64,000 nt of DNA from IMG/VR virus record IMGVR_UViG_3300011116_001007, one strand, 5' to 3'. Under the pieces are notes generated by a model, which was given only the letters and a program-made list of their open reading frames with translations, was not told the origin of the DNA and ran no database searches. Position 1 is the first letter of the stretch, and every line of letters begins with the position of its first letter. The translations under genes were made by a program, and so were the position numbers. Positions 1-64,000 of this stretch are shown one piece after another. The DNA is from a virus. Its lineage: Duplodnaviria; Caudoviricetes.

Positions 1-216
1 ACAACCGCTGTATTCTATACCATTTGGAGTTATGCTGCCGGCGCAGGCCGAACCTTGATACAAGAAGCACAAAAAAGTATCAAGGCTGAATTTCCTGACA
101 TACAGACCTATGTGACCTTGAGTCCCAAGACCGAGATGGCTCGACGTTTCCATCTCAAGAATGGTGCGTTGGAACTGAGAGAAAATATCACCACCATCAA
201 TTACATTTACAAATAA
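1..216 (+). CDS. 5'-truncated protein resembling the GNAT-fold C-terminal domain of malonyl-CoA decarboxylase
   Basis: Frame 1 reads TAVFYTIWSYAAGAGRTLI...EFPDIQTYVTLSPKT to TAA at 214-216; resembles the MCD motifs AIFYSI...LI...F.TLSP. Confidence 0.5.
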   Translation, partial: TTAVFYTIWSYAAGAGRTLIQEAQKSIKAEFPDIQTYVTLSPKTEMARRFHLKNGALELRENITTINYIYK

Positions 217-243
217 AAAAAGCCACCCTAAGGGTGGCTTTTT
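215..243. terminator. Bidirectional rho-independent terminator
   Basis: A-run, AGCCACCC-TAA-GGGTGGCT stem, T-run, between convergent genes. Confidence 0.9.
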
Positions 244-261
244 AGTTTGTGCTACTGGAGT

Positions 262-492
262 TTACTTCTTGTTGAAGGACCAATAGATCACGCCTATTGC
301 AACCAAACCAACCAGTCCTTGGCTGCCCAGGGCAGCTACAAATTTGATCAGGCTTGCAGTCACATCGATTGCCAGGAACGGAACTGCGGCACCAAATAGG
401 ATTTGCAGAATCACGCCAGCAGCGATCAGTTTGATACCAATATCGATGATACCGTTTAAAAGGCCATTAGCCTTTGCCATTACATTGTCCAT
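262..492 (-). CDS. Small integral membrane protein
   Basis: Two or three hydrophobic segments; start moved to 492 (GGAG upstream). Confidence 0.75.
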   Translation of the reverse strand: MDNVMAKANGLLNGIIDIGIKLIAAGVILQILFGAAVPFLAIDVTASLIKFVAALGSQGLVGLVAIGVIYWSFNKK

Positions 493-612
493 AAAATAAA
501 CTCCTTTAAAAAGCACATTTTTAGTGTGCTGGATTTTATTTAAGAATTATTACAGCAATCTTGTGTAATACCCAGGATTTTTGGTTGGTTTTGTCATTAA
601 CGGCTAGGTTAA

Positions 613-930
613 CTATTCAGGCTCATGCCATTGACCTTCAAAACAATGTCGCATCTCATGACCAAGATTGGCCAATGTGGTTTGTTTTTTGGTGTACACA
701 AAACATTTGGTTTTGTTGAACTTGGCACAGCCGCGCAGTTCACCTTGGCCGGGATTCTTGGGTTTGCCGTAGCAGGCCTGGTCTAGGTCCTCCACTATGA
801 TCCATTCAATGATCTTGGGAGTATGGCCGGGACTGACATTAAAGATCAAATCGTCTTGGCCCACTCGCAATGTGTCTGCTGGACTGATTGCTGCACTCAA
901 TAGCAATAACAAAGCCACTAACACTTTCAT
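613..930 (-). CDS. Secreted protein with HExxH motif (possible Zn-peptidase fold)
   Basis: Start MKVLVALLLLLSAA (signal peptide) with AGGAG upstream; GHEMRH near C-terminus. Confidence 0.6.
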   Translation of the reverse strand: MKVLVALLLLLSAAISPADTLRVGQDDLIFNVSPGHTPKIIEWIIVEDLDQACYGKPKNPGQGELRGCAKFNKTKCFVYTKKQTTLANLGHEMRHCFEGQWHEPE

Positions 931-932
931 GA

Positions 933-1100
933 TTACTTCTCCTGTGTGGATTTTTTGCTCAAGGTAAATGACCCATCCTCGTTGGCTGTCCAGGTCAGCG
1001 TGTCGCCTATTTCCCAACCCATCTCGTCGCACATGCCTTCGGGGAATGGCATTATTAACTCTCCTGTTTCGGGATCTTCTATCAAAGTCACTGTGGTCAT
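933..1100 (-). CDS. AbrB/MazE-like small DNA-binding protein (55 aa, not in ORF track)
   Basis: MTTVTLIEDPETGELIMPFPEGMCDEMGWEIGDTLTW...; LxMPxP...GW.xGD.L pattern. Confidence 0.65.
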   Translation of the reverse strand: MTTVTLIEDPETGELIMPFPEGMCDEMGWEIGDTLTWTANEDGSFTLSKKSTQEK

Positions 1101-1324
1101 ATGATGTGTCCTGTTACGTTGTAGATCAATTGATCTAACTCCGATTGATAATCGTGATTGCCCATTCTGCGTTTCATCCAGATTTGTTCTACCAACTCTT
1201 TGCTACCGTATGGGCCTGAACTTGTGGGCAATTCGCCACGAGTTTCTAACTCTTCAATTAGATCGCCTGTTTCAAAGTCACTCAAATCAACATCTATTTC
1301 AACTTCTTTGTATACGTATGGCAT
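1097..1324 (-). CDS. Hypothetical protein
   Basis: ORF track; ATGA overlap with the downstream gene. Confidence 0.75.
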   Translation of the reverse strand: MPYVYKEVEIDVDLSDFETGDLIEELETRGELPTSSGPYGSKELVEQIWMKRRMGNHDYQSELDQLIYNVTGHII

Positions 1325-1325
1325 G

Positions 1326-1454
1326 TTATTGCTCCTGTGAAATTTCTACAATGTGATATTTACTGTGCGGATACTGTTGTTGCAACCATTCAACCAGGCC
1401 GGGTTCCCAAGGAAACAACACAGATTGATAACGATTGGTAATGTATTTAGACAT
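1326..1454 (-). CDS. Small hypothetical protein (42 aa, not in ORF track)
   Basis: MSKYITNRYQSVLFPWEPGLVEWLQQQYPHSKYHIVEISQEQ fills the gap between neighbours. Confidence 0.65.
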   Translation of the reverse strand: MSKYITNRYQSVLFPWEPGLVEWLQQQYPHSKYHIVEISQEQ

Positions 1455-1456
1455 GT

Positions 1457-1960
1457 TTATCCCAATTCAAAAGTAATTACGATTCTATCTACTGTTCGAT
1501 CCACGGGGTCAAATCCATGCACCAGGTCAGCATCAAACACCATCAACATGTTTTGTTCTACGGGCACTGCTTGATCTTCAAAAATCAGTGTCTCGCCCGA
1601 ACCCACTTGTGCATAGTATGTGGCCACTGATTTAACCATGCTGGTATTTGGCAAACTTGAATGCCGGTGTGCATGGGCACCAATCCATTGCTGTGATTTA
1701 TGAAGGTTGGCCCAGGACCGCATCACGCTCAATCCGGTCAATTGTTCAATTGCTGCGGCCAAGGGCTGTATTTCTGCTGTCAGCCTGTATGCATTTTGAG
1801 CATGCACAGGGTCTGTGCTGGACCACGATTCGTACCCGCTGGGAATCGCAGGAACCTGGCTGCGGTTGCCTACAGGATTTTTGTACAAGAACACACAATC
1901 TCTAATGGCTGCATTGACCACCGTCTGTCTATCTTGATAAAAATCATTTACTATTTGCAT
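1457..1960 (-). CDS. Putative 2OG-Fe(II) oxygenase
   Basis: GAHAH ... LVHG ... RIVITFEL, HxH/D...H...R cupin pattern. Confidence 0.65.
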   Translation of the reverse strand: MQIVNDFYQDRQTVVNAAIRDCVFLYKNPVGNRSQVPAIPSGYESWSSTDPVHAQNAYRLTAEIQPLAAAIEQLTGLSVMRSWANLHKSQQWIGAHAHRHSSLPNTSMVKSVATYYAQVGSGETLIFEDQAVPVEQNMLMVFDADLVHGFDPVDRTVDRIVITFELG

Positions 1961-1988
1961 TTTGTTTCCTTGTCTTCAGCGAACACAA

Positions 1989-2336
1989 TCACTTCACACT
2001 TTTTACATGTTTACAATCGCCGCGGAATCTAAATCCACTGCAAGTGCAATTCATTGTGCCGTTGACTTCAGTGACCCGATACACGTCACCCTTGCTGCCT
2101 TGCACTTCCCACACACGCCCCTGCGGTTCTTCCGGCTTGACAGCTACCTCAAACTGCACAGGATTCACTGTGAATTTGCGGCCGCGCATGTCCAGGCGAA
2201 TGGGTGCCTTGAAAGTGGTAGGTATGCCAGTGCCAAACGGAACATAGGCAAACATCTTGCTCTTGGCATCATCCAGGAGATACACATGGTTAGGTGCCTG
2301 ACCTTTCCAGTCTGTGATTTCAGCAAACCATTTCAT
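1989..2336 (-). CDS. SWIM zinc-finger protein
   Basis: C-terminal CTCSGFRFRGDCKH (CxC-xn-CxH). Confidence 0.8.
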   Translation of the reverse strand: MKWFAEITDWKGQAPNHVYLLDDAKSKMFAYVPFGTGIPTTFKAPIRLDMRGRKFTVNPVQFEVAVKPEEPQGRVWEVQGSKGDVYRVTEVNGTMNCTCSGFRFRGDCKHVKSVK

Positions 2337-2449
2337 CTTGACATGATCCTTTGTAGCACTTGACGAGCCTGAGAAAGATCCTGGATCTCAGGCTCACTAG
2401 GAAGCCAATTTGAGTACGGTTGTTTCCAACGTATGGTGTACAGGGTCAT
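2333..2449 (-). CDS. Small hypothetical protein (38 aa, not in ORF track)
   Basis: AGGAG RBS, MTLYTIRWKQPYSNW..., ATGA overlap with SWIM gene. Confidence 0.65.
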   Translation of the reverse strand: MTLYTIRWKQPYSNWLPSEPEIQDLSQARQVLQRIMSR

Positions 2450-2463
2450 CAAACTCTCCTGAC

Positions 2464-2799
2464 TTAACAAGGTTTTGCAATACGATAAGTGATGCCTTGC
2501 TTGGTTGACACCTTGGTAATATCACCCAATTTTTCGTAGTCCTTCTCAAGCAGAGCTAGGTTCTTGCGATCTCTCACAGTGGGCTGGTCCACTTTGATTG
2601 CGATGAATTTGTTTCGCGGATTGATGTAGATGGCACTGGCGGAGTAGCAAAGTTCCAGGCCCAGCTTCATGCGCTCGGCACGAGTGCGCTGGGTGCTGGT
2701 GTAGTGGCTCCACATGGCTGCGGCTCTCATTCTGGCGTCACGGGCTGCGGCAAAAGCATAAAAACCAGCGTTGTCAGTGTCTAAGTTAACGGCTTTCAT
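2464..2799 (-). CDS. Hypothetical protein
   Basis: ORF with AGGAG RBS directly downstream of a consensus promoter. Confidence 0.8.
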   Translation of the reverse strand: MKAVNLDTDNAGFYAFAAARDARMRAAAMWSHYTSTQRTRAERMKLGLELCYSASAIYINPRNKFIAIKVDQPTVRDRKNLALLEKDYEKLGDITKVSTKQGITYRIAKPC

Positions 2800-2825
2800 T
2801 CGGGCTCCTTTGTTGCTAAGTGTAT

Positions 2826-2854
2826 ATTATAGCACAATTGAGTTTAGTGGTCAA
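2826..2854 (-). promoter_or_regulatory. Sigma70-type early promoter
   Basis: TTGACC-17nt-TATAAT on minus strand. Confidence 0.85.
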
Positions 2855-3272
2855 CCAGAATTTGTTGCACGTATTCCAGGGCATTTAGTACCTGATCTGT
2901 AGGAACTGCATGACTATTATATCCTGAGATAATATGATTTAGATAATATTCGCTGGGTGGATAATAATCCTGGTCAGGATTCATATAATATACTTCAGCC
3001 AATAATATACGGCGGCCCAGAGATACTCGTTGTTGGCTGCGATTATAATAATGTGGATAACCTTCCAGATAATCCAGGGCCGTCAAATGCTCTGCGGTAA
3101 TTTGCCATAATACTCCATCCACAAAACTGCCCGGGGTAGATACCACATCTGCATGATGTGCAAATCTAAATGAGTGTTCTAGCAAACGAGCATGGCCCAG
3201 GCTCAGGGCGCCAGGACACCGATAGGCCATGCTGTCGGGATTGGTATTCATACCATAGGAAAAATATAACAT
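2844..3272 (-). CDS. Gamma-glutamylcyclotransferase (GGCT/AIG2-like)
   Basis: YFSYGMN N-terminal motif, GVLW, LDYLEGYPHYY. Confidence 0.85.
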   Translation of the reverse strand: MLYFSYGMNTNPDSMAYRCPGALSLGHARLLEHSFRFAHHADVVSTPGSFVDGVLWQITAEHLTALDYLEGYPHYYNRSQQRVSLGRRILLAEVYYMNPDQDYYPPSEYYLNHIISGYNSHAVPTDQVLNALEYVQQILVDH

Positions 3273-3278
3273 GCTGTA

Positions 3279-3307
3279 ATTATAGCATGAAATAGATTAC
3301 TGGTCAA
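3279..3307 (-). promoter_or_regulatory. Sigma70-type early promoter
   Basis: TTGACC-17nt-TATAAT. Confidence 0.85.
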
Positions 3308-3897
3308 CCACGCTTGTCTATGATTTTGTCAGCCAGTCCGTATGCAACCGATTCGCTAGCACTCATGAAAAAGTCACGTTCCATGTCCCGTAGCAATTCT
3401 TCATAGGTTTTGCCTGCGGTGTTGTGCCGGACATAAATTTCGGTAAGATACTGTTTCATCTTTTGTATCTCTTGTGCTTGAATTTGAATGTCGGTGGCCT
3501 GGCCTCTTGCACCACCTGATGGTTGGTGAATCATATGTCGAGCATGTGGCAAGATGTGTCGCTTGCCTGCTGCACCGGCTGTGGCCAACAACGACCCCAT
3601 GCTGGCTGCTTGACCCATCACAATGGTATGAATATCGCATTTGATAAACTGCATGGTATCATAGATGGCCATGCCTGCTGTGACACTTCCGCCTGGGCTG
3701 TTGATGTACAAGCTGATGTCTTTGTCAGAATTTTCACTTTCTAAAAACAACAATTGCGCCACAATCAAGCTGGCACTGTGTTCTGACACTTCTCCGTCTA
3801 GCATGATAATGCGGTCACGTAGCAGTCGGCTGTAGATATCATAGCTGCGCTCGCCCTTGCTGGTTTGTTCTAAAACGATTGGTACTAAAGTTGACAT
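3304..3897 (-). CDS. clpP: ATP-dependent Clp protease proteolytic subunit
   Basis: [24 protein letters not shown] (Ser), MIHQP (His), ERD (Asp). Confidence 0.97.
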
Positions 3898-3991
3898 GGT
3901 GTTCCTTGTTGGTCGATTGTGCTATTTTACAGTGTATTTTATCTAATAGCAAGACATTTTGGAAAGCAACTTGTTCTTCGCTAAATACCAC

Positions 3992-5581
3992 ATGAGAGAT
4001 TTATTAGACTTGCTGGACAAAGTTGCCTTGCCATTGGCAGAAGGTGTGGGGCTTGCCAACCGCAAACCCGGCGAAAAATTCAAAAACAGTGTAGGAGACG
4101 TGGTCACGTTCCAGGGGCTGGAATTTTATCCCGAATCGGGTCGATTTGCCACTCCTGAAGAACTGCAAGCAGGAGTGGATTCTGTGTTGGCCACCAAACA
4201 GATTGATGCTACCCAGATACATTGGGTCAACACCCCTAACAAAAGTGCAGGTGCATTCAGCCTGGCCACATTCACTGGAGAAGATGGCACACCTTATTAT
4301 CTAGGCCGTTGGTCCGGAGCAAACAGTCCCAACCGTGCACAGAACAAGTTTGCACACGATGACATTCCAGGCGGATTTAAATATCAAAGCGGTGCAGGTG
4401 TCAAAGAAAACACTGGATACAAACCCAGCGAAATACTGACACAATTCCAAGACAACACACCCGAATCAATATTGCAACAAATCGTTGCCAAGTTTGGCGA
4501 CGGCAGTGACGAAGCTGTGGCGGCGCAGACTTTTATCAGTTCAGACATTCCTTGCAAGATACCAAAAGGAAACATGAACCCCGATGCGTTCCGCGATTAC
4601 TTCTGTGAAATGTTGCAACCCATAGCCTTGGTCATGGGCAAGAATGTCACAGGCAATGCTGCTGAGGCTGCTGACATCTTCTTTGGCAGCAGCGGTTATG
4701 CTGATTGTACCATCAGCTTTAACACCAATACCATTGGTGGCTTGTATGATAGTTTGCTGGTGAATCCCGACGGTCGCCAGATAAAATTATCCAGCAAGGG
4801 TAAAAATGGTGCCAGTGCCAGTGTTACCAATCTATTGAAATCTGTAGAAGAACTGGCAAACACACCCAATGGCAAACAACTGTTAAACAAACACCAAGAA
4901 GTTATAGAAATTTTAAACATCATCAACCGAGACGGTCACTTTGGTGCTCCTTTGACCCTGGCTGTAAAGTACAAGATTATTGATCCAAAAGAAGCTGCAC
5001 AGATTCCCAAGCTCAAAGGCCTAGGACCCAAAGACACTGTGGTAGGGGCAGGTATATTGAGTCCAAAACTAGAAAAATTATATACCAATCGCAAGAGCAA
5101 AGACCCCAAGCGAGTGATTCCCCTAGAGCACATGACTGCCAGCATTGCATACAACGTGGCAGACTATGTGAACAAGAATACTGACTTTGGAAAAGCAGCT
5201 TCGGAAATCTTGAACAATGCCGCCCTGGTCCAGGTGTACACAAATACTTCAGTCAGTGCCGACACCATTACCATTACCAAGATGGATGCAGTGTATCCTA
5301 GTAAAACAGTTACTGGTGTGTATCTAGATGCCAGCAAAGTTTATTTCAGCACAGGCGGCAAAGGCAATTTTACATTTACCATCATGAAGAATGGCGCCAC
5401 TGAAAAAGATGTGAACCCCATGGATCCAGTGGATGAGCCAGATGATACCTCGCCCACTACCACTGCTGATCTAGATGCAGAAACTAATAGGCCCAGATTG
5501 ACTGGGCCGGGTGCTCGAGCAGCTAGATCAACAGCAGCGCCCAAAATGGATTTGGCCACTGTTGGTCGTCAACGTCGTTGA
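3992..5581 (+). CDS. Large late protein, probably virion-associated; possible PD-(D/E)XK-like domain
   Basis: TAAATA at 3982-3987 four nt before ATG 3992; FCEML...GLYDSLL...IKLSSK. Confidence 0.6.
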   Translation: MRDLLDLLDKVALPLAEGVGLANRKPGEKFKNSVGDVVTFQGLEFYPESGRFATPEELQAGVDSVLATKQIDATQIHWVNTPNKSAGAFSLATFTGEDGTPYYLGRWSGANSPNRAQNKFAHDDIPGGFKYQSGAGVKENTGYKPSEILTQFQDNTPESILQQIVAKFGDGSDEAVAAQTFISSDIPCKIPKGNMNPDAFRDYFCEMLQPIALVMGKNVTGNAAEAADIFFGSSGYADCTISFNTNTIGGLYDSLLVNPDGRQIKLSSKGKNGASASVTNLLKSVEELANTPNGKQLLNKHQEVIEILNIINRDGHFGAPLTLAVKYKIIDPKEAAQIPKLKGLGPKDTVVGAGILSPKLEKLYTNRKSKDPKRVIPLEHMTASIAYNVADYVNKNTDFGKAASEILNNAALVQVYTNTSVSADTITITKMDAVYPSKTVTGVYLDASKVYFSTGGKGNFTFTIMKNGATEKDVNPMDPVDEPDDTSPTTTADLDAETNRPRLTGPGARAARSTAAPKMDLATVGRQRR

Positions 5582-5584
5582 CGT

Positions 5585-6151
5585 TTACTGCGCTGAGTCT
5601 AATTCTTTAAACGCTTCGGTGCTGCGTGTTGCGGCACGGTCTTTGAGAATCAATTGATCTTTGCGTGTTTGCAATGCATTGGCTTCGCCGGTGGGCAACG
5701 CTACCAAAGCATAGCTACGAAAGCGACTGCCTTCGGCCATGCGTTTGATTTCTTTGGTTTCTACACCAGTGATGTCCACTCCGGGGCAAACACTACGGAT
5801 GGCCAATTCAGAAAGTTCATGCGTGGATTCTGACGTTTCTTGCATGAACATCTTGGCCTGCTGGCTGACTCGGCCTCCGGCTGCCATACAGATTTTGCCG
5901 TATGCAAACAGTTTGGCCTTGTAGTCGGCCATGCTCATGTCTGAGCTCACAGCAGTACCGTTGGCATACACTGCATTTTTGCTGGCTGGCAGGTCGGTCA
6001 TCCACGCAGGTGCTTTGGCAATAGACTTTTCCACGTGGGCCTCACGTTTGACTTCCACAGCGGCTGCACGTTTCTCATAGTCATCTTTGGGGGCGCTGGA
6101 GCAGGCTGCAATCACAGCCGCCACCGGAAGCAATACAAAAAGTTTTTTCAT
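5585..6151 (-). CDS. Lipoprotein (LPP20-like)
   Basis: MKKLFVLLPVAAVIAA-C lipobox; APAWM...VYANGTAVSSDMSMA. Confidence 0.75.
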   Translation of the reverse strand: MKKLFVLLPVAAVIAACSSAPKDDYEKRAAAVEVKREAHVEKSIAKAPAWMTDLPASKNAVYANGTAVSSDMSMADYKAKLFAYGKICMAAGGRVSQQAKMFMQETSESTHELSELAIRSVCPGVDITGVETKEIKRMAEGSRFRSYALVALPTGEANALQTRKDQLILKDRAATRSTEAFKELDSAQ

Positions 6152-6160
6152 TTCAAGTCC

Positions 6161-6283
6161 TTACTTAGATTTAATCCATTCACCAGCTTTGCTCAAGTCT
6201 TGGCCTGCGCCGCTGACTGCTCCGCCTACTGTACCACATGCAGACAAGGCTGCAATTAGGATTGTTACCAACACCAGTTTCAT
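6161..6283 (-). CDS. Entericidin EcnA/B-like small lipoprotein (40 aa, not in ORF track)
   Basis: MKLVLVTILIAALSA-CGTVGGAVSGAGQDLSKAGEWIKSK. Confidence 0.75.
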   Translation of the reverse strand: MKLVLVTILIAALSACGTVGGAVSGAGQDLSKAGEWIKSK

Positions 6284-6312
6284 AGGATACTCCTAAAAAG
6301 TTACGATAATGT

Positions 6313-6341
6313 ATTGTAGCACAAAAATCAATTGTGGTCAA
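6313..6341 (-). promoter_or_regulatory. Sigma70-type early promoter
   Basis: TTGACC-17nt-TACAAT. Confidence 0.8.
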
Positions 6342-6908
6342 TCAGAATTTGTCAACCACTACCCAAAGGTTGTCCTGAACTTGGCAGATCACACCGCGGA
6401 AAGTTCGGATGTCTCGGCCTGTCCAGTTGGGTTCCAGGAACATTTGGCATTGAGCACCGTTGTGCCAGAATCTTCCAGGGTAATCTGGGTTGGGTCGGAA
6501 CTGGTGCAGCGGTGCCATGGTACCAGGATTGGTGCGTTTCAACACATCCAAATCAGGTTGGTCGGTGCAGATCATGGTTTTTTCGCTGATGGTTTGCACA
6601 CGACCCACACGCTCGCGTACTTCATCTTCGGCTATCTTGACTGCACGGGCACAGGCTTCTTCTCTGGGGCGATCTCCTGCCCATTCGTATTCGCCAAACG
6701 CACTGTGCCAGTCGTTGTTGATTCTCACGCGGAACGTGACCATGCACTTTCGGCCACCATTCAGTGCAGGAACCACTTCGGGTCGAATCACACTGCGTTC
6801 AGCAATTGCCACAGTGGTTCTACTCACTGTGCGATCGTTTAGCACACAGTCTGCCAAGGTCAATGCCGGCAGCAGGGTCAAGATCACAGCTAGTTTTTTC
6901 ATGGGCAT
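6342..6908 (-). CDS. Exported Cys-containing protein
   Basis: Signal peptide MKKLAVILTLLPALTLA; several Cys. Confidence 0.75.
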   Translation of the reverse strand: MPMKKLAVILTLLPALTLADCVLNDRTVSRTTVAIAERSVIRPEVVPALNGGRKCMVTFRVRINNDWHSAFGEYEWAGDRPREEACARAVKIAEDEVRERVGRVQTISEKTMICTDQPDLDVLKRTNPGTMAPLHQFRPNPDYPGRFWHNGAQCQMFLEPNWTGRDIRTFRGVICQVQDNLWVVVDKF

Positions 6909-7264
6909 TCTCTCGCCAACATCTGTAAATGATAGTCAATGTACCAATTGGTCTGACCGCTGTTGATATCTTGCAGTTGTTGATGTTGTGCAGGATTGGT
7001 AAATTTTAGCAAAGGGTTCATGGCCACTTCTAATCCGGCCAGAATTCGTTCATCTTTGGTTTGTCGCATGTTCTGCAACATGGCCACTTGATTGGCTTTT
7101 TGGCGGCAGTCTCTTACAAAATGATTCAATTGATCATGCGCCATTGGCACCCGGTCTGGTCGAGACGCGGCACAGCCACTAAACAGGCTGGCAGCGATAA
7201 CGCATGTGCCAAATACGACTGCGGATCTCAGAGCGAGCATTTTCATATGTTTCCTGATTTTCAA
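6899..7264 (-). CDS. Putative lipoprotein
   Basis: Lipobox LFSG-C; true start may be slightly downstream of 7264. Confidence 0.65.
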   Translation of the reverse strand: MKIRKHMKMLALRSAVVFGTCVIAASLFSGCAASRPDRVPMAHDQLNHFVRDCRQKANQVAMLQNMRQTKDERILAGLEVAMNPLLKFTNPAQHQQLQDINSGQTNWYIDYHLQMLARECP

Positions 7265-7424
7265 AAGGTTGTCGTGGAACTTGAGATTGTGAATTTAACC
7301 ATTCAATTATGGCCACACGATTGGCACAGTCATTAGGCATGGCCTGTACACTGGGTGGTGGCCGTTGTGCAATTGGCATGGCACAGCCCGACAATGCCAA
7401 CACAACAGGCAGTAGATATTTCAT
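7179..7424 (-). CDS. Putative lipoprotein
   Basis: MKYLLPVVLALSG-C lipobox. Confidence 0.75.
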   Translation of the reverse strand: MKYLLPVVLALSGCAMPIAQRPPPSVQAMPNDCANRVAIIEWLNSQSQVPRQPFENQETYENARSEIRSRIWHMRYRCQPV

Positions 7425-7645
7425 ACTTGTTTATTTGGATTGGTAATCTTGGCATTCACGCAGGTACCTTCCAAGATGGTATATTTGCCTTGACCGGCTG
7501 TTTCAGCCACTTCCAGCATGTGGATCTTCTGAGTGTCAATACTGGCTTTGCATTGTGCCTCATTCCGGTAATAATTCTGGGCCTGCATGAAGTTGCAGTT
7601 GCTATCAAAGCATATGAACAACACGGGTATGAAAATTTCTAACAT
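7421..7645 (-). CDS. Small exported/membrane protein
   Basis: Hydrophobic N-terminus, four Cys, ATGA overlap. Confidence 0.7.
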   Translation of the reverse strand: MLEIFIPVLFICFDSNCNFMQAQNYYRNEAQCKASIDTQKIHMLEVAETAGQGKYTILEGTCVNAKITNPNKQV

Positions 7646-7666
7646 GATGCATGTCCTTGTGTTTGT

Positions 7667-7695
7667 ATTATAGCACTGATTGAATTACTGGTCAA
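7667..7695 (-). promoter_or_regulatory. Sigma70-type early promoter
   Basis: TTGACC-17nt-TATAAT. Confidence 0.85.
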
Positions 7696-7873
7696 CTCCA
7701 AAGTGCATGTCGATCAGTCGATCAATGCTACGTCCCAGCGGGTTATTGGCTCGTGCCACAACCGTAACACATTCTTGAATGATCAGCTCGGCAAACTTTT
7801 CGTAATTGAAATTAAGGCCAAATTCATTGTGTTCCCAGCATTGTGGTTCAAGTTCTTTGATTAGTTTTCTCAT
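7685..7873 (-). CDS. MNERI-family small protein (divergent N-terminus)
   Basis: EKFAELIIQEC ... HFGVDQ. Confidence 0.85.
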   Translation of the reverse strand: MRKLIKELEPQCWEHNEFGLNFNYEKFAELIIQECVTVVARANNPLGRSIDRLIDMHFGVDQ

Positions 7874-7965
7874 GCTCTATCCACCCTGGCATCTATGTTG
7901 GAACGATGACACATGTACAGTACTCCCACAATGTATCCTACTAAAAATCCCCAGAAAAAGTTCAT
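7870..7965 (-). CDS. 31-aa membrane peptide (not in ORF track)
   Basis: MNFFWGFLVGYIVGVLYMCHRSNIDARVDRA; ATGA overlaps on both sides. Confidence 0.7.
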   Translation of the reverse strand: MNFFWGFLVGYIVGVLYMCHRSNIDARVDRA

Positions 7966-8210
7966 AGTTCAACTTTCAAACGATTAATGCCTTCATGCGG
8001 GCAGTACAGTTCACTGAGTCTCCAGCATTCCATATACTCGTCGTGTTCCTGCTGGGTCACATATCTAAAAGGAAATGAATCTAAATTTTTATCTCGCAAT
8101 CGTTGCAAAATTTTCTCAGGAGCATCCCATTCAAACACACAATCAGCAGGATGATTGGCCAATGCTGCGGTCAATCCAGCTTTGATATCTCGTAATCTAA
8201 GAAACCTCAT
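7962..8210 (-). CDS. Hypothetical protein
   Basis: ORF track; ATGA overlaps. Confidence 0.75.
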   Translation of the reverse strand: MRFLRLRDIKAGLTAALANHPADCVFEWDAPEKILQRLRDKNLDSFPFRYVTQQEHDEYMECWRLSELYCPHEGINRLKVEL

Positions 8211-8425
8211 TCTTCAACACCATATTCTCGTTTAAGATCATCTAATGCTTTGCGAACCTTTTCAGCAACTGGCCGATACTTCACAGGGCCGATAGGATGA
8301 TAGTTCCATTCTGTGCCCTTCCACACTCTATTACCATTCAATAGTCGATCAACCTCTGCTAGGATTTCAAAGCGAGGATCAGCCCACATCTTGATTTGAT
8401 TATCAGGAACGACGGGTGTGTTCAT
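8207..8425 (-). CDS. Hypothetical protein ending in the GVEE junction
   Basis: ORF track; ends EYGVEE*. Confidence 0.8.
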   Translation of the reverse strand: MNTPVVPDNQIKMWADPRFEILAEVDRLLNGNRVWKGTEWNYHPIGPVKYRPVAEKVRKALDDLKREYGVEE

Positions 8426-8520
8426 AGTCCATGCCTGGCTAGAATATTACTCAACCACATCAATCCTAAACCAAATAGAATAGTACTAATGATTAGCAAT
8501 TTGATTTCAGTTCGGTTCAT
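8422..8520 (-). CDS. 32-aa membrane peptide (not in ORF track)
   Basis: MNRTEIKLLIISTILFGLGLMWLSNILARHGL; ATGA overlaps on both sides. Confidence 0.7.
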   Translation of the reverse strand: MNRTEIKLLIISTILFGLGLMWLSNILARHGL

Positions 8521-8765
8521 TCTTCAACTCCGAAATGTTCTTTAATCTCTAGAATAGGATGTAAGTATTCTTCACCAGGTCTGCTCATTCTAACAGTGTA
8601 TGGACTAATAATATCAATACATTCCTGCACAATCAACTCGGCGAACTTTTCTAAATCTTGGTCATTGATGCTATCGGAGCGCGGACCTTCCCATCGTTTC
8701 ATTCCAAAATCACCGTTTCGCACAAGCCCAGCCTCAAGGGCAAGTTGTTTAATTCGTTCGTTCAT
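8517..8765 (-). CDS. MNERI-family small protein
   Basis: MNERIKQLA ... EKFAELIVQEC ... EHFGVEE. Confidence 0.9.
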   Translation of the reverse strand: MNERIKQLALEAGLVRNGDFGMKRWEGPRSDSINDQDLEKFAELIVQECIDIISPYTVRMSRPGEEYLHPILEIKEHFGVEE

Positions 8766-8863
8766 TCTTCAACTCCGGTTGCTGGACAGAATGGTGTATG
8801 CCCATTCTTGTTGGGATTTCTGTAACAATGCTTGCACCAGTTATAATCTTTAGGTTGGTTCAT
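8762..8863 (-). CDS. 33-aa Cys/His peptide ending GVEE (not in ORF track)
   Basis: MNQPKDYNWCKHCYRNPNKNGHTPFCPATGVEE; CxxC...H...C. Confidence 0.7.
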   Translation of the reverse strand: MNQPKDYNWCKHCYRNPNKNGHTPFCPATGVEE

Positions 8864-9072
8864 TCTTCAACTCCGATACATTGTTCCACATCCTCTAAGA
8901 TACGCTTGAGTTCGTCAATGTTCATTTCCAAAAACTCTGTCGTATAGATGGCAGCAATTTGCTCAACATTTGTTACATCCTTAGCATACCTTTTAACTCG
9001 ATACTCGGTCAGCATCTTTTCCTTGCCGGCGATTGTGTTACGCAGGTTCTCTGCTAGGGTTTGGATGTTCAT
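8860..9072 (-). CDS. Hypothetical coiled-coil protein ending GVEE
   Basis: ORF track; ends EQCIGVEE*. Confidence 0.8.
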   Translation of the reverse strand: MNIQTLAENLRNTIAGKEKMLTEYRVKRYAKDVTNVEQIAAIYTTEFLEMNIDELKRILEDVEQCIGVEE

Positions 9073-9251
9073 TCTTCAACTCCGAAATGTTCTAAGATAC
9101 CATTAGGTCCATCAAACGCAAGTGTAGCACACTCACGCACAATCAACAAGGCGAACTTTTCTTCGTCAAACCCAAACGCTAGTAACTCACCATTTACACC
9201 GTAAGTTTCAATTCGGCACTGTTCAGCAAATTTTTCAATTCGTTCGTTCAT
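9069..9251 (-). CDS. MNERI-family small protein
   Basis: MNERIEKFA ... EKFALLIVREC ... EHFGVEE. Confidence 0.9.
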   Translation of the reverse strand: MNERIEKFAEQCRIETYGVNGELLAFGFDEEKFALLIVRECATLAFDGPNGILEHFGVEE

Positions 9252-9487
9252 TCTTCAACACCAAAACGTTTTTTGATCCGATATGCGGCACTGCGGACAC
9301 CGGTACTATAGGGGCCATAATCATCCTCATCATCCAACATGCCAACACATTCTCTCACAATCAACTCAGCAAATTTTTTTGTAAATTCAGATGGTACATA
9401 CATTTTATCAACATCTCCGTCCGGATCGTTACCATTCATAACGATAGACATAGCCTGAAGATTAAGTTCTTTAATTCGTTCGTTCAT
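9248..9487 (-). CDS. MNERI-family small protein
   Basis: MNERIKEL ... KKFAELIVREC ... RFGVEE. Confidence 0.9.
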   Translation of the reverse strand: MNERIKELNLQAMSIVMNGNDPDGDVDKMYVPSEFTKKFAELIVRECVGMLDDEDDYGPYSTGVRSAAYRIKKRFGVEE

Positions 9488-9723
9488 TCTTCAACTCCAA
9501 AATGTTGTTTAATAACAGAATTACAATCCATCATTTTATCAACGTGAGGTTGACCTTTTACTAAGGCCGCGCATTCTTTCACAATCAACTCGGCGAACTT
9601 TTCTATTTGCTCTAATCCTTCTTGTTCAGTGTCGGTTAGGGCATGGATAGTACGATAGTAATGTAACAATAGTGCTGGCTCAAGTTTAGCCTGTAGAGCA
9701 AGTTCTTTAATTCGTTCGTTCAC
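9484..9723 (-). CDS. MNERI-family small protein (GTG start)
   Basis: MNERIKELA ... EKFAELIVKEC ... QHFGVEE. Confidence 0.9.
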   Translation of the reverse strand: MNERIKELALQAKLEPALLLHYYRTIHALTDTEQEGLEQIEKFAELIVKECAALVKGQPHVDKMMDCNSVIKQHFGVEE

Positions 9724-9953
9724 TTGTTATTCTCCAAATAAAACATACCAACACGAACTAACGCTTCGGCGTGTTCACGGTCTTTTGGCAACACCACTGC
9801 TTCACCATTGATAAGTTTGTTATACTCACTAGCACATTCCCGAACAATCAACTCGGCGAACTTTTCCAACTGAAGGGCATCAATGTGCTGATAGAATTCT
9901 TTAGGCTTAAAGATACCAGCCTGTTGAGCAAGTTCATCTATTCGTTCGTTCAT
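9720..9953 (-). CDS. MNERI-family small protein
   Basis: MNERIDELA ... EKFAELIVREC; different C-terminus. Confidence 0.9.
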   Translation of the reverse strand: MNERIDELAQQAGIFKPKEFYQHIDALQLEKFAELIVRECASEYNKLINGEAVVLPKDREHAEALVRVGMFYLENNK

Positions 9954-10111
9954 CGTAATTCCTCTAATGCTCGTTTAACATGCTTCTTTTTGTATTGTGG
10001 GAATGCTTTGATGATGTCCTCATCAAACAAATAGTGCGGATTGCTTCGTTGATGTTCACCGATGAATTCTTCAACCTCATCTAGTAGCTTGGCAAATTTT
10101 TCGTCTTTCAT
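9950..10111 (-). CDS. 53-aa hypothetical protein (not in ORF track)
   Basis: MKDEKFAKLLDEVEEFIGEHQRSNPHYLFDEDIIKAFPQYKKKHVKRALEELR; ATGA overlaps. Confidence 0.75.
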   Translation of the reverse strand: MKDEKFAKLLDEVEEFIGEHQRSNPHYLFDEDIIKAFPQYKKKHVKRALEELR

Positions 10112-10386
10112 TGTTCAACTTCCTCTACTGGTTGGTTAGGGATGTTTTCTGTATCGCCATCTTTAGCAAAAGTAAATCCCAAACCTAACATTATTTCAGT
10201 CTCTGATGGTGTACAGTTGCCGCGAAAAATAAAAATTCTACGGGTTAGGTTGTCGTTAGAATAATAAATCCTGTAGGACACTCGGGGCACATTTAATTTT
10301 TCTGAAAGTATAGCCAACGATATCTCATCACCCCAATCTTCGGTGATAGATTCCCGTTGTTGTTCATACATAAAATCTTTCATCAT
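10108..10386 (-). CDS. Hypothetical protein
   Basis: ORF track; starts at a GVEE junction. Confidence 0.75.
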   Translation of the reverse strand: MMKDFMYEQQRESITEDWGDEISLAILSEKLNVPRVSYRIYYSNDNLTRRIFIFRGNCTPSETEIMLGLGFTFAKDGDTENIPNQPVEEVEQ

Positions 10387-10631
10387 TCTTCAACTCCGAA
10401 ATGTTTCAGTAATTCTTCTGGCTCAGGATGCCAAGCGTTGTTGCTATCATCATAACCAGAAATATCTTCAATAAACTTAGCACATTCCCGAACAATCAAC
10501 TCGGCGAACTTTTCGTTATAGTGTTGAAACCATGCTTGGTCAAAGGTACGGCGATCTGCCACCCCTTCGGTGGTAATGTCATTGATTGGTTGAAATGCCT
10601 CAAGAGCAAGTTCTCGAATTCGTTCGTTCAT
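10383..10631 (-). CDS. MNERI-family small protein
   Basis: MNERIRELA ... EKFAELIVREC ... KHFGVEE. Confidence 0.9.
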   Translation of the reverse strand: MNERIRELALEAFQPINDITTEGVADRRTFDQAWFQHYNEKFAELIVRECAKFIEDISGYDDSNNAWHPEPEELLKHFGVEE

Positions 10632-10789
10632 TTTTTAAAACTTTCGATCCATTGTACTAGAATATCCCTAGCCTCTTTCGGGCCAAGACCAAAGTATTCT
10701 TGAAGATACGGCGCGGCACCCCACATATTGGTCACTCCAGAATCCCGTAGTGCAACAAGATACTCAAAATATTCTTTATTATCGTTCAT
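10628..10789 (-). CDS. Hypothetical phage protein (53 aa)
   Basis: Start re-placed at 10789 (GGAG upstream): MNDNKEYFEYLVALRDSGVTNMWGAAPYL... Confidence 0.8.
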   Translation of the reverse strand: MNDNKEYFEYLVALRDSGVTNMWGAAPYLQEYFGLGPKEARDILVQWIESFKK

Positions 10790-11078
10790 TCTTCTTCTCC
10801 GACAATTCTGTTTCCATTTTGTCAATTGCTGTGTCAAGCATGGCAGTTGTGATCTCGTTTGGATTCATTCCAAAATGCAGTTTGATCATGTCCACACCCT
10901 GCCCGCGACTGATCATGTCACGCAACATTGGTGCCAATGCAATACAACATTCACGAATGACCAACTCAGCGGTACGATTCTGAATCTCTTTGATTTTATT
11001 GTAGCCTAACGCTACCCAAGTCTCGGGTACCAGTTCATCCAGCACCTGACCCGTAATCTGGTTAATTCGTTGGTTCAT
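10779..11078 (-). CDS. Divergent MNERI-family protein with C-terminal extension
   Basis: MNQRINQI ... RTAELVIREC ... LHFG. Confidence 0.8.
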   Translation of the reverse strand: MNQRINQITGQVLDELVPETWVALGYNKIKEIQNRTAELVIRECCIALAPMLRDMISRGQGVDMIKLHFGMNPNEITTAMLDTAIDKMETELSEKKNER

Positions 11079-11230
11079 GCGTCCAGTCCTGACTTGACAT
11101 GTTTTGGGCGGCGACGATACTGCACTCGGCTTTGTTCTGCACGGTGACGGAATGGTGTGTCGCGTGAATACAGTTCCACAGCACGACGGCGCTGGCGAGG
11201 CAGTTCAATTCGAAAACTCACGGGTTTCAT
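11075..11230 (-). CDS. Basic 51-aa protein, ArfA-like (not in ORF track)
   Basis: ...TPFRHRAEQSRVQYRRRPKH resembles ArfA FRQRVE...YMRKGKH. Confidence 0.5.
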   Translation of the reverse strand: MKPVSFRIELPRQRRRAVELYSRDTPFRHRAEQSRVQYRRRPKHVKSGLDA

Positions 11231-11262
11231 AAAATATCCATAAAAAATCCGGTGTATGCTGT

Positions 11263-11291
11263 ATTATAGCACAAACCGGATTAGTGGTCAA
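11263..11291 (-). promoter_or_regulatory. Sigma70-type early promoter driving the 18-ORF array
   Basis: TTGACC-17nt-TATAAT; inverted repeat AATCCGGT/ACCGGATT brackets the -10. Confidence 0.85.
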
Positions 11292-11313
11292 CCTGGAATT
11301 TGAGCCGTTTTTG

Positions 11314-11448
11314 TTAGATCCAGCCCCGGAAATCTTCCATCATAAGCCGTTGAGCACCTTTATGATCGCCGTTGCGTGCCATATTTGCAGCCGTATTGGC
11401 CAGGGCCATTGCACCAAAAAAGTTGTAAATGGATTTTAATATGGTCAT
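11314..11448 (-). CDS. 44-aa hypothetical protein (not in ORF track)
   Basis: MTILKSIYNFFGAMALANTAANMARNGDHKGAQRLMMEDFRGWI; TAATG overlap with upstream gene. Confidence 0.7.
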   Translation of the reverse strand: MTILKSIYNFFGAMALANTAANMARNGDHKGAQRLMMEDFRGWI

Positions 11449-11621
11449 TACCATCCCCTACGCAAATGGTTCAAATCAAATTGACGAGTCAATCGATCCA
11501 CATCGCAGGCAGTTTGTGGTGCATTTCTAACAATGTATTCTTCCAATGCTGAACTGTAGGTTTGTGGCCTACTGAACGTCTGAAACATCTTGTGGAAGTA
11601 TTCAGTCAATTGATTCAACAT
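11448..11621 (-). CDS. 57-aa protein resembling DUF3563 (not in ORF track)
   Basis: ALEEYIVRNAPQTACDVDRLTRQFD; AGGAG RBS. Confidence 0.55.
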   Translation of the reverse strand: MLNQLTEYFHKMFQTFSRPQTYSSALEEYIVRNAPQTACDVDRLTRQFDLNHLRRGW

Positions 11622-11625
11622 GGCT

Positions 11626-11913
11626 TTAGGCTCCTTTGGTTTTGCCTGTGCCTGTGGCTTGATAGGCTTTCATGATGCCTTCGCCAAACTTCACATAGTC
11701 AAATTTGGCAGTATCGCGCATCAATTTGACGCTTTCGGTCATGATGCTGTTGCTTGCATCTGTGGTGGCCTTAAAGGCCTTTTTGGTGTATTCTGCTTGA
11801 GTGTCAATGAATTGGTTCATGGACTCTGCAATGTGCTCGTTGGTGACAAAAGTCTTAACGAATTGTTTTTTACCATTTTGAATGGTGTCGATCATGGTGT
11901 CTGCTGTAAACAT
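11626..11913 (-). CDS. Phasin-like amphipathic helical protein
   Basis: Start re-placed at 11913 (AAGGAG RBS); Ala/Lys/Thr-rich helices, no Cys or Trp, basic tail; PhaR-like box upstream. Confidence 0.55.
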   Translation of the reverse strand: MFTADTMIDTIQNGKKQFVKTFVTNEHIAESMNQFIDTQAEYTKKAFKATTDASNSIMTESVKLMRDTAKFDYVKFGEGIMKAYQATGTGKTKGA

Positions 11914-11969
11914 GGTGTTCTCCTTAATAAGCAAGCAAATTATAGGACCCGCCCCGTGCAGCATCCTAT
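11914..11969 (-). promoter_or_regulatory. ROSE-like structured 5' leader
   Basis: AUAGGAUGC...GGGUCCUAU hairpin followed by CUUGCUUAUUAAGGAG (UUGCU pairs with the SD, bulged G). Confidence 0.65.
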
Positions 11970-11974
11970 GTGCT

Positions 11975-12006
11975 ATTATATATGATAAAATGCTGCGACC
12001 GCACAT
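11975..12006 (-). promoter_or_regulatory. Promoter (-10 TATAAT) with PhaR-like operator over the -35
   Basis: ATTATA at 11975-11980; ATGCTGCG-AC-CGCACAT at 11990-12006 (CTGC-N4-GCAS). Confidence 0.5.
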
Positions 12007-12099
12007 TTTCCGGCGAAATACAGAAGAAAAAATAAATAAAAGTGCAGTTCGCGGATCTGGACAATCCCAACTGCTCTATGATTATTAAGGAATCACAGC

Positions 12100-12543
12100 A
12101 TGCCTATTTATAAATCTACTCATACTTTTCCCTATGTGTATCTTTGTCAGGAAAAAGATTCACCGTATTTCTATATCGGATATCGATACGCAAATCGAGT
12201 GCCGTCATCTGAAGATTTTGGAAAACATTATTTTACATCAAACAAGTATGTTAAAGAAAACTTTGACAAGTTTGATCATACCATAGTAGCAGAGTTTTTT
12301 GACAAAAAAGATGCATACACATTTGAATCTGAACTGATCAAAGAATTGAACTCAAAATATCTGCTGAATGCCCAGCGGATAGGGCGGCTCACGGGCACAT
12401 CATACAAACCCAAGATAACAGAAGAAGTTATTTCAAAAACTTGTGCTTTGCCCGAATGCAACAAGATTTTCACCAACTGGCGGTCAAAATGCTGCTGTAT
12501 CTCGCATAGTAAAAAATACGCAGGTATGCGACGTCACCAATAA
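12100..12543 (+). CDS. Free-standing GIY-YIG (Seg-like) endonuclease
   Basis: PYVY...FYIGYR, AYTFESELI...LLN; C-terminal Cys cluster. Confidence 0.75.
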   Translation: MPIYKSTHTFPYVYLCQEKDSPYFYIGYRYANRVPSSEDFGKHYFTSNKYVKENFDKFDHTIVAEFFDKKDAYTFESELIKELNSKYLLNAQRIGRLTGTSYKPKITEEVISKTCALPECNKIFTNWRSKCCCISHSKKYAGMRRHQ

Positions 12544-12563
12544 ATAAATCATAGGAGAACATT

Positions 12564-12863
12564 ATGTTGAAACGAATAGTTGAATTTTTCACTGGTAAAA
12601 AAGAACCAGTTGCTGCACCTGAAGCTGCACCATACAAAGTAGAAGCGCCAGCGCCTGCCAAGATTCCTGAGCCTGCTGTTGCACCATTGGCAACAGATCA
12701 AGCCGCGGTGGTCAGTGCCGCAGAAGGATCTGCTGTGACTTTGACTCCTGTTGCAAAGGCACCGCCAGCAAAGAAGCCAGCTGCAAAGAAAACCGCTGTG
12801 CCAAAGAAGCCAGCAGCAGCCAAAGCAACTGCCAAGCCTAGAACCAAAAAGACCCCACAGTAA
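12564..12863 (+). CDS. Ala/Lys/Pro-rich histone-H1-like protein
   Basis: PAKKPAAKKTAVPKKPAAAK repeats; TAAATA and AGGAG upstream. Confidence 0.7.
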   Translation: MLKRIVEFFTGKKEPVAAPEAAPYKVEAPAPAKIPEPAVAPLATDQAAVVSAAEGSAVTLTPVAKAPPAKKPAAKKTAVPKKPAAAKATAKPRTKKTPQ

Positions 12864-12883
12864 ACTACTAGGTTTACACCCCC

Positions 12884-12913
12884 AAAACCCCTCTTAAATA
12901 ATAGAGGGGTTTT
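12884..12913. terminator. Terminator-like hairpin with TAAATA in the loop
   Basis: AAAACCCCTCT-TAAATAAT-AGAGGGGTTTT. Confidence 0.75.
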
Positions 12914-12938
12914 ATTTTGACTAGAAAAGGGGGAAACC

Positions 12939-13466
12939 ATGGCTGAATCTCGCTCAGAAAGAGAAGCACATATAAAAGACAAAGCAGGCTGGGTGATCAC
13001 AGTTGTGGCAGCATTGCTAGCAGTGAACACCTACGTTGCCAATGGCATCAGCAGTGGCATATTGACCAATACCATTCGAGCCAACGACACTTGGAACTTT
13101 TATCAGGCCAAGAGCATCAAACAGGCCATAGCAGAAAATGCCAGAGATGATGCTGCTGGCCGTCGAGACACCAAAAAAGTTCAAGAACTGACTGAAAAAA
13201 TTGATCGCTTGATCAGCGACCCTGCAACAAATGAAGGCAAACGAGAACTCATGGTTCGAGCTCGAGCCTTGGAAGCCGACCGCGATGAAGCCAAATTGCA
13301 CAGCCCGTGGCTGACTTTTGCCGGGTCAGCACTGCAACTCAGCATAGTGTTGTTGAGTGCCAGTATCCTGGCAGTGAGCATGGGCATGTTTTACTCCAGC
13401 ATAGGTGTGGGCTTGATAGGGGCCATTCTGATGAGCCAAGGAATTTGGCTATGGTTTCCATTGTAA
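12939..13466 (+). CDS. DUF4337-like membrane protein
   Basis: TM helix, ANDTWNFYQAKSIK, two C-terminal TM helices. Confidence 0.75.
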   Translation: MAESRSEREAHIKDKAGWVITVVAALLAVNTYVANGISSGILTNTIRANDTWNFYQAKSIKQAIAENARDDAAGRRDTKKVQELTEKIDRLISDPATNEGKRELMVRARALEADRDEAKLHSPWLTFAGSALQLSIVLLSASILAVSMGMFYSSIGVGLIGAILMSQGIWLWFPL

Positions 13467-13669
13467 AATGGTCAGTGATAGCATGGTTGTCAATCATGGC
13501 AGTGTCCAGTGAAGAAAATCTCAGCCAATCTAAAAAAGATCAGGCGTGGGTGTGTGTGCGTTGGCAATGGGTCGGCGCCCCAGTTGACGGTCGAGTCACT
13601 TGCGTGGCCTGGGCCAAGAAAGATTGTTCCAATAGATTGTACCCGGAAATATGTAAAAGGGGCGGGTAA
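13451..13669 (+). CDS. Small exported Cys/Trp-rich protein
   Basis: Start placed at MVSIVKWSV; CVRWQW...CVAW...C...C. Confidence 0.55.
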   Translation: MVSIVKWSVIAWLSIMAVSSEENLSQSKKDQAWVCVRWQWVGAPVDGRVTCVAWAKKDCSNRLYPEICKRGG

Positions 13670-13672
13670 CCA

Positions 13673-14287
13673 ATGGATCCAATTACCATAGGTCTTGCAT
13701 TCACTGCCGCACAATCAGCAATAGGTCACATCAAACAGGCCATAGCACTGGGCAAGGATGTCAACAGCATCATTGGCCAAGTGGGGCACTTTTTTGAAGC
13801 AGCAGACCAAGTTCACGTGGCCAGCATCAAGGCCAAACACGGTGCCATGGGCAAAACTGATGCTCAAATTGGTCGCCAAGCTCTTGAGTTTGCCATGCGT
13901 AGCAATCAATTGCGAGAAGATGAAAGAGCTCTCAAAGACATGATATATTGGCAGCTGGGCAAGCCTGAAATATGGCAAGAGATGATTGCTGAACGTACTA
14001 GATTGTTGAAAGAGAAACGTGCAGGCGAAGAAGCAATTGCCAAGGCCAAACAAGCACACAAAGAAAAGATGGCCAAGATGCTCATGCTGACCATGTATAT
14101 TATAGCAGGAGCTGCTATTGTTTTTTCATTTGTGATGATGGGTGTGCAACTTTACAGCATGGATCAAGAACAAAAAGCATTTGAAGCTGCACAAGCAAAA
14201 AACCTAAGGATTCGTCGTGAACAGCAATGGGCTAGAGAACAAGAACAAAAGAAACAACTAGATGCCGCTGCCAAGAACGGTGCCTAG
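13673..14287 (+). CDS. Membrane-anchored coiled-coil protein
   Basis: MDPITIGLAFTAA N-terminus; TM segment near C-terminus. Confidence 0.75.
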   Translation: MDPITIGLAFTAAQSAIGHIKQAIALGKDVNSIIGQVGHFFEAADQVHVASIKAKHGAMGKTDAQIGRQALEFAMRSNQLREDERALKDMIYWQLGKPEIWQEMIAERTRLLKEKRAGEEAIAKAKQAHKEKMAKMLMLTMYIIAGAAIVFSFVMMGVQLYSMDQEQKAFEAAQAKNLRIRREQQWAREQEQKKQLDAAAKNGA

Positions 14288-14403
14288 TGCCTATGCCTAT
14301 CGTTGGCCCAGTCTTTAAACATCACCCAAAATATCATCACTAGAGGCACACACCCTAGTAAAAATAAAACATCGTTGAATGTGATGACAATATTGAAATA
14401 CAT
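14284..14403 (-). CDS. 39-aa membrane peptide (not in ORF track)
   Basis: MYFNIVITFNDVLFLLGCVPLVMIFWVMFKDW...; TAAATA four nt upstream. Confidence 0.6.
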   Translation of the reverse strand: MYFNIVITFNDVLFLLGCVPLVMIFWVMFKDWANDRHRH

Positions 14404-14407
14404 CAAG

Positions 14408-14459
14408 TATTTATTAACCACTGGGTTTGATGCTGGTGCCAAAAACACCTGGCTAAATA
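14408..14459. promoter_or_regulatory. Back-to-back late-type TAAATA promoters
   Basis: TATTTA at 14408-14413 and TAAATA at 14454-14459, each four nt from an ATG. Confidence 0.65.
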
Positions 14460-14463
14460 CTTA

Positions 14464-15567
14464 ATGTATCCACTTTATGAAAATATAAATTTAAACACGT
14501 ATGAAACTTTGTTCGGTTACTATACGTTAGGATTTATACAATACCATCGGCCGGACTTGTTTATCATTGATATTAGATTAAAAAATCGATCGTGGGATAT
14601 TCCCCACGACATGGCCAATTACGATTGGCTAGAATCAAAAATACAACTGGGCTTGAGTCAAGGTCGGTCCGTGGTAATCATACCAGAAGACGAACATGTG
14701 GTGTTCGCAGTCAATACCCAACTGACTACTATATTAAACAACTATGTAAACAGTCCTGTGTATTGGATCACCATGCTGGATAGTCTGGCACAACAAGTCT
14801 ATAGAGAACGCCATCAATTCCGTATCAAAATATTAGAGTTGCCATGGTTGCTGTTGAATGAGTGCTTGACTTATTATCTAGTGGCCAACACAGCAACAAA
14901 CTTTATGCCAAATGATCAGAACTATAATTTTTTTTGTTTGATTGGAAATACTGCCAGTCGTCACAAAGGCAACTTAGCTCGAGAATTGCATAACCGACGT
15001 CTGAGCAGTCACGGATTGATCACAGTGAATAAAAATTGTTCCATTGACGCAGATCTACTGGAATTTTGCCAGGTCAATCAGGAAGTAGTATACGATCCTT
15101 CTATAAATCCAGACTATCCAATGATAGCAAGACAAACCAACGTCAATGGAACTTGGGTGTCGCAAAATGTCAAAAATTACCTATACATAGATCAACAGTA
15201 TCATCACATACCGTTGGCGATAAATCCTGAAACCATAACCAGTGCATTCAAAAGCACAGAAAAAAGCATTTGGCCCATACTGCTAGGCAAACTATTTTTA
15301 ATTTACGGCAGACCTGGATCAATGGCCTGGATACAACGATTTTACGACATTGATATAACATCATTTGCAAACATAGCATATGATGCTATTCCCGGATTTG
15401 ATTCTAACAAAATTCGATTGAATAGAATGATTGATGACAACCGAGACTTGATTCAAAATGCCAAAGATATACAAACACAATTACAACCCCAATTAGAGTG
15501 TGCTAGGTGGACATTGGGCCGAAACTTGTACAAATTTTTTGTTTCGCAATTGGAGTTTATCCCTTGA
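14464..15567 (+). CDS. Glycosyltransferase-like protein ('TEK' motif family)
   Basis: INPET...STEKSIWPILLGKLFLIYG...YD; paralogous to 21464-22744. Confidence 0.5.
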   Translation: MYPLYENINLNTYETLFGYYTLGFIQYHRPDLFIIDIRLKNRSWDIPHDMANYDWLESKIQLGLSQGRSVVIIPEDEHVVFAVNTQLTTILNNYVNSPVYWITMLDSLAQQVYRERHQFRIKILELPWLLLNECLTYYLVANTATNFMPNDQNYNFFCLIGNTASRHKGNLARELHNRRLSSHGLITVNKNCSIDADLLEFCQVNQEVVYDPSINPDYPMIARQTNVNGTWVSQNVKNYLYIDQQYHHIPLAINPETITSAFKSTEKSIWPILLGKLFLIYGRPGSMAWIQRFYDIDITSFANIAYDAIPGFDSNKIRLNRMIDDNRDLIQNAKDIQTQLQPQLECARWTLGRNLYKFFVSQLEFIP

Positions 15568-16280
15568 AAACCTTAACCACTGCTGGGTGTAGTTTTACGT
15601 TGGATAACTATCAAAAAACCTGGGCCAATTATCTGTCAGAAAGTCTCAACTGTGATCTGGTAAATCTTGGTGCCAGAGGTGCTGGAATTGATTTTATTAC
15701 CAAAAGAGTAATGTATCACTGTGCCCACAATGACACAGATTTAATTGTTGTGATGTTGCCCAGTGTGGATAGATTTGATTGGTATTTGGATCAACACCAT
15801 CCATTAAAAACCAATGGCCTATCCATAGCCAGTTGGCAAAACGGGAAGAATCCTTCGTTGATGGCACTGGACGGTCAGCCAAATTATACTGAAGGATATT
15901 CTTTATCCGGCGGCGAAATACGTGGGCACAAACGTCATTGGTTCAAATATTATTACAGTGAAACTTCTGCATTGTTGAATTATTGGACTGCCGTTTATAA
16001 TTTAGAAAATTTTTTCAAAATTAAAAATATACCATACTATTTTACCACTGCGTATGATAAAGACAATCTAGTGGAACAGTCCTACAATCAAACTCAAAAC
16101 AGCAGCAATTTCAATTGGATTTTTGATTGTATCAATTGGGAGAAATTTATATTTTATCAATCCAATCGGGGATTTCTAAATTTTACAAAAGATCAAAAAT
16201 TTAACATTGTAAACAATCATCCAGTGACCGATGCACATAAGTCTTGGGTTGACAATGTTTTACTGACAAAATTTAATTGA
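15564..16280 (+). CDS. SGNH/GDSL-like hydrolase or acyltransferase
   Basis: TTG start with GGAG; AGCSFT, NLGARGAG, C-terminal HPVTDAH. Confidence 0.65.
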   Translation: MKTLTTAGCSFTLDNYQKTWANYLSESLNCDLVNLGARGAGIDFITKRVMYHCAHNDTDLIVVMLPSVDRFDWYLDQHHPLKTNGLSIASWQNGKNPSLMALDGQPNYTEGYSLSGGEIRGHKRHWFKYYYSETSALLNYWTAVYNLENFFKIKNIPYYFTTAYDKDNLVEQSYNQTQNSSNFNWIFDCINWEKFIFYQSNRGFLNFTKDQKFNIVNNHPVTDAHKSWVDNVLLTKFN

Positions 16281-16284
16281 ATGA

Positions 16285-16575
16285 TCACTGCAAAATCATA
16301 CGCATTAACCCGATGGAGTCGATTGTGACCAACAGGCCGCAGTTGGCCAGCATGCCAAAAGATCTACGGCTATAAGAAGCCCACCCATACATACAACACT
16401 GGCAAATAAAAACAGGATAGATAAGAACCAAAGGCGGTGTTGGAACAGTGAGCGCCATAGTAACACTACATCCGATACTAAGCGCCCAAGCCGTAGTTTC
16501 AATGATAAAACGTAAAGGGTATGCTCGATAGTCATCTTTGATCCAGGTTGTGATGTTGATTAAAACATTGCTCAT
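16285..16575 (-). CDS. Small integral membrane protein
   Basis: Three hydrophobic helices. Confidence 0.75.
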   Translation of the reverse strand: MSNVLINITTWIKDDYRAYPLRFIIETTAWALSIGCSVTMALTVPTPPLVLIYPVFICQCCMYGWASYSRRSFGMLANCGLLVTIDSIGLMRMILQ

Positions 16576-17741
16576 GTTCTGTCAGAAAAATAATTTTGCT
16601 TTTCTCCAACTCGATCAAGATCGGTGGTCATGCAATGCACTCCGCCGTCATAAAAATATATTTGTGGAATATCTATCACGTGAACGGTGATTCCATACTT
16701 CTCTAATTTAGAATTAAGTTGATCGTTTTTTACCAGAGTAATAACATTTTTTGTGTCAACCACCAGCATATTTACATCAAACACACTTTCCCCAGATGAT
16801 CCTACCCAAGAATCAAAGCTATTTTCTACTAGGTCTATCAACTCATCGTCGGTCTCGTGGCCTGGGTACCACCATCGATTTCGTATTCTCTTAGAGAGTT
16901 CTTTATGTGCTGCCATTGGGTTATTATTACGAACATATATAACTTCCCAGCCGGGAAAATACCTATCATAATCAATTACCAAGTCAGGATCGTCATGTGC
17001 AACAATTAGTCCTGGACAAATAACACAAAATATGCCATCTGTGTGACCGACTGAATCAATCATATGATTTCTGTAATCTGCAAATTCAGTATCATAGATG
17101 GTCTGACGCTTAGCCAAGTCACGATCTGCTGCCATTGTTCCAAAATACAGATCTTGTCCAATTCTATTTAATAGTCCGCCGTCGGACATTGCCCAGTCAA
17201 CAGTTTGATTTCCCTGCTGCTTGACAAGGTCTAATATATCACCATAACAATTGTTAAAATGAGTCAGCCAACCCATTTCTCCTGCCAAGTTAAAATGATC
17301 GTATGCTTCGTTTATTTGTGCAGTAGGAGCATGTGCTAAAAAATCATAAACACTATTGTATCTATCCCACGAAGGATCTGCTATGTTAGCGTAATATTTT
17401 TTCCAGTACTGATCGCTCCAATTCTGATAATAAAATTTATTGCCTATCATCATCATGGTATTACGAGGTTGTAATGGTGGACAAGGGCCAATTTGTTTTT
17501 TCTCATCAAAAGGATACTGAAAATTTACATTTGGTCTTAGTACCTGCACCCCGAGATCTTGCAATTTTTTTACTAATAATTTTAGTCCACTCTCAGTATC
17601 AATGGACATACATTCAAGCAAGCTTCTTAATCGTGGCTGTTTGATCCAAGAAAAATATTCAGGAGGAACTGTCTGCCCCACAATACAGGTTTGTAATGGA
17701 TCCCAATTCTGATGTATGCTAAACATTATTTTTTTGTTCAA
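16572..17741 (-). CDS. Amidinotransferase-family protein (divergent paralog)
   Basis: NWDPL..CIVG, QPRN, GHTDG, FDVNMLV, GGVHCMT. Confidence 0.85.
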   Translation of the reverse strand: MNKKIMFSIHQNWDPLQTCIVGQTVPPEYFSWIKQPRLRSLLECMSIDTESGLKLLVKKLQDLGVQVLRPNVNFQYPFDEKKQIGPCPPLQPRNTMMMIGNKFYYQNWSDQYWKKYYANIADPSWDRYNSVYDFLAHAPTAQINEAYDHFNLAGEMGWLTHFNNCYGDILDLVKQQGNQTVDWAMSDGGLLNRIGQDLYFGTMAADRDLAKRQTIYDTEFADYRNHMIDSVGHTDGIFCVICPGLIVAHDDPDLVIDYDRYFPGWEVIYVRNNNPMAAHKELSKRIRNRWWYPGHETDDELIDLVENSFDSWVGSSGESVFDVNMLVVDTKNVITLVKNDQLNSKLEKYGITVHVIDIPQIYFYDGGVHCMTTDLDRVGEKQNYFSDRT

Positions 17742-18744
17742 ACAATTGCTGACTGGCTAGATTCTTACCTTTGGCTTCAACTTGAATATCCCAATCGTCA
17801 CTAAAGGTCAATGCCCAGTCGTTCACAGCACGATTCCACATGAAGTCACTGTGTGCGCGAAGCTTTTGCTTGCGATATCCGCGATCAAGTAGTTGGTCGA
17901 GGTCAGGTCTGACAAGGGGATCGTGATCCACCAAAACGTCTTCACGACTAACACTGTAGTGAAGAACAGGACGAGTACCACGCCAAGACTCCAACACGCG
18001 ACGCGCCCTAGGGTCCACGGGTGTGATGTATTCACCGGTGCGGATCCAGTGGTGGTGGATGTCCAGCGTAAGAGCACAATGCTCAGCCACAGCCAAAGTA
18101 ACGTCGATACCATTTGTCATCTCATCATTCTCGATGGCAATTAAGTTTCTAGCTTCGGGAGTAAGTCTGCCCAAAGTACGTAGAAATTTAGCGGGGCCAC
18201 CTTTACCGCTTAAATGTACATTTATCTTGAAACCGTGATCATGCCAATTTTTTCCATAACCCATCCAACGAGCCATGTCCACATGATATTCAAATTCTAG
18301 TATGCTGCGTTCTACAATTTCGTCTGCTTCCGATGCCAGCACACAAAACTGTCCAGGATGAAAGCTCAGTCGCACACCCAGTCTGCGGGCAGTTTCACCA
18401 ACAGGGGCAAAGATACGAGCACAGTGATTTTGTATTTCTTGACGCTGCCACCAGTTGATCCATGACGGTTCAGTGTAGCCTTGCAGCATTTCACTGCCCA
18501 GTCGTACCATTCTGCGACCTTCAGGCAGCGTGGCCACACGTTCAATCAGTCTGACTGCTGCGGCAGCATTGTGATTCATTATGTCCCATTGACGCTGTTC
18601 TGCCTCGGCTGCATGCTCGCGGAGCCAGCGCATGGTGGTTGATCGGCCGTTTAGATCACGGTCCACAGCATTGACTTTCATGCCGCCACATTCGGACGGA
18701 TCATTGAGCCATTTGCAACAAAAACCAATTTGGGGTGTAGTCAT
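17719..18744 (-). CDS. uvsE: UV-damage endonuclease
   Basis: RLSFHPGQF, IENDE, LDIHHH, HYSVSR, KLRAHSD, VEAKGKNLA. Confidence 0.93.
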   Translation of the reverse strand: MTTPQIGFCCKWLNDPSECGGMKVNAVDRDLNGRSTTMRWLREHAAEAEQRQWDIMNHNAAAAVRLIERVATLPEGRRMVRLGSEMLQGYTEPSWINWWQRQEIQNHCARIFAPVGETARRLGVRLSFHPGQFCVLASEADEIVERSILEFEYHVDMARWMGYGKNWHDHGFKINVHLSGKGGPAKFLRTLGRLTPEARNLIAIENDEMTNGIDVTLAVAEHCALTLDIHHHWIRTGEYITPVDPRARRVLESWRGTRPVLHYSVSREDVLVDHDPLVRPDLDQLLDRGYRKQKLRAHSDFMWNRAVNDWALTFSDDWDIQVEAKGKNLASQQLFEQKNNV

Positions 18745-18750
18745 GCGTTA

Positions 18751-18779
18751 ATTATACGACACTTTAAGTATTGTGTCAA
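18751..18779 (-). promoter_or_regulatory. Consensus sigma70 promoter for uvsE
   Basis: TTGACA-17nt-TATAAT. Confidence 0.85.
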
Positions 18780-18805
18780 TCACATGTTGCGCCAAACCCA
18801 CACAG

Positions 18806-19717
18806 TTAAGTTCTTACCAAATCCAGCGTCACACAATGAAAGCCGCCGCCCAAAGTTCGGCTGTGGCGCAACTGCAATGGAATTACGGTAAAATTGTAGC
18901 TTTTTAATGTTTTGATCAATTCGGTTTGCGCTTGATCCACAATCACTGTGGCGGGATTGACCACCAACATGTTCATACCTATCCATTTTGAAGCATATGG
19001 ATATTGATAAAAGTCCTGTGCAACCACATCTGACACCCAAATTTTATGCCATCCATCAAACACTTGGGGCACATGGTCAAACCCTACCCTTGATGCATTG
19101 ATCATGACCAGGCCTTCTCTCAAGGGCATTATGGTGCTGTCAATATGCACACCTGAATAAAAATTGCACAGTTCTATTTTTACATCAGGAAATTGGTCAC
19201 ACAGCCAATTGTAAGCTGCGCGATTGCCCGACGGCGATTCCAAAAATAGCATGTGATCATTGAGTCGTAGCACATTGGCAGCATCCATGGTCATGCCTTC
19301 GTTCCTGGGCATAAACCGGTAGTGATCTGCACTGTCAACAATTTCATGATAACATTGCAATTCCATATCTCTGCAGGGATACATCATTGCAGGATCAACT
19401 ATGGTTGAACCATACACAAGCAGCCGATCACGTGGACAATAGTTGGAAAAACCATCATGCAATTGAAAGTTCAGCGGATCAGGACGCACTACTTCCACAC
19501 CCAGCTCAGTCAATGTTGAAGCCAGCTTGTCCAGGTCTTCATTGGTTTCATCAATGATTGTTTGTGGCACAGGCCCACTTGGAACTGGAGTCGCCGTCCA
19601 GGTGGTCTTTTTGCTTTCCTGGCTGAACACAGGATCATTAACTGGCCAATTGGCATTGGTGGCGGATCCAACTATTATTTTGCGTAATTGGCTCCACTCG
19701 TTAACACTTGATATCAT
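18806..19717 (-). CDS. Amidinotransferase (AGAT/StrB1-like)
   Basis: NEWSQLRKIIVG, CPRD, DAAN, VHID, IGMNML, LGGGFHCVTLDL. Confidence 0.92.
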   Translation of the reverse strand: MISSVNEWSQLRKIIVGSATNANWPVNDPVFSQESKKTTWTATPVPSGPVPQTIIDETNEDLDKLASTLTELGVEVVRPDPLNFQLHDGFSNYCPRDRLLVYGSTIVDPAMMYPCRDMELQCYHEIVDSADHYRFMPRNEGMTMDAANVLRLNDHMLFLESPSGNRAAYNWLCDQFPDVKIELCNFYSGVHIDSTIMPLREGLVMINASRVGFDHVPQVFDGWHKIWVSDVVAQDFYQYPYASKWIGMNMLVVNPATVIVDQAQTELIKTLKSYNFTVIPLQLRHSRTLGGGFHCVTLDLVRT

Positions 19718-20232
19718 ACATGCCCTGTAATTTGTAAGGTGTACCTGGGCTGAACACCCAAGTTGGCTGCCAGATGTGGAGTATCATAATGCCATTCTAC
19801 CACATCTCCTGCCAGCCACTCAGTAAATGGCCGGCCATCAAATTCAGCATAGTGTCCCGACTTCCAGTCTTCCATGTACACTATGGCTCGTCGTATTGTG
19901 GTTTCGCGGCCTTGCAAATCAAACAACTGTACATATCTTTTGTACAAGTCCTGATGTGTAGGAAGTATAGTGCCTGGCCGCATGCGGTAGTAACTGGTGC
20001 CAATGTCTTTCCATCCCATCTCAGTGTAAATTTCTAAGAATTTTTTATTGAAACTGGGTTGCGGTTGCCGCATGTCGCACATGTCGCCTGTGAATCGATT
20101 GGCAAACCCCAGGTCAAGCCAATATTGCAAGTTAGCTAGATCATTGAATTCTTCATTCAAATAATTCAGCTTTTTAAATTCATCATTCCAGAACACTGGA
20201 AGATGATATTTAAGCAGGTCTTGTGTTGCCAT
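19714..20232 (-). CDS. 2OG-Fe(II) oxygenase (Asp/Asn beta-hydroxylase-like)
   Basis: PGTILPTHQD ... TPHLAAN ... RYTLQITG. Confidence 0.8.
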   Translation of the reverse strand: MATQDLLKYHLPVFWNDEFKKLNYLNEEFNDLANLQYWLDLGFANRFTGDMCDMRQPQPSFNKKFLEIYTEMGWKDIGTSYYRMRPGTILPTHQDLYKRYVQLFDLQGRETTIRRAIVYMEDWKSGHYAEFDGRPFTEWLAGDVVEWHYDTPHLAANLGVQPRYTLQITGHV

Positions 20233-21463
20233 AATGAATCACAGTGACACCGTCGGCGGCCTTATTCAGTTTGCGCCAAGGATCCACAATAACGCTACCC
20301 CCAGGGATTGCACAATATGGCTGTGTGTCCAGTTGATCGCCGGTGTATTCATATGTGATCTTGCGATTGTGTGCCCACAGCACCACATGAGGCCCGTGCA
20401 ATTCTGCCACAACGTCAGCAGGGTCATCTGCCAAGGGGTCAAGATAAACAACTGAATGTCCCAGTTCTTTGATATAATGGCCTACCAAGGTGGAGTATGA
20501 TCCAATGCAATAAGGAACATCGGGCTTGTAGGCTTTGCCGTGTATGGCAATAGGCAAGTCTTCGCCTGTGATCCACCCGCTTGCTTGGTCCACCAAGAAC
20601 TGGGCTAGATTCTTTGCTTGAATTTCTCTAGCATGCATCACAGTATCAAACAAGTCGTAACCAATGTCATACTCTTTGGCCAGCCAACGCAAGGCAATGT
20701 TGTCTCGTGGATGACATGCACCTGCATCGCCCATGCCTGCTGTCATGTATTTGGGACCCATGATTCTCATGGTGCTACGTGCCAATGCATCTGTGACCAC
20801 ATCAACGTTGATATGTCCTATACGCAATGCAAAATCTTGAACCATATTGACCAGGCCTACTTTGGCACTGATAAATGTGTTGTAGAAAATCTTCATTGCT
20901 TCGCATTCGTCCCAGGTGCCAATTTCGTAACGTGGATCGTTTTGCATGATGGTTTTGTACAGGTCAATCAGCTCGCCAGCCAGTGCGTTAGGGTTGCCGT
21001 CATCGGTACCAATCATGACCATTTCAGGATTGACCATATCCCATTTGACCGAACCCATGGCAATCAAGTAAGGGTTGTACAAAAACTGATGCTGTGGATC
21101 CAGCAGTGGGAAAAACTTACGTCGGGTAGTGCCCGGTAACACTGTGCTGATCAGCACAATTTTTTTAGAACTTCTAGCATACTTGTTGACTTTTTGTATG
21201 GCATCAATCACAGCTTCGTGCCCAAAGTCTCTGGGTTCCATGTGGCTTGACGGCACAGACCCATCGTAGCCTTCAGCATGCGGTGTTGGCACAGCAATAA
21301 AAATCCATTCGCTCTCATTCACCAACTCTTCAATATCACAAACTTTTACCGAGTCACTGGTTCGTGGGTAAATATCGTAGCCTCTAACTTCATGCTTCTC
21401 TGCCATGACTTCGGCACAATCTAGTCCCAGTTTGCCAATGCCAATAAATCCAATTTTTTTCAT
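20210..21463 (-). CDS. ugd: UDP-glucose/GDP-mannose 6-dehydrogenase family
   Basis: GFIGIGKLG Rossmann motif, IAVPTP, KIFYNTF, GDAGACHPRD (catalytic Cys), GKAYKP. Confidence 0.9.
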   Translation of the reverse strand: MKKIGFIGIGKLGLDCAEVMAEKHEVRGYDIYPRTSDSVKVCDIEELVNESEWIFIAVPTPHAEGYDGSVPSSHMEPRDFGHEAVIDAIQKVNKYARSSKKIVLISTVLPGTTRRKFFPLLDPQHQFLYNPYLIAMGSVKWDMVNPEMVMIGTDDGNPNALAGELIDLYKTIMQNDPRYEIGTWDECEAMKIFYNTFISAKVGLVNMVQDFALRIGHINVDVVTDALARSTMRIMGPKYMTAGMGDAGACHPRDNIALRWLAKEYDIGYDLFDTVMHAREIQAKNLAQFLVDQASGWITGEDLPIAIHGKAYKPDVPYCIGSYSTLVGHYIKELGHSVVYLDPLADDPADVVAELHGPHVVLWAHNRKITYEYTGDQLDTQPYCAIPGGSVIVDPWRKLNKAADGVTVIHYGNTRPA

Positions 21464-22744
21464 ATGAGTGTTCCTTTAGATAGATTATATAATTTTTTGC
21501 ATGATGTTGTCAACCATGACATAACAATTTATCGCTTTTGGCCTCATGGTTCAAAAAAACTTGAGCATCTGAAACCTCTAGTAGAAAATAAGCATTGGTT
21601 TCTGCACATGACCAGTCCCACAGTAATTTTTCACGACCAAGAACCATTGAATTTTACTTACTGGACCACAGAAGACTTTGTTCAACACTGGAAAAATCAT
21701 GTGATCAATTATGAATTAAATCCTCTTTTGCATTTGAATACTGAACAAGCCAATTACCAAACGTCGTTGCATCTCAGAGGATTAATTGGTAAGAATTTGT
21801 ACGACTATGTTTTGCTTGTGCATTCGGAAAAAAATAGCAAAGCAATGGATACTTACTTTCAACATGGATTTTTGCCTGTGTATTACTGGGCACATGCCAT
21901 GATTGCCGCCGATTGGTTTAGATATGCTGTTCATGATCCTGTTCTGCAATACAATACTGACACGTTCACACAAGATTTTTTAATATACAATCGTGCCTGG
22001 TCGGGCACCAGAGAATACCGATTGTATTTTTTAGATCAATTGGTTCGGGCAGGGTTGACAAAACATTGCCGCACCAGTTTTGCTCCTGAAGATTCAGGAG
22101 TTCATTACAGTCAACATGCATTTGTTAACCCACAGTTGGCCATCAACTCCACTGAACTAGAAACAGTGTTGCCATTGAATACACACCATTCAGATGCCAG
22201 TGCTGATTATAACAATCAAGATTATGCACAAACAGGTATGGAAATTGTGTTGGAAACACTGTTTGATGATGATCGATGGCATCTCACAGAAAAAGCCCTG
22301 CGACCAATTGCTTGCGGCAAACCCTTTATGTTGGTTGCCACAGCTGGCAGTTTGAAATATCTTCGTAGTTACGGTTTTGAAACATTTGACGATTTTATTG
22401 ACGAGTCGTATGATCTTGAAACAGATCCTGTGGCTAGATTAACTGCTGTGATTCGAGAGATGGCTAGAATAAGCGCTCTCAGTTCCGCTGACAAAATTGT
22501 GCTATGGCATCGACTGCACCTGATTGCTGCCAGAAACAAACAGAGATTTTTTTCAGCTGAATGGCAAACCGGTATAGTGCAAGAATACCTTGACAATATG
22601 AATCAAGCCCTGACCACAGTCAATCAACACTGTACCGGAAAGCACTGGGAACAATTTCAAAATATAAATCGTGGCAGATCGCCGGATGAGATTGAGCAGA
22701 TATCATGCTATTTAAAGTCTAGACAAAATTCCATCCCAATCTGA
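21464..22744 (+). CDS. Glycosyltransferase-like protein ('TEK' motif family)
   Basis: IVLETL...LTEKALRPIACGKPFMLV...LRSYGFETF...DESYD. Confidence 0.55.
   Translation: MSVPLDRLYNFLHDVVNHDITIYRFWPHGSKKLEHLKPLVENKHWFLHMTSPTVIFHDQEPLNFTYWTTEDFVQHWKNHVINYELNPLLHLNTEQANYQTSLHLRGLIGKNLYDYVLLVHSEKNSKAMDTYFQHGFLPVYYWAHAMIAADWFRYAVHDPVLQYNTDTFTQDFLIYNRAWSGTREYRLYFLDQLVRAGLTKHCRTSFAPEDSGVHYSQHAFVNPQLAINSTELETVLPLNTHHSDASADYNNQDYAQTGMEIVLETLFDDDRWHLTEKALRPIACGKPFMLVATAGSLKYLRSYGFETFDDFIDESYDLETDPVARLTAVIREMARISALSSADKIVLWHRLHLIAARNKQRFFSAEWQTGIVQEYLDNMNQALTTVNQHCTGKHWEQFQNINRGRSPDEIEQISCYLKSRQNSIPI
21484..21513 (-). promoter_or_regulatory. Sigma70-type promoter for ugd inside the divergent gene
   Basis: TTGACA-18nt-TATAAT; AAGGA RBS at about 21473-21477. 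Confidence 0.65.
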
Positions 22745-23062
22745 AGACGGTTCATTTTCTTTAAATGCCATCACACGTTGCAGTAGATCTGTGTAAAATG
22801 TGTCTAGTTCTCCTCCCCACTTGCCCATGAGGCCTTGAATGGCCTGTTCACAATAGTTCCATTGCCGATCTCGGTAATATTGTATGAGATCTGCATGTAT
22901 CTTCTTGTGTGCATCTAACAGTGGAAATTCATTCAGTCCAATTTTTTCTACCACACACCAGGTGGGCATGATATCACCATTGGGCATGCGAAATGTGTCC
23001 AATTCCAAACAAGTGAAATTGCCAACAATGTTGTTGATAGAGTCTCCAAAAATAATGTTCAT
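22712..23062 (-). CDS. Hypothetical protein; C-terminus resembles the helical tail of class III cyclases
   Basis: YYRDRQWNYC...FY..LLQR...PSSDWDG. Confidence 0.55.
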   Translation of the reverse strand: MNIIFGDSINNIVGNFTCLELDTFRMPNGDIMPTWCVVEKIGLNEFPLLDAHKKIHADLIQYYRDRQWNYCEQAIQGLMGKWGGELDTFYTDLLQRVMAFKENEPSSDWDGILSRL

Positions 23063-23086
23063 TGTATTTCCTTTTAAATATGTATC

Positions 23087-23875
23087 ATGACATTTGTATT
23101 TGATTTAATTTCTGACCTACACATTGATTCCTGGGGAGAATTTTCCTGGGAATCTCAAGCCACCAGCCCTGTATGCATCGTAGCCGGCGATATTGGCCGA
23201 AATAGACCTGATGTGTTCAAAGCCTTGCATCACCTGGGACAATGTTACCAAGCGGTGTTTTATATTGACGGCAATGACGAACATGCAGGTCGCTTGGACA
23301 ATGTTGGCAAAAGCTATCTTGACCTGGCTCGAAAAATTGACAAGATTCCAAACGTGGTTTACCTCCAAGACAACATGGTAGTGGCCGACGGAGTGGCTAT
23401 CTTGGGCACAAATGGCTGGTGCGCTTTTGATTTTGATCTGGTACAAGATCCTGCCGAAGTAGAACGTTGGTGCCAAGAAGAATACAGCATCACTGAAGAT
23501 ATGACTCAAAAACTAGTTAAAATGGCCGGTACAGATGCTGCATACATGATGAATTCAGTCAAGCGACTGCAGACACATAGAGACGTTAAAAAAATTATCA
23601 TGGTTACCCATGTTGTTCCTGATCCTGCACTGATAGCACATGACATTGATCTAGTTGATACACCGCGATTCAATGTCATGGGCAATCGTTACATGATGCA
23701 GGCTCTTGCCGCTGATACTGAAAACAAAATTGACACATGGTGTTTTGGACACTATCATGGCTCAGTGGATCAAACTCGCAGTGGAATAAGATTTGTCAAC
23801 AACTGTAGAGGCAGGGCAGATGTACCATACGCTCGTCAAGTGTATCACCCCAAGCGCATAGTGATCGAATACTAA
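23087..23875 (+). CDS. Calcineurin-like metallophosphoesterase
   Basis: SDLH, AGD, GNDEH, THVVP, FGHYH. Confidence 0.9.
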   Translation: MTFVFDLISDLHIDSWGEFSWESQATSPVCIVAGDIGRNRPDVFKALHHLGQCYQAVFYIDGNDEHAGRLDNVGKSYLDLARKIDKIPNVVYLQDNMVVADGVAILGTNGWCAFDFDLVQDPAEVERWCQEEYSITEDMTQKLVKMAGTDAAYMMNSVKRLQTHRDVKKIIMVTHVVPDPALIAHDIDLVDTPRFNVMGNRYMMQALAADTENKIDTWCFGHYHGSVDQTRSGIRFVNNCRGRADVPYARQVYHPKRIVIEY

Positions 23876-24183
23876 CCCATGCTTTCAGGTTCTAGCTTGA
23901 TCTGCAGGGGAAATCCTTGTGCTCGAGCCAGCATGGTCACTTCCACACCTTTTTGTTCAGCAATTTCGTATGGCAATACTGCCACACATGCAGCGCCAGT
24001 TTGATGCACATCCACCGTGATCTGTTGGGCAGTTTCCACAGTGTAATTGAAATAATCGATCAGTGATTCAATCACAAATTCCATAGAAGTTTGATTGTCA
24101 TTGAGATAGACCACTTTGAACAATGGCGGTTCTTTGACAGCTTCTGATGGTTTAATTTTGGTACGGGTATCTGATTGCGACAT
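23872..24183 (-). CDS. clpS: Clp protease adaptor
   Basis: PPLFKVVYLND..T.MEFV, VH..G.A, YEIAEQK, GFPL; start re-placed at MSQSDT. Confidence 0.92.
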   Translation of the reverse strand: MSQSDTRTKIKPSEAVKEPPLFKVVYLNDNQTSMEFVIESLIDYFNYTVETAQQITVDVHQTGAACVAVLPYEIAEQKGVEVTMLARAQGFPLQIKLEPESMG

Positions 24184-24240
24184 ATTGGTTCCTATGTAGA
24201 AGTGTGCAACACCATGTTGCACACTCTATGTTTTATTATA

Positions 24241-24693
24241 TTACTTAGCGTAAGAAATAGCGATCGTCTTGGGCTTTTGTGCCTCAGGAATATCACGTAC
24301 AAGGTGAATATTCAAGATTCCCAGTTCCAAGTGTGCATGGTCTATTTCCACATGATCAGCCAGTTTGAATTCACGACGGAAATCTCTTGCGCTAATACCC
24401 TTGTGTAGATAGTTAATGTCAGGTAAATCTTCTTCCTTGATTGTGTTCTTACCCTCAATGACCAGGATGTTTTTGTCCTTGGTCACTGTCAAATTGTCCA
24501 GGGCAAATCCAGCCACAGCCAAACTGATCATGTATTCGTCCTCGTTGATTTGGACCACATTGTATGGAGGGTAATTTGTGCCAGACTGTTGAGAGTGTAT
24601 GCGATTCAGCTCATCAAACATGTGGTCGAAACCAATACCAAATTTGGTGAGTGCTGGAATATCCAGGGCGCGAAGATGTAAAGTTTTTGTCAT
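24241..24693 (-). CDS. hsp20: Small heat-shock protein (IbpA/Hsp20)
   Basis: IGFD, NYPPYNV, LAVAGF, YLHKGISARDFRREFKLAD, GILNI, IPEAQKPKTIAI. Confidence 0.95.
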   Translation of the reverse strand: MTKTLHLRALDIPALTKFGIGFDHMFDELNRIHSQQSGTNYPPYNVVQINEDEYMISLAVAGFALDNLTVTKDKNILVIEGKNTIKEEDLPDINYLHKGISARDFRREFKLADHVEIDHAHLELGILNIHLVRDIPEAQKPKTIAISYAK

Positions 24694-24759
24694 TTGTTTT
24701 CTCCTTTAATAAGCAAGTATGACGTTTTGAGTAGACCCCACCATGGGCATCTACAAGTG
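24694..24759 (-). promoter_or_regulatory. ROSE-like RNA thermometer leader of hsp20
   Basis: GUAGAUGCCC-AUGGU-GGGGUCUAC hairpin followed by CUUGCUUAUUAAAGGAG SD-occluding hairpin. Confidence 0.75.
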
Positions 24760-24790
24760 TATTTATACAGGAAATCTCAATGGTTGTCAA
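24760..24790 (-). promoter_or_regulatory. Dual sigma70/late promoter of hsp20
   Basis: TTGACA-17nt-TATAAA; the -10 is also a full TATAAATA. Confidence 0.8.
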
Positions 24791-25028
24791 GACTCATTGG
24801 CTCAATTATTCTATAATCCACAGTTTTTACAGTGGGATTCCAGGTCAGCGCAAAAAAACTATACATATCATCAGGCTCCAAAACCACACGCTTGACATAT
24901 TTTACTGTTTTGGTTTGATAAGTTATGTTGTATTTTTTGCTCCAGGTGTCTAGCTCTGCGCCCAATACCATCCAGGCCCAGGTGTACGCTTCTTTGGATT
25001 TTGATGGCAAATCAAAAGCAATGTACAT
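24777..25028 (-). CDS. Hypothetical protein
   Basis: ORF track; abuts clpX. Confidence 0.7.
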   Translation of the reverse strand: MYIAFDLPSKSKEAYTWAWMVLGAELDTWSKKYNITYQTKTVKYVKRVVLEPDDMYSFFALTWNPTVKTVDYRIIEPMSLDNH

Positions 25029-25030
25029 GA

Positions 25031-26239
25031 CTAAAAATTAGCTGCCTTTAGTGCAATAGGAGCCTCAACTTGATCCACATCAATTTCCACAGTTTTTATG
25101 CCTTGTGTGTGATATTGACGCAGATAAAACATGTGAGGTAGCAGCACACGTTCCAGCTCAGAATGCAGGCCACGAGCGCCTGTTTTGTTTTTCATGGTGC
25201 GTTCAGCAATGAGATCCAAGCTGGCATCAGTAAACTTCAACTCCACACTGTCACAATTGAACAACCAACTGTATTGCGAAATGTAGCTGTGTTTGACCTG
25301 TGTCAATATCATCACCAGATCTGCTTTGCTGAGTTCTTCCAGCGACACCCAGCTTTGGAATCGACCCACAAACTCTGGAATCATGCCATAACGGATTAGA
25401 TCTTCTGGAGTAGTTTTGGCCAAGTGCAAAGAACTGTCACGATCCATATTGGCACCAAATCCAATGGTGGTACCTTTGGTACGATTTTTTACTATGTTGT
25501 CCAGGCCCACAAATGCGCCGCCGCCTATAAACAGGATATTCCTAGTATCAATTTCCACAGTTTCACCCGATGGGTGCTTGCGGCCACCTTGCGGAGTGAT
25601 CCTACATTTGGTACCTTCTACCAGCTTGAGCAAGGCCTGTTGTACGCCTTCTCCACTGACATCTCTAGTGATACTGGCACTTTCACTTTTGCGACTGATC
25701 TTGTCTATTTCGTCAATGAACACAATACCGCGCTGTGTTTTTTCCACGTCATTGCCGGCAGCAGCAAACAGTCTACCAATCATGCTTTCAACATCATCAC
25801 CCACATATCCGGCTTCGGTAAGGCTGGTAGCATCAGCAATCACAAATGGCACATCTAAGTAACGTGCCACAGTTCGAGCCAGCAGTGTTTTGCCCGAACC
25901 AGTTGGTCCCAACATCAAGATATTGGTTTTTTCAATTTCTACATTGACGTCTTGATTGTTGATACGCTTGTAATGATTGACCACAGCCACACTCAACACT
26001 TGTTTAGCTTGTTCTTGTCCAATCACGTATCTGTCAAGGTGCCGCTTGATCTCCATTGGGTCCAATGAATCGCCTGTGTCAGCAGGTGTGACAATCAGAT
26101 CATCTTTCAACAAGGTCTCGCACAATTCCACACATTCGTTGCAGATGGCCACGGCTTCGCCAACTATGAGTTTGGTCACAATGTCCTTGTGTTTGCCGCA
26201 AAAACTGCAAGTAGTGTTACTGGTTTCGTTATTTTTCAT
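25031..26239 (-). CDS. clpX: ATP-dependent Clp protease ATPase subunit
   Basis: CSFC/CNEC Zn domain, [21 protein letters not shown] loop, IGF loop. Confidence 0.96.
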
Positions 26240-27740
26240 TGGTTTGTTTCTTGAGTTGTTCTGCCACTTGGTCACGCTCGCTATCGCTCAGCAAATCTGG
26301 ATCGTATTCTCCGCCATCTATTTTTTCAATTAAGTAGTTGATATAAGCGTCGTCATAAGTGTAACTGTCTGTGACATTTTTGTCAACCTCCATCCAGTCC
26401 TGACCATTGAATTTGTATACAACTGTGGGCTGCACATCTATTCGAACAAACGTATCTCCTCGCTTGGCATCCGTGGGGAACACTGTGCCAAAGCTGCTGT
26501 CAGGATATTCCATCCAGGGCAATTGTTTGATAATGCCCATCCTGAATCGTATGCGTTGGTTCTTTAATGTGTCAGCTGGATGGTCAAGTTTCCAGCGTTT
26601 GATCCTGGCTTTGATCCGGGGGTCGTCTTCGTCAATTTCTTCATCGTTGGCCTGGATTCCTGACAACACAATCTCAAGTTTTTCTTTGTCTCTTAAAAAA
26701 GGACCATCGCCAACATCACAATTTCTGTTGGGGCAGAACGGTCCAATACCTGGTGCATTCAGCAGCGGTGTGCCACACTTGTAGCAAGGTTCTAATTCGG
26801 GATCACTGGGTTCGGGGCGATATACTTGAATTGGCGCAGGTTCTATACCTGGAGGAGTATCACTGCCTGCAGGTGTAAACAAGTAGGGATGATCTTTGAT
26901 ATCAAATTCTTTTTCTGCTGGCAGCTCGGGATCGGGCACAGGGTCATCTACTGTTTCGGGTATTTCTTCACTATCTTTGGCTTTCTCTCTGGCCCATTTC
27001 AAACTTTCAGACGCTGCCAGCAACAACATGATGGCCAGCGGATCAAACACGCATACCAACAAGATGATAACCCAACGCACAGCACGTTCCAACACGTTGG
27101 TGTCAGGATTGTCTCCGTAGATCAATGCTGCGATATATTTTATCGGTCCAACCTCTGCCTCCACTTTGCGTACCTCGGCGGCAATAGGCGCACGGGCATT
27201 GTTAAGTTCCGCGATAGACTTCTGCGACTGTAGTATTTCATTTTGAAGGCGACTACGTTCTTTCTGCTGGGACTTTCGCATAGCCACAGCTTTGTCGGCA
27301 CCTTTTTCATCTGTTGAGCGGCCCAGTACTGAGTCCACTCCCTCATCCATCTGTTTAAGTGCCTTACGGTTTGCTTCAATATTCTCTTTTTCGGTTTTGA
27401 TTTTTTCATCATATATTGCTATCTTGGCTTGTACATCACCTGATACCAAGTTCTGATCGCTGTGTGCTTTTGACAAAAATCCAAAGATACCCATTGATGT
27501 GATCAGCATCAACATCAGCACAGCTGGCACTAGATACAATTTCATCAACCATCTAGCACGTGACCAATATTCATGCAGCCACAAGGTCACAACAACTTTG
27601 GCCAATTCAAGGATTGATCCCATGACCATGATGGGAATCACTGCTGCTGCAAATATAGCGGTCAAGCCGGCTATGCTGTAGTAGGCAGCAATGACACTTA
27701 GGCTCAAGGCCACAAATAAGGTAATAAGACTGAGGAACAT
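26229..27740 (-). CDS. Membrane-anchored coiled-coil protein with Zn-ribbon and C-terminal domain
   Basis: Three N-terminal TM helices, long coiled coil, CYKC...CPNRNC; TAAATA five nt before ATG 27740. Confidence 0.75.
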
Positions 27741-27744
27741 AAGA

Positions 27745-27996
27745 TTATTTACCGGGCGGTGCCACTGGAGTGACCGCATACTTTAAAGCTATCCAAGTGG
27801 CAAATTTTTCGTCTGGCACCTCAAACCATATCACCTGAGGACTACGCACTGGTGAACTGGTCAAACGACGTTTTACACCTTGTTGTCCACGCCAATTTTT
27901 TCCGTACAATGCAATGGCTTCGCGAATGATCTTGTACCAGATGCGGACATCATCAATTTCCATGTATACACGGTGCATGGACACGGATTCAGACAA
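27745..27996 (-). CDS. Hypothetical protein
   Basis: ORF track; packed in operon. Confidence 0.7.
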   Translation of the reverse strand: MSESVSMHRVYMEIDDVRIWYKIIREAIALYGKNWRGQQGVKRRLTSSPVRSPQVIWFEVPDEKFATWIALKYAVTPVAPPGK

Positions 27997-27998
27997 GT

Positions 27999-28415
27999 TT
28001 AGTCCTGGTTGCCTTGTGCGACAACATTGCCATCATCATCACTCAGCTCTAAAGGACCTTCAAGGATGTAATCGGTGTCATTGCATGACCAACCCAAATT
28101 TTCTAGGCCTTCAAAGTAATCTTCATTCCATGCATCTATGATAGCATCTTGTTCTTCTTCAGTCATGTCCTCAGGCCAGTCCCAATCTGCCCAACAACCA
28201 TCGTCAAGACTTTCTAGTTCCCATTCATAGTCATCGCTGCCAATTTCATAACCATCCGGATTCACTAGATCAATTTCGGGCTGTTCATCGCTTTCGCAAT
28301 AGAATGTGCCCCAACGATAACCTTCAGTACGGATGATTTCTTTGCCGTCTTTGTACCAGTGTTGCTTTTCAACTGCGTTTTTTTTATGTTGTGTTTTGAG
28401 TGTCCAAGTTGGCAT
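27999..28415 (-). CDS. Acidic hypothetical protein
   Basis: MPTWTLKT start with AAGGA RBS; Asp/Glu/Trp-rich. Confidence 0.75.
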   Translation of the reverse strand: MPTWTLKTQHKKNAVEKQHWYKDGKEIIRTEGYRWGTFYCESDEQPEIDLVNPDGYEIGSDDYEWELESLDDGCWADWDWPEDMTEEEQDAIIDAWNEDYFEGLENLGWSCNDTDYILEGPLELSDDDGNVVAQGNQD

Positions 28416-28416
28416 T

Positions 28417-28707
28417 TTAATTTCCTTTGAATTGTTCAACTATTCCTGGGTTGTCTTCAAACAATGCTATCAGTGCATGGGTAAAAAATTTAACTTGTTT
28501 CTCAGTCATGTCCAAGTCATATGTGTGATCCAGCATGTGAATAACTTCGTGCCATTTGGCAATTTTTATTGTCTGGGCAGTCATGTTTTGGTTGATTGAA
28601 ATTTCTTGTGTGTTGAAATTTGCAAGACCAATATTGCCGCCCATTTCTTCTGAAGGCTTCATCACAATTGCGTACTCAATGCCGCTGATTTTTATTTTGT
28701 AAATCAC
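28417..28707 (-). CDS. HExxH-motif protein (metallopeptidase-like)
   Basis: GTG start overlapping upstream TGA; ISIN...WHEVIH. Confidence 0.6.
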   Translation of the reverse strand: MIYKIKISGIEYAIVMKPSEEMGGNIGLANFNTQEISINQNMTAQTIKIAKWHEVIHMLDHTYDLDMTEKQVKFFTHALIALFEDNPGIVEQFKGN

Positions 28708-28916
28708 GAGTCCCGATCCATTTCGCATGCTTCGCGCACAAGACTCAATACCTCGTCCACAGTACTGCACATGATCTTGGCGCTGACGTAATCGCTTTTT
28801 TTATTGCGACCGCCAACTTCGACCATGAAGCCGTTGTCATACATGTTGATGGTGAAGTTGTCATTCACCTTGACCAGTTTGTCACCGATCTTACTTACTT
28901 TTTTTGCTGTTGCCAT
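28704..28916 (-). CDS. Hypothetical protein
   Basis: ORF track; AGGAG RBS. Confidence 0.8.
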   Translation of the reverse strand: MATAKKVSKIGDKLVKVNDNFTINMYDNGFMVEVGGRNKKSDYVSAKIMCSTVDEVLSLVREACEMDRDS

Positions 28917-28929
28917 AATTCTCTCCTGA

Positions 28930-29148
28930 TTACACGGGTTTGTTCATTTCAAATGCTTTGTGTATCTTGTGCTTGACCAAGGCAGACCCCACACATACAC
29001 CTTTGCCCCCGCATTGATCGATGCAGAATGCCGCAGCTATCCTTGCCAATCGTTCCACAGCGTCGGCCTGATCCGGGGTATATTTCAACCCAGCTTCAGA
29101 AGCCATGCGTTCAATCAATGCGTTCATATCATGTCCAAAGACTGTCAC
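28930..29148 (-). CDS. Hypothetical protein
   Basis: ORF track; helical pattern loosely like the MNERI family (ERLARIAAAFC). Confidence 0.65.
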   Translation of the reverse strand: MTVFGHDMNALIERMASEAGLKYTPDQADAVERLARIAAAFCIDQCGGKGVCVGSALVKHKIHKAFEMNKPV

Positions 29149-29974
29149 GAGCCCGAATCAAACGAATCATCATGTCAGTATCTTCTTTTTCGTAGGCTCG
29201 TTCAATCTTGTCTAGCAGTTTCATAGCTTTGGTACTGGCATTTCTACTGGCAGGATCTTTTTCAGAAACTCCAATCCATCTGTTACCATGTTTAATACGC
29301 AACATTTCACAGTAATCACTCCAACCACTAGCATCATGTGGGTCTGGACGATTTGGATATACAGTAGTCCACCATAGATACAATTCTTTAATTTCCTTGG
29401 CACGTAATGCTTGACCAGTGGGCTTGCCGTAATTGGGATCAGTTTCTTCTACACCCCAGTCTGAGCCCATTGTTAAAGTCATTGCCCAGTCAAGATGATC
29501 GAGACCTGCTTGAGGGCAACGCCAAGTGCGCCAACGGAACCAACCCGTGGCCCAGAATGGTGCTTTATACTTTGCTCGGGCTTCTTTATCGCCCCAGGCA
29601 ATGTGATGCCATGCTTGTTCTATCTCAACAAAATCAACCAACTCATTGAATAAGCAAGGCAAAAAGCGGTTGCCCACGTCGCACCATTCGCCCGGTTTAA
29701 TATCCCGGGCATGAGCGGTAAGACTATGAGTGCGACTAACCCAACGGTTGTTAATGTAGTACTTGATATCATATAGTTTCCTTACAGGCCAGGTTACAAA
29801 ATCTTGGATGTGCCCCAGTGCTTCTTCCGCAAGCCAATATCGAAAGTTGTGCTTCATTTGTGCCTGAGTGGTCCACTCATCCCATTCTTCGCTTGTGCCT
29901 GCATTCAATTTCTTAGTGCCGCGAAGCCAATCTGCGAAAGGACTGCAACTCCAATAATTTGTATGTTGTGCCAT
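29129..29974 (-). CDS. Trp-rich conserved hypothetical phage protein
   Basis: 281-aa ORF. Confidence 0.8.
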   Translation of the reverse strand: MAQHTNYWSCSPFADWLRGTKKLNAGTSEEWDEWTTQAQMKHNFRYWLAEEALGHIQDFVTWPVRKLYDIKYYINNRWVSRTHSLTAHARDIKPGEWCDVGNRFLPCLFNELVDFVEIEQAWHHIAWGDKEARAKYKAPFWATGWFRWRTWRCPQAGLDHLDWAMTLTMGSDWGVEETDPNYGKPTGQALRAKEIKELYLWWTTVYPNRPDPHDASGWSDYCEMLRIKHGNRWIGVSEKDPASRNASTKAMKLLDKIERAYEKEDTDMMIRLIRARDSLWT

Positions 29975-30429
29975 TATTTTACTTCTTTGTAGGTCTGTGG
30001 AAAAATTTCTTTCTTCACAGCACCGTAATCGCCTGTACCGTGACGTACAATATAATCATTACCTTTGGTATAGGTAAGGTCGCCCCAAGTTGTGTGCAGC
30101 ACACCATCATGATCCGCAAGTTTTACCTGTTTAGGAATAGACTTAGGACTAGCTGTGCCATCACCATTGTCTGTTTTTAACTCATGAAAAGTTTCTGGAT
30201 CATTAAGATATTCTTCGCCTTCGGGTCCGGTAATAACATAATCGCCGACCCTTCCTGGTAACGCCTCATTTTCTAGTGATTTAATAATTTCGGGTTCTTT
30301 CAAAATCCTAAACGGTTCAATCTTGGTTGAAATCTTAGCGGCAATAAACGATCCTGTTTTAAACCAGTCATCATTGATCACAGTACCTTCTACTAGATCG
30401 ATATGTTTTCTAATGTCTTGTGTGTTCAT
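29974..30429 (-). CDS. PGDYG-like protein
   Basis: Internal duplication GRVGDYVITGPEGEEY / TKGNDYIVRHGTGDYG. Confidence 0.75.
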   Translation of the reverse strand: MNTQDIRKHIDLVEGTVINDDWFKTGSFIAAKISTKIEPFRILKEPEIIKSLENEALPGRVGDYVITGPEGEEYLNDPETFHELKTDNGDGTASPKSIPKQVKLADHDGVLHTTWGDLTYTKGNDYIVRHGTGDYGAVKKEIFPQTYKEVK

Positions 30430-30854
30430 TATTGATATTCCTTATCTAATTTTACATTGGTAAGACCTGCTATCACTTGGAAGTTATCCCAAGCATCTTT
30501 TGCGGCAACATTTTTTTCCAGCTCACTGCTGGGCAATACTGCTTCCAACCAAATTTCTGGCCTACGAGCAGGGCGAGCACCAAATTTGCGAGGCTGATGC
30601 ATTTTGCCATCATCGTATAACATGATGCTCACACTGCGGAATCGATCCTCGTCATCCTTGCTGTGATAATCGTAATTGCCCCATTCGGGATTGCTCAATC
30701 CGCCATGAGTGTAACCGTCCCAAATTCCTGCCCACTGTGTGTCATCGTGCGGATCAAAATTTGTACGGGTGATCACTACCAATACATCGTCCGTATCCAC
30801 ACGACCTTCCACAATGTCAAGAACACAACGACTGTAACTCAGTCCAACTTTCAT
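30429..30854 (-). CDS. Hypothetical protein
   Basis: ORF track. Confidence 0.8.
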   Translation of the reverse strand: MKVGLSYSRCVLDIVEGRVDTDDVLVVITRTNFDPHDDTQWAGIWDGYTHGGLSNPEWGNYDYHSKDDEDRFRSVSIMLYDDGKMHQPRKFGARPARRPEIWLEAVLPSSELEKNVAAKDAWDNFQVIAGLTNVKLDKEYQ

Positions 30855-31396
30855 TTAAATAATCCTTCAGTGCTCAATGCCAGTTCTTCACGATGCTGGT
30901 CCATGGCCGCTTGCAATGCCTGTTCAATAAATTGATTCAAAGTGATATCCTGTTCGTGTGCCAGTTTCATGTATAGAAACAACTCGTGTTCGGGCAAATC
31001 CAAATCCAAAGCCACTCGGGTATCATACTCTTGACCGTTCACAATGGCCTGAGCTTTTTCCAACCAATCAGACTCCACATCAAGATCTATGTGTTTGACA
31101 TCGTCCCAGGCAAAATCTCCCATGCCACGTTCCTCAGTTTCTTTGCGATGCTTTTCCACAAATTTGGGATTGATCAAGCGATAAGCCCGGTTGTGGGTGT
31201 AGTCACACACTTCAACTTCGTAGACCTTTTGACTCTTGGTGCTGAACACCATGTTGGCACTCCAGCCACCTGCGCCATGGAGGCCGTTCCAAGCACCAAT
31301 TTGATAACTGTTGGGGCCGTAACACTTCCACCCATAATCGTCGCCCTCGCCAATGCGATAGTTGATTGTTTCCATAAACTGCTGTACTGTGATCAT
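30851..31396 (-). CDS. Hypothetical protein
   Basis: Start re-placed at MITVQQF (AGGAG RBS). Confidence 0.8.
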   Translation of the reverse strand: MITVQQFMETINYRIGEGDDYGWKCYGPNSYQIGAWNGLHGAGGWSANMVFSTKSQKVYEVEVCDYTHNRAYRLINPKFVEKHRKETEERGMGDFAWDDVKHIDLDVESDWLEKAQAIVNGQEYDTRVALDLDLPEHELFLYMKLAHEQDITLNQFIEQALQAAMDQHREELALSTEGLFK

Positions 31397-31409
31397 ATTT
31401 ACTCCTGTA

Positions 31410-32774
31410 TTAAATCTTCTCGTTGGCTTCAAATCCACGGAATCTTACAAATCTCGGAAACCTCAAACTGTAGGTTCCGTCTTGGTTTTGCGTGACTGCA
31501 TCAGCTTCAACTTCAATGACGTTATCAAGCAAAGTATCACGTGTGTCCCAAAACCGCTGGCGATCATCGTCACTAAAACCGCTACCAACATTGACTCTAA
31601 TGTTTCTGTCATTGTCTGTTCCTTCACATATTATAGCACCCAAGCGGTCCGCATTGCGACCAGTTCCTTGCTCAAAACCCACAATATTGAGATCAACAGT
31701 GATGGTGGGTTTCCATTTCATCCAAAAGTCTGACCGCTTGCACTCATATGGTGCATCCAGATTCTTGATCATGATGCCCTCAAAGCCTTCAGCAACACAA
31801 TCCTGTGCATACCGATTCATCACGTCATGTCCTTCAGCTGTGTCCAAATCCACTTCAACACCACTCATTATACGCAAACAGGTGGTTTGAGCAAACTGGC
31901 GTTGGCACACTTTTTCCAACCAATCCAACCGTTTGCGTTGTTGTCTATTGCAATGTCCTTCTTTGAATTCATGCAAGCCCATGATATCAAACACATGATA
32001 TACCATTCCTGAAGTTTCGGCGTCATGCTTGCGATGTGCTTGGCGCATCAGCTGCTGGAAACTTTCTCCTACAATCTCGCCATCTAACACAATTCCGCCT
32101 GCTGGGATGTCAAGATCAGCAGCTTCTATAGCTTCTGCAATCTGCGGAAAGTTCATGAACTCTTTGCCGTTACGGCTGTACAATGTCGCATTGTTTCTAG
32201 TGACCACTGCCAGCACACGCACGCCATCCAGTTTGACTTCCAGGCGTTTGATGCCTTTCATCTTGGCCGGACGATCAGTTGAGTCCTGTGCCAGTTGGCA
32301 TGAAAATACTGGAATGCGATATTGTGTTTTGCCCAACACTTTGTTCAGAGTTTTTTCGCTGATGCCACAACGAAGGTCTTTAGAGATCACCGGCGCACAT
32401 ACCAGGTTCCATTCGTCACTGTCAAATTGATCACGGATGTCTAGCAGTTGATCTCTGGCTGCATGGCCAGTGTAGCTTCGGGTGCGTAGTGCTTCCAGCA
32501 GTCCCCAGAATCGAGGCCACGGATTGGCTTGTCCTGTGCGTCCCGGCTCGGCCGCAGGAAGTTGCTTGACGTAGTAGGTGTAGAAGGGATTGTAGGCCTG
32601 GTAGCAGTTGAACAAAAAAGCCTGTGCATCGGCACTGCCCAATTTTGAAGCCATCAGGGCTTTTTCGATAACTTTTTCCTTGTGAATGCGGCTGTCAGAT
32701 TCAGCAAGTTCTTTTATCCAACCTGATGACATGACACCCTCATAACGCGGATCATTGGGGTTGTATTCATTCAT
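31410..32774 (-). CDS. ATP-dependent DNA ligase (T4 gp30-like)
   Basis: EVKLDGVR (adenylated Lys), LDGEI, EGIMIK, WMKWK, SLRFPRF. Confidence 0.95.
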   Translation of the reverse strand: MNEYNPNDPRYEGVMSSGWIKELAESDSRIHKEKVIEKALMASKLGSADAQAFLFNCYQAYNPFYTYYVKQLPAAEPGRTGQANPWPRFWGLLEALRTRSYTGHAARDQLLDIRDQFDSDEWNLVCAPVISKDLRCGISEKTLNKVLGKTQYRIPVFSCQLAQDSTDRPAKMKGIKRLEVKLDGVRVLAVVTRNNATLYSRNGKEFMNFPQIAEAIEAADLDIPAGGIVLDGEIVGESFQQLMRQAHRKHDAETSGMVYHVFDIMGLHEFKEGHCNRQQRKRLDWLEKVCQRQFAQTTCLRIMSGVEVDLDTAEGHDVMNRYAQDCVAEGFEGIMIKNLDAPYECKRSDFWMKWKPTITVDLNIVGFEQGTGRNADRLGAIICEGTDNDRNIRVNVGSGFSDDDRQRFWDTRDTLLDNVIEVEADAVTQNQDGTYSLRFPRFVRFRGFEANEKI

Positions 32775-32777
32775 TAT

Positions 32778-33236
32778 TTACTTCTCTTGTTTCTTGGTCA
32801 ATGCACACACAAATAAAAATTGATCGTAGGCTGCTTTTACAGTGGCGTTGGTCAGTAATTTATCTGCTTCTGCTTGCAATGCTCGAACACCTGCTTCCGC
32901 AATATCATGTATGCTGGCTCCATTCAGCGTACACAGTTCGTCACCAAACTCCTTGGCCAGTTTTTTCCAGGCTCGTTGTTGAGCAGGCGTGATAGGAGTA
33001 CGAGCTGGCCGCATTTCGCTGGCTTTGTTCAAGGCCTTGCACATGGCATCTTCAGCCACACGACTGGCCGCAATCAAGGCTGCATAGTTGGGATCAATGT
33101 TGTACTGGCGACTCTCTCCACCTGGATAGCACATCACAAGATGATTGCCTTTGGGAAAAGTATAATGATCGTCGTAGTTTTCAGCCACAGGCACATACCT
33201 GCGCCCAACTTTTTCGTATAAGATTTTTTTTACCAT
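32778..33236 (-). CDS. Hypothetical protein
   Basis: ORF track. Confidence 0.8.
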   Translation of the reverse strand: MVKKILYEKVGRRYVPVAENYDDHYTFPKGNHLVMCYPGGESRQYNIDPNYAALIAASRVAEDAMCKALNKASEMRPARTPITPAQQRAWKKLAKEFGDELCTLNGASIHDIAEAGVRALQAEADKLLTNATVKAAYDQFLFVCALTKKQEK

Positions 33237-33574
33237 GAGCTGTTGTAGAACACTCGTAGACCCAGAAACAATTCAGCCTTGGCGTCGCGGATGAATTTGA
33301 GATCGCTGTCATGATACTCATCATCACTGTTGTTGCCAAAGAAGAATCCGCCAGTGGCAGGCAAGGTTTTTTCTCGCACGGCTTGTTCCAGTGCGTCAAG
33401 ATCTTCCCATGTGAGTTCTAGTTCGTCGCCGTTGAATTGTCCCGAATTGCCCTTGGATTCCCACAGCCGATGCATCCAGCCATGCAGGTTAGGATGCTTA
33501 CGCCAGTAAGCAATCTCACGTGGGTTCTCTGCTGCTGGTTTGGCAGCGGTGTACGCATACATGTCTAGTCCCAT
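33230..33574 (-). CDS. Conserved hypothetical phage protein
   Basis: MGLDMY...YWRKHPNLHGWM...GGFFFG. Confidence 0.85.
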   Translation of the reverse strand: MGLDMYAYTAAKPAAENPREIAYWRKHPNLHGWMHRLWESKGNSGQFNGDELELTWEDLDALEQAVREKTLPATGGFFFGNNSDDEYHDSDLKFIRDAKAELFLGLRVFYNSSW

Positions 33575-33584
33575 TGCAAATCTC

Positions 33585-33764
33585 CTATGACTGTATTTTA
33601 ACGGTATTCACGTTATCTGTCAACTCTTTGATTTTTTCCAAAGTTTCCCGATAGCCTGCATAGTGCAGAGCCATTTCATAACTGCCATCTTGGCAGCTTT
33701 TCCAATGTGCATTGGACTCTAGTATGGCCTTTGCACGGGCCTGTAGTGTTTCAAGTTCCGTCAT
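33585..33764 (-). CDS. 59-aa hypothetical protein (not in ORF track)
   Basis: MTELETLQARAKAILESN...; starts at a GVEE junction. Confidence 0.7.
   Translation of the reverse strand: MTELETLQARAKAILESNAHWKSCQDGSYEMALHYAGYRETLEKIKELTDNVNTVKIQS
33595..33623 (-). promoter_or_regulatory. Sigma70-type promoter
   Basis: TTGACA-17nt-TAAAAT. Confidence 0.7.
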
Positions 33765-33961
33765 TCTTCTTCAACTCCGAAATGTTCTAAAATCTGATTA
33801 TAAACTTCATAATTGCCGTCAGCATATTGTTGACCAATATCAGCACATTTTTGAACAATCAACAGGGCGAACTTTTCCATTTCTTCATTAATGCCCATCG
33901 ACTCAATAACGAAATCATATAGCCCAGCCTGCTCCATAAGTTCTTTAATTCGTTCGTTCAT
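33761..33961 (-). CDS. Orphan MNERI-family small protein
   Basis: MNERIKELM ... EKFALLIVQKC ... EHFGVEEE. Confidence 0.9.
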   Translation of the reverse strand: MNERIKELMEQAGLYDFVIESMGINEEMEKFALLIVQKCADIGQQYADGNYEVYNQILEHFGVEEE

Positions 33962-33964
33962 TCT

Positions 33965-34219
33965 TCAACCCCAATCCTTCTTGTCACCAAACTGTTCGTT
34001 ATCGTTGAAGCCTGCGGTGTATGCTGTGATCTCAGCAGCAGTCATGTCTTTCATTTCCACACGAGGCGTGGTTGAAGTGGCACCTTCAAAGTAGTGCGGA
34101 TTATAACCACGGCTGTAGTAGCTGTCGGCACTGCCGCGATCATAAGGACCACCATGCCGTGGGTCATAGTTAGGTTGGCTAGTGTGATTGCCGTTTACGG
34201 CGTCCATGTATGAGGCCAT
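33965..34219 (-). CDS. Hypothetical protein
   Basis: RHGGPYDRGSADSYY; 3' end carries GGTTGAAGAATG junction. Confidence 0.8.
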   Translation of the reverse strand: MASYMDAVNGNHTSQPNYDPRHGGPYDRGSADSYYSRGYNPHYFEGATSTTPRVEMKDMTAAEITAYTAGFNDNEQFGDKKDWG

Positions 34220-34395
34220 TATTTTCTCCTTGGCTGAGCAAACGCGCCAGATGTTTCTTCAGCACCTGGAATTTCTTCGCATTCACATTCCCACATGGGG
34301 AATGATTCGTAGTAGCCCGAAAAATACAGCGGCCGCAGCATGGTCTTGCAGAATGGGCATGTTGGCATCACAGTTGGTTCTATTTGTTCAGACAT
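34219..34395 (-). CDS. 58-aa zinc-ribbon protein (not in ORF track)
   Basis: CPFC...CEC; AGGAG RBS. Confidence 0.7.
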   Translation of the reverse strand: MSEQIEPTVMPTCPFCKTMLRPLYFSGYYESFPMWECECEEIPGAEETSGAFAQPRRK

Positions 34396-34407
34396 AATCT
34401 TCTCCTT

Positions 34408-34758
34408 TTACTTAAAATAACGATAAGGCAGGCCCAAGGTGTAGCACAAAAACTCGTCATCACCACCGGTGCCTTCGGCTTCGTGTATCCAACGCAAGGC
34501 CATAGCACGATCTTTAGCACCGCAGGCCAGCACGGATTGAATCCGCATCTCAAATGCATGGCAGGCCTCGTGCTCAGCAATCTTGCGCTCACGCTCGTTC
34601 TTGGCAATCACTCCCTGCAGATACTCAAACTCCTGAGTGAAAGTTGCCTCAGTCCAACCCGTGGTATCCACATGACGAGGACGGAAACCGTGAGCATCCT
34701 TGTACATATCCCAAAAGATGCTGTGCAGTTCTTCTTCACGGGTCATTGTATCTTGCAT
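34408..34758 (-). CDS. Hypothetical protein
   Basis: YKDAHGFRPR motif; downstream of a promoter. Confidence 0.8.
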   Translation of the reverse strand: MQDTMTREEELHSIFWDMYKDAHGFRPRHVDTTGWTEATFTQEFEYLQGVIAKNERERKIAEHEACHAFEMRIQSVLACGAKDRAMALRWIHEAEGTGGDDEFLCYTLGLPYRYFK

Positions 34759-34787
34759 GGTGATTCCTTTTTGCTGTGTATGTGTGT

Positions 34788-34816
34788 ATTATAGCAGAAC
34801 GGTGATTTCTGGTCAA
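34788..34816 (-). promoter_or_regulatory. Sigma70-type early promoter
   Basis: TTGACC-17nt-TATAAT. Confidence 0.85.
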
Positions 34817-35157
34817 CCGTTCTGCTTGATGCGAACGTCTGTGTTCAGTGCAGGCGCATATTTTGCAATGAGTTCACGTTCTAACTTATGTGCAACATCT
34901 TTACCACGCACAATGTCAACAATAGTTGACACAATGCTGTCAGCACCTGCGGCACGAATTGCTTCGTACAGGCGCCAAGACTTGTCTTCAGTGCGCGAGC
35001 GATAGATGTGCTTGTTCACACGGCTACGCAAGCTCATGGGCACAGTGCGCTGAGTCTTAGCAGTGATGCCAATGTACGTCTCAAAACCAATATGCAAAGC
35101 ATATACGATATGAGTGCGATCTACTCGCTTTTTACGGGTGACTTTTGTTGCTTCCAT
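34813..35157 (-). CDS. Small GIY-YIG nuclease-family protein
   Basis: HIVY...TYIGIT...RVNKH...LERELI...LN. Confidence 0.75.
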
Positions 35158-35163
35158 ACATGT

Positions 35164-35192
35164 ATTATAGCCGATCTAGCGATTTCGGTCAA
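35164..35192 (-). promoter_or_regulatory. Sigma70-type early promoter
   Basis: TTGACC-17nt-TATAAT. Confidence 0.85.
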
Positions 35193-35266
35193 CCGTTTTG
35201 CCCTCAAAAAACAGCAATTTTATGTGGGTTTTTAACAACAGTTTGTGTGGGATTTTTACAACACAC

Positions 35267-35364
35267 AATATTATCGGAATATTATCGGAATATTATCGGA
35301 ATATTATCGGAATATTATCAGAATATTATCTCAATATTATCTCAATATTATCGGAGATAATATT
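35267..35364. repeat. Tandem array of 8 x 11-bp AATATTATC(GG/AG/TC) plus one inverted copy (iteron-like)
   Basis: Units start at 35267, 35278, 35289, 35300, 35311, 35322, 35333, 35344; inverted AGATAATATT at 35355-35364. Confidence 0.95.
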
Positions 35365-35621
35365 TAGGCTGAGCCATTAGTAAGTAATTCAATTATGATA
35401 TTATCTTTGAATCTAGATAATCTAGTTTGAAATTGATAACAGTTTTCGGTTATCTCAGTTAAATCAGTACTCCACAACATGTTACGACGCAGTAACTCTG
35501 CCCAATTAGATAACTGATCTTTTTCGTACTGAATATCCAAGGCATGGTTTCGTGGTTTTGCAACTTTGTAACGATTCCATTCGTTGAGCAATTCCCTCGC
35601 AGTTGCTTTGGGATCCGTCAT
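35364..35621 (-). CDS. Hypothetical protein
   Basis: ORF with AGGAG RBS. Confidence 0.75.
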   Translation of the reverse strand: MTDPKATARELLNEWNRYKVAKPRNHALDIQYEKDQLSNWAELLRRNMLWSTDLTEITENCYQFQTRLSRFKDNIIIELLTNGSA

Positions 35622-35675
35622 GCCAATCTCCTTGTATTGTAATTATATATCAGTATCAGCTGGCCAGTGCTCATA

Positions 35676-35700
35676 AAAATAGGCCCCGAAGGGCCTATTG
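35676..35700 (-). terminator. Rho-independent terminator after the porin gene
   Basis: ATAGGCCC-CGAA-GGGCCTAT; T-run on minus strand. Confidence 0.85.
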
Positions 35701-35717
35701 CGTTTTGACAAACTAGA

Positions 35718-36626
35718 TTAGAAATTGTATTCTACGCCAGCGCCAAATTGTGTAACATCAGACGCAGAACCTGCTGCGTCAATGTTGCTCCAACGAGCAT
35801 GCAAGGTCAATGCCTTGCTCATGGCATAAGCAGCACCTACTGCTTTGCCAGTGGTACCGTTATTGGTTTCACCGTAGCTGGCCAACAAACTTAATTGTGG
35901 GCTGACTGCTTGATTTACGCCAATGCTTTTGCCTGTGGTGCTGACACCAACAACTTTGTCTTCACTGTACATGCCATAGATGGCAGTCTTGCTTGCGGCC
36001 ACGGTGTATTTTACACCACCGATGGTACTGGTACTGGTGGTACCATTATCATACATTGCCACGGTGGCTGCAAGAGCTCCGTTGCTGTAGTTGATGCTGC
36101 CAGCTTGAACATTAGAAACGTTAGCAGTTTCGCTGTTGCTCAGTTGATAAGTTCCTGTCAGGCCCATTACAGGTGCTGTGGTTACAAAAATAGCATTTTG
36201 CACACGTGAACCTTGTGCGGCATGGATACTGGGTGCAATGGTACCATAGGTATTTTCCATAACATCAAAGTTATCCAATGCACGAGTCACAGCGTGTTTG
36301 TCACGACCCAGGCCCACAGTGCCCAGTTTGTTGCTGAGGTTAAACAAAGTGGTACGGTCGCCCAATGTGGTAGCACCTGGGGCATCAGCACCAACGCCTG
36401 TTTCAACAATGGCAGCGGCTGTGAAGCCATTGCCTACGTCAGCGGTGGCCTTAATTCCAATGCGGCTGGTGTCATTGGTCAAACGGGTTAGTGCATCAGC
36501 AGTGCCCAATTTGTACGATTCTTCGTACACTCGAGCTTTGCCATACACACTGACTTGAGGGGCAGATTGTGCCAAAACGGCCGAAGTGGCTGCTGCCAAG
36601 GCCAATACTGTTACTAATTTCTTCAT
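35718..36626 (-). CDS. Gram-negative trimeric porin (betaproteobacterial type)
   Basis: Signal peptide, VSVYG, SRIGIKA, LGTVGLGR, alternating beta strands, C-terminal GVEYNF. Confidence 0.9.
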   Translation of the reverse strand: MKKLVTVLALAAATSAVLAQSAPQVSVYGKARVYEESYKLGTADALTRLTNDTSRIGIKATADVGNGFTAAAIVETGVGADAPGATTLGDRTTLFNLSNKLGTVGLGRDKHAVTRALDNFDVMENTYGTIAPSIHAAQGSRVQNAIFVTTAPVMGLTGTYQLSNSETANVSNVQAGSINYSNGALAATVAMYDNGTTSTSTIGGVKYTVAASKTAIYGMYSEDKVVGVSTTGKSIGVNQAVSPQLSLLASYGETNNGTTGKAVGAAYAMSKALTLHARWSNIDAAGSASDVTQFGAGVEYNF

Positions 36627-36654
36627 GAAGTCTCCTTAAATTTTGAAGTAGCTA

Positions 36655-36684
36655 ATTGTAGCATGATTGATATCGAAATGTCAA
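36655..36684 (-). promoter_or_regulatory. Sigma70-type promoter of the porin gene
   Basis: TTGACA-18nt-TACAAT. Confidence 0.6.
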
Positions 36685-36768
36685 CTGCCACAGAATAATA
36701 TTTAAGCTCATATGCTCAGACTCCGGTATTTTCCCGGGGTTTTAGGTGTTTATTACATGTATCTGGCT

Positions 36769-38880
36769 CTAGCAATCTGGTTGAACTGGAATTACTGCAG
36801 GTGACGGTGTGATTGGCGGATCTGCTGGTATATGATTGGCTGAAAACAATCCTGCAGATTGATACGAATCTTGATTGCGGGCTTCGCGCATGGAACCGAT
36901 CATGGCTTGCCCCCCTACGATGGTGGTGTCTGCTACATCTTCCAAGAATTCAGCTGCTTGGCCAGAATCTGTTAACGCAGCATAAGATGGCAAGTTTTGC
37001 ACAAATGCCATCACACTTGATTGTTCGCCGGCCAACAGATTAAAATAATCTATGCCGGCGCGAGTCTGAAAGGCTTTTTCTGAACTCAACGAACTGGCAA
37101 TGCTATTCCAGGCAGTGTTCATTGTGGTGGTCTGTGTGGCCCAGGCAGTGACCACCCCATCCAGGGCAGTGTTGGCCAATGGTATTAGAGTTTGTAATGC
37201 TAGGTCGCCACCGTAGTATGGAAATGCATTGGCATAAGTTCCCGAACCAGCACCCACTGGTACTGTCACACTCACCGCAGGATTGCCGTAGGTACTGTTG
37301 CATACATTTTGTATTCGTTGATAAAGATCTAACAATGTGTTGTAACTGGCAGACCCCGATATGGCAGTCAACGCGGTACTGGCAGTATTGAGATATGTAG
37401 CAAGGCCATTGTAATCAATCGCAGTGCCTAGCACATCATTCACAGTGATAGTTCCGTTGGGACCAGTGCCATTGGCTATACTGGTATCAAAGAATGCAGT
37501 CACTGATGCAGGCACCGGAGTAGTCAACGCTGTGATATCAGGCAATCCTGACATGTTGCTCTGCCCACCTAATGTGGTTGGCAACCAATAACTGGTATTG
37601 TTGATATCAATGTCTGCAGGAACATCTTGTTGTGCTCGATAAAACTTTGGGCAACTATCACCATTGGCAACTAAATCGTTGGCCAAATAAGGCTGAGCCG
37701 GATCCCAAGGACGATCAACATATCCTTTTACGGCTTCAGCAAGTGCTGGCAAATCGGTGGCTGCTATGTTGGGTATCTGCTGAAATGCCACTTGTATGGC
37801 CTTGTTGGCCACTGCATCACCCGGCGGTATGATTTTTCCTAATTCATCACACCCCGATGCAGTAGGCAAATAAGAATTGACTATGGGTTGTACTGCAGAA
37901 TTCAAACTGCCATTGGCATTGAACACTGGCACTGGTCCAGTCGGACTGGGAGTTTGTAAAGTGAGATAACTCAGCGGAAATATTTTTTTAGGATCTAACA
38001 AATCACTAAGTGAATTGATATTGGGTGTGGTCACATCCAATATACTCAATATCTGTGCAAGGTCATCGCCTGACACCATGGTCATGGCATTGTATGCTTG
38101 CAGTTGCAACTGATCAAATTCATTGTTGGTAATACCATCAGGGTTGAACAAACCAACACGATTATCGCTCACAAGATTTTGAATGTCAGTAGCAGTCAAC
38201 CCCACTGCGATCAATGCATTTTGTACAGCCGGCACAGTGACATTGGAAATTCTTGCCACGGCACTGATTTGTTGTAGCAGTCCAGCTGGTGTACCATACA
38301 ATTCTAAATTATTCAAATTGGTCAATTGCCCTTGCCTGGCTAGATCTGTTCCAAACCCACTCAGACCTGAATTAACCGTGGCAATGTCAGCCGTGGTCAA
38401 ACTGTCCATGCTGCTGAAGCCAGGACCAAGATACGTCGGAGCATTCACTGCGGTATTGATGTAGCTGTTGGTTGTACTAATAAATGCTTGTACTGCCATA
38501 AACCCTTGTGCGAATCTGCCACTGTCACCATATCCCAGATAGTAATTGGCAGTTTGTGAAACCAACCCAGTTAGTCCTGACGGATTGGCCACCGGAGTCA
38601 ATGTGGTATATGCAGCTGGTATGCTATTGCCCAGTGCGGCACATCCTGTTCCTGTTCCGCGTATGGTTTCTAGACTGGTGAGTGTGGCAGCTGAACACCA
38701 GACAGTGCCTGCTGCATTGTTGATAGCACTGTTGATTGCTGAGATTATACTAAACGAATTGTACTGTGATATTGCAGCAGCCAATGCTGTAGGTAATGTT
38801 TTCAATCCTTGATTGTTTAACAAGGCTGCAGATGCAGTGAGTTGTAACGGAGTTAGAATGCTGGTGGCCATGTTAACCAA
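36769..38880 (-). CDS. Probable virion (baseplate/spike-associated) protein
   Basis: 703 aa, Ala/Thr/Asn-rich, directly downstream of the PAAR gene. Confidence 0.6.
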   Translation of the reverse strand: MVNMATSILTPLQLTASAALLNNQGLKTLPTALAAAISQYNSFSIISAINSAINNAAGTVWCSAATLTSLETIRGTGTGCAALGNSIPAAYTTLTPVANPSGLTGLVSQTANYYLGYGDSGRFAQGFMAVQAFISTTNSYINTAVNAPTYLGPGFSSMDSLTTADIATVNSGLSGFGTDLARQGQLTNLNNLELYGTPAGLLQQISAVARISNVTVPAVQNALIAVGLTATDIQNLVSDNRVGLFNPDGITNNEFDQLQLQAYNAMTMVSGDDLAQILSILDVTTPNINSLSDLLDPKKIFPLSYLTLQTPSPTGPVPVFNANGSLNSAVQPIVNSYLPTASGCDELGKIIPPGDAVANKAIQVAFQQIPNIAATDLPALAEAVKGYVDRPWDPAQPYLANDLVANGDSCPKFYRAQQDVPADIDINNTSYWLPTTLGGQSNMSGLPDITALTTPVPASVTAFFDTSIANGTGPNGTITVNDVLGTAIDYNGLATYLNTASTALTAISGSASYNTLLDLYQRIQNVCNSTYGNPAVSVTVPVGAGSGTYANAFPYYGGDLALQTLIPLANTALDGVVTAWATQTTTMNTAWNSIASSLSSEKAFQTRAGIDYFNLLAGEQSSVMAFVQNLPSYAALTDSGQAAEFLEDVADTTIVGGQAMIGSMREARNQDSYQSAGLFSANHIPADPPITPSPAVIPVQPDC

Positions 38881-39139
38881 TCTTTACATTTTCGCTGCCA
38901 CCAGTTCTAGCATGTCCGCAGGTGTCTGCATTGCCGGTTACATTGATTGGACGACCACCGGCTTTGACACTGCCAACGCCGCCAGCTGTGACAGGGATAT
39001 GCACAGGTTTTGAACTATGAGGGCTAACTGGGCTGCCGTCTACAGATACTGCCTGATTGTTAACTCGCACAGAACTGACTCCACTGGTAATTGTTCCCCC
39101 GGCGGAATCACTATCTCCTACACGCTGTACTGCTGGCAT
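38873..39139 (-). CDS. PAAR-motif spike tip protein (gp5.4-like)
   Basis: MPAVQRVGD...SVRVNN..V..DG..V.PH...G..SV.AGG.P....G..DTCGH. Confidence 0.9.
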   Translation of the reverse strand: MPAVQRVGDSDSAGGTITSGVSSVRVNNQAVSVDGSPVSPHSSKPVHIPVTAGGVGSVKAGGRPINVTGNADTCGHARTGGSENVKIG

Positions 39140-39140
39140 A

Positions 39141-39449
39141 TTATCCTAGTATGATTTTCTTGTCCGGCACTTTGATACCGGTGGTTGCTTCGATGTACTT
39201 CATTTTGACTGGGTCATCGGTCAGTGCATAAAGACTTACGCTGGCAGTATTTAGCCGTAGTTTTTCGTCGGGATCGGCTGTGAACAAACTGGGTACAAGT
39301 CCCATGCCTTGTGGACCAGGCGCCACACTGACTGGGTGCTCAATGCTGATCCAATCATCAGATGATGTGTCTGACACTTTGGCAATGAGTTCTTCTCCTG
39401 AGTTTAATTTAAAGGTATAAACTTGACCTGTACTGACGGATAATTTCAT
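39141..39449 (-). CDS. Conserved T4-like protein, possible Sm-like fold
   Basis: FKLNSGEELIAKV...I.HP..V pattern. Confidence 0.55.
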   Translation of the reverse strand: MKLSVSTGQVYTFKLNSGEELIAKVSDTSSDDWISIEHPVSVAPGPQGMGLVPSLFTADPDEKLRLNTASVSLYALTDDPVKMKYIEATTGIKVPDKKIILG

Positions 39450-39450
39450 T

Positions 39451-40110
39451 TTAAACTTTCTGTATAACGTATTGATAATTTATTACGCCAATGCGAATAT
39501 GTTTTTGAAACATGTTCACAAATGCGTCAATGGACATTTTAGGGTGATCCAATATGTCCGGAGATTCATTCCACAAATAATCGTCGAATATCATATATCC
39601 GTTGCTTTTGAGCAGGCCAAAGGCCATCACAGCGTCAGCTAACACAGCATCTGAACAATGGCTTCCGTCCACATACACTAGATCAAATTCTCTCTGATCC
39701 ACAATTAGTTTTGCCAGGCCATGATAACTCATCACAGGCATGACTTCTACTGTTTGTGTAGGTAACTTGGCAAGATCAGTATTGTGACGATGTATGTCTT
39801 GAATGATGCGTTGCTCAGGTAAGTGATCATGTGTGTAAGCATTCAATGGTGTGTTTCCAAAAGGATCTATACAAGTGATGGTACCGTCGTGTGCCAGCAT
39901 GTTTTGCAGCATCCAGCAGGTACTACGACCTTCGTGGGATCCAATTTCCAATATGGATTTCAATGGTGCTTCCATATGACCCAAAACAAACTCAAAGTTT
40001 ACCACTCCATTTGAGAACCAATCGGCGGTGAAAAAATGTTTGGTGTCAAAGTCAGGAATGTTTTCTTTGAACCAATCTATACTATCAGGTAAGACGTTTT
40101 CTGAGTTCAT
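39451..40110 (-). CDS. Class I SAM-dependent methyltransferase
   Basis: ILEIGSHEGRS, DLVYVDGSH, MIFDDY. Confidence 0.88.
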   Translation of the reverse strand: MNSENVLPDSIDWFKENIPDFDTKHFFTADWFSNGVVNFEFVLGHMEAPLKSILEIGSHEGRSTCWMLQNMLAHDGTITCIDPFGNTPLNAYTHDHLPEQRIIQDIHRHNTDLAKLPTQTVEVMPVMSYHGLAKLIVDQREFDLVYVDGSHCSDAVLADAVMAFGLLKSNGYMIFDDYLWNESPDILDHPKMSIDAFVNMFQKHIRIGVINYQYVIQKV

Positions 40111-40306
40111 TGAACCCTCCTACTAGTTCTTCATCCAAGAAGATCTGTGGCACGGTGCGAGCATTTGGTACTGCTTCTAATAGTTGTTCACGTGTCCAAT
40201 CTTGGCTCACGTTGCGTTCTTCAAATTCAATGTTGCGTGATGCCAACAGTGCTTTGGCTTGATCGCAGTAAGGGCATTGGTCTTTGGACCACACTATTGC
40301 TTTCAT
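40085..40306 (-). CDS. grx: Glutaredoxin
   Basis: CPYC, TVPQIF, GGF; start MKAIVWSK. Confidence 0.93.
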   Translation of the reverse strand: MKAIVWSKDQCPYCDQAKALLASRNIEFEERNVSQDWTREQLLEAVPNARTVPQIFLDEELVGGFNELRKRLT

Positions 40307-40313
40307 ATTTTCC

Positions 40314-41417
40314 TTAAAGGTCGGGTAATTGATCGTAGTCAATGCTGTCACTCATGACTCCAATAACATAGTTAGTTGATTCGTTCTCTTGCAGTGCAGT
40401 TTGTTTCTTGCTGGTGTCCACATGTTTGTTGAACCACGGAATAGGTGTGCTCTTGGGTGCATTGCTTTGATACTTGATACCAATTTCTTTCAATGCTGCC
40501 ACTGCGGTGTAGTCTACAAAGTCTTTGAGCACGGCTGCATTCAATCCAATCACTGGGCCTTTGTTGAACAAGTAGTCGGCCCAGGCTTTTTCTTCGCGGA
40601 TCACATCCATGTACAATTGATAAACTTCGGCTTCGCACTCTTGTTTGATTGCTGCAAAACGATTGTCTTCTTTAATCACCTGATTGATGATATATGCTGT
40701 CCAGCCTTTGTGTAACAGTTCGTCTTGAAGAATCAAGCTGATGATATTGCCATTGCCAATGAAGATCTTGTTTTCAACCATGGCCAAACTGGTGGCAAAT
40801 GATACCATGAATCTGAATGCTTCCAATGCATAGCTGGCATGCAGTGCCATCCAAATAGCTTTGATGTGTGATTCTTCACTCACTGTTTTAGGATTGATTT
40901 CTTTGAAACAATTTAATTCATGTAGTTTGTCATAGTAGTTGCCCACACTCGACGCCATGTCAATGATTTCTTGTGTGTCATGTATGGTGTTGAACACATC
41001 CTTGGGCACATTGTAGATGTTACGGATGATATGACTATAACTCTTACTATGTATATTTGTTTCAAAGAATGTCCAGTTGTAGACTAGTGCTTCTAGCTCA
41101 GGCAAACTGATAACAGGCATGAATACCTGCGTTGGTCCCCGGCCTTGCAAACTGTCCAATGCAGTTTGTCTCAGCAGGTTACTGGTAAAAATATGTTTGA
41201 CTGCATCACTGGCATCTTTAAAATCATTTGCATCTTTACTCAGGCTGATCTCTTCTGGTTGCCAAAAGAATCCCCGTGCTGTTTCTTCAAATTTGGCAAT
41301 CTTGGAATATTTTACTTCTTCAAAACGTTGAATGGTCACTGGACCTGCTGGGTCCAAAAACATCTTGCGATTGAGATAGTCTGTTTTGGTTGTTAAATTG
41401 TATTGTGCTTGACTCAT
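40314..41417 (-). CDS. nrdB: Ribonucleotide reductase class Ia beta subunit
   Basis: FFWQPEEI, ETNIHSKSY, LEAFRF, DELLH. Confidence 0.96.
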   Translation of the reverse strand: MSQAQYNLTTKTDYLNRKMFLDPAGPVTIQRFEEVKYSKIAKFEETARGFFWQPEEISLSKDANDFKDASDAVKHIFTSNLLRQTALDSLQGRGPTQVFMPVISLPELEALVYNWTFFETNIHSKSYSHIIRNIYNVPKDVFNTIHDTQEIIDMASSVGNYYDKLHELNCFKEINPKTVSEESHIKAIWMALHASYALEAFRFMVSFATSLAMVENKIFIGNGNIISLILQDELLHKGWTAYIINQVIKEDNRFAAIKQECEAEVYQLYMDVIREEKAWADYLFNKGPVIGLNAAVLKDFVDYTAVAALKEIGIKYQSNAPKSTPIPWFNKHVDTSKKQTALQENESTNYVIGVMSDSIDYDQLPDL

Positions 41418-43735
41418 AATTTGCATGCCTCGCAATCTTCTTCACTGTCAAAATCTATTGGTTCCAACATAGTGGGTGCTATCTCGTCGGGAGATTTACT
41501 ACCTTGTTTGTTGATCAAACTGTAGTAGAAAGTTTTAAGACCCCAGGCATGTGCTTGCATCAAATTTTTTGCAATCAATGTGATTGGTACTTTACGATCT
41601 GCAAAGTGTGCTGGGTTATAAAAAGTATTTGTGCTGATGCTTTGGTCAACATAGGCTGCCAGTACTGCTGCGGTTTTTAAATAACCATCACAGTCTTTTT
41701 GTTCCCACATCAACTGATACCGGTTCTTTAGTTTGTGATATTCAGGAACCACTTGTGTTAGACTACCAGCTTTGGATTCTTTCACACTGATTAGACTCAT
41801 GGGCATCTCGATACCATTGGTACTGTTGATAACCACACTGCTGCTCTCCACTGGTGCAATGGCCATTTGTGTGGCATTGCGAACACCATGCGTTTTCATG
41901 TTGGTGCGTAGTGTTTCCCAATCCAATTCGGGTGCAAAACTTGTTAATTCGTTAACACCTTCGGCCCGTAGTTCCCAAGGAAACACTCCTTGCCCATATC
42001 GCGTGTGTTCACTGCCTAAACAAGCGCCACGTTCTTGTGCCAGTTCTACTGAGGCTTCTGTGAGATAGAATGCCAAGTGTTCCATCCAAGATTTAACTTC
42101 AGCTAGTGAATCTTTTTCGCCATATTTGAGACCGCGTTTGGCATGCCAGTATGCTAAGTTAGTGACGCCAATGCCTAGAGGACGAATTTCATCGTTGCTT
42201 AGTTTAGACTGGATGGAAAGAAAGTCCTGGTAATCCAGTATATTGTTAAGACTCCGATGTAGAATGCGACAAGCACGGCGCATATCTTCTGGATTACGGA
42301 ATGCTCCCCAGTTGATACTTCCGAGAGTACAGAGAGCGATACGTCCTTCCGGATCGTCAAGTCTCTTAAAAGATTTAGTAGGTAATAGGATTTCACAGCA
42401 TAAGTTACTCTGGTAAATTGTATGATACTCTGGGTCAAACGGACCTTGGTCCATCACATTGTCAATGAACACTAGATATATACGTCCAGTGTCTGTTCGT
42501 TCTTTGAGAATACCACTCTTGAACACTTCCTCAGCAGCCATCGTCTTTTTACGTAGGCCTTTCTGCTTTTCGTATTTAACATACAGTTCTTCAAACAGTG
42601 CAGTGTTTTTATAAAATGCTTCATACAAGTCAGGTACTTCGTTGGGGTCAAAGAATGTTATGTTTTCTTTGTTCTTGAAACGTCTCCAGAAGAAGGCGGA
42701 GAGGACCACTCCATAGTCCATGTGTCGAACGCGGGTCTCTTCTGTACCTTGGTTGTTCTTGAGTACGATAAGATCATCAAACTGATGATGCCAAATAGGA
42801 TAAAACACAGTAGCACTAGCATTGCGAATACCTCCTTGACTACAACTTCTCAAGTCACCGAACCATTTCTTTAAGAAAGGTATCATACCAGTGTGCATGA
42901 TTTCACCACCGCGAATAGGTGATCCTAGTGGACGTAAGCGTCCGATCTCTAGTCCAATGCCAGCACGTTTGCTAGCATACTTTGCCATCATCTCTCCCGA
43001 AGCAAAGATACTGTCCAAATCATCGTCACTGCGAATAAGCACACAACTACTAAATTGCTTGGTTGGAGTTCCCAGGCCAGCCAGCACAGGGGTAGCCAAT
43101 GTAAAAAGACCATCACTGGCAGCATTGTAGTATTCTTTGATGTAGCGCATTCTCGCTGAGTTCGGTTCTTCTTTGTGAAATACAGTAGCGGCCGCAACCA
43201 TATATCGAATTTGTGGAGTTTCATAAGTTTCCTTTGTGGCACGATTTTTGACCAAATATTTTTCAATCAGTTGTTCAATGGCAGCATAACTCAAGGTCTC
43301 GTCTTTGCTATGGTCGATGATATCATGCATGCGATTCCAATCATCCTCTGAATACCATTCCAACAGTTCAGGAGTGTAGAGACCAGTTGCAACATTCTTT
43401 TTCACAATGTCATACAAGTGAGGAGGTTGATAGTTGCCATAAACATCTTTACGCAACATACTGAGTCGTTGTTTGCCTGCCACATACTGATAGTTGGTGT
43501 GTCCCACATCAGGATTTGATTCTACGTCGATCAGATCCACAATGGCTCTGAGCGTGACCCCATCAATTTCTCGTGTGCTTATGCCATCATAAAAATGCAT
43601 TTGGGCTTTGATTTCCACCATGCTTTGACTGACGTCTGCTATGCCTGAACATACTTTGGCTATCTGTGCCTGCCATTTTTCCAATGCCAATGGCTCTCGC
43701 GTGCCATCACGCTTTTGTACTGTTGTAATTTTCAT
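41414..43735 (-). CDS. nrdA: Ribonucleotide reductase class Ia alpha subunit
   Basis: ATP-cone, FSSCV, SNLCCEI, ALCTL, C-terminal CEAC. Confidence 0.97.
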   Translation of the reverse strand: MKITTVQKRDGTREPLALEKWQAQIAKVCSGIADVSQSMVEIKAQMHFYDGISTREIDGVTLRAIVDLIDVESNPDVGHTNYQYVAGKQRLSMLRKDVYGNYQPPHLYDIVKKNVATGLYTPELLEWYSEDDWNRMHDIIDHSKDETLSYAAIEQLIEKYLVKNRATKETYETPQIRYMVAAATVFHKEEPNSARMRYIKEYYNAASDGLFTLATPVLAGLGTPTKQFSSCVLIRSDDDLDSIFASGEMMAKYASKRAGIGLEIGRLRPLGSPIRGGEIMHTGMIPFLKKWFGDLRSCSQGGIRNASATVFYPIWHHQFDDLIVLKNNQGTEETRVRHMDYGVVLSAFFWRRFKNKENITFFDPNEVPDLYEAFYKNTALFEELYVKYEKQKGLRKKTMAAEEVFKSGILKERTDTGRIYLVFIDNVMDQGPFDPEYHTIYQSNLCCEILLPTKSFKRLDDPEGRIALCTLGSINWGAFRNPEDMRRACRILHRSLNNILDYQDFLSIQSKLSNDEIRPLGIGVTNLAYWHAKRGLKYGEKDSLAEVKSWMEHLAFYLTEASVELAQERGACLGSEHTRYGQGVFPWELRAEGVNELTSFAPELDWETLRTNMKTHGVRNATQMAIAPVESSSVVINSTNGIEMPMSLISVKESKAGSLTQVVPEYHKLKNRYQLMWEQKDCDGYLKTAAVLAAYVDQSISTNTFYNPAHFADRKVPITLIAKNLMQAHAWGLKTFYYSLINKQGSKSPDEIAPTMLEPIDFDSEEDCEACKL

Positions 43736-43737
43736 CG

Positions 43738-44166
43738 CTACCTTGTTTGTTGTTGTACTTGTTGTTGAGTCAAGCTGTGCTGGACTTGATACAGTCCTGG
43801 ATCAATATTTAACACTCGAGACTGGTCCCAATTCAATATATATTTCCCATTGGCGATCAGGACTAAATTATCGGTTCCGGTGTCGGTTAACACAGCATCT
43901 TGCAATTCTGGATGATCTATCATAGCTATAGTATACAGTATTCCTAGTCCGCGAGCAACCGGACAATACATATTATCGCTCAATAATTGCCACGGATCAG
44001 GCCAGTCTGACTGGTCATCCCAGTGCAGATGATATGCTGACCAAGGTGCCCGAAACCACCATTGATTGACAGTTTCCGCTGCGGCCTGTGCAGACTGAGA
44101 TTGAACAGTGAGCCTGAGTTGCTGCCAGCTTTCAAGCCGCTGTGCAAAAGTTGAGAACCACATCAA
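43738..44166 (-). CDS. Hypothetical protein (possible papain/transglutaminase-like Cys motif)
   Basis: WPDPWQLLSDNMYC.VARGLGILYT. Confidence 0.6.
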   Translation of the reverse strand: MMWFSTFAQRLESWQQLRLTVQSQSAQAAAETVNQWWFRAPWSAYHLHWDDQSDWPDPWQLLSDNMYCPVARGLGILYTIAMIDHPELQDAVLTDTGTDNLVLIANGKYILNWDQSRVLNIDPGLYQVQHSLTQQQVQQQTR

Positions 44167-45932
44167 TTTAAATGTGTCACGCTGTATTTGATGTTGCCAG
44201 TATATCCAGAGTTGGTTGATGAGTAACTCACTGTGATGTTGCCACCGGCTGAGGCCTCTGCAGCAGTCAATGTAATACCAGTGATACCATTTTCGATATA
44301 TTCATCTGTATAACCAAACCCGCCACCTGACCCATATACCACAGTGAGTTGACCGTTTCTGGCAAAAATATCTCTTGTGATGGTGTAATCCACCTTGAAT
44401 GATTTCATAATACTGGTATCTACTATGAACAAGGTGGCTGTGGAGTTGTTGGTCAAGGTATCGTTGATACCGTTGTCTCTGGCCCAGGTTCCTTGAGCCA
44501 ACTGATTGGCTATGCTGTTGCTGACTGCATTGCTGACATAATACGTGATACCACGATTGTTCATGCTCATGGCAGTACTGTTGGTGTTGTTCAATGCAAT
44601 TCTAGCATACACTGTACTGTTGGCAGTGGTACGTGTGAACATGTCGCCCACACTGATGTTGTTGTCACCAGAAATCAAAATTATGTTGCTGGCCGGAGAA
44701 CCAATACCGGCAAAATGATTTCCTACATCATAAAATGTATTGTATGCGCTGGCGTTCAACGAACAAGCACTAAACACCACGCCTTCTGCGTAGATGTTGT
44801 CAAATGTATTTTGTACCACACGCACTCCGGTGGGATTGGTGCTAAAATACACGCCTTGATACAGCGTATCAAATGTGCTGTTGCTGTATGTGATACCTTG
44901 AACAGTTGCATTGGTGTAGGTAGCGTATGTACAGCCAGTGAATTTACAAGTGTCCATGATGATATTTTCACAGGCCGGCGAAGTACCGGCATAATTCACT
45001 GCACGAGTTCCAGCAGTGGCAACAGTCAGAGTACTGGTAGTTCCTGGCCCCGAAAATGTAACTCCGGTAGCTGAGCATTGTTGTGCATTTTGCCATAAGA
45101 ATGGATCGTTGGCCTGATCAGTTGCAAACGACATGTCTCGCACAGTGATATATTGTGGTGTGGTGGCACCATTGGCTCCCACGCTGACGCCTGTCTGTTG
45201 CAAACTGTCTGCGGTACTCACAACACAGGTGGGCAATGTTGTTGCAGCACCGGTGGTAATATTGCCCCAATAATACTGGCCACCGGTGGTTGTGCTGCCA
45301 AGACCGGTGCCTATGGGCACATCAAAGTTTGCCCGATAAAAACTGCCCGAGTCACTGACCAGCACGCCAGCAGAATATGCAACAGCGTTGGTCCATGGCA
45401 GTACAGAAAATTTAATAATGCTGGAGTTGGAACCTTCGCCATACAACAATGCATACGGCGGAACAGCAATGGTATCTGTCACAATGTATGTGCCAGCTGG
45501 AAAAAACAAACTACGGCGAATAGCTGTGTTGGATTCACGGCAATACAGTTGATAAAGAGCACGATTGATAGCAGCAGTATCATCAGTGACTCCGTCGCCT
45601 ATGGCACCAAAATCAGTGATCACTGCATAACTGTCAAGACGTTCTTGAATGCTTTGTGATATTGGCAAACTGGCACTGGGCCCAGTTTGTGCTGTGTATC
45701 CAGCAGCGGCACCTTGATAAGTGTAGGCTGTGGTAAAAGACAACACGTCGGAAAATTCTGTCAGTACTTCAGTATTTCCCACAATAGGGGCACCATCTTC
45801 AATGGTGCCATTTCCAATAAACAATCGACGTTCGTCAGTGGCCCAGCCAAATTCTGCACCGGCCAGCGGTTGTGGTAGGTCTTCTGTTAGACCTTTTCGT
45901 TGGGTAATTCTTGAAATTTGTACAATTGCCAC
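44163..45932 (-). CDS. Tail fiber/spike with pectate-lyase-like beta-helix
   Basis: N-terminal LA.AEFGWATDERRLFIGNG; DFGAIGDGVTDDTAAIN...FFPAGTY. Confidence 0.85.
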   Translation of the reverse strand: MAIVQISRITQRKGLTEDLPQPLAGAEFGWATDERRLFIGNGTIEDGAPIVGNTEVLTEFSDVLSFTTAYTYQGAAAGYTAQTGPSASLPISQSIQERLDSYAVITDFGAIGDGVTDDTAAINRALYQLYCRESNTAIRRSLFFPAGTYIVTDTIAVPPYALLYGEGSNSSIIKFSVLPWTNAVAYSAGVLVSDSGSFYRANFDVPIGTGLGSTTTGGQYYWGNITTGAATTLPTCVVSTADSLQQTGVSVGANGATTPQYITVRDMSFATDQANDPFLWQNAQQCSATGVTFSGPGTTSTLTVATAGTRAVNYAGTSPACENIIMDTCKFTGCTYATYTNATVQGITYSNSTFDTLYQGVYFSTNPTGVRVVQNTFDNIYAEGVVFSACSLNASAYNTFYDVGNHFAGIGSPASNIILISGDNNISVGDMFTRTTANSTVYARIALNNTNSTAMSMNNRGITYYVSNAVSNSIANQLAQGTWARDNGINDTLTNNSTATLFIVDTSIMKSFKVDYTITRDIFARNGQLTVVYGSGGGFGYTDEYIENGITGITLTAAEASAGGNITVSYSSTNSGYTGNIKYSVTHLN

Positions 45933-45933
45933 G

Positions 45934-45962
45934 ATGTGATTCCTTGAGGTATCACATATTTA
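45934..45962 (-). promoter_or_regulatory. Late promoter overlapping an SD-occluding hairpin
   Basis: Minus strand TAAATA then ATGTGAT-ACCTCAAGGA-ATCACAT before the GTG start. Confidence 0.7.
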
Positions 45963-45982
45963 GCCCAGAAGGACCAGGGCAA

Positions 45983-46699
45983 CTATATGTGTTTGGTGTA
46001 GTATTCTTCTACTTTGCGCCACCACTGATCACAATATCGATTGTATTCTGTGCCCTCTAACACAAATTCTTGATATTGTGGTCGGCTGATGAGATTATGA
46101 TCAGCGTCAAGATCAGGTTTTACACACATCAGGATCACGCCCTTGCGTATTTTTGTGCCATGTAGTTCGTTGTGTGCTTCTGCATAGGCGCATAGTTGCA
46201 CAAAATAATCGTCAATCCATTCGCGTTTTTTGGGCTTGTTGGTCTGCTTGTAATCCAATATTGATTCTTCATTTAAATGCAGCCCAGCGCCGTCAGTTGT
46301 GCCTGCGTAGATCTTTGGAAAATACAGTGGAACTTCGATGCCCCAAAATTCATTCACATTTTTCAATCCCTTGGCAATCACAGTTTTGGCCATTTCGTGG
46401 CTTGGCCAACTGAATGGATTTGAGCCACGTTCTTTTATGGCACCTGTTTTGACATAATCTTCAAGATAGGTGTGCATGCGTGTGCCACGATTGGCAGCTT
46501 CTGTGGTAATTTGTTGAGCTTTTTCTGCACCCACAGCACGTCGCCAATTGTGTAAGGCTGCCTTGCTGGCTTCACTCTTGGTCTTGTCAAGAATAGTGGT
46601 CACTGATGGCAAGTTATTGCCATCTGGTGTGGCATAGAATCTTTTGCCTTCTATTGTGACTCGGGGTATGGGTTGATAGTTAAATTTTGGATTGTACAT
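45983..46699 (-). CDS. PD-(D/E)XK exonuclease (RecB/Cas4-like)
   Basis: LPSVTTIL, RGT.MH, YAGTTD, ILDYKQT, QLCAYA. Confidence 0.9.
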   Translation of the reverse strand: MYNPKFNYQPIPRVTIEGKRFYATPDGNNLPSVTTILDKTKSEASKAALHNWRRAVGAEKAQQITTEAANRGTRMHTYLEDYVKTGAIKERGSNPFSWPSHEMAKTVIAKGLKNVNEFWGIEVPLYFPKIYAGTTDGAGLHLNEESILDYKQTNKPKKREWIDDYFVQLCAYAEAHNELHGTKIRKGVILMCVKPDLDADHNLISRPQYQEFVLEGTEYNRYCDQWWRKVEEYYTKHI

Positions 46700-47345
46700 T
46701 GGTTGGTTCAGTTATCCAGTTGTGTAATGTTTGTGCAATTAATTCGTGACCCAATTCGCTTGGGTGGCCACAACTACGCAAGTATTGATTGTATTGATTT
46801 GGTGGCTCTTTAAGATAGTGCGCTTGATCGTGGTACCCAAACAGTTGCACACAAGATTTATGGTATATCTTGGTAGTGTCGATACCTGGTAATTGCAAAT
46901 CAATATCAGACCACCCAACAATGTAATAATCCTGGATGTTGTACTGTCGACATATGGCTTGTGTGCTCAATATATTTTTGTGCAGATTAAAATTAAGATT
47001 AGGTATTGATGTAAAATGTCTTTCCCAACTATGAACAAGTTTACCTGGTTGCCCAGACTTTATATCAATGGTACGTGCAGGGGTTGGGTAATCATGGGTA
47101 ATCACACATTCTCTTGCTGGCGTTGTTACTAAAAAAACTGCTATTGAATTTTCCACAGGTATGTCGGTACGTTTGACATACTCAAGCAGTTGCAACACTG
47201 ATCTGCTGTTGCTGGATCCAGATACACCTAAATTGGAAAAATTGGTTGTGGGTAATTTTGCTGCCAGGCGTGATCCAAATGTGTCAGCATCTGACACACC
47301 AATTCCTACAGCCCAACTGCATCCAAAAACTGCTAATGAATTCAC
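46680..47345 (-). CDS. SGNH/GDSL-like protein
   Basis: GTG start overlapping the iscA stop; FGCSWAVG, NLGVSGSSN, GHPSELGH. Confidence 0.7.
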   Translation of the reverse strand: MNSLAVFGCSWAVGIGVSDADTFGSRLAAKLPTTNFSNLGVSGSSNSRSVLQLLEYVKRTDIPVENSIAVFLVTTPARECVITHDYPTPARTIDIKSGQPGKLVHSWERHFTSIPNLNFNLHKNILSTQAICRQYNIQDYYIVGWSDIDLQLPGIDTTKIYHKSCVQLFGYHDQAHYLKEPPNQYNQYLRSCGHPSELGHELIAQTLHNWITEPTNVQSKI

Positions 47346-47668
47346 ACTCTGAAACTTTCTCCGCAACCACATCGATCACGCTCATTGGGATTGCGGAATT
47401 CAAAACCTTCGTTGAGTCCTTGGCGTACATAATCTATAGTCATGCCCGAAAGATACACTTCATGTTTTTTGTCCACTATCACAGCAAAATTGGGTTGGGC
47501 ATAGTTGATCACAGTGTCGAGGTCCGATGGGTACGCATCTATGTATTCTAACACATAAGCTAGTCCTGAGCAACCTGTAGTTTTTACACCCAGTCGTATG
47601 CCTGCACCACCACGTTGTTTCAATAGTCGTTGGATTTTGTTACCAGCAGTTTCAGTGAACAAGATCAT
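47342..47668 (-). CDS. iscA: Fe-S cluster assembly A-type carrier
   Basis: GVKTTGCSGLAY, FRNPN...CGCGESF. Confidence 0.96.
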   Translation of the reverse strand: MILFTETAGNKIQRLLKQRGGAGIRLGVKTTGCSGLAYVLEYIDAYPSDLDTVINYAQPNFAVIVDKKHEVYLSGMTIDYVRQGLNEGFEFRNPNERDRCGCGESFRV

Positions 47669-48038
47669 GCCGGCTACGATAATCTGCTACTGCCGCTTTG
47701 ATCGCGTCTTCCGCAAGTATTGAACAATGAATCTTAACTGGAGGGAGGGCAAGCTCAGAAGCAATTTCGCTATTTTTGATCGCCGCTGCCTGCTCAAGTG
47801 TGCGTCCTTTGACCCATTCAGTAACCAGCGAACTTGACGCAATCGCTGAGCCGCAACCATACGTTTTAAACTTGGCATCTTGGATGATTCCATCTACTAC
47901 CTTTATCTGCAATTTCATCACATCACCGCAAGCAGGTGCGCCTACCATACCAGTTCCGATGCTGTTATCGTTTTTGTCAAAGCTGCCTACGTTGCGTGGA
48001 TTTTCATAATGATCGATTACTTGATTTGAATAAGCCAT
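47652..48038 (-). CDS. iscU: Fe-S cluster scaffold
   Basis: YS..VIDHYENPRNVG, APACGD, YGCGSAIASSS, LPPVKIHCS. Confidence 0.97.
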   Translation of the reverse strand: MAYSNQVIDHYENPRNVGSFDKNDNSIGTGMVGAPACGDVMKLQIKVVDGIIQDAKFKTYGCGSAIASSSLVTEWVKGRTLEQAAAIKNSEIASELALPPVKIHCSILAEDAIKAAVADYRSRHDLVH

Positions 48039-48110
48039 AATTACCTCCGAGAATTTTTATCTTAACAAACTGATTATACTATATTTATGTTGATTTTAGT
48101 TGCTTTTTGA

Positions 48111-48674
48111 TTAAGTGCTTTTTCTTAAATGTGGTTGAGTAACTGTTATGAAGGGATGATTTTCTATATCCCATTGCTGAATGGTTTGAATACAATCTTT
48201 GTAATTGATAATTATATCCCGGTAAGAATACGGGCTTTGTTGTGGTAACTTTATATCACGAACTGGATTTAAATCAAGTGCTGAAAATACATGATCATGA
48301 TTGCCAACAAAGTCCTCAAAACAAAAATGTTGTATTTTTGCATATGGTCTAGAAAAATCATGTGATTTTTCATACCAGCGATTAAACATGTAGGTATGAT
48401 ATAAATCTGATCCCCGATGGCAATCTACTAGGAATGCATCCGGCGTGATTTCATATTTTGTCCATTGCTCTGTGCGCTGGCCTATTAACTGTGATAATAT
48501 TGCTGCTGTTTTGTCTCGTCGAGCCAACAATATCAAACAGGTATTGTGGTAATCAAGTTCATACCACGGATTATGGGTTAGTATTGTATTTGTATTTGGG
48601 CTTGCACTGCGTAATAGTGCATGTAGGTAATGACTTCCAGTTCGCGGCGGCGAGCTTACTAAAAAAGTTTTCAT
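48111..48674 (-). CDS. Sulfotransferase-like protein
   Basis: SPPRTGSHYL (PAPS-binding loop), RRD..AAILS, FEDF. Confidence 0.65.
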   Translation of the reverse strand: MKTFLVSSPPRTGSHYLHALLRSASPNTNTILTHNPWYELDYHNTCLILLARRDKTAAILSQLIGQRTEQWTKYEITPDAFLVDCHRGSDLYHTYMFNRWYEKSHDFSRPYAKIQHFCFEDFVGNHDHVFSALDLNPVRDIKLPQQSPYSYRDIIINYKDCIQTIQQWDIENHPFITVTQPHLRKST

Positions 48675-48691
48675 CGCCCTGCCCAGTTTGA

Positions 48692-49042
48692 TTACATTGG
48701 GCGTTTCATTGCTGACTTGGCAGCGGCTGCAACAATGTCTTGAGCACGATTCACTGGCATGGCCGGATCAGTTTCTTCGCCGCCTTTGAATGTGATCACA
48801 CCAGAGTTGGGATCCAGTGGTTCCAGCATGTTGCTCAGTGGAGGTTGTGCAATCAAGTCGCCAAGATTTTGTCTGTTTACGTTGATGTTCAGACTTTGGG
48901 CCAAACTTACAAATGCATCTTGACTGATCTCTTTTCGGGCGTTGGTATCATTTGAACGGCCAGCCAAAAAAGAAACCAGTCCCATCAATTGATTTGGACT
49001 TGGAGTTGCCGATGCTGAGTCGTCAACTTCAAATATACGCAT
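48692..49042 (-). CDS. Probable head-associated protein
   Basis: MRIFEV N-terminus; within late cluster. Confidence 0.55.
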   Translation of the reverse strand: MRIFEVDDSASATPSPNQLMGLVSFLAGRSNDTNARKEISQDAFVSLAQSLNINVNRQNLGDLIAQPPLSNMLEPLDPNSGVITFKGGEETDPAMPVNRAQDIVAAAAKSAMKRPM

Positions 49043-49998
49043 TATCTACGTGCTCGGCCTAATGCTGCTCCAACTGGGGGTTCGGCAGCAGCTTCGAGAT
49101 CACCTTCGCCCGGAGGTGGTGCGTCCAGGCCTACATCGCCAGCAGCGGCACCCATGTCTGCGCCAGCTGCGGCCATGTCACCAGCAGCAGCGCCAGCATT
49201 GGCAATGGCGCTCATGTCTGGTCCGCCTGTGCCTGTTACCACGCCCAGTGCAGCTTCCAATTGTTGCTTGGCACCTTGCAGATTTTGCAGCAAGCCAGCC
49301 AATGCGCCAGTGGCGTCAGTGTTGAATTGCATGGCTTGATCTACACCAACTTGATTCTTGATGCTTTCAACCAAGGCAGGCAGGTCTTTGAATTGCAATT
49401 CACTGACTTCTTCTACCATGTCTTGCATTTTGTCCACTAGGTCTTGAGCAGCCAATACCACTTGAGCCTGTTGAATCTCAGACTCTTTCAAAATGCGATA
49501 TTCTCTACGCAAACGGCTTTCAGCCATGGCCATCATAGCGCCAGCTACCAGTGCCTTCTCGGCAGCCGAAAGTGTTTGTCCAGATTCACTTTTCTTCATT
49601 GCAGCAGCCACTTTGGGATCTTGAGCAGTTGCTGGCGGCGCTGTTGGTGTTTGTCCTGGTTGTGGTGCTTGCTGGATGGTTTGTCCAGGAGCAGCACCAG
49701 TGGTGCCTGGTCCATTGTTGGGTGCGCCGCCGCCGCCGCCGGGAACAACTTCTTCACGCAGGCGACTGGCCAAGGCTTGTTCCATCATGACCAGTTTCAA
49801 ATAGTGTGGATTTTGTTCACTGGTATGGCGTGCAGTGGTGCTACGATGTTCACCCAATACGCCACGTACTTTGTTCAGCATTATTCGTGTTTGACGTGAG
49901 TTCAAACGGTCAAATTTGATGCGTGAACCAAAATAACTTTCGAATACTTTGGCAATTTGTTTTGATGGCTTAGGAGCCGCTAGTTCTTGCAGTTTCAT
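49042..49998 (-). CDS. Probable head-internal/scaffold protein
   Basis: MKLQEL N-terminus, low-complexity linkers, C-terminal LGRARR; TAAATA upstream. Confidence 0.55.
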   Translation of the reverse strand: MKLQELAAPKPSKQIAKVFESYFGSRIKFDRLNSRQTRIMLNKVRGVLGEHRSTTARHTSEQNPHYLKLVMMEQALASRLREEVVPGGGGGAPNNGPGTTGAAPGQTIQQAPQPGQTPTAPPATAQDPKVAAAMKKSESGQTLSAAEKALVAGAMMAMAESRLRREYRILKESEIQQAQVVLAAQDLVDKMQDMVEEVSELQFKDLPALVESIKNQVGVDQAMQFNTDATGALAGLLQNLQGAKQQLEAALGVVTGTGGPDMSAIANAGAAAGDMAAAGADMGAAAGDVGLDAPPPGEGDLEAAAEPPVGAALGRARR

Positions 49999-50449
49999 TA
50001 TGGAATCCTCTAATCTGTAGATATTTAGCCGAATTTATACATTTTTCCAATTCGGCGGTCACTGATGCAAGCATATCTATCTTGGGTTGCATCTTAGTAT
50101 TTACTATTTCGTAAAACGATTCATGGCCGCTGACTTCGGCTGTTTTTCGGCTGCAAAAGATGTCTGTTTTGAGCACCTGTTGCCTACGATCCAGTATCAT
50201 TATGTTGTTGGACAAGTTGTATCGTTGAAATTTATCTGCCACACACCAGCTGAGTGCAATGCGTTTGGTGGAAAAACAATGTATAGCACTGTGCCAGTCA
50301 CTGACCAAGAATCCATCGGCGGTTTGAGTTATGTCGTACTTGCCAAACACAAAGTAGTTGGCACCGTCGTCGTCACTCACAATGGTGTTGGCGGAACTTT
50401 TTTTCAACTCTTTTGTTAGCAAAAGTTCAAACTTTTTTTCATTCATCAT
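49970..50449 (-). CDS. Hypothetical protein
   Basis: Start re-placed at the ATGA overlap at 50449. Confidence 0.7.
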   Translation of the reverse strand: MMNEKKFELLLTKELKKSSANTIVSDDDGANYFVFGKYDITQTADGFLVSDWHSAIHCFSTKRIALSWCVADKFQRYNLSNNIMILDRRQQVLKTDIFCSRKTAEVSGHESFYEIVNTKMQPKIDMLASVTAELEKCINSAKYLQIRGFHNETARTSGS

Positions 50450-50712
50450 AGAGTTTTGAAGTATTGTGCAGCCAACCAGCCCACAGTGGCCACTAGCACA
50501 CCAATTATACCTATGCCCCAATTGACTATTTGATCGTTGCGTTTGGTTGTCATGGTTTCCATCATGCCTCTAAGATCGCCCATGACCTTGTGCAGGCCTA
50601 CCAGGCGCTCTTCCAAGGTATCCAGCTTGGTCTCCAGCAATCTATAACGTTCTGCACATAGTTCCACGTGAGCTTCGAGACTTTTCTTTTCAATATCAGT
50701 TGTGTCCACCAT
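50446..50712 (-). CDS. Coiled-coil protein with C-terminal TM helix (holin/XhlA-like topology)
   Basis: LEAHVELCAERY coiled coil; WGIGIIGVLVATVGWL. Confidence 0.6.
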   Translation of the reverse strand: MVDTTDIEKKSLEAHVELCAERYRLLETKLDTLEERLVGLHKVMGDLRGMMETMTTKRNDQIVNWGIGIIGVLVATVGWLAAQYFKTL

Positions 50713-50714
50713 GA

Positions 50715-51146
50715 TTACTCCAATGATGTATTTAGTGGTAGGAACCAGATATTCTGATCTGAGCCCACTGTGGTAATGGTGGATTTCAGTTCAGGTTGTT
50801 CGGTGAGATTTGTCATCATGGGCACATCTTCACAACCTTGTACCAGTCCTGCTAGTGGATCCGGGTGGCCATCTATTGCATATACTGAAGGAGATTCCAC
50901 ACGAAATTCAAATTCCCACGCACCAGTGCGATACACAGGTGTGGTGATATCCAATGGTTGTGTACGCAAGCCTATGATCTGCAATAGTGTTTCCCAGTTG
51001 CGTTGTTGATTACGGCTGTGATGCCATTCTGACTGATTGGTTATTTTTTGCCCTATGCGGTCTTCAAACGGGATTTCACCTGGTCTAAAATGGCCAGTGG
51101 TACCTGTATAACTGCAATCAAAAAGTGTGCGACATTGTATTCTCAT
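50715..51146 (-). CDS. Hypothetical late protein
   Basis: TAAATA eight nt before ATG 51146. Confidence 0.7.
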   Translation of the reverse strand: MRIQCRTLFDCSYTGTTGHFRPGEIPFEDRIGQKITNQSEWHHSRNQQRNWETLLQIIGLRTQPLDITTPVYRTGAWEFEFRVESPSVYAIDGHPDPLAGLVQGCEDVPMMTNLTEQPELKSTITTVGSDQNIWFLPLNTSLE

Positions 51147-51165
51147 TAGATAGATATTTAAGGCC

Positions 51166-51199
51166 AAAAAGAAACCCCGGATTTTTTACCTCCGGGGTT
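51166..51199 (-). terminator. Rho-independent terminator
   Basis: AACCCCGG...CCGGGGTT followed by TTCTTTTT on minus strand. Confidence 0.8.
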
Positions 51200-51219
51200 G
51201 CGGCTATCGCTGACCTGGA

Positions 51220-51627
51220 TTACAGGCTAGTGAAGCTGGCTGTGTTGCTCACGTTGGCAGTTGGGATACCAATGTTCAAACCACCAGTTGCGTTGGCCAC
51301 TTGAGCAGCAGCAACCAAGGTAGCTGTGGTGTAAGCACCATTTGGATAGATTGCCAAGCTGATTGTACCAGCTGTAGCGCCAGCTTGATAAATTGCAATG
51401 GTACCAGTTTGTTGAATAGATTGCAACACATTGTTCAAATAACCATTGACGTTACCGGCATTGGTCAAAGCAGCGTTGGCTGTCAATGTGAAGAAGTCTA
51501 GTTTAGGACCTTGGATCTGAACTGGACCTTGAGCAGCTACGTTGGCTGTTCCTGCGATGGAACCGTTTGCCACGTCCAGTGCAAATACTGGTTGTGTAGT
51601 TCCGTTTACTTTTGTAAATACTGCCAT
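51220..51627 (-). CDS. Abundant small virion protein (decoration-like)
   Basis: Ala/Thr/Gly-rich; own TATAAATA promoter, leader hairpin and terminator. Confidence 0.6.
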   Translation of the reverse strand: MAVFTKVNGTTQPVFALDVANGSIAGTANVAAQGPVQIQGPKLDFFTLTANAALTNAGNVNGYLNNVLQSIQQTGTIAIYQAGATAGTISLAIYPNGAYTTATLVAAAQVANATGGLNIGIPTANVSNTASFTSL

Positions 51628-51667
51628 GATAAATTTCCTTTAAGTTAGTGGGTTGTTGCCCTACTTT

Positions 51668-51675
51668 TATTTATA
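51668..51675 (-). promoter_or_regulatory. T4-type late promoter TATAAATA
   Basis: Exact octamer upstream of gene 51627. Confidence 0.8.
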
Positions 51676-51688
51676 CAATTGGCAAAAA

Positions 51689-53707
51689 TCACTGGGGTTG
51701 AGGATTGTTTTTTGCTTTGTTTCTGGCGGTAAAATCAAATCTATTCACTGCTTTGCCATAGCCTGCAGGGGTTGCAAACACCCATCCTTCATTGCCGGGC
51801 ACCTGTGCATCTAGTTTTCCTAACATATCCAGTTTTAAGTCATGCAACATTTCAAACAACAAGAATGCCGCAGCCAACCCCTGTTCATTGCTGGTAGGAC
51901 TACTCAGGTACTGTGCAATGTTGCCAACTTTTTGTGGTGTTTGTGTTTGTTCCAACCAGGCTAAGAATCCAGGCACAAGGTCACGAAAATCACCTGTGTA
52001 GGCAGCGTGTCTTGGATCTACTCTTTTGTTTATGTAGTCTATGGCCAACTTGGCCAAGTCAGTGATCTTCATTGCACGTAGTTCACCAGGATTGAGCAAA
52101 GTATCTATAGCCTGACGATTTTGTCGTAGCAGTGTTTTGATCTGGTTGTACATGGGACTGTTCTTGGGTACAGGTTTTGCGGTGATTGGTTCTATCAGCA
52201 ACAATCCTTCCACAGGATTAAATTTGACTCCGCTGAGTGGTTGTTTGGCAGCACCTGCATCTGCATACATAGTGTGTACAGCCACACCTATGTTGCTGTT
52301 GGCAATTTGTTGTCCTAATTTGCTGTCCGCCGGAATACGATATGTCACAGTGTTGGGTCTAAATATCAGTAGTCCAGCAGACTTATAAACTGCGCCGGGT
52401 ACAATTTCTTCTTCTGTTGCTGGCAACGGGTTATTGGTGTTGGCCCAGTACATCAGATCTCCTTTGACATATCCACGGAAGTTTGTAGGAGTGGCTGCTT
52501 CAAGATATGGCCAAATAGCGTTGTATGTTGGCAGTAAAGTTTTGACTCTATCTGCTTTGTTGCCTTTGGCAACAGCATTAGCATCTCGTCGAGACATATC
52601 GTCAGCAATGGCATCTGTGCTGGTAAACAATCCATCGTAACCAGCTGCTGAAAAACCCGAATCATCTGTAAGCACAAACTCACCAGTTGCGGGCTTGCGA
52701 CCAAACACCACAGCAGGTTTTCCATCCCATTTTACGGATCCTGTTTGAGAATTTTTATAAAACCCATCAGCTATGGCCAATGCTTGGTCTACTCCAGCAC
52801 TGCCCTTGCGGAAAATATAATCTTCCAGGTGTTCGATGCCTTTGGCTTTTCCGCCTACAGCAGCAGGTTCTTGTTCGTAAAGTTGGTAAGATTTTTTAGT
52901 TTCAACCAAGGCCACGTATCCGCGATTCACAATGCGATCTCTTAATCTAGCTAGGAAATATGCGTCGCTTTCTTTCACAGATAAGTCGGGTTCTTGCAAG
53001 CCTTCGCCGGCTAGATAACCACGGAAGTCTTGAAGCTTGGCATCACGGTTGGGATCTTTGGCCAATGCAGCATAGATTGATTCTACATTCTTTAGATTGG
53101 CACGAGTAGCACCGCGTCCCAATAGCACCTGGGCCACATAATCAGGATCCAGGCCACCTTGTACCAGTTGATTTGTGGTTCTAGAGAACATGCCATTGGC
53201 GCCTACTTTGAGTCCCAGTTGTTTGGCTATGCTGCTCATTAGCACGTTTCGATTCATGCCTTTGTAAGCTGAGTCTGTGCCACCGCCATAAAAGAACTGT
53301 CCCCAATCCAAGTTGGGAAAGAACATAAAGTCAGTTTGCACAAATCCACGATTGGCATCACCGGCAATGGGTGTTTTTAAATGTACTTCCCCGCCCTTCT
53401 TGACCCATTCTCTAGGATCCAGTCCTTGGCTTTGTACAAATTGAGAAAGTATTCCAGCCAATTGTTCTTTTGAAACTTCATTCAGATCCACAGCAAGATC
53501 CAAGTCTCCTGATGAGGGGGCTTTGCCAGTTGACCCCAACCAACGCAATGGTATGCCATCGTCATCTTTGTCGGTGCTGAAATCTAAACCAGTAACTTGT
53601 TCTATCCATTGGACCGTTGCTGGTACATCTTGTCGATTGATACGCTGTGTAAGCGGTTCTTTGTTGGGCCCTTTGAATACATTTCCGCCTTCTAATAGAT
53701 ATCTCAT
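51689..53707 (-). CDS. Pol-beta-type nucleotidyltransferase fused to DUF6267-like KxDG domain
   Basis: LGSTGK..SGDLDL and VQTDFM; HLED, SVKWDGKPAV, EGWV...K. Confidence 0.65.
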   Translation of the reverse strand: MRYLLEGGNVFKGPNKEPLTQRINRQDVPATVQWIEQVTGLDFSTDKDDDGIPLRWLGSTGKAPSSGDLDLAVDLNEVSKEQLAGILSQFVQSQGLDPREWVKKGGEVHLKTPIAGDANRGFVQTDFMFFPNLDWGQFFYGGGTDSAYKGMNRNVLMSSIAKQLGLKVGANGMFSRTTNQLVQGGLDPDYVAQVLLGRGATRANLKNVESIYAALAKDPNRDAKLQDFRGYLAGEGLQEPDLSVKESDAYFLARLRDRIVNRGYVALVETKKSYQLYEQEPAAVGGKAKGIEHLEDYIFRKGSAGVDQALAIADGFYKNSQTGSVKWDGKPAVVFGRKPATGEFVLTDDSGFSAAGYDGLFTSTDAIADDMSRRDANAVAKGNKADRVKTLLPTYNAIWPYLEAATPTNFRGYVKGDLMYWANTNNPLPATEEEIVPGAVYKSAGLLIFRPNTVTYRIPADSKLGQQIANSNIGVAVHTMYADAGAAKQPLSGVKFNPVEGLLLIEPITAKPVPKNSPMYNQIKTLLRQNRQAIDTLLNPGELRAMKITDLAKLAIDYINKRVDPRHAAYTGDFRDLVPGFLAWLEQTQTPQKVGNIAQYLSSPTSNEQGLAAAFLLFEMLHDLKLDMLGKLDAQVPGNEGWVFATPAGYGKAVNRFDFTARNKAKNNPQPQ

Positions 53708-54189
53708 GGTGCTGTGCCTGCTTGCTGTTTAGGGTGAGTTTGCATCAAAACTCCTGCTTCATATGCAGCTTGTGCAATTGTTCGAAATTCAGCCAATTCT
53801 CTAGTGTCAACTTTTTCCACATCAAGATTACCCAACTGACGTATACCAGCATACAATTGATTCATTATGGTATCAGCTTGATTGATGTAGACTGGAGTAT
53901 AAGCGCCATTGTCATCTGTTTGAGATACCATTTGGCTTAAATTTGTAAAATCCATACCGCCAAGAAATTGATTTTGTGCCACTATTGAGTTCAATGCTTT
54001 TTTCAATGAAGTTTTAGATTGCGGACTGAGTTGTGCAGTGTCAGTGACTGCATCTGCTGCCAGGGCCTGAGACACCTGCCGAGACCACTGCCGTTGCATG
54101 TTTTGTGCAGCCTGGTTAACCATCAATGACGTGTTTGGCGCAGCATCTTCATTGACGCGAGATTTTCTAGTCAGTTCATGAATTTGCAT
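53704..54189 (-). CDS. Probable head-associated protein
   Basis: MQIHELTRKSRVNE N-terminus. Confidence 0.55.
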   Translation of the reverse strand: MQIHELTRKSRVNEDAAPNTSLMVNQAAQNMQRQWSRQVSQALAADAVTDTAQLSPQSKTSLKKALNSIVAQNQFLGGMDFTNLSQMVSQTDDNGAYTPVYINQADTIMNQLYAGIRQLGNLDVEKVDTRELAEFRTIAQAAYEAGVLMQTHPKQQAGTAP

Positions 54190-54424
54190 CTGTTTTCCTT
54201 ACTGATCGAGAAAATTTACCAGCGTTTTTTGTTCGTATGGCATTGAGGAATTTTCTAGTGAGGTTTTCTGCTGTTTCAGCATCAAATTCTGATTCAATCT
54301 GCTCCAGCAATCTGATGGCATTGGCTATCACGTTGCTCGCGCGATTTTCTATTACCAACCGACGATCTCGCTCGATGTACAGACTGTCCAGTTCTTCTAG
54401 TATGCTGCGGGTTTTCTTTTGCAT
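54176..54424 (-). CDS. Conserved hypothetical helical protein
   Basis: MQKKTRSILEELDSL; late promoter upstream. Confidence 0.75.
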   Translation of the reverse strand: MQKKTRSILEELDSLYIERDRRLVIENRASNVIANAIRLLEQIESEFDAETAENLTRKFLNAIRTKNAGKFSRSVRKTDANS

Positions 54425-54445
54425 GTAAATCAGTGACCTTTGGAT

Positions 54446-54475
54446 TATTTAGCGATTTCTGGATGTGAATAAATA
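54446..54475. promoter_or_regulatory. Back-to-back late-type TAAATA promoters
   Basis: TATTTA at 54446-54451, TAAATA at 54470-54475. Confidence 0.65.
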
Positions 54476-54496
54476 TCTATAACAAGGATACCACCA

Positions 54497-55501
54497 ATGA
54501 CCAGCAGCATCAACCCGCAAAATATCGACGCCAACTACCCGGTTGCCGGCGTGCCCAACAACACTCAAGGATTCCGTGACAACTTCACTAATATCCAAAC
54601 CAATTTTACCTACGCCAAAAACGAAATAACTGATCTGGAAAACAAAGCTGTGCTCAAGAGTGCATTGGACGGCACTACCTTGGACAACAACATGGGCGAT
54701 CAATTGATCTATTCTGCGCTGATCCGAGATTTTTCTGGCAGCATTGTGCAAAACACCGTGACGTCTGGTGCTGTTGCATTGGATTATTCGTCTGGGCATT
54801 ATCAAACGGTCAGCACCACTGGTAGTATAACATTGGGATTCTCTAACTTTCCAACATCGGGTACTGTGGGCATGATGCGAGTGCAGGTCAACATTACCAA
54901 TACTGCCTATACCATGACTCTTCCAGCCGCAGTCACGCTGGGGCTTACTGGCATACAAGGCATCAGCGCCAATGTGATCACATTTGGTGCCACTGGATAT
55001 TATGAATTTGGATTTGTTACCAGTGATGGCGGTACTACTATTACTGTGTTTGATTTGAATAGACCTCTAAGTTATTTTACCAACACTGTGAATGTGGCAG
55101 CTACCACTGCCAGCACCAGCACCACAACCGGTGCATTGATTGTGGCAGGCGGCGCCGGCATTGTTGGAAATGTGTACAGTGGTAACATACGTACAGGTGG
55201 GTTGGTATCTGCAACTGGTAATATTACTGGTGGTAATGTAATCTCAAGTGGTGTGGTGTCATCTGTTGGAAATATCAGATTGCTTGCTGCAACTGCTGTA
55301 CCTGCTGGCGGCACAGCAGGTGCTGGATTGTTGATGTCTAGTACTGCTAATCTTGGCGTGTTTTTTGGATCTGGTGCTCCAACATTGACGGCGGCACAAG
55401 GCAGTCTCTATTTGAGAACTGACGGGTCAAGCACCAGCACACGAATGTATGTGAACACCAGCGGCAGTACCACTTGGACTGCTGTGACCACTGTTGCTTA
55501 A
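54497..55501 (+). CDS. Tail fiber-like virion protein
   Basis: Thr/Gly/Ser/Asn-rich beta repeats; C-terminal GAPTLTAAQGSLYLRTDG...YVN..G..W. Confidence 0.7.
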   Translation: MTSSINPQNIDANYPVAGVPNNTQGFRDNFTNIQTNFTYAKNEITDLENKAVLKSALDGTTLDNNMGDQLIYSALIRDFSGSIVQNTVTSGAVALDYSSGHYQTVSTTGSITLGFSNFPTSGTVGMMRVQVNITNTAYTMTLPAAVTLGLTGIQGISANVITFGATGYYEFGFVTSDGGTTITVFDLNRPLSYFTNTVNVAATTASTSTTTGALIVAGGAGIVGNVYSGNIRTGGLVSATGNITGGNVISSGVVSSVGNIRLLAATAVPAGGTAGAGLLMSSTANLGVFFGSGAPTLTAAQGSLYLRTDGSSTSTRMYVNTSGSTTWTAVTTVA

Positions 55502-55529
55502 TTTGACTTGATCTGCTCCGGTAGTTCTT

Positions 55530-56525
55530 TTAGTTTTGCATTTTGAACATCTGCTGAAACAGTTCTGGGAATACAGCACGCCAATCTGTGCCTCGTCGTT
55601 GATCAATAGAATCCAAGGTAGCAATTATTTTAGATTTTCTGTTGTCTGTATCTTTAAGAGCGAACACCCCATTTGTTAATTGTTGTCGGTGTTCTATAGG
55701 ATCTGTAAATCGCGTGGTGTGGAAATTTGTTTGCAGCCACTCTTCTAACTGTTTAAGATTGTCGGAATTTAGTATGCCAACTGAGGTATTGGTAGCAAAC
55801 ATACAATTGTGCGGCGCATTATCAATATACCATTGCAAATTATCTGTCACCTGAGCCCACTTTGCAGGGAACCGTTGGTATTCAAATCTTTCACCAACAT
55901 CATCAATACTAAAATCAAGTTGCACTAACTTAAATTGCTCCCACAAATTCAACAACTCTTTATTTGGTAATATAGTCCCATTGGTGTTGTAATTTAAGTG
56001 TACTTGATCTTTGTGCTCAATTGCATGTAACAATTTCACATGTTCTTTACTCAGCAACGGTTCACCGCCATTGAAATGTATAAATTGTATGCTGCTCAAG
56101 TCGATGGTTTTCCAAAACTGATTGGCCGTTGATTTTTGTAATTCTATAGGTAGCCCAAGTTCTTGTTTCCACACACTACTGTTATTCGGCCCGCATATTA
56201 CACAGGCCAAATTACATGTATCGCCAGTCCAGTAATCCATACGAATTAGCTCAACCTTGTTGTTGTTAAGATTGTGGTCTTTATACCAAGAGTTGCTGCC
56301 TTGCCGTCGGCTTGTTAGTCCAGCAGCTTCGGCATCTTTACAATTACTACACGCTGTTGGTAACTGTCCAGTAGATATCTCATTGCGAAGACCAACAAGG
56401 TATTTGTTGTTTAAAAAATCAATTACTTCAGCTGAGCGTACAGGAGATATACAACAAGGCGAAATTGCTAATGCATTTTGCTGAGCCACAATGTTTATAT
56501 TTTTATAAATGTCAATGCATGTCAT
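55530..56525 (-). CDS. Radical SAM protein with N-terminal Cys cluster (SPASM/twitch-like)
   Basis: TCNLACVIC (CX3CX2C), FNGGEPLL, YNTNGT, FSID. Confidence 0.9.
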   Translation of the reverse strand: MTCIDIYKNINIVAQQNALAISPCCISPVRSAEVIDFLNNKYLVGLRNEISTGQLPTACSNCKDAEAAGLTSRRQGSNSWYKDHNLNNNKVELIRMDYWTGDTCNLACVICGPNNSSVWKQELGLPIELQKSTANQFWKTIDLSSIQFIHFNGGEPLLSKEHVKLLHAIEHKDQVHLNYNTNGTILPNKELLNLWEQFKLVQLDFSIDDVGERFEYQRFPAKWAQVTDNLQWYIDNAPHNCMFATNTSVGILNSDNLKQLEEWLQTNFHTTRFTDPIEHRQQLTNGVFALKDTDNRKSKIIATLDSIDQRRGTDWRAVFPELFQQMFKMQN

Positions 56526-57973
56526 TATGACGTTTTAATAGTTTTCAGCAATTGATTGAGTTTGGTGCTTTCTACTACACCAACCACTTTGGCAACGTCT
56601 CCGTGATTGACCACTGGTTTGTCCCAGGCGTGTGTGCCACCTACAGGCGCTTGCCAAGCAGCATTGTCGCTGGCAACAACCTGACTCTTGGCCTTGATTG
56701 AGTCCATGATTGATGTTTGCGGTTTGTTATAACCAGTTCCTTCGTCGCCGCCCTCGTCTGTGATACGCATGGTCTCAATGTTGTATTCCAAATCAATCTT
56801 TTGTCCCACACCAGTCGAACTACGACTTTTCATGCATTGTATCTGATACTTGCCACGTTCTTTCATTGATCTGCTGGTAAAGATACCAAACACATTGTCT
56901 GCTGTGTTGATCTTTGAAATACCGCCTGCAATGTGACTGTGATCAAATTCTACTTCTTCCACTGCGCTGCGATTCAATTGACTTGCAGTTACCATTAATA
57001 TTTGCAGTTCTTTGGCCAAGTTACGTAGTTCTTCACTCACATACTTGTCTTTGATAAACTGGTCATTGGGATTGACTTTGACGCTGATTGGCATCAGCAA
57101 GTCTAGGTAATCAATCATCACAAAGTCTACCCGTTTGCCTGTTTGTATTTGATACTCTTTCAAGTACGATCTAATGTCATTGATGTTGCTTTGTGCTGGC
57201 AAACCTTTCACTTGGTAGTTGCCCGACTTCTTGGCCATCATTTTGACTTTGAGCTCTGTGGTATCGATGTCTCTGCGTATGTCTTTGGTGCTCATGTTTG
57301 TGAGCATGGCATCTGTTCTCAAGCTGGTCAAGTCTTCACTCAATTCCAAGGTAACATACACTCCGCTCAATCCTTGCTGCAACCAATTGAGTGCAATGTT
57401 CATCATGACCAAGCTCTTGCCTGATCCTGATCCTCCGGCAAAGATGTTCAGTTCACCACGACTGAATCCACCGTACAACAATCGATCCAGTTGTGGCCAG
57501 CCTGTGCTGACTTGCCCACCCGAGTTAAAATACTTGTTGATACGTTCGCTGGGATTGGCAAAATAGTCTGTGCCCATGTCCTTGGTCAAGCTGATCTGCA
57601 CTGCATCTTTGATCAGTTTTTCCACAGGACCATATTCACCTTTTTCCAACAGGTCTGCTGCTGCCAAGATCGCACGTTCTAGTTCTTGTCTGCGTGTGAA
57701 TGCTTCAAATTCTTCCATGAACCATTCATAGTGCCCTTCATTCAAATCAGGCACTGATTGTAATTTGATTCCAGTGGTGGCCGAGATCTGCGTGATATCT
57801 GGCAGAGTTTTGTGTTTTTCACTGTGTTCTTTAATAAACGCAGCCGCTGGTCTAAGATTTCGATCAAAGTTTTCTGGATTGTAAATGTTCTGCACACGCA
57901 CATAGCTGGCAGCATCCTCCAGCATCATTTCCAGGAATAATTTCTGTATATCAATTCCGTATTCTTTTAACAA
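56525..57973 (-). CDS. Replicative DNA helicase (DnaB/gp41 family)
   Basis: STGW..LD, AGGSGSGKS, TLELSE, MIDYLDL, TASQLNR, KSR. Confidence 0.95.
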   Translation of the reverse strand: MLKEYGIDIQKLFLEMMLEDAASYVRVQNIYNPENFDRNLRPAAAFIKEHSEKHKTLPDITQISATTGIKLQSVPDLNEGHYEWFMEEFEAFTRRQELERAILAAADLLEKGEYGPVEKLIKDAVQISLTKDMGTDYFANPSERINKYFNSGGQVSTGWPQLDRLLYGGFSRGELNIFAGGSGSGKSLVMMNIALNWLQQGLSGVYVTLELSEDLTSLRTDAMLTNMSTKDIRRDIDTTELKVKMMAKKSGNYQVKGLPAQSNINDIRSYLKEYQIQTGKRVDFVMIDYLDLLMPISVKVNPNDQFIKDKYVSEELRNLAKELQILMVTASQLNRSAVEEVEFDHSHIAGGISKINTADNVFGIFTSRSMKERGKYQIQCMKSRSSTGVGQKIDLEYNIETMRITDEGGDEGTGYNKPQTSIMDSIKAKSQVVASDNAAWQAPVGGTHAWDKPVVNHGDVAKVVGVVESTKLNQLLKTIKTS

Positions 57974-58680
57974 GATTTTTTCCTTACAATATGATCAATG
58001 CACTCGTTAGCAAACAAACTTTGTACAGCGTCATCGCTGATGTGAAAGTACGGTCTAGTATTGGACCCATTAAGATGCCCGGCGTTTTTATGGGTGGTTC
58101 GATGATTCCACAGATTTGTCATTAATGCTTGCTCTTGATAATCGTTGGCAAGATTTTTTATATAGTTAGAATTTGTTAGCTGTCCAATATTATCAAGAAA
58201 TCCACCAGTACTATAGCAAAATGGTATTTTGTTTGTTGCACAGGTAGTCAGACACAACACCAAGTACATGTAATTTTTTATCATCTCCATGTTTATTGAG
58301 GCTGCAGAGGCTAACCAATGATCAGTTGTTTTTATTTTTTCTTTGTTTTCAAAATAACAAGTAGTAGTATAACGTTTTTTGATATAATCTGCAATATCTA
58401 GGTCACTAAAGGATCGAGGCAGCACAGCGGTGTCATTGTCAAATTCATATCGAAGCGGATTGGTAAAAGAAAATATTACAAAATCAGGATTTAACTTCAT
58501 TCCTTGCATCATTTGCAATGAAATCAATGCATTGCTGCTGCCCCCGTAGGCTAGATTAGAAATTTTAAAATTCGGCGAGTAATTTGATATTTTCTCTGAC
58601 CAATGCAATCCTGGAAAGTCAGGGTCGGTCACACAAAAACTATCACCACAAATAAGAATGTGAACTTCATCGTTTGACAA
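57967..58680 (-). CDS. SGNH/GDSL-like protein
   Basis: CGDSFC, NLAYGGSSN, C-terminal FH. Confidence 0.65.
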   Translation of the reverse strand: MSNDEVHILICGDSFCVTDPDFPGLHWSEKISNYSPNFKISNLAYGGSSNALISLQMMQGMKLNPDFVIFSFTNPLRYEFDNDTAVLPRSFSDLDIADYIKKRYTTTCYFENKEKIKTTDHWLASAASINMEMIKNYMYLVLCLTTCATNKIPFCYSTGGFLDNIGQLTNSNYIKNLANDYQEQALMTNLWNHRTTHKNAGHLNGSNTRPYFHISDDAVQSLFANECIDHIVRKKSC

Positions 58681-59641
58681 TTTGTTTTTTCCTCATTTCT
58701 ATTTTGATTCGACTAGTGTTTCTGTTTTCAAATATAGTTAGCATGGTTGCCAACTGACCATAACGAACCACACTGTCGTTGACATCTTTGACATCATCTG
58801 GCCACGGCGGCATACTCACCGCCCATCCCAGTTCTACTGCACGATCTACCAGTTCCATACCTGCCAAGTCCTGATCAGGTACCACGGTTATTTCTTTGCC
58901 TAAACTACGGATCAACCGTGCCTGCTCATCTGATATGGTGTTATGCATCACTGCCAAGCCACCAATGCACAGTGCATCAAATATGCCTTCAACAACAATT
59001 GCATTGGTCCAATTGTCGTGCTGCAAATCTGTTCCAAACACATATCCAGGTTGGCTGTCAGTGATGTACTTGGGTCGCCGGTTATCCAAGAATCTTTGTG
59101 AGTACCCCACTATGCGATCATTGTGTGTGAATGGAATAATTACACTGGGACGATTTTTCCAAGACCTTTCTTCGTGAAGCTGTACCATCACAGGATAGTC
59201 ATCGGGCACTTTTCTTGAACGAAGATACTCTCGACGTTCATATGAATCATCCAATAACTCACTCATTGGCGGCAATTCTCTTTCTTCAAACTCTATGCCA
59301 GACAGCACATTAAACATACGTTGTCGGTCATCCAGGATGCCATGCACACTGCGATGTCTTAGACTTTCTAAGTTTAATATGTCGATCTCAGCATCGGGCA
59401 CACCTAACCAGCCCAAGAGCCTGCGGGCCTTAAAACTCACTGTACGGCCAAGGATAAAGCTAGCGGTGTAGTTGCAGTTGAAGCAGTGATAACTCCAACC
59501 CGATTCTGTGGGTTTGAGACCTCCTCGACCACGTTTATCTGCTGTACCAGCATTGTGTTGACAACACACAGCATTGAAACTTACCCAACCTGATGGTGTG
59601 GCTTTTCGTTTTGCTGGCAAATATTGTAGGATGTCTAGCAT
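58667..59641 (-). CDS. DNA primase (gp61-like)
   Basis: CCxxx...YHCFNC Zn domain, IIPF, TOPRIM VVEGIFDAL, VPDQD, KDVND. Confidence 0.92.
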   Translation of the reverse strand: MLDILQYLPAKRKATPSGWVSFNAVCCQHNAGTADKRGRGGLKPTESGWSYHCFNCNYTASFILGRTVSFKARRLLGWLGVPDAEIDILNLESLRHRSVHGILDDRQRMFNVLSGIEFEERELPPMSELLDDSYERREYLRSRKVPDDYPVMVQLHEERSWKNRPSVIIPFTHNDRIVGYSQRFLDNRRPKYITDSQPGYVFGTDLQHDNWTNAIVVEGIFDALCIGGLAVMHNTISDEQARLIRSLGKEITVVPDQDLAGMELVDRAVELGWAVSMPPWPDDVKDVNDSVVRYGQLATMLTIFENRNTSRIKIEMRKKQIVKR

Positions 59642-59679
59642 CCGTGTAGTTTAACAGATTTGTGTTGTAATAGCAACGA

Positions 59680-60750
59680 TTATCGGTACTGTACGTTCTG
59701 TATCAGGCCATTTGAGAATACTACTGTGGCAGCCAACGATCCTTGGAACTGCAACGGAAGGTACCCTGATCCACCATTGGTCACTGTGACCGATCCAACC
59801 GTACCACCATCGCTGGCAGTGGCCACTGCTTCGGCGCCTGCACCATTGCCCAGAATTTGCACATATGGTGCAGCCACGTAATATTGTCCTAAATTAGTCA
59901 GGCTAATTCCTGTTACCACTCCGTCAACCACAGTGGCAGTACCACTAGCACCATAGCCAATGCTGTTGTTCATGGCCAATCTCAACAGCGGATGAAATCC
60001 CACAATGTTGAAGTAATCACTTACTGTGGCATCCAAATATTGTCGTGCTTCTGACACATCTGTCCATACTGCTTCGTAGTTTTCGGCCGCTTGCACTTTG
60101 ACTGTGCCTGTGTAATGTACTAGGTCAAACTTGATTGTGGTAAATGCAGTTTGATTGGTGTTGATATAACTGCTGTAGAATTCAGTTGCCTGAATGCTGT
60201 TGATGGGTTGCGGGGTCAGTGCCCAATCAGGGAATGCTGTGGGTGCTGCACCTACGTATTGATTTTTGCCATACAAATCAGGCACAGTACAATCTGCACT
60301 GGGAATAAAACTAGGGAATACACTGTCCACAATATTGCAATCAGCCCTGGCAGAACTGTCAGCGCCAGTGTATGCTGCCTGAACATAGTCACCGGCAGCC
60401 CGTTGTATGCTGTAGCTGGCAGGTTGTGCTTGAATATTGATAGTATCCGAGCTGTCTAGCACCACTTTGACTCGTCCTGTGCTTGCACTTAAGGTCTCCA
60501 TATCTTTGGCCAACAGCAGTTGACCTCCAGCTTGATCAATCAGTCGGAACACAAATGTGCTGCCAGTGATGTTCACAGGTTTCTGATCTTGATTTATAAA
60601 CTCAAACAACAGCACATTGTCAACACCTTTGTTAATGGTTAGGGTTCTTGCGTACACAGGGTCGTACCTCGCAGTAAAGTATCCTCCACTGGTGTCTACT
60701 AGTAGCACTCGTGTGATTTGTTGGTAAAGATAAACGGTGGTAGAATACAT
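59680..60750 (-). CDS. Virion structural protein
   Basis: GVDNVLLFEFINQDQKPV; C-terminal V..G.GY....V...G repeats; late promoter. Confidence 0.65.
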   Translation of the reverse strand: MYSTTVYLYQQITRVLLVDTSGGYFTARYDPVYARTLTINKGVDNVLLFEFINQDQKPVNITGSTFVFRLIDQAGGQLLLAKDMETLSASTGRVKVVLDSSDTINIQAQPASYSIQRAAGDYVQAAYTGADSSARADCNIVDSVFPSFIPSADCTVPDLYGKNQYVGAAPTAFPDWALTPQPINSIQATEFYSSYINTNQTAFTTIKFDLVHYTGTVKVQAAENYEAVWTDVSEARQYLDATVSDYFNIVGFHPLLRLAMNNSIGYGASGTATVVDGVVTGISLTNLGQYYVAAPYVQILGNGAGAEAVATASDGGTVGSVTVTNGGSGYLPLQFQGSLAATVVFSNGLIQNVQYR

Positions 60751-60757
60751 ATCCTAT

Positions 60758-60787
60758 TATTTATCCAAAAAATATTGACCATAAATA
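60758..60787. promoter_or_regulatory. Back-to-back late-type TAAATA promoters
   Basis: TATTTA at 60758-60763, TAAATA at 60782-60787. Confidence 0.65.
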
Positions 60788-60793
60788 CCCGCG

Positions 60794-61171
60794 ATGGGCA
60801 ATAATGTTTTCGAAAAATTAACTGAGAAATATCCATTTATCAGCTTGTGCATGTATGCCAATGCTGAATATGTGGGTGTGATACAGAACAAAGATGATGT
60901 GGTCACCACCATCTACGACTTTGGTGCAGTGGCAGATCAAGCTGACAAACTGAATTACCTGGAGTTGGCATCTGTTTGGTGGTGGGAAAGCAATAGATCC
61001 ATTCCCATAAACATATTTCTGCGTAAAGATTGGGAACAATTTCGCTACACATTACGCACGTTTGTCAACAAAGACCTAGAAATCTTGCATGGCCCTGCTT
61101 GCAGTTTGTTGGACATAGCCCGCAAAAAAAGCAAACGAAAAAGTATTATGCTGGTTCGCCGACTTGAGTAA
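60794..61171 (+). CDS. Conserved hypothetical protein
   Basis: WWWESNRSIPINIFL; basic C-terminus. Confidence 0.8.
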   Translation: MGNNVFEKLTEKYPFISLCMYANAEYVGVIQNKDDVVTTIYDFGAVADQADKLNYLELASVWWWESNRSIPINIFLRKDWEQFRYTLRTFVNKDLEILHGPACSLLDIARKKSKRKSIMLVRRLE

Positions 61172-61724
61172 GTAGATTCATGTGTAGTGCAACCAAGGCT
61201 GCGTAACCAAGTGCATGAGCTTTCTTAAACACATATCCCCGACCAAGATCACCATCCCATACTGAGTCAAACACCTCTGACCACGGCTTATTCTGCAGGT
61301 GTGCCTTGCCTGGACGTATCACAGATATGAATGCTGCCATTCTAGGAATTGAGTTGGGCTGCATGGTCCTTAGTAGTTCAGTGTAATTTCCCACGTGAAC
61401 CAGTTGGCTTGCCCAGGCTGGATCTGTCCACAATTTTGCCCATGGTGGCTCTGCTGTCGACATCAGTTCGTAGTGTGCAGGATCTTTTACCAGTCCGTAC
61501 ACACTCATGTTCAACAAGTCAATCTTGAAGTAGCCACGTGATTCGGCTGTTTCGTAATCCAAGGCAGCGCATCCTAACACAGGATCCAGTGGAATGTCAG
61601 TCACATACACACCCGAATTGTGTTTTCTTGCTGTGCCTTGATACAGTTGCCGTGCAGGTGTGTGCTGTATCAGCTTCAGCACATGTTCTCTGTCGGCAAA
61701 ATCAATGTCAATATCTGCACTCAT
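61146..61724 (-). CDS. Miniature DnaE (family C polymerase) catalytic-core protein
   Basis: DIDIDF, KHNSGVYV, GYFKIDLL, IRPGK, GYVFKKAHALGY, collinear with DnaE motifs. Confidence 0.85.
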   Translation of the reverse strand: MSADIDIDFADREHVLKLIQHTPARQLYQGTARKHNSGVYVTDIPLDPVLGCAALDYETAESRGYFKIDLLNMSVYGLVKDPAHYELMSTAEPPWAKLWTDPAWASQLVHVGNYTELLRTMQPNSIPRMAAFISVIRPGKAHLQNKPWSEVFDSVWDGDLGRGYVFKKAHALGYAALVALHMNLLTQVGEPA

Positions 61725-62500
61725 ATCAAATTCAATTTTTTTATTGTTGGTAATAATATTTTTTCAGCAAACGATCGATGTGCATCTGCTTGATAGTGAC
61801 CTATTCCTGGCCGATCAATAAAATCAAAAGGAACAAATCCTTGTTGATTGCTCCAGCTACAAAATCCAAAGTTATCAAGATCAATAAATCGAGGATCATT
61901 TACTATCTCATTTCGAAAGAAATCTAACAAATAGTCAGAATCTAACTTTTCTGGAGTTACACAATTAAACACTAAAAAATTAATATCAAGTCGATCCAAT
62001 AATGATTTCAACATGATTAGATCACAAAATAAATTTATACGCTCAGCATACGGACTATAAAAATAAGCTCGCCCCTCGGTATATTTTTTGTAGAACTTTT
62101 CTTCTAACAGATGTGGATTCTTAGCATCCTGGAAAAATCCTTGCAGTAGTGTTTCTCTCCAGTTCAGTTGATTACTAAACACATGAGTGCCAAAATTGCT
62201 TTCTTCAGATTTCAATGGCTGGCTATTGTCTATCCATAACTCTGATCTAATCTCAAAAGTTAGCCCAATCAACGCAATTGTTTTTTGTTGAGGATTTAAC
62301 TGTCTTTGTTGAATCATGTCATGAACCGTGGTCCTGATAATTCTACGATTGCAACTGCCAGATATAGCACGATTCATAACATATCCGGGCAGATGTTCAT
62401 TGACTACATAATCATATGTTTTGTCCTGCATTGTGGGACGATATTTCGGATTACTGTAACTGTCTCCATTGCAATAGATCATCGTATGCGATGTACTCAT
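61721..62500 (-). CDS. SGNH/GDSL-like protein
   Basis: NGDSYS, NRAISGSCNRRI, GHYQADAH. Confidence 0.7.
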   Translation of the reverse strand: MSTSHTMIYCNGDSYSNPKYRPTMQDKTYDYVVNEHLPGYVMNRAISGSCNRRIIRTTVHDMIQQRQLNPQQKTIALIGLTFEIRSELWIDNSQPLKSEESNFGTHVFSNQLNWRETLLQGFFQDAKNPHLLEEKFYKKYTEGRAYFYSPYAERINLFCDLIMLKSLLDRLDINFLVFNCVTPEKLDSDYLLDFFRNEIVNDPRFIDLDNFGFCSWSNQQGFVPFDFIDRPGIGHYQADAHRSFAEKILLPTIKKLNLI

Positions 62501-62501
62501 T

Positions 62502-63176
62502 TTACCATCCTGCCTGTTTCAACATTTCCTGTGCGTACTCGTGATCTGTGGGATATGTTTGAAATTTTTTCTGCCAAACGTCTGAATCAATATACATCCA
62601 AATCATGGCCACTTGTTCCGTACCTAGCTCACTCAAAAACTTTTGCCCAGACTCTGAACTGTAAATCACCCAAGGGCTGATTCGTCCAGTGGTTATGGCA
62701 TGGCATATCACATTGGCATTGCCATAACGCAAACAATCATGTGCAGGGTTATTGGTTTTTTCAGCCCAGTCCAATCCGTATTCCATGGCTCGTGCTAGCG
62801 CATCATCCACTGCTTCCAGTGTGAGATAATTTACCAAGTATTCAGTATACACTTGATCGCTGCACCAACGATCAATTTTTTTTTGTTGTTTCAGCAGCCA
62901 GGCCATGAATCGTTCAGGATTGATCACGCGAGTGTTCACACAGTAATGACCAAACTTCACAAACGCACGATAGTAGGATGACGTTTCAAAATCTTCAAAT
63001 GTTTTGTTCTTGGCTGAACCTTGCATGGTTTCGTAAAACCTCACATAGGCCTGCAATGCCAGTTGTACTCCTCTATCGCCGCGTTGCAGCCTGCGACGTT
63101 TGGGTTCGCACATGTGTACTTCTATACTGCTTTCTCTTGAGAAAGTTTTTTCACAGTATCCGCAAGTGAATGTCAT
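62502..63176 (-). CDS. C2H2 zinc-finger protein
   Basis: FTCGYCEKTFSRESSIEVHMC. Confidence 0.75.
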   Translation of the reverse strand: MTFTCGYCEKTFSRESSIEVHMCEPKRRRLQRGDRGVQLALQAYVRFYETMQGSAKNKTFEDFETSSYYRAFVKFGHYCVNTRVINPERFMAWLLKQQKKIDRWCSDQVYTEYLVNYLTLEAVDDALARAMEYGLDWAEKTNNPAHDCLRYGNANVICHAITTGRISPWVIYSSESGQKFLSELGTEQVAMIWMYIDSDVWQKKFQTYPTDHEYAQEMLKQAGW

Positions 63177-63619
63177 TTTTTGTCGTTGCCACTGGCTCGG
63201 TTGTAACTATCTATTTCTTTTTGTGTGACCAGCTGTGCCATCACGTCAATCTCATCATCTTTGTATGTGGGAAAGATTGCCATCAACGCTCGTCGCTTGG
63301 CACTGAGTCCTGCTTCTTTTTTCTTGGGCGCTATCCAGTTGTGCCTCATCACTCCCATGCCGGGGCTGGCAGCAGTTGCACACAGCCATTGTAGTTTGGT
63401 ATGCTTGGCTATGTCAAAGAAGTTTTTGTTCAAATAGTGATTGGTACTCTGCACGTAGTATTCTTGTAGTTGTCTGCTGCCGCCAACTGCACTGCCCCAA
63501 CGTATCATGAGATAGGTACTGAATTTCTTTCGTTCCTCTGAGGTAAGCTCATCATAAAATGCACGATTCTTTGCATCCAGTTGCCGCATCTCGTTGTTGA
63601 TGTTTAGTTTATCGCTCAT
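63173..63619 (-). CDS. Possible clamp-loader small subunit (gp62-like)
   Basis: About 150 aa, FSTYLMIRW...N..LNK.F..KH.KLQW...W..PKKK; replication context. Confidence 0.5.
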   Translation of the reverse strand: MSDKLNINNEMRQLDAKNRAFYDELTSEERKKFSTYLMIRWGSAVGGSRQLQEYYVQSTNHYLNKNFFDIAKHTKLQWLCATAASPGMGVMRHNWIAPKKKEAGLSAKRRALMAIFPTYKDDEIDVMAQLVTQKEIDSYNRASGNDKK

Positions 63620-63915
63620 GTTGCTTTGGTTGTTTTGGTCAGATGATAGATCATTATAGCATTTTCCAAGGCATCGTGTAAAGTGGGATTGGTTTTGGCT
63701 TCTCTGCGAATGTCACCCCACAGTTTGGCCTCCTGCAAGGCTTCATGTCGTTGTCTCATTCCTGCTCTGATGTCATGGTCTCTACGTTCTTCAAATGTTT
63801 CGTAGTCATATCCTATTTCTGTTCGTGTGCTGGGATCAGCACCAGATTCGCGAGAATACACTGTGTTGCCAACACGTTCGTAAACAAGGGTTGCGCCAGG
63901 CTTTAGTTGTCCCAT
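63616..63915 (-). CDS. Hypothetical protein
   Basis: ORF track. Confidence 0.75.
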   Translation of the reverse strand: MGQLKPGATLVYERVGNTVYSRESGADPSTRTEIGYDYETFEERRDHDIRAGMRQRHEALQEAKLWGDIRREAKTNPTLHDALENAIMIYHLTKTTKAT

Positions 63916-64000
63916 TACCAGGCCTTGTTATAGTCTACTATCTCGCAGTTGCGACTGATGTCTTTGACAAAATACACACAGTCAGGCTCTGCGTCATCAT
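63915..64000 (-). CDS. 3' end of a gene extending beyond the window
   Basis: ...DDAEPDCVYFVKDISRNCEIVDYNKAW* with TAATG overlap. Confidence 0.65.
   Translation of the reverse strand, partial: DDAEPDCVYFVKDISRNCEIVDYNKAW

Follow-up and report, generated by a model that had tools for sequence, protein, structure and literature searches.

A putative early phage operon of two-module miniproteins, probably shuffled by recombination at DNA-conserved blocks

Introduction

Anti-CRISPR (Acr) and anti-defence islands bring together small early proteins of unknown fold, which are often acidic, and differ widely from one related phage to the next; the proteins of an Acr island are unrelated to one another and the island is usually marked by an aca regulator. 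The internal proteins (Ip) of T-even phages are capsid-packaged proteins that the prohead protease processes and that the phage injects. The T-even proteins Ip1-3 are encoded at a polymorphic ip locus (Repoila et al. 1994, as cited in PMC12373910) and, in the account given there, each paralog is specific to one variant of a host defence (PMC12373910). The hyperplastic regions of T4-type phages contain promoter-early stem-loop (PeSL) cassettes, short conserved DNA motifs that recur between early genes which are small and not essential (Arbiol et al. 2010, PMC2839356; Comeau et al. 2014, PMC4122927). By recombining at these motifs, related phages reshuffle, lose and acquire genes (PMC2839356; PMC4122927). 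In the gp38 tail-fibre adhesins of T2/T6-type phages, hypervariable segments are separated by glycine-rich motifs (GRMs) (Trojet et al. 2011, PMC3157838).

The stretch of DNA analysed here (the window, 64,000 nt) belongs to a freshwater jumbo phage with a 308-kb genome. It contains an array of small genes whose best overall explanation, in our judgement a moderately probable one, is an early operon of two-module miniproteins that have been shuffled by recombination at DNA-conserved blocks.

Organization of the array

All eight paralogs that a first-pass annotation of the window had described are present on the minus strand (62, 82, 60, 79, 79, 77, 82 and 99 aa in ascending order of position), and a single chain of 18 overlapping ORFs holds them all (Table 1). 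The chain is bracketed by two near-consensus sigma-70 promoters, predicted by motif match; a repeat search places the site at 11263-11291 within a 33-nt repeat that is common to the site at 7667-7695. Within the array there are no promoter-like sites between genes and no terminator-like site on the coding strand. These promoter-like matches suggest early expression: the region would be one early operon of 18 chained small genes, eight of them specifying acidic miniproteins of one family (family median pI 4.8, net charge ~ -7). A GIY-YIG endonuclease gene adjoins the array (Pfam scan).

Table 1. Features of the array and of the dispersed family copy (positions in the window; cargo, non-family genes of the chain; class pairings as found among the best ~270 hits)
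Position	Strand	Feature	Description
11263..11291	-	Promoter-like site	Upstream of operon; TTGACC, 17 nt, TG-extended TATAAT; 11/12 matches
11075..11230	-	First ORF of chain	51 aa, pI 11.7 (very basic), non-family; no Pfam/NCBIfam hits
10779..11078	-	Family copy	99 aa; MNQRI start; degenerate block B (RTAELVIREC); HFGMNP, then 30-aa C-terminal extension; V2 class also in P0045, P0058, L024, L025
10628..10837	-	Cargo gene	53-69 aa, start ambiguous; 53 aa in L001 call; no family hits
10383..10631	-	Family copy	82 aa; blocks A, B, C; V2 class AKFxE..SGYDDSNNAWHPEPE; V1 joined to V2 class of copy 8517 in L097, P0014, P0021
10108..10386	-	Cargo gene	92 aa, acidic; in another order in other arrays; L057 relative 90% identical; also in L064, L012
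9950..10111	-	Cargo gene	53 aa; L061 relative 81% identical
9720..9953	-	Family copy	77 aa; blocks A and B, no block C
9484..9723	-	Family copy	79 aa; GTG start; blocks A, B, C
9248..9487	-	Family copy	79 aa; other codons in block B (AAATTTGCTGAG); C-terminus RFGVEE
9069..9251	-	Family copy	60 aa, the shortest; V1 class pairs with 13 V2 classes elsewhere
8860..9072	-	Cargo gene	70 aa; body unrelated; IGVEE end and exact junction 15-mer
8762..8863	-	Cargo mini-gene	33 aa; TGVEE end and exact junction 15-mer
8517..8765	-	Family copy	82 aa; V2 class IDIIxPYTVRMSRPGEEYLHPI, pairing with 31 V1 classes
8422..8520	-	Mini-ORF	32 aa, hydrophobic, in overlap chain; gene call in L001
8207..8425	-	Cargo gene	72 aa; YGVEE end and junction (1 mismatch); also in L005, L007, L057, L064
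7962..8210	-	Cargo gene	82 aa
7870..7965	-	Mini-ORF	31 aa, hydrophobic
7685..7873	-	Last family copy	62 aa; MRKLIKELE start, HFGVDQ end, TAA stop; no gene coupled downstream; V1 class (WEHNEFGLNFNY) pairs with 9 V2 classes
7667..7695	-	Second promoter-like site	Array end, serving next genes; 11/12 matches, TG-extended
8629..8651	.	23-bp block-B core	Proposed crossover site of module exchange
33761..33961	-	Ninth family copy	Dispersed, 66 aa; HFGVEEE end; upstream junction remnant at 33958-33972

The miniproteins are a very large phage family hitherto without description: 8,632 clusters at 50% identity (E<=1e-3), or 1,350 clusters at E<=1e-10, with members in metagenomes only, freshwater for the most part, and no family match among cultured phages. 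No curated family in Pfam, PHROGs or NCBIfam matches above threshold, and PDB sequence and fold searches, AFDB and Atlas return no named match, in keeping with the earlier remark that the family has no described function. Copy number, which the first-pass annotation had proposed testing for variation, does vary: 65 of 84 loci are arrays of 2-10 copies, always on one strand.

Conserved blocks as protein and as DNA

The three shared blocks are there, with exceptions. Block A (AACGAACGAAT) directly follows the start codon in six copies (ATG in five, GTG in 9484-9723), and copies 7685 and 10779 deviate from it. Block B is seen in all eight copies, degenerate in 10779. Block C ends four copies as HFGVEE, deviates in 9248 and 7685, is absent from 9720, and is read through in 10779. 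The 23-bp stretch ACAATCAACTCGGCGAACTTTTC (plus strand) is indeed identical at 8629, 9581, 9844 and 10492, and a 37-bp perfect repeat (9830-9866 = 10478-10514) is common to copies 9720 and 10383. The segments between A and B (V1) and between B and C (V2), previously called unrelated, cannot be aligned to each other among the eight copies.

Conservation of all three blocks extends to their nucleotides, which are fixed through codons that are rare elsewhere in the family genes. Comparing block with variable regions, the codon fractions in block B are 0.89 vs 0.20 for GAG, 0.79 vs 0.22 for GCC, 0.89 vs 0.25 for TTG and 0.59 vs 0.07 for CGG; in block A they are 0.89 vs 0.33 for AAC and 0.89 vs 0.22 for CGA, and in block C 0.97 vs 0.25 for GGA. 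The frequency of codon mismatch at identical residues is 0.29 in B, 0.35 in A and 0.10 in C, with ~0.5 expected. The identity at synonymous sites that had been remarked on in the window is thus a family-wide property.

Block C is also the Shine-Dalgarno sequence and the ATGA stop/start junction for the next gene. The junction 15-mer GGAGTTGAAGAATGA has nine occurrences at <=1 mismatch and none in 100 shuffles; ATGA overlaps lie at the ends of 195 of 278 family genes, and a GVEE terminus is found in 53% of coupled vs 3% of uncoupled genes. The junction is common to cargo genes: 31 exact 15-mers terminate non-family genes, and in the window block C ends three unrelated genes (8207-8425, 8762-8863 and 8860-9072). 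Its VEE-stop part is lost where a downstream coupled gene is absent. For these reasons block C is more than a protein block.

DNA-level conservation of the blocks could partly reflect some nucleic-acid function instead of recombination. The stronger proposition, that the blocks are kept as nucleic acid for expression control (an A-B RNA structure, an RNase or sRNA site, or a rare-codon signal for translation rate) and that recombination is a by-product, we regard as improbable. The RNA-level role of block C is clear, block B favours rare codons, and in some copies CGAACGA in block A can pair with TTGTTCG in block B; however, shuffling B makes the A:B duplex only slightly worse (-13.4 instead of -16.3 kcal/mol), the pairing is missing where other codons follow ATTGT, z-scores for the folding of whole genes lie between -1.3 and +1.8, and module reassortment (see below) is left unexplained.

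Predicted structure and a possible role

The AlphaFold model of the 60-aa copy 9069 (pLDDT 92) has block A as a helix, V1 as a beta-hairpin, block B as a second helix, and V2 together with C as a third. In this model and that of the 82-aa copy 8517 (pLDDT 79) blocks A, B and C fall on the helices, with V1 as a loop or beta-hairpin, which supports the constant helical scaffold with variable inserts that had been suggested from the sequence. The conserved core would comprise helix 1 (block A), helix 2 (block B) and the last helix (block C), with module V1 joining helices 1 and 2 and module V2 joining helix 2 to the last helix. A tentative and rather doubtful guess, based on promoter position, on acidity and on analogy, is that these are early binders: the proteins might bind and inhibit variable targets in the host or in rival phages (defence proteins, for example), with V1 and V2 as specificity surfaces.

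An alternative would be injection: virion-packaged proteins like the T-even internal proteins, with block A as capsid-targeting leader and the variable bodies inhibiting host restriction on entry. A conserved N-terminus on diverse small acidic proteins from a polymorphic locus fits this proposal, and T4 Ip1-3, which share an N-terminal leader only, each block one GmrSD variant (PMC12373910). Block A, however, is predicted to be a helix packed with B and C and not a detachable leader, the Ip proteins have no counterpart to the two further conserved blocks, the operon lies behind sigma-70-type promoters typical of early genes, and no protease-site evidence was found; we consider injection decidedly improbable.

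Reassortment of modules

Among the best ~270 hits of a profile built from the window, which are a biased sample, 251 proteins resolve into 177 V1 classes, 131 V2 classes and 228 V1-V2 combinations. Two class pairs occur in all four combinations, and where two genes have one module in common, the other module is unrelated in ~90% of pairs. V1 and V2 reassort almost freely; this is the mosaicism among metagenomic homologs for which the first-pass annotation had proposed looking. Homology between the window and other contigs takes the form of half-genes bounded by blocks (L002 and L003, for instance, match 8510-8650 at 95% identity), the tracts having 80-100% DNA identity beside unalignable halves. 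Tract ends fall in block zones in 62% of cases, these zones being 31% of positions and HSP ends favouring conserved blocks by construction. One chimera could be mapped: a gene of L097 has a V1 84% identical to copy 10383 and a V2 93% identical to copy 8517, and a 22-nt core is identical in all three genes, placing the crossover there. From one related phage to another the genes between repeats differ, and the breakpoints lie within the repeats. Mosaicism statistics, half-gene tracts and the mapped chimera support diversification through recombination at the constant blocks, as had been proposed. The pN/pS of shared modules is 0.13 for V1 and 0.14 for V2, at pS 0.43-0.52 (uncorrected p-distances): both modules are under purifying selection and, given these pS values, most shared modules are old.

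The exchange would probably occur by ordinary homologous recombination between co-infecting or related phages, with crossovers in block B (22-37 nt) and in the junction, a stretch of ~45 nt that leads from block C by way of GGAG and the ATGA overlap into block A. A crossover in block B would create a chimeric protein with a new V1-V2 pair; one in the junction would move whole genes, unrelated cargo included, and each time the ribosome-binding site and the translational coupling would be re-established. A very large combinatorial repertoire could thereby be built over evolutionary time, not inside one infection, each phage retaining a non-redundant set.

Ordinary divergence of paralogs, in which the blocks are constrained residues, the variable parts drift quickly without recombination and DNA identity marks recent duplication, is in accord with the predicted structural core formed by the blocks and with the stability of the array in the strain, but it is contradicted by the L097 chimera and the module contingency data (one V2 with 31 unrelated V1 classes, and the two fully combined class pairs), and its other expectations clash with homologous half-genes abutting unalignable ones, with modules that are conserved (pN/pS 0.13) and do not drift, and with rare codons in the blocks family-wide; we give it very little credence.

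Stability within the strain

A second assembly and independent samples have exactly this array, so no programmed or ongoing rearrangement is seen in the strain: L001 is 99.9% identical to the window across 8.5 kb, and contigs of other studies show 0 differences to its unique segments. No two paralogs of this array share a module. The first-pass annotation's scaffold and its recombination at blocks are supported; its ongoing exchange inside the array is not, and its block C is more than a block of protein.

Programmed high-frequency diversification within the phage life cycle, by a diversity-generating mechanism of the DGR, shufflon or pilS/vlsE cassette-conversion type, would suit the tandem layout, the variable cassettes flanked by constant blocks, and the neighbouring GIY-YIG endonuclease gene. 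A DGR has a template/variable repeat pair differing at adenines, non-synonymous diversification and a nearby reverse transcriptase (RT). The region has no long repeat pair, its variable segments are of unequal length, the low pN/pS is that of conserved modules, and the Pfam scan of 40 window ORFs detected no RT. In a shufflon, inverted repeats flank the segments and a dedicated tyrosine or serine recombinase acts on them; here the block copies all repeat in direct orientation on a single strand, and the same 40 ORFs include no site-specific recombinase, bearing out the absence of both enzymes noted earlier. Every copy, moreover, forms an uninterrupted ORF that is coupled, most changes inside modules are synonymous, a module is shared in just 1 of 284 paralog pairs taken within arrays, GIY-YIG genes occur at just 1 other locus of 82, and the array is unchanged between assemblies and studies. 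Programmed diversification is accordingly very unlikely.

Comparison with known systems

With anti-CRISPR islands the array has in common clustered small acidic proteins that vary between related phages; in contrast to the islands, its miniproteins form a single family, built on a common scaffold with modules that combine, and no HTH marker gene was found with it. The likeness to the Ip proteins lies in a polymorphic locus, small proteins, a conserved N-terminal sequence and several paralogs per phage. The two groups show no homology, and whereas Ip proteins share only a cleavable packaging leader, the array family shares three blocks that form a predicted fold core. The analogy with gp38 is one of architecture only: conserved core motifs delimit independently exchangeable hypervariable segments that are swapped between phages. 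gp38 is, however, a single-copy virion adhesin with a known receptor-binding role, whereas the array proteins are of 60-100 aa, cytoplasmic-looking, multi-copy and probably early, and Pfam, PHROGs, PDB and fold searches gave no sequence or fold match between them.

PeSL cassettes resemble the array in that the repeated motif also bears an expression signal and in that gene shuffling breaks at the repeats. A PeSL lies between genes and is made up of a strong sigma-70 promoter with a stem-loop terminator before or after it; the array has neither between its genes, and its promoter-like sites lie only at the two ends. Its motifs are coding: in the junction a C-terminus, a Shine-Dalgarno sequence and a stop/start overlap are combined with an N-terminus, and block B is internal to the gene. 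Exchange in the array would therefore, unlike that at PeSLs, also yield chimeric proteins.

Architecture of the array

All array genes lie on the minus strand, 18 ORFs in succession, nearly all of them linked through stop/start overlaps. Eight of these ORFs (copies 7685, 8517, 9069, 9248, 9484, 9720, 10383 and 10779), coding for 60-99 amino acids, can be aligned as A-V1-B-V2-C, in which the variable segments V1 and V2 separate conserved blocks with the consensus MNERIKELAxQA (A), (E/K)KFAELIVxEC (B) and IKxHFGVEE (C). The alignment bears out the eight paralogs with unalike inserts described in the first-pass annotation, and the family HMM adds a ninth. In four copies of the window, block B has one and the same 23-bp core, and 37 bp are common to two.

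One 33-nt repeat, whose two copies are 82% identical, contains the promoters at either end of the array; it may represent another regulatory element that recurs in the phage. The first ORF of the operon specifies a small basic protein that we take to resemble ArfA-type ribosome-rescue peptides, a likeness that finds no support in Pfam or NCBIfam. Two hydrophobic mini-ORFs of 31-32 aa also lie within the overlap chain and may encode small membrane peptides; one of the two has a gene call in L001 (a second assembly of the array region).

Features of the array and of the surrounding window (copies are named by window coordinate; L numbers are metagenomic contigs)
Feature	Coordinates	Strand	Remarks
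Promoter, TG-extended sigma-70-type	11291-11263	-	near-consensus, 11 of 12 matches; upstream end of array
Promoter, TG-extended sigma-70-type	7695-7667	-	near-consensus, 11 of 12 matches; far end of array
33-nt promoter repeat	7664-7696; 11260-11292
First operon ORF	11075-11230	-	51 aa, very basic, pI 11.7
Copy 7685		-	deviates from consensus: start MRKLIKELE, end HFGVDQ
Copy 9484		-	deviates: GTG start
Copy 9720		-	deviates: without block C
Copy 10779		-	deviates: degenerate block B and 30-aa tail
Ninth copy	33761-33961	-	found with family HMM
Junction remnant	33958-33972	-	upstream of ninth copy's ATG
Gene upstream of ninth copy	33965-34219
Cargo gene ending in junction 15-mer	8207-8425		1 mismatch
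Cargo gene ending in junction 15-mer	8762-8863
Cargo gene ending in junction 15-mer	8860-9072
Hydrophobic mini-ORFs	8422-8520; 7870-7965	-
Half-gene tract	8510-8650		95% identity to L002
Half-gene tract	7768-7873		87-90% identity to L005, L007, L008
Half-gene tract	9125-9263		89% identity to L007
GIY-YIG endonuclease-like gene	12100-12543	+	PF01541, 24 bits, just above cut-off; directly upstream of array, opposite strand
ClpX-like AAA+ unfoldase	25031-26275	-	C4 zinc finger
Porin homolog	35718-36626	-	PF13609, E 2.8e-21

Reassortment of modules between genes

Splitting 251 homologs at block B (the best-scoring hits of a profile search that was built on the window) yields 177 V1 and 131 V2 classes in 228 combinations, the classes being defined at 60% identity by single linkage, which are arbitrary thresholds. 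These combinations are the V1/V2 swaps that the first-pass annotation had proposed to look for. The V2 class of copy 8517 has 31 different V1 classes as partners, and for the V1 class of copy 9069 there are 13 V2 partner classes; for two class pairs all four V1/V2 combinations are present. When two genes on different contigs have one module in common, the other module is unrelated in ~90% of the pairs. Homology between the window and other contigs comes as half-genes that start and stop at blocks, and cargo genes (the non-family genes within arrays) reappear in other arrays in changed order. The commonest of 207 homology tracts runs from junction to block B, that is, V1 alone; 62% of tract ends fall in block zones, which occupy 31% of positions, a count to be read with the knowledge that the ends of HSPs, by the way these are built, tend to reach into conserved blocks.

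The clearest chimera is a gene of the metagenomic contig L097. Its V1 is 84% identical to that of copy 10383 and 38% to that of copy 8517, whereas its V2 is 93% identical to that of copy 8517 and 49% to that of copy 10383; the three genes agree exactly over a 22-nt core of block B. Although assembly of metagenomic contigs could produce chimeras at repeats, the pattern recurs independently in L097, L002 and many other contigs, and proteins from many assemblies have the module combinations.

The exchanged modules are under strong purifying selection, with a pN/pS of 0.14 for shared V2 and 0.13 for shared V1 segments. Because these ratios are low despite a pS of 0.43-0.52 (uncorrected), the modules are real, functional and mostly old protein segments, not products of drift or of DGR-type mutagenesis.

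Conservation of the blocks as DNA

Conservation of the blocks exceeds the amino-acid level: the codons that they favour are seldom used in the variable parts of the same genes. The frequencies in block and variable parts, respectively, are AAG 0.87 vs 0.34, TTC 0.68 vs 0.22, GCC 0.79 vs 0.22, GAG 0.89 vs 0.20, TTG 0.89 vs 0.25 and CGG 0.59 vs 0.07 for block B; AAC 0.89 vs 0.33 and CGA 0.89 vs 0.22 for block A; and GGA 0.97 vs 0.25 for block C. Codon mismatch at identical residues is 0.29 in B, 0.35 in A and 0.10 in C (a range of 0.10-0.35) against an expected ~0.5, which, with the block codon use, upholds the earlier claim of DNA identity that includes synonymous sites.

Homogenisation through repeated recombination in the blocks is the simplest reading of this conservation, possibly reinforced by selection for recombination competence; in block C, Shine-Dalgarno (SD) function contributes besides recombination. 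RNA structure is rejected as the main cause, A:B pairing being weak and inconsistent: replacing B by shuffled sequence weakens the A:B duplex by only ~3 kcal/mol, and folding z-scores of whole genes range from -1.3 to +1.8.

Block C as a coupling junction

Block C, its SD sequence (GGAG) and the ATGA stop/start overlap into the next gene make up a junction. The junction 15-mer, GGAGTTGAAGAATGA, occurs nine times in the window at <=1 mismatch and not at all in 100 shuffles. Its GGAG lies within the Gly-Val codons, 7 nt ahead of a next ATG that shares bases with the TGA stop. Three unrelated cargo genes of the array also end in this 15-mer, as do 31 non-family genes across the whole data set, and the ATGA overlap ends 195 of 278 distinct family genes. 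In tandem copies, block C and the following block A form a single conserved DNA element of ~45 nt.

A GVEE ending is found in 53% of genes with a coupled downstream start versus 3% of those without, and HFG is kept more often than GVEE in the latter. Since GVEE tracks coupling and HFG does so less, HF belongs to the protein core and G-V-E-E-stop is imposed by the ribosome-binding/coupling signal, a clear case of a ribosome-binding junction dictating protein termini.

In the metagenomic homologs P0001 (131 aa), P0002 (150 aa) and P0121-P0124 two family units are fused in one ORF that reads through the junction (e.g., ...HFGLEEDFGVEMNQRM...); therefore the joint can also make tandem fusions. A junction remnant, GGGGTTGAAGAATGA, precedes the ninth copy, and the gene upstream reads it in a different frame and stops within it. 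Judging from this copy, when a gene moves, its 5' end seems to take the DNA junction along.

Stability of the array and timing of exchange

The array is very probably not a programmed diversifier. As the first-pass annotation had stated, neither a reverse transcriptase nor a site-specific recombinase is found, here among 40 scanned ORFs of the window. The array is 99.9% identical in L001, contigs of independent studies show zero differences in unique array segments, and only one of 284 within-array paralog pairs has a common module; each array is a non-redundant set. Exchange is therefore placed between phage lineages, over evolutionary time. Of the earlier proposal, diversification by recombination at blocks stands on the mosaicism and the L097 gene; exchange going on inside the array does not, given the near-identity of L001. 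A read-level check of rearrangement used Logan contigs, which break at blocks and contain many apparent joints with sides <35 nt stemming from other family members, and bears neither way.

Homing-endonuclease-driven exchange is rejected as a general mechanism: the GIY-YIG gene has a relative at only one other array locus of 82 (L032). L032 is also the only locus with two paralogs that have a common V2 module (94% DNA identity).

Protein properties

The AlphaFold2 model of copy 9069 (60 aa; pLDDT 92, pTM 0.71) has a helix at residues 3-11 (block A), a beta-hairpin at 13-28 (V1) and helices at 30-43 (block B) and 45-56 (V2 and block C). The model of copy 8517 (82 aa; pLDDT 79) has the same three helices joined by lower-confidence V1/V2 connections. 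Both predictions place helices on the blocks, in keeping with the helical scaffold with variable loops first suggested. Outside the family no fold, whether solved or predicted, is a match; the best result among 48,161 PDB representatives has Z = 3.8.

Invariant or nearly invariant are Ile5, Leu8, the F-A-x-L-I-V run, the block B Cys and the His-Phe-Gly of block C; the Cys count is partly forced by the search pattern, which includes Cys, but in 258 of 269 proteins this pattern matched exactly once. With a median pI of 4.8 and a net charge of ~-7 the proteins are acidic, and no membrane or signal features were found in them.

The phage and the distribution of the family

The window is part of a 308,552-bp contig of a novel jumbo phage whose RNR large subunit is only ~60% identical to Xanthomonas phage counterparts; it also codes for DnaB, a primase-like protein, ligase, UvdE, a phage-encoded ClpX-like unfoldase and a porin-like protein. 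The last, an unusual auxiliary gene, is a homolog of Gram-negative porins and points to a Gram-negative host. The same strain is present in river, lake and viral metagenomes from 8 studies.

An exhaustive profile search puts the family at 8,632 clusters (50% identity, E<=1e-3), 1,350 of them at E<=1e-10. Arrays of 2-10 copies inside ~10 kb, always on one strand, occur at 65 of 84 examined loci. Mapping to a known single-function domain, named earlier as contrary evidence, was not found: no curated family of Pfam, PHROGs or NCBIfam matched. Profile searches of these and of the PDB gave no named homolog, and Foldseek (PDB, BFVD), VIA-align wide, AFDB clusters and the ESM Atlas no named match; the sole matches are uncharacterized proteins of uncultured phages. 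Megablast and tblastn found no real match in cultured phages (50,697 phage records), and a literature search found the FAELIV and HFGVEE motifs in no paper. Among ~186,000 prokaryotic species genomes the family is confined to 13 contigs of freshwater MAGs and is therefore phage-borne; these matches, spread over mixed phyla, are probably binned phage DNA and do not single out a host.

Possible function and relation to known systems

That the family proteins bind or inhibit variable targets of the host or of rival phages is tentative, and on balance doubtful. Early-type promoters upstream, small size, acidity, multi-copy non-redundant arrays and very many conserved modules fit such a putative role; none of the RNA runs contains this region. 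No firmer is the wider proposal of a natural combinatorial library of miniprotein binders, in which V1 and V2 would evolve independently on a ~35-residue scaffold, each with its own putative host-defence or rival-phage target, the rare-codon, nucleotide-fixed blocks would be in-frame recombination linkers under second-order selection, and the junction would be a self-coupling joint that lets a cassette be expressed wherever it lands.

If the binder-library reading is true, freshwater phages would possess a widespread evolvability device that has not been described before. An unannotated family of thousands of clusters is reduced to a simple testable design, a tiny conserved scaffold with two swappable modules, whose coding DNA blocks also act as signals for recombination and translational coupling. 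Should the modules determine specificity, the family could be one of the largest repertoires of counter-defence or takeover proteins that phages naturally have, and would offer a ready-made miniprotein scaffold.

A published model for the putative binder role is the set of T-even internal proteins, where every protein counters a single GmrSD variant (PMC12373910). Among described evolutionary mechanisms, the shuffling of genes by PeSLs (PMC2839356) and the GRM/HVS architecture of gp38 (PMC3157838) come closest. In contrast to both, the recombination motifs of the array are coding, in frame and partly intragenic, which extends the idea of shuffling modules at short conserved motifs: exchange between genes becomes exchange within them, with the frame kept.

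Follow-up and report, generated by a model that had tools for sequence, protein, structure and literature searches.

A stop/ribosome-site/start joint of a mini-protein gene family is probably one of three recombination linkers in gene arrays of uncultured freshwater jumbo phages

Introduction

The shuffling of ORFans by short conserved expression signals without an integrase has already been published for T4-type phages (PMC2839356), in which promoter-early stem-loop (PeSL) cassettes shuffle genes (Arbiol et al., 2010, PMC2839356; Comeau et al., 2014, PMC4122927). The authors of those studies liken the PeSL layout to that of integrons, and some of the crossovers were mapped between Shine-Dalgarno and -10 boxes (PMC2839356; PMC4122927). 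At the protein level, the gp38 adhesins of T-even phages carry hypervariable segments between conserved glycine-rich motifs, and these segments are described as independent of one another and easy to exchange (Trojet et al., 2011, PMC3157838).

The DNA analysed here is a stretch of 64,000 nucleotides (the window) from an uncultured jumbo phage of fresh water with a genome of about 308 kb, in which small genes are connected by a repeated joint, GG(A/T)GTTGAAGAATGA. PeSL-mediated modular shuffling is the closest known system to this joint. Both rely on short conserved expression signals repeated between small ORFans in hyperplastic, ORFan-rich regions, where the repeats mark the borders of insertions, deletions and replacements that distinguish close relatives, and no integrase is known to take part in either. 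However, a PeSL is an intergenic unit of promoter plus terminator from which each cargo is transcribed separately, whereas the joint forms part of the coding sequence of the upstream gene and acts on the level of translation. The joints have no stem-loop and no promoter hexamers, which are found only in two 33-nt repeats bracketing the array, and the gene strand shows no terminator-like site. Unlike PeSLs, the joint is also tied to one gene family with a third, mid-gene linker, and it belongs to uncultured freshwater jumbo phages instead of T4-type ones. For PeSLs, mini-circles were shown by experiment. The family resembles gp38 in being made of small phage proteins in which conserved structural motifs alternate with variable segments, which matches the block-B swaps described below, but gp38 is a single-copy virion protein of known function, whereas the family occurs as up to a dozen copies in tandem and its terminal motifs also connect neighbouring genes.

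Coupling through ATGA stop/start overlaps is known from bacterial and phage operons, in which such junctions usually vary between genes. As in such operons, every array boundary described here has a stop/start overlap with a ribosome site inside the upstream gene, and coupling is predicted; unlike usual coupled junctions, one version of 15 to 30 nt is common to unrelated genes and to many phages. The first-pass annotation had seen in the joint an integron-like logic, which holds only as a loose analogy. The promoterless cassettes do all point the same way and share one upstream promoter-like site (recognised by sequence match), are bounded by repeats and vary in content among relatives, as in an integron. 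However, the joint is a 15-nt unstructured coding sequence and not an attC-like hairpin, its crossover points are not fixed, and a search of 30 of the window's 32 ORFs of at least 200 aa (PHROGs, Pfam) gave no IntI-type integrase or recombinase.

Layout of the main array

The main array (minus strand) consists of 17 genes behind one promoter-like site, in an apparently promoterless chain. Its parts, together with the two repeats that bracket it, are as follows.

11263..11291, minus: candidate sigma-70-type promoter (TTGACC-17-TATAAT with TG), a consensus match that precedes the array
11075..11230, minus: first chain gene, a 51-aa arginine-rich ORF, its stop in an ATGA overlap with the next gene
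10779..11078, minus: family member, 99 aa (MNQRI...), its C-terminus carrying a long extension; HMM E 2e-26
10628..10789, minus: cargo gene, 53 aa (MNDNKEY...), whose start codon is supplied by the variant joint 10786-10800
10383..10631, minus: family member, 82 aa, its 3' end being the exact joint 10383-10397
10108..10386, minus: non-family cargo gene, 92 aa, with a joint ATG as start and the variant joint GAAGTTGAACAATGA at its end
9950..10111, minus: cargo gene, 53 aa; homologues in L050, L072 and L029
9720..9953, minus: family member, 77 aa, atypical at the C-terminus and lacking an end joint; GTGA overlap with the next gene
9484..9723, minus: family member, 79 aa, GTG start; exact joint 9484-9498
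9248..9487, minus: family member, 79 aa; joint 9248-9262 in the GGTG form
9069..9251, minus: family member, 60 aa; exact joint 9069-9083
8860..9072, minus: non-family cargo gene, 70 aa, with a joint at both ends (8860-8874 at the 3' end)
8762..8863, minus: 33-aa Cys-rich ORF, running exactly from joint to joint (end joint 8762-8776); uncertain as a real gene
8517..8765, minus: family member, 82 aa; exact joint 8517-8531
8422..8520, minus: cargo gene for a 32-aa hydrophobic peptide, with a joint ATG as start
8207..8425, minus: non-family cargo gene, 72 aa; end joint 8207-8221 in the GGTG form
7962..8210, minus: cargo gene, 82 aa, with a joint ATG as start
7870..7965, minus: cargo gene for a 31-aa hydrophobic peptide
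7685..7873, minus: family member that ends the array, 62 aa (MRKLI...HFGVDQ), matched by the family HMM
7664..7696, minus: second copy of the promoter-like 33-nt repeat (repeat family D7), which closes the array

All 17 boundaries of the array overlap (15 by ATGA, 1 by GTGA and one by 11 nt). The only two strong promoter matches bracket the array: one at 11291-11263 agrees with the consensus at 11 of 12 positions and the next comparable one lies at 7695-7667, with none between them inside the array. Both belong to the 33-nt repeat, one copy of which holds 11263..11291 and is 82% identical to the other. Homologues of the 51-aa ORF that opens the chain sit behind a TGnTATAAT box in 13 other loci. 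An assembly artefact as the origin of this layout was ruled out, because L121, an independent JGI contig, is 99.93% identical to the window over 10.7 kb with no indel, and pieces identical to the window occur in X4, a riverine run from another study. The main arrays of the window and of L121, the two copies of the phage that were compared, are identical, and therefore give no sign of turnover inside the phage population.

As the first-pass annotation had described, the joint translates as GVEE*, includes a GGAG Shine-Dalgarno sequence and provides the next ATG, with GGTG in place of GGAG in two of the eight exact copies (8207 and 9248); one or the other stands 7 nt before the ATG in all eight. 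These copies, of pattern GGWGTTGAAGAATGA, lie at 8207, 8517, 8762, 8860, 9069, 9248, 9484 and 10383, on the minus strand only, and span 8207-10397, compared with none in 100 shuffles. Five of them end the family genes 8517, 9069, 9248, 9484 and 10383. The same annotation held that the joint also ends and precedes unrelated ORFs, and both observations stood: it ends the ORFs 8207-8425, 8762-8863 and 8860-9072, which give no family-HMM match even at E<=10, and its ATG is the start of the non-family ORFs 7962, 8422, 8762, 8860 and 10108. Variant joints were found at 10108-10122 (GAAGTTGAACAATGA), at 10786-10800 (GGAGAAGAAGAATGA), where the upstream family member 10779..11078 terminates inside the joint in the third frame (EKKNER*), and around a lone family gene at 33958-33972 (GGGGTTGAAGAATGA) and 33761-33778 (GGAGTTGAAGAAGAATGA). 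Four 66-nt stretches centred on joints fold no better than shuffles (z +0.89 to -1.16), so that no hairpin was seen there, and no inverted repeat was found within the joint motif.

The mini-protein family and the proposed role of the joint

The joint is mainly the DNA of a family 3' end (HFGVEE*) in ATGA overlap with the start of the next gene. Proteins of this family have 60-100 aa, with the constant blocks MNERIxxLA, KFAELIVxEC and HFGVEE around two variable parts; an AlphaFold model gives one helix per block (pLDDT 75), so that the family is predicted to consist of three-helix mini-proteins. Nine genes of the window match the family HMM (129 members) with E from 5e-54 to 8e-12, and the family numbers 7,911 representatives at 50% identity (E<=1e-3). 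No Pfam or PHROG family was found for these mini-proteins, and their Atlas clusters are all viral. In DNA, block A (start) reads ATGAACGAACGAATT..., block B (middle, EKFAELIVREC) AAGTTCGCCGAGTTGATTGT and block C (end) CATTTCGGAGTTGAAGAATGA. Because block C is welded by ATGA to the next start, the joint carries a stop, GGAG 7 nt upstream and an ATG.

All three blocks are conserved in DNA beyond what the protein needs. In family genes selected without the joint-spanning 19-mer (background usage in brackets), block A uses AAC for Asn in 89% (36-41%), CGA for Arg in 94% (15-21%) and CTT for Leu in 71% (17-20%), block B uses AAG in 92%, TTC in 82%, GCC in 87%, GAG in 91% and TTG in 91%, and block C uses GGA in 94% (23-25%) and GTT in 91% (34-40%).

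We hypothesize that the joint is probably one of three recombination linkers, the blocks A, B and C, that shuffle genes and half-genes in translated chains. The gene chains lie in hyperplastic slots of the genome, and the blocks, near-identical in DNA across many phages, would act as linkers that join unrelated sequence by recombination. Exchange at a C/A joint would add, remove or replace whole cassettes, and exchange at block B would swap half-genes. Foreign genes caught in these exchanges would retain part of block C in the form of a GVEE tail, and some of them would end instead at either TGA of the joint in another frame. Because the joint unites stop, ribosome site and start, recombinants would remain in the translated chain, which is presumably one transcript with coupled translation. 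The exchanges may proceed by general homologous recombination or gene conversion and the first capture of a foreign gene by microhomology, with the synonymous identity of the blocks kept by repeated conversion and not by a separate function. It is from the sequence patterns presented here that we infer this mechanism.

Spread of the joint beyond the family

A scan of other genomes, as proposed earlier, found the joint-spanning 19-mer exactly in more than 120 IMG/VR contigs among the matches listed, and among 185,579 species genomes in no more than 3 contigs, all of them small and from freshwater MAGs. The window and 120 other viral loci together contain 307 junction cores, and since the compared loci were picked for carrying the 19-mer, the motif frequency in arrays is inflated. 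About 78% of these cores are the family's own 3' end, and 66 are not in-frame ends of family genes: 42 of them end non-family ORFs (44 in another count) and 24 have no in-frame upstream ORF of at least 20 aa. At least seven distinct non-family gene families, each conserved in at least two contigs, bear the same nucleotide tail, with 15 to 30 nt common to the non-family ORFs. Some of the short tailed ORFs (20-36 aa) may be decayed family genes and not cargo. The motif also occurs in non-coding position (L011, L114 and L058), in the first two of these behind an in-frame stop, and the core serves as a stop in a second frame in L042, L053 and the 84-aa gene of the window. MNER-starting genes that follow a non-family ORF carry the motif at no more than two mismatches in 23 of 84 cases.

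The first-pass annotation had called the joint a portable and universal connector. Its portability agrees with the tails on unrelated genes and with variable cargo, but the joint is one of three crossover blocks, and universality is contradicted by the share of family 3' ends and by the 23 of 84 genes given above. The same two counts speak for an ordinary tandem paralogue family, in which the motif would be coding ends and starts, the mosaics would come from general phage recombination, random illegitimate joins included, and from selection for intact genes, and the joint would be no connector. To these can be added that new joints have as little as 4 nt in common with the motif, that 7 of the 17 array boundaries in the window are ATGA or GTGA overlaps other than the joint, and that mosaic borders at gene boundaries have long been known in phage genomes. 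However, codon usage would predict far more variation at the synonymous sites of the three blocks than is seen across contigs with otherwise little DNA in common; the identical tail occurs on unrelated families and in non-coding or out-of-frame positions, which independent selection of borders would not produce; and half-gene crossovers fall inside block B, where there is no gene border. Therefore, we consider this explanation unlikely.

Another reading takes the joint as a regulatory translation-initiation element, a repressor site or the target of a RegB-like RNase that cuts at GGAG, kept for co-regulation of the array, with unrelated genes having converged on the motif or been recruited to it. 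T4 RegA and RegB act on ribosome sites of early genes, and GGAG 7 nt before the ATG, the unstructured RNA around the joint, as a ribosome site should be, and the retention of the motif when non-coding would all fit such an element. We regard it as quite improbable, since only the 23 of 84 MNER genes carry the motif, two of the eight exact copies have GGTG, block B is equally conserved in DNA in mid-gene, far from any start, and the variable cargo and half-gene swaps would be left unexplained.

Breakpoints and variable cargo

Recombination at the blocks is consistent with the internal ends of inter-contig matches of at least 93% identity, of which 161 out of 379 lie within 30 nt of a block compared with about 16 at random, and, inside arrays only, 161 of 224 against about 33 expected, although this clustering is partly built into the test, as matches between mosaic genes necessarily continue through a conserved block. 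When genes of different contigs are paired, 40 pairs have just the first variable part in common, 36 just the second and 18 both, and block B is used as a crossover as often as the joint. Logan contigs contain many joints at blocks that are indistinguishable from family members of other phages; the "goes back" joints among them have sides of 32-33 nt inside conserved blocks, not assignable to the phage of the window.

We regard it as highly improbable that the cassettes are moved by a site-specific enzyme acting on the joint, be it a homing endonuclease or a recombinase that has escaped recognition. A GIY-YIG endonuclease gene does lie at 12100-12543, about 800 nt beyond the array promoter, but a relative of it is present in only one of about 209 fetched loci, 30 of the 32 window ORFs of at least 200 aa gave no integrase or recombinase domain, the joint has neither inverted repeat nor hairpin, and crossover points vary inside and outside the motif.

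Cargo between joints differs among close relatives, as the first-pass annotation had proposed to check. Between conserved anchor genes, the main array is absent in six of eight relatives, and a seventh has a different array at another position; cassette order also differs among L034, L064 and L025. In L216, a copy of 8517-8765 (97% identical) is joined through the joint, exactly at ATGA, to the orthologue of 7685..7873, and the four genes that separate them in the window are missing. Orthologues of 8517..8765 occur in four different neighbourhoods in all (including L216, at 97% nucleotide identity, L213 and L214). As 66 cores lie off the family and cargo differs among relatives, the motif is not merely the end of MNERI genes and cargo content is not invariant. 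In several new joints the stretch shared with the motif is just 4-8 nt long (in L216 it is ATGA, and for the 84-aa gene it is GGGGTTGA), which is too short for ordinary homologous recombination and suggests microhomology rather than a defined site; these joints also fit random illegitimate joins with selection for intact gene borders.

The three homologues of 8860..9072 (L009, L091 and L061) end differently, without the GVEE tail, and from these sequences the tail of the window gene is judged to be acquired. Homologues of 8207..8425 (L204, L039 and L112) retain the tail, with three other downstream neighbours, and those of 8422..8520 (L027, L075 and L042) likewise lie behind family C-blocks. 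The exact motif ends the homologues of 10108..10386 in L096, L119 and L008, and is absent in L060 (80% identical). The gene 10628..10789 is also called as 53 aa in L121 and has homologues in L006, L079 and L022, whereas the 33-aa ORF 8762..8863 is not called in L121 and had no homologue among the fetched loci.

The variant joints far from the array lie in the following features.

33965..34219, minus: 84-aa gene with the conserved end ...KKDWG*, end sequence GGGGTTGA
33761..33961, minus: lone family member, 66 aa, ending HFGVEEE*; a chimera
33761..33778, minus: variant joint GGAGTTGAAGAAGAATGA with one extra GAA, which starts the 59-aa gene 33585..33764
33585..33764, minus: cargo gene, 59 aa, shared by the window and L201 and missing in L122 and L125

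The lone MNERI gene (33761-33975 in the first-pass annotation) thus does sit between two junctions, and the upstream 84-aa gene is in another frame, because its stop (...DWG*) is the TGA inside GTTGAAG. The end of this gene forms the left half of the hybrid joint 33958-33972 and recurs with no joint behind it in L125, L055, L051, L164, L063, L105 and L165. The slot next to a ligase gene, between the 84-aa gene and a 114-aa gene, has a different content in each of the four sequences compared (the window, L201, L122 and L125); for the closest relatives, the flanking proteins are 93-99% identical. From its middle block onward the lone gene is about 98% identical to a gene of L201, to which its 5' half is unrelated, the pattern of a half-gene swap at block B.

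Copies of the joint in the window and the gene family that carries it

The motif GGWGTTGAAGAATGA was found in eight exact copies in the window, all on the minus strand between positions 8207 and 10397, with no match in 100 shuffles. In its usual frame it is read as G-V-E-E-stop, the stop being overlapped by the ATG of the next gene (ATGA). Relaxed pattern searches and direct reading revealed four further variants of this joint:

10108-10122, variant joint, GAAGTTGAACAATGA
10786-10800, variant joint, GGAGAAGAAGAATGA
33958-33972, variant joint, GGGGTTGAAGAATGA
33761-33778, variant joint, GGAGTTGAAGAAGAATGA

A variant joint is also read in the third frame by the 99-aa gene at 10779. When the ORFs were checked, the genes listed on either side of the motif in the first-pass annotation, which had described it as a portable connector between unrelated genes, proved correct. 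The ORFs 8207-8425, 8762-8863 and 8860-9072 end in the motif and lie outside the family, as claimed, with no family-HMM match even at E ≤ 10, and the ORF upstream of the lone family copy (about 33.9 kb) is indeed in another frame, since it stops at the TGA inside GTTGAAG. The arrangement is not an assembly artefact, because an independent JGI contig agrees with the window at 99.93% identity over 10.7 kb without indels and identical pieces also occur in a riverine run from another study.

The family consists of mini-proteins in which three constant blocks, A (MNERIxxLA), B (KFAELIVxEC) and C (HFGVEE), are arranged around two variable parts. Its HMM recognizes nine members in the window, eight in the array and a ninth, the lone copy at 33761-33961, and a profile search gave 7,911 representatives at the 50% identity level. 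An AlphaFold model (pLDDT 75) has one helix per constant block, and a PDB fold search with it returned no match with E ≤ 0.001. The family has neither a match nor a model in Pfam and PHROG, its Atlas neighbours are all unnamed viral clusters, and a literature search for HFGVEE, FGVEE and MNERIKEL found no paper containing these motifs. Some database members of 98-154 aa (P0133, P0136, P0138 and P0173) match the family profile in two stretches, which suggests tandem copies fused through a lost stop in the joint. The idea, prompted by the I-K-E motif, that block A is a cleaved capsid-targeting leader as in T4 internal proteins was dropped because Glu occupies position 7 in only 57% of family members.

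The array comprises 17 minus-strand genes between two copies of a 33-nt promoter-like element:

11260-11292, promoter-like element, copy 1; consensus match TTGACC-17-TATAAT with TG at 11291-11263
7664-7696, promoter-like element, copy 2, 82% identical to copy 1; match at 7695-7667
11075-11230, minus strand, 51-aa arginine-rich ORF, first gene behind the candidate promoter
8762-8863, minus strand, 33-aa Cys-rich ORF (CxxC...C), spanning exactly the gap between two joints
8422-8520 and 7870-7965, minus strand, genes for hydrophobic peptides of 31-32 aa

At each of the 17 array boundaries the neighbouring genes overlap, 15 times through ATGA, once through GTGA and once over 11 nt; the interior holds no comparable promoter match and the gene strand no terminator. 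The 51-aa ORF is kept in 13 other loci, mostly directly after a TGCTATAAT box, and the mini-gene array lies downstream of it in the window and upstream in the contig L204. The hydrophobic peptide genes have conserved counterparts at 55-77% identity in several further viral contigs, their usual place being directly behind a family C block. The Cys-rich ORF, uncalled in the JGI record and with no homologue among the fetched loci, may be either a genuine mini-gene or spacer DNA that recombination left behind.

The motif on unrelated genes and the variable cargo

The genes on either side of 307 motif cores (GTTGAAGAATGA) were classed in the window and in 120 loci that had themselves been chosen through the motif.

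Table. Genes flanking the 307 motif cores (upstream; downstream; cores)
Family; family; 118
Family; non-family; 106
Family; none; 15
Non-family; non-family; 22
Non-family; family; 20
Non-family; none; 2
No in-frame ORF of at least 20 aa; family or non-family; 24

The same nucleotide end is carried by no fewer than seven conserved protein families outside the mini-protein family, each represented in at least two contigs, among them relatives of the 72-aa and 92-aa cargo genes of the window, and the shared tail is 15-30 nt long. At some loci a stop codon stands just before GGAG, hence the motif is non-coding, and at others the stop of the upstream gene is the inner TGA of the motif. Judging from three homologues that end differently, the joint tail of the 70-aa cargo gene 8860-9072 is an acquired one. 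Non-family genes behind the joint begin with Met-Asn in 31% of cases, compared with 17% for other ATGA starts; an extension of the homology into ATGAAC was considered, but this excess is modest and partly seed-derived, and it was not used as evidence.

Cargo content differs among relatives. The ligase-adjacent slot, between genes of 84 and 114 aa, holds four different contents in four relatives whose flanks reach up to 99% protein identity.

Table. Contents of the ligase-adjacent slot
Window: one family gene and a 59-aa gene
L201: two family genes and the same 59-aa gene
L122: a single, different family gene only
L125: a non-family ORF

The native end of the 84-aa gene, GGGGTTGA, is kept in seven further relatives with no joint behind it. 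Since it is conserved there, the upstream junction at 33958-33972 is a hybrid of this native end and the AGAATGAACGAACG of the cassette, which match at seven of eight positions over the shared stretch. In L122 the A of the canonical motif at the end of the 84-aa gene has changed the last residue of that gene, and L201 has yet another join there. The array gene 8517-8765 recurs as a 97%-identical copy in L216, preceded by a different family gene and followed directly, with the join exactly at ATGA, by the orthologue of 7685-7873; L216 lacks the four genes that separate the two in the window. The same gene stands in two further contexts in L213 and L214. Among eight relatives found via a 188-aa anchor gene, six have the conserved neighbours adjacent without the family array and the seventh has a different array on the opposite flank of the 51-aa gene. 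Cassette order also differs between L034, L064 and L025.

A site-specific enzyme acting at the joint could be thought to move such cassettes, and one gene was considered as the driver:

12100-12543, plus strand, GIY-YIG endonuclease gene, 147 aa (Pfam E 4.8e-5, above the curated cut-off), just past the promoter region of the array and on the opposite strand

It was rejected, as a relative occurs in just one (L047) of about 209 fetched loci. With no integrase found in the 64-kb window (30 of 32 ORFs of at least 200 aa) and no hairpin at the joint, movement by a site-specific enzyme is very improbable. The integron-like logic without an integrase put forward in the first-pass annotation is a loose analogy.

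Conservation of the blocks at the DNA level and their possible role in recombination

A joint-spanning 19-mer, GTTGAAGAATGAACGAACG, is present without mismatch in at least 120 IMG/VR contigs. About 55 nt are conserved around it, the flanks beyond are unrelated, and few of these contigs have other DNA in common. Its only occurrences among 185,579 prokaryote species genomes are on three small freshwater MAG contigs. These contigs (L210-L212, 3-9 kb, in MAGs labelled Bacteroidetes or actinobacterium) are probably mis-binned phage contigs and provide no host evidence. Codon counts in the family genes of fetched loci not themselves picked by the 19-mer showed that the constant blocks favour single codons far more than the same phages do elsewhere.

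Table. Codon preference in the constant blocks (block; codon; share in block; background elsewhere in the same phages)
A; Arg CGA; 94%; 15-21%
A; Asn AAC; 89%; 36-41%
A; Leu CTT; 71%; 17-20%
B; Ala GCC; 87%; 22%
B; Glu GAG; 91%; 23-26%
B; Leu TTG; 91%; 28%
C; Gly GGA; 94%; 23-25%
C; Val GTT; 91%; 34-40%

Because block B is a mid-gene block, the needs of translation initiation cannot explain this pattern as a whole. A joint serving as a regulatory ribosome-site element would agree with its GGAG, with the unstructured RNA at the joint and with the non-coding copies of the motif, but this explanation fails on block B, which it leaves unaccounted for, and on the finding that only 23 of 84 MNER-starting genes linked to a preceding non-family ORF by an ATGA overlap carry the motif (at most two mismatches). 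The motif is thus not obligatory. Ordinary tandem paralogy, combined with random joins and selection, may explain how individual joints arose, certain ones having only 4-8 nt in common with the motif, but it explains neither the identity of the blocks at the DNA level nor the tail that unrelated genes have in common.

In four freshwater metagenomes the bins of the constant blocks (8449-8770, 9415-9897 and 10381-10541) have summed contig depths of hundreds to thousands, compared with about 8-15 for the unique parts of the phage; relative to the unique parts, the summed depth of contigs drawn to the blocks is higher by a factor of 30 to more than 100, which is not a copy number. This excess fits many genomes sharing the blocks, and assemblies of these phages break there. 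When contigs were compared at 93% identity or more, 161 of 379 internal match ends lay within 30 nt of a block (B 70, A 55, C 36) against about 16 at random, and 161 of the 224 array-internal ends against about 33 expected, a test with some circularity built in, since matches extend through the conserved blocks. The lone family gene of the window is about 98% identical to a gene of L201 from block B onward and unrelated before it. When family genes of different contigs were paired, both variable parts were shared in 18 pairs, just the first in 40 and just the second in 36. Hence the joint is one of three linkers.

We consider, as a tentative proposal that may well prove wrong, that the three DNA-identical blocks are a built-in scaffold on which freshwater phages recombine half-genes and cassettes, an enzyme-free, population-level diversity generator in which the blocks are kept identical as crossover sites and not only for coding. 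Such recombination would combine first and second variable parts into a half-gene library pooled across the whole phage community, with whole mini-gene cassettes exchanged alongside. The diversified products would be small three-helix proteins, probably binding host or defence targets. The read data consisted of Logan contigs only; four runs gave 286 joints with sides reaching 22-35 nt inside the conserved blocks, most likely from family members of other phages and neutral as to rearrangement or circles.

The classical modular theory of phage evolution reportedly envisages conserved linker sequences between exchangeable modules. To our knowledge, few clear cases exist, the best documented being PeSLs. 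The closest known system is the PeSL-mediated modular shuffling of T4-type phages. PeSLs are short promoter/terminator cassettes that flank ORFans and bound indels between relatives; they form mini-circles and were likened to integrons by their own discoverers (PMC2839356; PMC4122927). The joint seems to behave in the same way, but both the promoter and the stem-loop of a PeSL are absent from it. The two 33-nt promoter-like copies are direct repeats bracketing the whole 3.6-kb array, and exchange between them could remove or move it in PeSL fashion. The swaps at block B resemble gp38 adhesins, with their interchangeable hypervariable segments between glycine-rich motifs (PMC3157838).

The family and its joint would thus provide a second, different linker example beside PeSLs. 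Here a coding stop/ribosome-site/start joint serves as the linker, which would keep every recombinant translated, and the mid-gene linker of the same family would add half-gene swapping. Thousands of distinct genes of uncultured freshwater phages are involved, all without a Pfam or PHROG family, and they offer a testable system for the phage trade in small accessory genes and for asking whether recombination itself can maintain conservation at the DNA level. In practice, the blocks would account for assemblies breaking at these places and for small genes sharing their last four residues there.

The phage and its setting

The window encodes a ribonucleotide reductase, an ATP-dependent DNA ligase, a DnaB-like helicase, a primase and virion proteins. 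The best matches of the helicase are jumbo phages, e.g., PA5oct (47% identity), and the longest contig carrying one of the array's proteins has 308,552 bp. This phage's DNA occurs in runs from freshwater viromes and from metagenomes of rivers or lakes. No close relative in culture emerged: neither a megablast of the array against 50,697 phage records nor a tblastn search with a family member gave a match, and a 58-nt joint query gave a single metagenomic Caudoviricetes record (Manatee Spring) besides weak, probably chance, matches. Five other genes deserve mention:

45983-46699, minus strand, exonuclease gene (phrog_298, E 3e-52; weak PD-(D/E)XK match)
46680-47372, minus strand, 230-aa gene overlapping the exonuclease gene, no family match
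17719-18744, minus strand, UvdE-type UV endonuclease (E 1e-26)
25031-26275, minus strand, ClpX-like AAA+ ATPase with a C4 zinc finger
16572-17741, minus strand, protein with an arginine-deiminase-type C-terminal match

The first two could be a phage recombination module, and the last three are accessory genes unusual for a phage.

Follow-up and report, generated by a model that had tools for sequence, protein, structure and literature searches.

Two unrelated genes on one stretch of phage DNA, one for a small heat shock protein and the other for a 95-aa protein, had been predicted to begin with the same RNA leader, a pair of hairpins of the ROSE type. ROSE elements are textbook bacterial RNA thermometers. 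The locus thus raises the question of whether the two leaders really are one element, and whether that element would respond to temperature, to the heat shock protein itself, or to neither.

The window that we analyzed, by which we mean the whole stretch of 64,000 nt, comes from IMG/VR record IMGVR_UViG_3300011116_001007, a virus (Duplodnaviria; Caudoviricetes). Its source is a giant freshwater phage. Homologous leaders were compared in an anchor-based table of 90 nonredundant sequences, with an 88-row alignment for the pair counts and shuffles of the first hairpin (hairpin I) and the 86 motif-bearing leaders for the motif statistics of the second (hairpin II). We searched with a first covariance model, for which the 95-aa gene leaders of six relatives were the only input; with R2, a refined covariance model of phage leaders; and with Rfam ROSE_3 (RF02523), which has a gathering cutoff of 43 bits.

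Two genes carry one two-hairpin leader

Direct reading located the same leader, about 60 nt long, on the minus strand in front of both genes, just where the original prediction had placed it. The features are as follows, with their basis in parentheses.

24241..24693 (-), hsp20, a 150-aa IbpA-like small heat shock protein (Pfam, PHROG, NCBIfam, identity)
24694..24755 (-), ROSE-like leader of hsp20, whole 5' UTR (R2 and Rfam ROSE_3)
24731..24754 (-), hsp20 hairpin I: GUAGAU, bulged G, CCCA, loop UGG, UGGG, GUCUAC (RNAfold, 90-leader table, pair counts)
24701..24717 (-), hsp20 hairpin II: CUUGCU anti-SD 24712-24717, loop UAUUAA, AGGAG SD 24701-24705 (direct reading, motif statistics)
24719..24723 (-), GUCAU segment that pairs with AUGAC 24689-24693, the start codon and 2 nt (MFE fold)
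24760..24790 (-), hsp20 promoter: TTGACA 24785-24790, 17-nt spacer, TATAAA 24762-24767 (direct reading)
11626..11913 (-), 95-aa protein ("P family"), three predicted helices (translation)
11914..11969 (-), ROSE-like leader of the 95-aa gene, whole 5' UTR (R2 and Rfam ROSE_3)
11942..11969 (-), 95-aa gene hairpin I: AUAGGAU, bulged G, CUGC, loop ACGGG, GCGG, GUCCUAU (RNAfold, 90-leader table, pair counts)
11920..11935 (-), 95-aa gene hairpin II: CUUGCU 11930-11935, loop UAUUA (5 nt), AGGAG 11920-11924 (direct reading)
11975..12006 (-), 95-aa gene promoter: TATAAT 11975-11980, with a near-palindrome, AUGUGCG-GUC-GCAGCAU 11990-12006, over the -35 position (direct reading)

The first hairpin had been proposed as a 5' stem pairing GAUGC with GGGUC, and RNAfold predicted it in both leaders with the same bulge. 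In hsp20 it consists of a 6-bp outer stem ending in U.G, a bulged G at 24748, a 4-bp inner stem, and a 3-nt loop; in the 95-aa gene the outer stem has 7 bp, again with a final U.G, the bulged G is at 11962, and a 4-bp inner stem closes on a 5-nt loop. The proposed Shine-Dalgarno (SD) hairpin held up in part: both leaders admit the pairing series C-G, U-A, U.G, bulged G, C-G, U-A, but it is not the MFE fold of the hsp20 leader at 37°C. In hsp20 the bulged G of this hairpin is at 24714 and the A/U loop has 6 nt, and in both window copies CUUGCU stands 5 to 6 nt upstream of AGGAG.

The likeness of the two leaders is far beyond chance. R2 scored the hsp20 leader at 54.7 bits (E 4e-10, over 24691-24755) and that of the 95-aa gene at 61.4 bits (E 1e-11, over 11911-11969), each match covering the UTR and the AUG (24691-24693 and 11911-11913, respectively, both on the minus strand). 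The six-relative model found the window's own 95-aa gene leader at 55.6 bits (E 1e-10) and also recovered the hsp20 leader. The motif had been noticed at no other start site, and the next R2 match in the 64 kb is indeed no better than E 0.65.

The hsp20 promoter can also be read as TATAAATA (24760-24767), the T4 late-promoter word, and under either reading transcription would start within 1 to 2 nt of the base of hairpin I. At the 95-aa gene, relatives have TGTTGC-N3-GCAACA at the -35 site, 17 nt upstream of an extended -10.

Conservation of the hairpins and linkage of the two genes

A lack of covariation among homologous leaders had been named as grounds for rejecting the idea; hairpin I withstands that test with strong covariation, and in hairpin II covariation is almost nil. 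Hairpin I is kept in 88 of the 90 leaders with an invariant bulged G and abundant compensatory changes; all 11 pairs have changed on both sides, and the pair before the bulge is U.G in 56 leaders, C-G in 30, and U-A in 2. In the 88-row alignment 97.6% of cells pair, versus 78.8% after shuffling (a level that none of 500 shuffles matched) and 42 to 67% when the alignment was slid.

Hairpin II can hardly covary, because the SD cannot vary, and its conservation is instead seen in the motif. U(U/C)GCU is kept in 85 of the 90 leaders. Among the motif-bearing leaders the 5-mer is UUGCU in 63, UCGCU in 22, and CAGCU in 1, AGGAG is present in 85 of 86, the two lie 3 to 8 nt apart, and the loop is A/U only in 72. 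The bulged G is invariant (86/86), with flanking pairs that leave it unpaired; 99.3% of hairpin II cells pair, and U.G alternates with C-G (62 versus 21). In two rows the SD-side G is replaced by A, as in AGGAA of L099, with a double change of C-G to U-A.

R2 finds exactly two strong matches in the window and two in each of four relatives that are 99 to 100% complete (343 to 353 kb), and the bare motif with its A/U loop occurs nowhere else in those four genomes. The two genes have different promoters, which are exchanged among relatives, and the leader stays; in relatives L095 and L113 the whole leader was lost, not parts of it. On hsp20 the element also occurs in cultured T4-like phages that infect cyanobacteria and methylotrophs, and in a jumbo phage of rhizobia; there is a single copy, on that gene, in each of the cultured phages Melnitz and Phosso and in two cyanophages. 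A 75-aa paralogue of the 95-aa gene is present in another phage lineage, 12 to 13 nt upstream of hsp20 with one such leader in front (8 of 8 readable loci), and this operon arrangement points to a functional link between the 95-aa protein family and Hsp20. Contigs from a lake metatranscriptome span both genes; the ends of two of these contigs, at 24745 and 11966, fall close to the 5' edge of hairpin I.

The hsp20 product matches Pfam HSP20 (2e-14), PHROG 432 Hsp20 (9e-40), and NCBIfam IbpA (4e-35, under the equivalog cutoff), and it is 44% identical over its full length to an enterobacterial IbpA-family protein. Its R103 (in G-I-S-A-R-D-F; motif G-I-x-x-R-[ND]-F) and Y41 (in N-Y-P-P-Y; motif Y-P-P-Y) are invariant in 16 of 16 aligned phage Hsp20s, and both motifs line up with those of the enterobacterial protein. 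Judged by motif and by published work on E. coli IbpA (PMC10474464), they appear to correspond to IbpA R93 and Y34.

The 95-aa protein has more than 2,400 homologues, all unnamed, and an AF2 model of three helices (pLDDT 83). It matched nothing in Pfam at threshold, and we found no fold match in the PDB. The pairing of the two leaders that had been proposed is conserved across the phage clade; the phasin or granule identity given to the second gene, by contrast, comes down to a subthreshold Pfam match and language-model neighbors. As a phasin (PF09361, Phasin_2) the protein failed the threshold (15.5 bits versus a cutoff of 24.9, E 0.02), and only 8 of 27 relatives match Phasin_2 at E up to 0.1. 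Language-model neighbors with Phasin_2, PHB_acc, or PhaE (0.85 to 0.89) are at the level of leads, and the phasin label is weak. The leader that it shares with hsp20 makes the 95-aa protein a likely chaperone partner.

The leaders as a short variant of the ROSE family

A covariance search against Rfam ROSE had been proposed as a check. ROSE_3 aligned over its full length (positions 1 to 69 of 69) to both leaders, at 19.5 bits for hsp20 (E 0.036) and 26 bits for the 95-aa gene (E 8e-4), but under its cutoff. Across the window leaders and relatives the full-length alignments scored 19.5 to 34.8 bits, every match lay exactly upstream of the start codon, and the best had an E value of 0.002 (68 kb searched against 4227 families). 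No Rfam ROSE model reached its gathering score (ROSE_3 at most 34.8 bits in relatives versus 43), and RF00435 and RF01832 gave no match. In a sample of 101 genomes from one gamma-proteobacterial order, ROSE_3 likewise had no match above cutoff.

The phage motifs are those of the ROSE_3 consensus, whose hairpin I reads GGAUGCCGAA.UCGGGUCC and whose hairpin II reads CUcGCu...aGgAG. Where Bradyrhizobium and other alpha-proteobacteria encode homologues of the phage Hsp20, the genes have canonical ROSE elements at 69 to 75 bits, and these contain the hairpin CGGGA(C/U)-G-CC-loop-GG-GUCCCG. The phage leaders have the hallmarks of the family: on hsp20 they form the 5' UTR of a small heat shock protein (sHsp) gene, with a stable 5' hairpin first and then a U(U/C)GCU/SD hairpin with a bulged G. 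Given that Bradyrhizobium ROSE has the same first hairpin, we conclude that the phage leaders, classified by sequence, are a short phage variant of the ROSE family.

How the leaders might act

We consider it somewhat probable that both leaders belong to one phage lineage of thermometer-type, ROSE-like 5' UTRs that act in cis on translation. Transcription would start at the base of hairpin I, so that the mRNA would open with a stable stem-loop of specific sequence, marked by a Y-R pair and a bulged G that never varies. Further down, C-U-(U/C)-G-C-U would mask the SD AGGAG in vivo by pairing with it, with the G bulged and an A/U-only loop between, and in many members a gene-specific segment just upstream of hairpin II could pair with the start-codon region. 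In hsp20 this complementarity, which is likewise gene specific, involves GUCAU and AUGAC, a candidate clamp helix around hairpin II in the MFE fold. Folded hairpin II would hinder 30S binding, and warming would open it. Since both leaders would open on warming, Hsp20 and the 95-aa protein could be coproduced whatever their different promoters, and without reliance on the host heat shock sigma factor. With only 5 bp and a bulge, hairpin II should have a low set point, roughly 15 to 25°C for the CUUGCU form, which would suit lake hosts.

By nearest-neighbor energies the sensing hairpin is predicted to be very weak, and predicted occlusion of the ribosome site is ordinary. Hairpin II of hsp20 goes from +2.0 kcal/mol at 37°C through -0.6 at 15°C to -1.8 at 5°C, and that of the 95-aa gene from +2.3 at 37°C to -0.9 at 5°C; the ROSE_3 consensus gives -6.2 kcal/mol, which makes the phage form about 8 kcal/mol less stable. 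In silico the energy crosses zero near 14 to 20°C for CUUGCU and near 50°C for CUCGCU. Opening the ribosome site at 37°C costs 4.4 kcal/mol (hsp20) and 3.2 kcal/mol (95-aa gene), mid-rank among 76 other genes of the window (mean 4.45, SD 2.6), and Bradyrhizobium ROSE leaders require 11.5 to 11.8 kcal/mol versus 2 to 5 for phage leaders. Folding z-scores of the leaders, -0.4 to -1.0, are not significant. Speaking against a thermometer are the marginal hairpin II energies, the ordinary opening energy, the nonsignificant z-scores, the scarce covariation of hairpin II, the subthreshold Rfam scores, and the absence of an upper G-C/A-U extension.

Alternative explanations

Such a weak SD hairpin, seemingly unable to repress alone, raises the potential that the leader chiefly responds to protein: the IbpA-like Hsp20 would bind the shared leader, repress both mRNAs, and be titrated off by aggregates, much as E. 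coli IbpA acts on the leaders of ibpA, ibpB, and rpoH; the invariant bulged-G core of hairpin I could plausibly be what it recognizes. We regard this as possible but rather unlikely. It would fit the retention of R103 and the Tyr equivalent, and the presence of the leader on exactly hsp20 and its genomically linked partner. The strict conservation of the hairpin I core, needless for a pure thermometer, hints at a trans-acting factor; any stable hairpin would serve folding or stability, and yet Bradyrhizobium ROSE and the phages alike keep this core (Y-R pair, bulged G, C-G), evidence in favor of a specific interaction over mere stability. However, an R103-type Arg is common to many sHsps and discriminates weakly, and the U(U/C)GCU/SD geometry is a hallmark of thermosensing; the two modes are not exclusive. 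A combined form, which we hold to be unlikely, is an aggregation-sensing regulon in which Hsp20 reads the bulged-G core of hairpin I and feeds back on itself and the 95-aa protein, with temperature acting on top through a minimal SD hairpin tuned to cold lake water. The 95-aa protein would then be the founding member of a helical sHsp-partner family of more than 2,400 sequences, possibly phasin-like surface-coating holdases.

Alternatively, the leader may no longer switch at all. 5'-terminal stem-loops stabilize mRNAs, and hairpin I, at the presumed 5' end, could simply guard the message, with CUUGCUU...AGGAG left as a constitutive strong ribosome-binding site inherited from a captured bacterial ibpA. 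The ordinary accessibility of the ribosome site in silico agrees with this, and the metatranscriptome contig ends at 24745 and 11966 give a weak hint of it. We find it quite unlikely: U(U/C)GCU (85/86), the bulged G, and the A/U-only loop are kept while linker and loop sequences drift, a second copy sits on an unrelated gene in every complete genome, and L095 and L113, in losing control, dropped the whole leader. A feature acting at the DNA level, either a T4 PeSL-type mobile cassette of promoter and stem-loop or a TGCTT promoter word like the MotA box, is highly improbable. These phages do put promoters directly before stem-loops, as with an 11-bp hairpin after TATAAT between hsp20 and clpS, and TGCTTA resembles the T4 MotA box. 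But PeSLs are dispersed in many copies between early genes, and here there are only two per 345-kb genome; the upstream promoters vary and the transcribed part is conserved, with compensatory changes that keep RNA pairing, including G.U; a TGCTTA promoter would start transcripts downstream of the SD; and both motifs also occur in bacterial ROSE elements.

Under the thermometer-type reading that we favor, so drastically shortened a sensing hairpin is a natural test case for low-temperature set points; aggregation sensing, if true, would give a role to the 5' hairpin of ROSE elements, which has long lacked an explanation. Among freshwater jumbo phages, a large clade conserves the element. Given that it occurs in jumbo and cultured phages, very abundant viruses may set chaperone synthesis posttranscriptionally, without host sigma-32. 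Through the second copy, an unnamed protein family acquires a functional address beside Hsp20.

Comparison with known systems

Our literature search found no paper reporting ROSE elements in viruses. Phage RNA thermometers listed in 2024 number about three of any kind, namely lambda cIII, SPbeta blyA, and a sigma-70 thermometer in gut Caudoviricetes (PMC11182007). Like the leaders described here, they are cis-acting structured phage leaders for which temperature sensing is proposed or shown, but they are unrelated in sequence and design, none is of the ROSE type, and none is on a chaperone gene. Canonical ROSE (RF00435) shares the bulged-G hairpin (CGGGAYGCC-loop-GGGUCCCG) and the UUGCU/AGGAGG hairpin, and the nearest true homologues that the phage Hsp20 has in bacteria (45% identity) are under its control; unlike the phage leaders, it has three to four hairpins, about 95 nt, and a long SD hairpin.

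The short two-hairpin ibpA elements of Pseudomonas are proven thermometers in which only hairpin II melts, repression in P. putida is abolished when the upper G-C pair is opened, and the 5' hairpin is dispensable for thermosensing, with mRNA stabilization raised as an idea for hairpin I (Krajewski et al. 2013, PMC3669281). The phage leaders resemble these elements and ROSE_3 in their UTR of about 60 nt before an IbpA-type gene, their stable G/C-rich hairpin I with a GAUGCC...GGGUC core, and a hairpin II of U(U/C)GCU opposite AGGAG with a bulged G. They differ in that hairpin II has 5 bp and a bulge, with an A/U-only loop and no upper G-C/A-U pairs, and in being phage-borne, under phage promoters, with a second copy on a non-sHsp gene. 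ROSE-like and ROSE-G elements have also been described upstream of ABC transporter genes (Mills et al. 2025, PMC12857270); those too place a ROSE type on a non-heat-shock gene, although they are bacterial, on transporter genes, of a different submotif, and without a paired sHsp copy in the genome.

In gamma-proteobacteria IbpA represses itself via its own 5' UTR (Cheng, Miwa and Taguchi 2023, PMC10474464; Miwa and Taguchi 2023, PMC10410725), and R93 of E. coli IbpA is irreplaceable for 5' UTR binding, not for chaperoning (PMC10474464). The phage sHsp conserves the critical Arg and aromatic residue, and as with ibpA, ibpB, and rpoH in E. coli, a related structured leader lies on more than one mRNA, here hsp20 and the 95-aa gene. 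In the phage, where RNA binding by Hsp20 is hypothetical, the second target encodes neither an sHsp nor a sigma factor.

A shared two-hairpin leader precedes hsp20 and a 95-amino-acid gene

The original prediction held that hsp20 and a gene for a phasin-like protein carry the same two-hairpin leader. We confirmed this, as the two leaders have the same architecture and both were recovered by one covariance model.

Features of the two leader-bearing genes
24241-24693, minus strand: hsp20, 150-aa protein (Pfam HSP20, 2e-14; PHROG 432 'Hsp20', 9e-40; NCBIfam IbpA, 4e-35)
24731-24754, minus strand: hairpin I of the hsp20 leader
24762-24767, minus strand: -10 element of hsp20, TATAAA, with TTGACA 17 nt upstream (direct reading)
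11626-11913, minus strand: 95-aa gene, ATG at 11913, no family at threshold
11942-11969, minus strand: hairpin I of the 95-aa gene leader
11975-11980, minus strand: -10 element of the 95-aa gene, TATAAT (direct reading)

The window encodes a ligase, NrdAB, a DnaB-like helicase and virion proteins, which mark its phage origin, and its relatives are IMG/VR contigs of 260-353 kb. Its Hsp20 is 44% identical, over the whole length, to an enterobacterial IbpA-family protein. In both leaders, a spacer of 5-7 nt separates the -10 element from hairpin I, which RNAfold folded into an outer stem ending in U.G, a single bulged G and a 4-bp inner stem. Counting 7 nt on from the -10 element puts the inferred start on the first base of hairpin I for both genes, so each mRNA would have a stable stem-loop at its 5' end. 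Hairpin I and a short linker are followed by CUUGCU, an A/U loop (6 nt in hsp20, 5 nt in the 95-aa gene), the Shine-Dalgarno (SD) sequence AGGAG, 6-7 nt and the AUG. The leaders form gene-specific lineages, with an inner stem of CCNA/UNGG and a 3-nt loop for hsp20, and of CUGN/NCGG and a 5-nt loop for the 95-aa gene, from which it follows that the leader duplication is old and that both copies have been kept.

A covariance model built from six leaders of the 95-aa gene (R1, alignment A4) recovered every other leader of the two genes, with no further match in 350 kb. Its refined version, R2, scored 61.4 bits on the window's 95-aa gene leader and 54.7 bits on its hsp20 leader, and the next match in the window reached only E 0.65, which agrees with the original prediction, in which the motif was not noticed at other start sites. 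We took that third match (34217-34267), which shares sequence with the 3' end of an upstream ORF and lies immediately 5' of an 84-aa ORF, to be chance. In four relatives (99-100% complete, 343-353 kb), R2 gave exactly two strong matches each, at hsp20 and the 95-aa gene, standing 12-25 kb apart; the two-gene set thus holds in the window and in each of these relatives. Each genome has 2-7 copies of the bare word UYGCUU-N1-9-AGGAG. Because an A/U-only spacer is found at the two R2 sites only, we rejected the possibility that the leader motif is a general ribosome-binding context. Readings of the leader as a MotA box or as a PeSL were also considered and rejected. A weak R2 match (E 0.046) lies in a complete 353-kb relative (L147, G003:134850-134908), 5' of a 78-aa RNA polymerase omega-like gene, where GUUGCUUAACUUGGAG comes after a stem-loop; either chance or a third, diverged member could explain it.

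Hairpin I covaries, and hairpin II is conserved

Folding energies of the leaders were not significant as MFE z-scores against shuffles. The upstream regions of 80 hsp20 and 56 95-aa gene loci from IMG/VR were read. An anchor-based search (Y, bulged G, inner stem) found hairpin I in 88 of 90 non-redundant leaders. The pair preceding the bulge was U.G in 56 leaders, C-G in 30 and U-A in 2, and the first inner pair was C-G in 85 and U-A in 3. MAFFT alignments misplaced the 3' half of hairpin I and were replaced by the anchor-based table and a model-guided alignment. In the resulting 88-row alignment, 97.6% of cells were paired, compared with 78.8% after shuffling (none of 500 shuffles reached 97.6%) and 42-67% when the partner was slid by 1-3 columns. 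This alignment was fitted to the covariance model, and the same compensations appear in the independent anchor-based table.

The covariation expected among homologous leaders was found in hairpin I, where all 11 pairs change on both sides, but barely at all in hairpin II. The five pairs of hairpin II were 99.3% paired in the 88-row alignment; two are invariant and two vary on one side only, one of the latter alternating between U.G (62 rows) and C-G (21 rows). One pair has a double change from C-G to U-A in 2 rows, in which its SD-side G is replaced by A (e.g., AGGAA in L099). Because the SD cannot vary freely, hairpin II is backed by conservation and geometry rather than by covariation.

The leader occurs in cultured phages

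DNA searches with the two regions gave no match among cultured phages. The Hsp20 protein gave 509 tblastn matches in cultured phages, mostly T4-like cyanophages, and an R2 leader lay directly 5' of hsp20 in four of the five cultured genomes sampled, with one copy per positive genome. No R2 leader was found in the fifth, S-TIM61, and no homologue of the 95-aa protein was found in cultured phages.

R2 leaders in cultured phages
Methylophilales phage Melnitz-3: R2 59.8 bits; ROSE_3 34.1 bits
Sinorhizobium jumbo phage Phosso: R2 34.4 bits
Cyanophage S-RIM12: R2 24.7 bits
Cyanophage S-PRM1: R2 23.7 bits

Contigs from metagenome-assembled genomes (MAGs; L152-L157 and L184) assigned to Haliscomenobacter, Sediminibacterium, Pirellulales, Neomarinimicrobiota (335 kb), Halobacteroidaceae, Coraliomargarita and Rhodobacteraceae encode Hsp20s 49-71% identical, with the phage-type leader wherever the upstream region is present. 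These contigs are probably mis-binned phage DNA.

The 95-aa protein has a genomic link to Hsp20

More than 2400 proteins fall into the family of the 95-aa protein at E up to 1e-3; among the 120 listed, none has a name beyond 'hypothetical protein'. AF2 predicted three helices (mean pLDDT 83), and no PDB fold matched this model at E up to 0.001. As to the proposed phasin identity, Phasin_2 is sub-threshold on the protein (E 0.02) and reaches E up to 0.1 in only 8 of 27 relatives. 'Phasin-like' stays a lead, as do the language-model neighbours, which include Phasin_2, PHB_acc and PhaE clusters (0.85-0.89).

In another phage lineage (L127-L135, at about 1420-2240), a 75-aa paralogue stands behind the same leader, with hairpin I as GAUAC-G-CC-UUCG-GG-GUAUC and then ACUCGCUUAAUAGGAG. 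In all eight readable loci, this paralogue is followed by 12-13 nt with GAGGAG and then a 167-170-aa Hsp20. Leader, paralogue and hsp20 thus form an operon in that lineage, whereas in the window lineage the genes are apart, each with its own leader. This arrangement, an operon in one lineage and separate leader-bearing genes in the other, is good genomic evidence that the two proteins would work together. A complex prediction for two Hsp20 copies and the 95-aa protein scored 0.00, which counts neither for nor against their binding.

Promoters, transcripts and neighboring genes

Within the window, the T4-late-promoter word at the hsp20 promoter, TATAAATA, occurs 3 times against 2.1 expected, which is no enrichment; one copy lies at 12105-12112 on the minus strand. 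A near-palindrome (11990-12006) covers the -35 position of the 95-aa gene promoter, with no further copy in the window. Relatives (L081-L126) have TGTTGC-N3-GCAACA at about -35, 17 nt 5' of an extended -10 element (TGTTACAAT or TATAAT), and it is retained in L095 and L113, two loci where the ROSE-like leader has been lost. The palindrome resembles an operator that a dimeric regulator would bind.

Four metatranscriptome runs from lake water, selected by means of the hsp20 region and searched at a 90% likeness setting that favors conserved genes, yielded contigs on hsp20 (24504-24745) and the 95-aa gene region (11403-11966), and hardly covered the 12 kb between the two genes. These contigs, which show cover only and not levels or starts, demonstrate that the leader-gene sequences occur in RNA libraries. 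One contig ends at 24745 and another at 11966, close to the 5' boundary of hairpin I, a weak hint of the 5' ends.

The hsp20 gene sits within a proteostasis cluster (23872-26275, minus strand).

Neighbors of hsp20
25031-26275, minus strand: ClpX-like AAA+ protein with zinc finger, upstream of hsp20
24777-25028, minus strand: 83-aa ORF between the ClpX-like gene and hsp20
24181-24183 (likely ATG), minus strand: ClpS adaptor homologue, after hsp20 (Pfam ClpS, 4e-24)

At 24201-24225, 16 nt past the hsp20 stop codon, lies a perfect hairpin (11 bp, 3-nt loop) with TATAAT before it and no U-run after it. Instead of a classical terminator, it may be a processing site or a clpS promoter with a 5' stem-loop. 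A divergent GIY-YIG endonuclease-like gene (12100-12543, plus strand; Pfam 5e-5) adjoins the 95-aa gene promoter, and the genes between the two leader-bearing ones include a UV endonuclease of the UvdE type and a homologue of UDP-glucose/GDP-mannose dehydrogenase (17719-18744 and 20210-21463).

Masking of the SD is predicted to be marginal

We compared the predicted stability of hairpin II with the predicted cost of opening the SD-to-AUG stretch at 37 C (opening energy).

Predicted energies (kcal/mol)
Hairpin II, CUUGCU, hsp20 leader: -1.8 at 5 C, -0.6 at 15 C, +0.6 at 25 C, +2.0 at 37 C
Hairpin II, CUCGCU forms: -1.4 to -1.6 at 37 C
Hairpin II, ROSE_3 consensus: -6.2 at 37 C
Opening energy, window hsp20 leader: 4.4
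Opening energy, window 95-aa gene leader: 3.2
Opening energy, 76 other window genes: mean 4.45, sd 2.6
Opening energy, Bradyrhizobium ROSE: 11.5-11.8

From the ROSE geometry we infer that CUYGCU would mask the SD, in a pairing that these models make thermodynamically marginal. Just upstream of the motif lies a stretch complementary to the start region of the gene that it precedes, with GUCAU facing AUGAC in hsp20 and GUAAAC facing GUUUAC in most 95-aa gene leaders; GUAAAC is absent from the window's own 95-aa gene leader. Matched duplexes were computed at -5.5 and -3.5 kcal/mol and cross-matched ones at -0.8 to -3.2 kcal/mol. This complementarity, which reflects few independent events, may add stability to the leaders.

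The leader would act in cis as a translational switch whose set-point is low, which is plausible for lake hosts, and we lean slightly toward thermosensing. Alternatively, the main signal could be feedback, with phage Hsp20 binding the leader. Escherichia coli IbpA binds the structured leaders of its own mRNA and those of ibpB and rpoH and thereby represses their translation, and its Arg93 is irreplaceable for this repression and not for chaperoning (PMC10474464, PMC10410725). The equivalent R103 and the Tyr of YPPY are kept in the phage Hsp20s without exception, and binding of the leader by Hsp20 would fit with both the weak SD hairpin and the sequence-specific core of hairpin I. By analogy with IbpA, feedback as the main signal is conceivable, if unlikely; it can coexist with thermosensing. 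We think it improbable that the leader is a non-switching relic, and we give very little credence to a cassette acting at the DNA level.

The leaders resemble bacterial ROSE elements

The original interpretation found partial support: the ROSE-family identity of the leaders and the two-gene set held, and the thermometer function and phasin identity stay putative. Rfam's ROSE_3 (RF02523) aligns over its full length and both signature motifs are present, but the scores fall below the gathering score. At the gathering threshold, Rfam gave no match in the window. Under an E-value threshold, ROSE_3 aligned to the leaders over all 69 positions, with the hsp20 leader at 19.5 bits (E 0.036), the 95-aa gene leader at 26 bits (E 8e-4) and relatives' leaders at 28-35 bits (best E 0.002 for 68 kb against 4227 families). 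The phage motifs match the ROSE_3 consensus in the hairpin I core and in CUcGCu...aGgAG. Over four whole relatives, ROSE_3 detected no leader at E up to 1, and in five bacterial genomes and 101 of one gamma-proteobacterial order it gave sub-threshold matches only. Because sub-threshold matches of ~18 bits arise by chance in control genomes, ROSE_3 alone is unusable as a detector.

A weak match to the Rfam freshwater-2 RNA (RF02980; 22 bits, cut-off 49.9) at 24691-24750 rests mostly on the AAAGGAGAAAACAAAUG end; this orphan motif may derive from leaders of related freshwater phages.

No paper describing ROSE-type elements in phages came up in full-text literature searches, and the only phage thermometers in PMC11182007 are lambda cIII, SPbeta blyA and a sigma-70 leader. 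The nearest true bacterial homologues of the phage Hsp20 are from Bradyrhizobium and other alpha-proteobacteria (~45% identity), on which canonical ROSE (RF00435) scores 69-75 bits. Like the phage leaders, these bacterial elements have a bulged-G hairpin, CGGGA(C/U)-G-CC-loop-GG-GUCCCG, and further on UUUGCUCUCAGGAGGA; the same hairpin also occurs in a Rhodobacteraceae genome. By sequence, two independent signature motifs are thus common to the phage leaders and bacterial ROSE, and we file the leaders as a short phage variant of the ROSE family, outside ROSE_3 by the Rfam cut-off. In bacteria, too, ROSE-like elements are found on non-heat-shock genes (PMC12857270).
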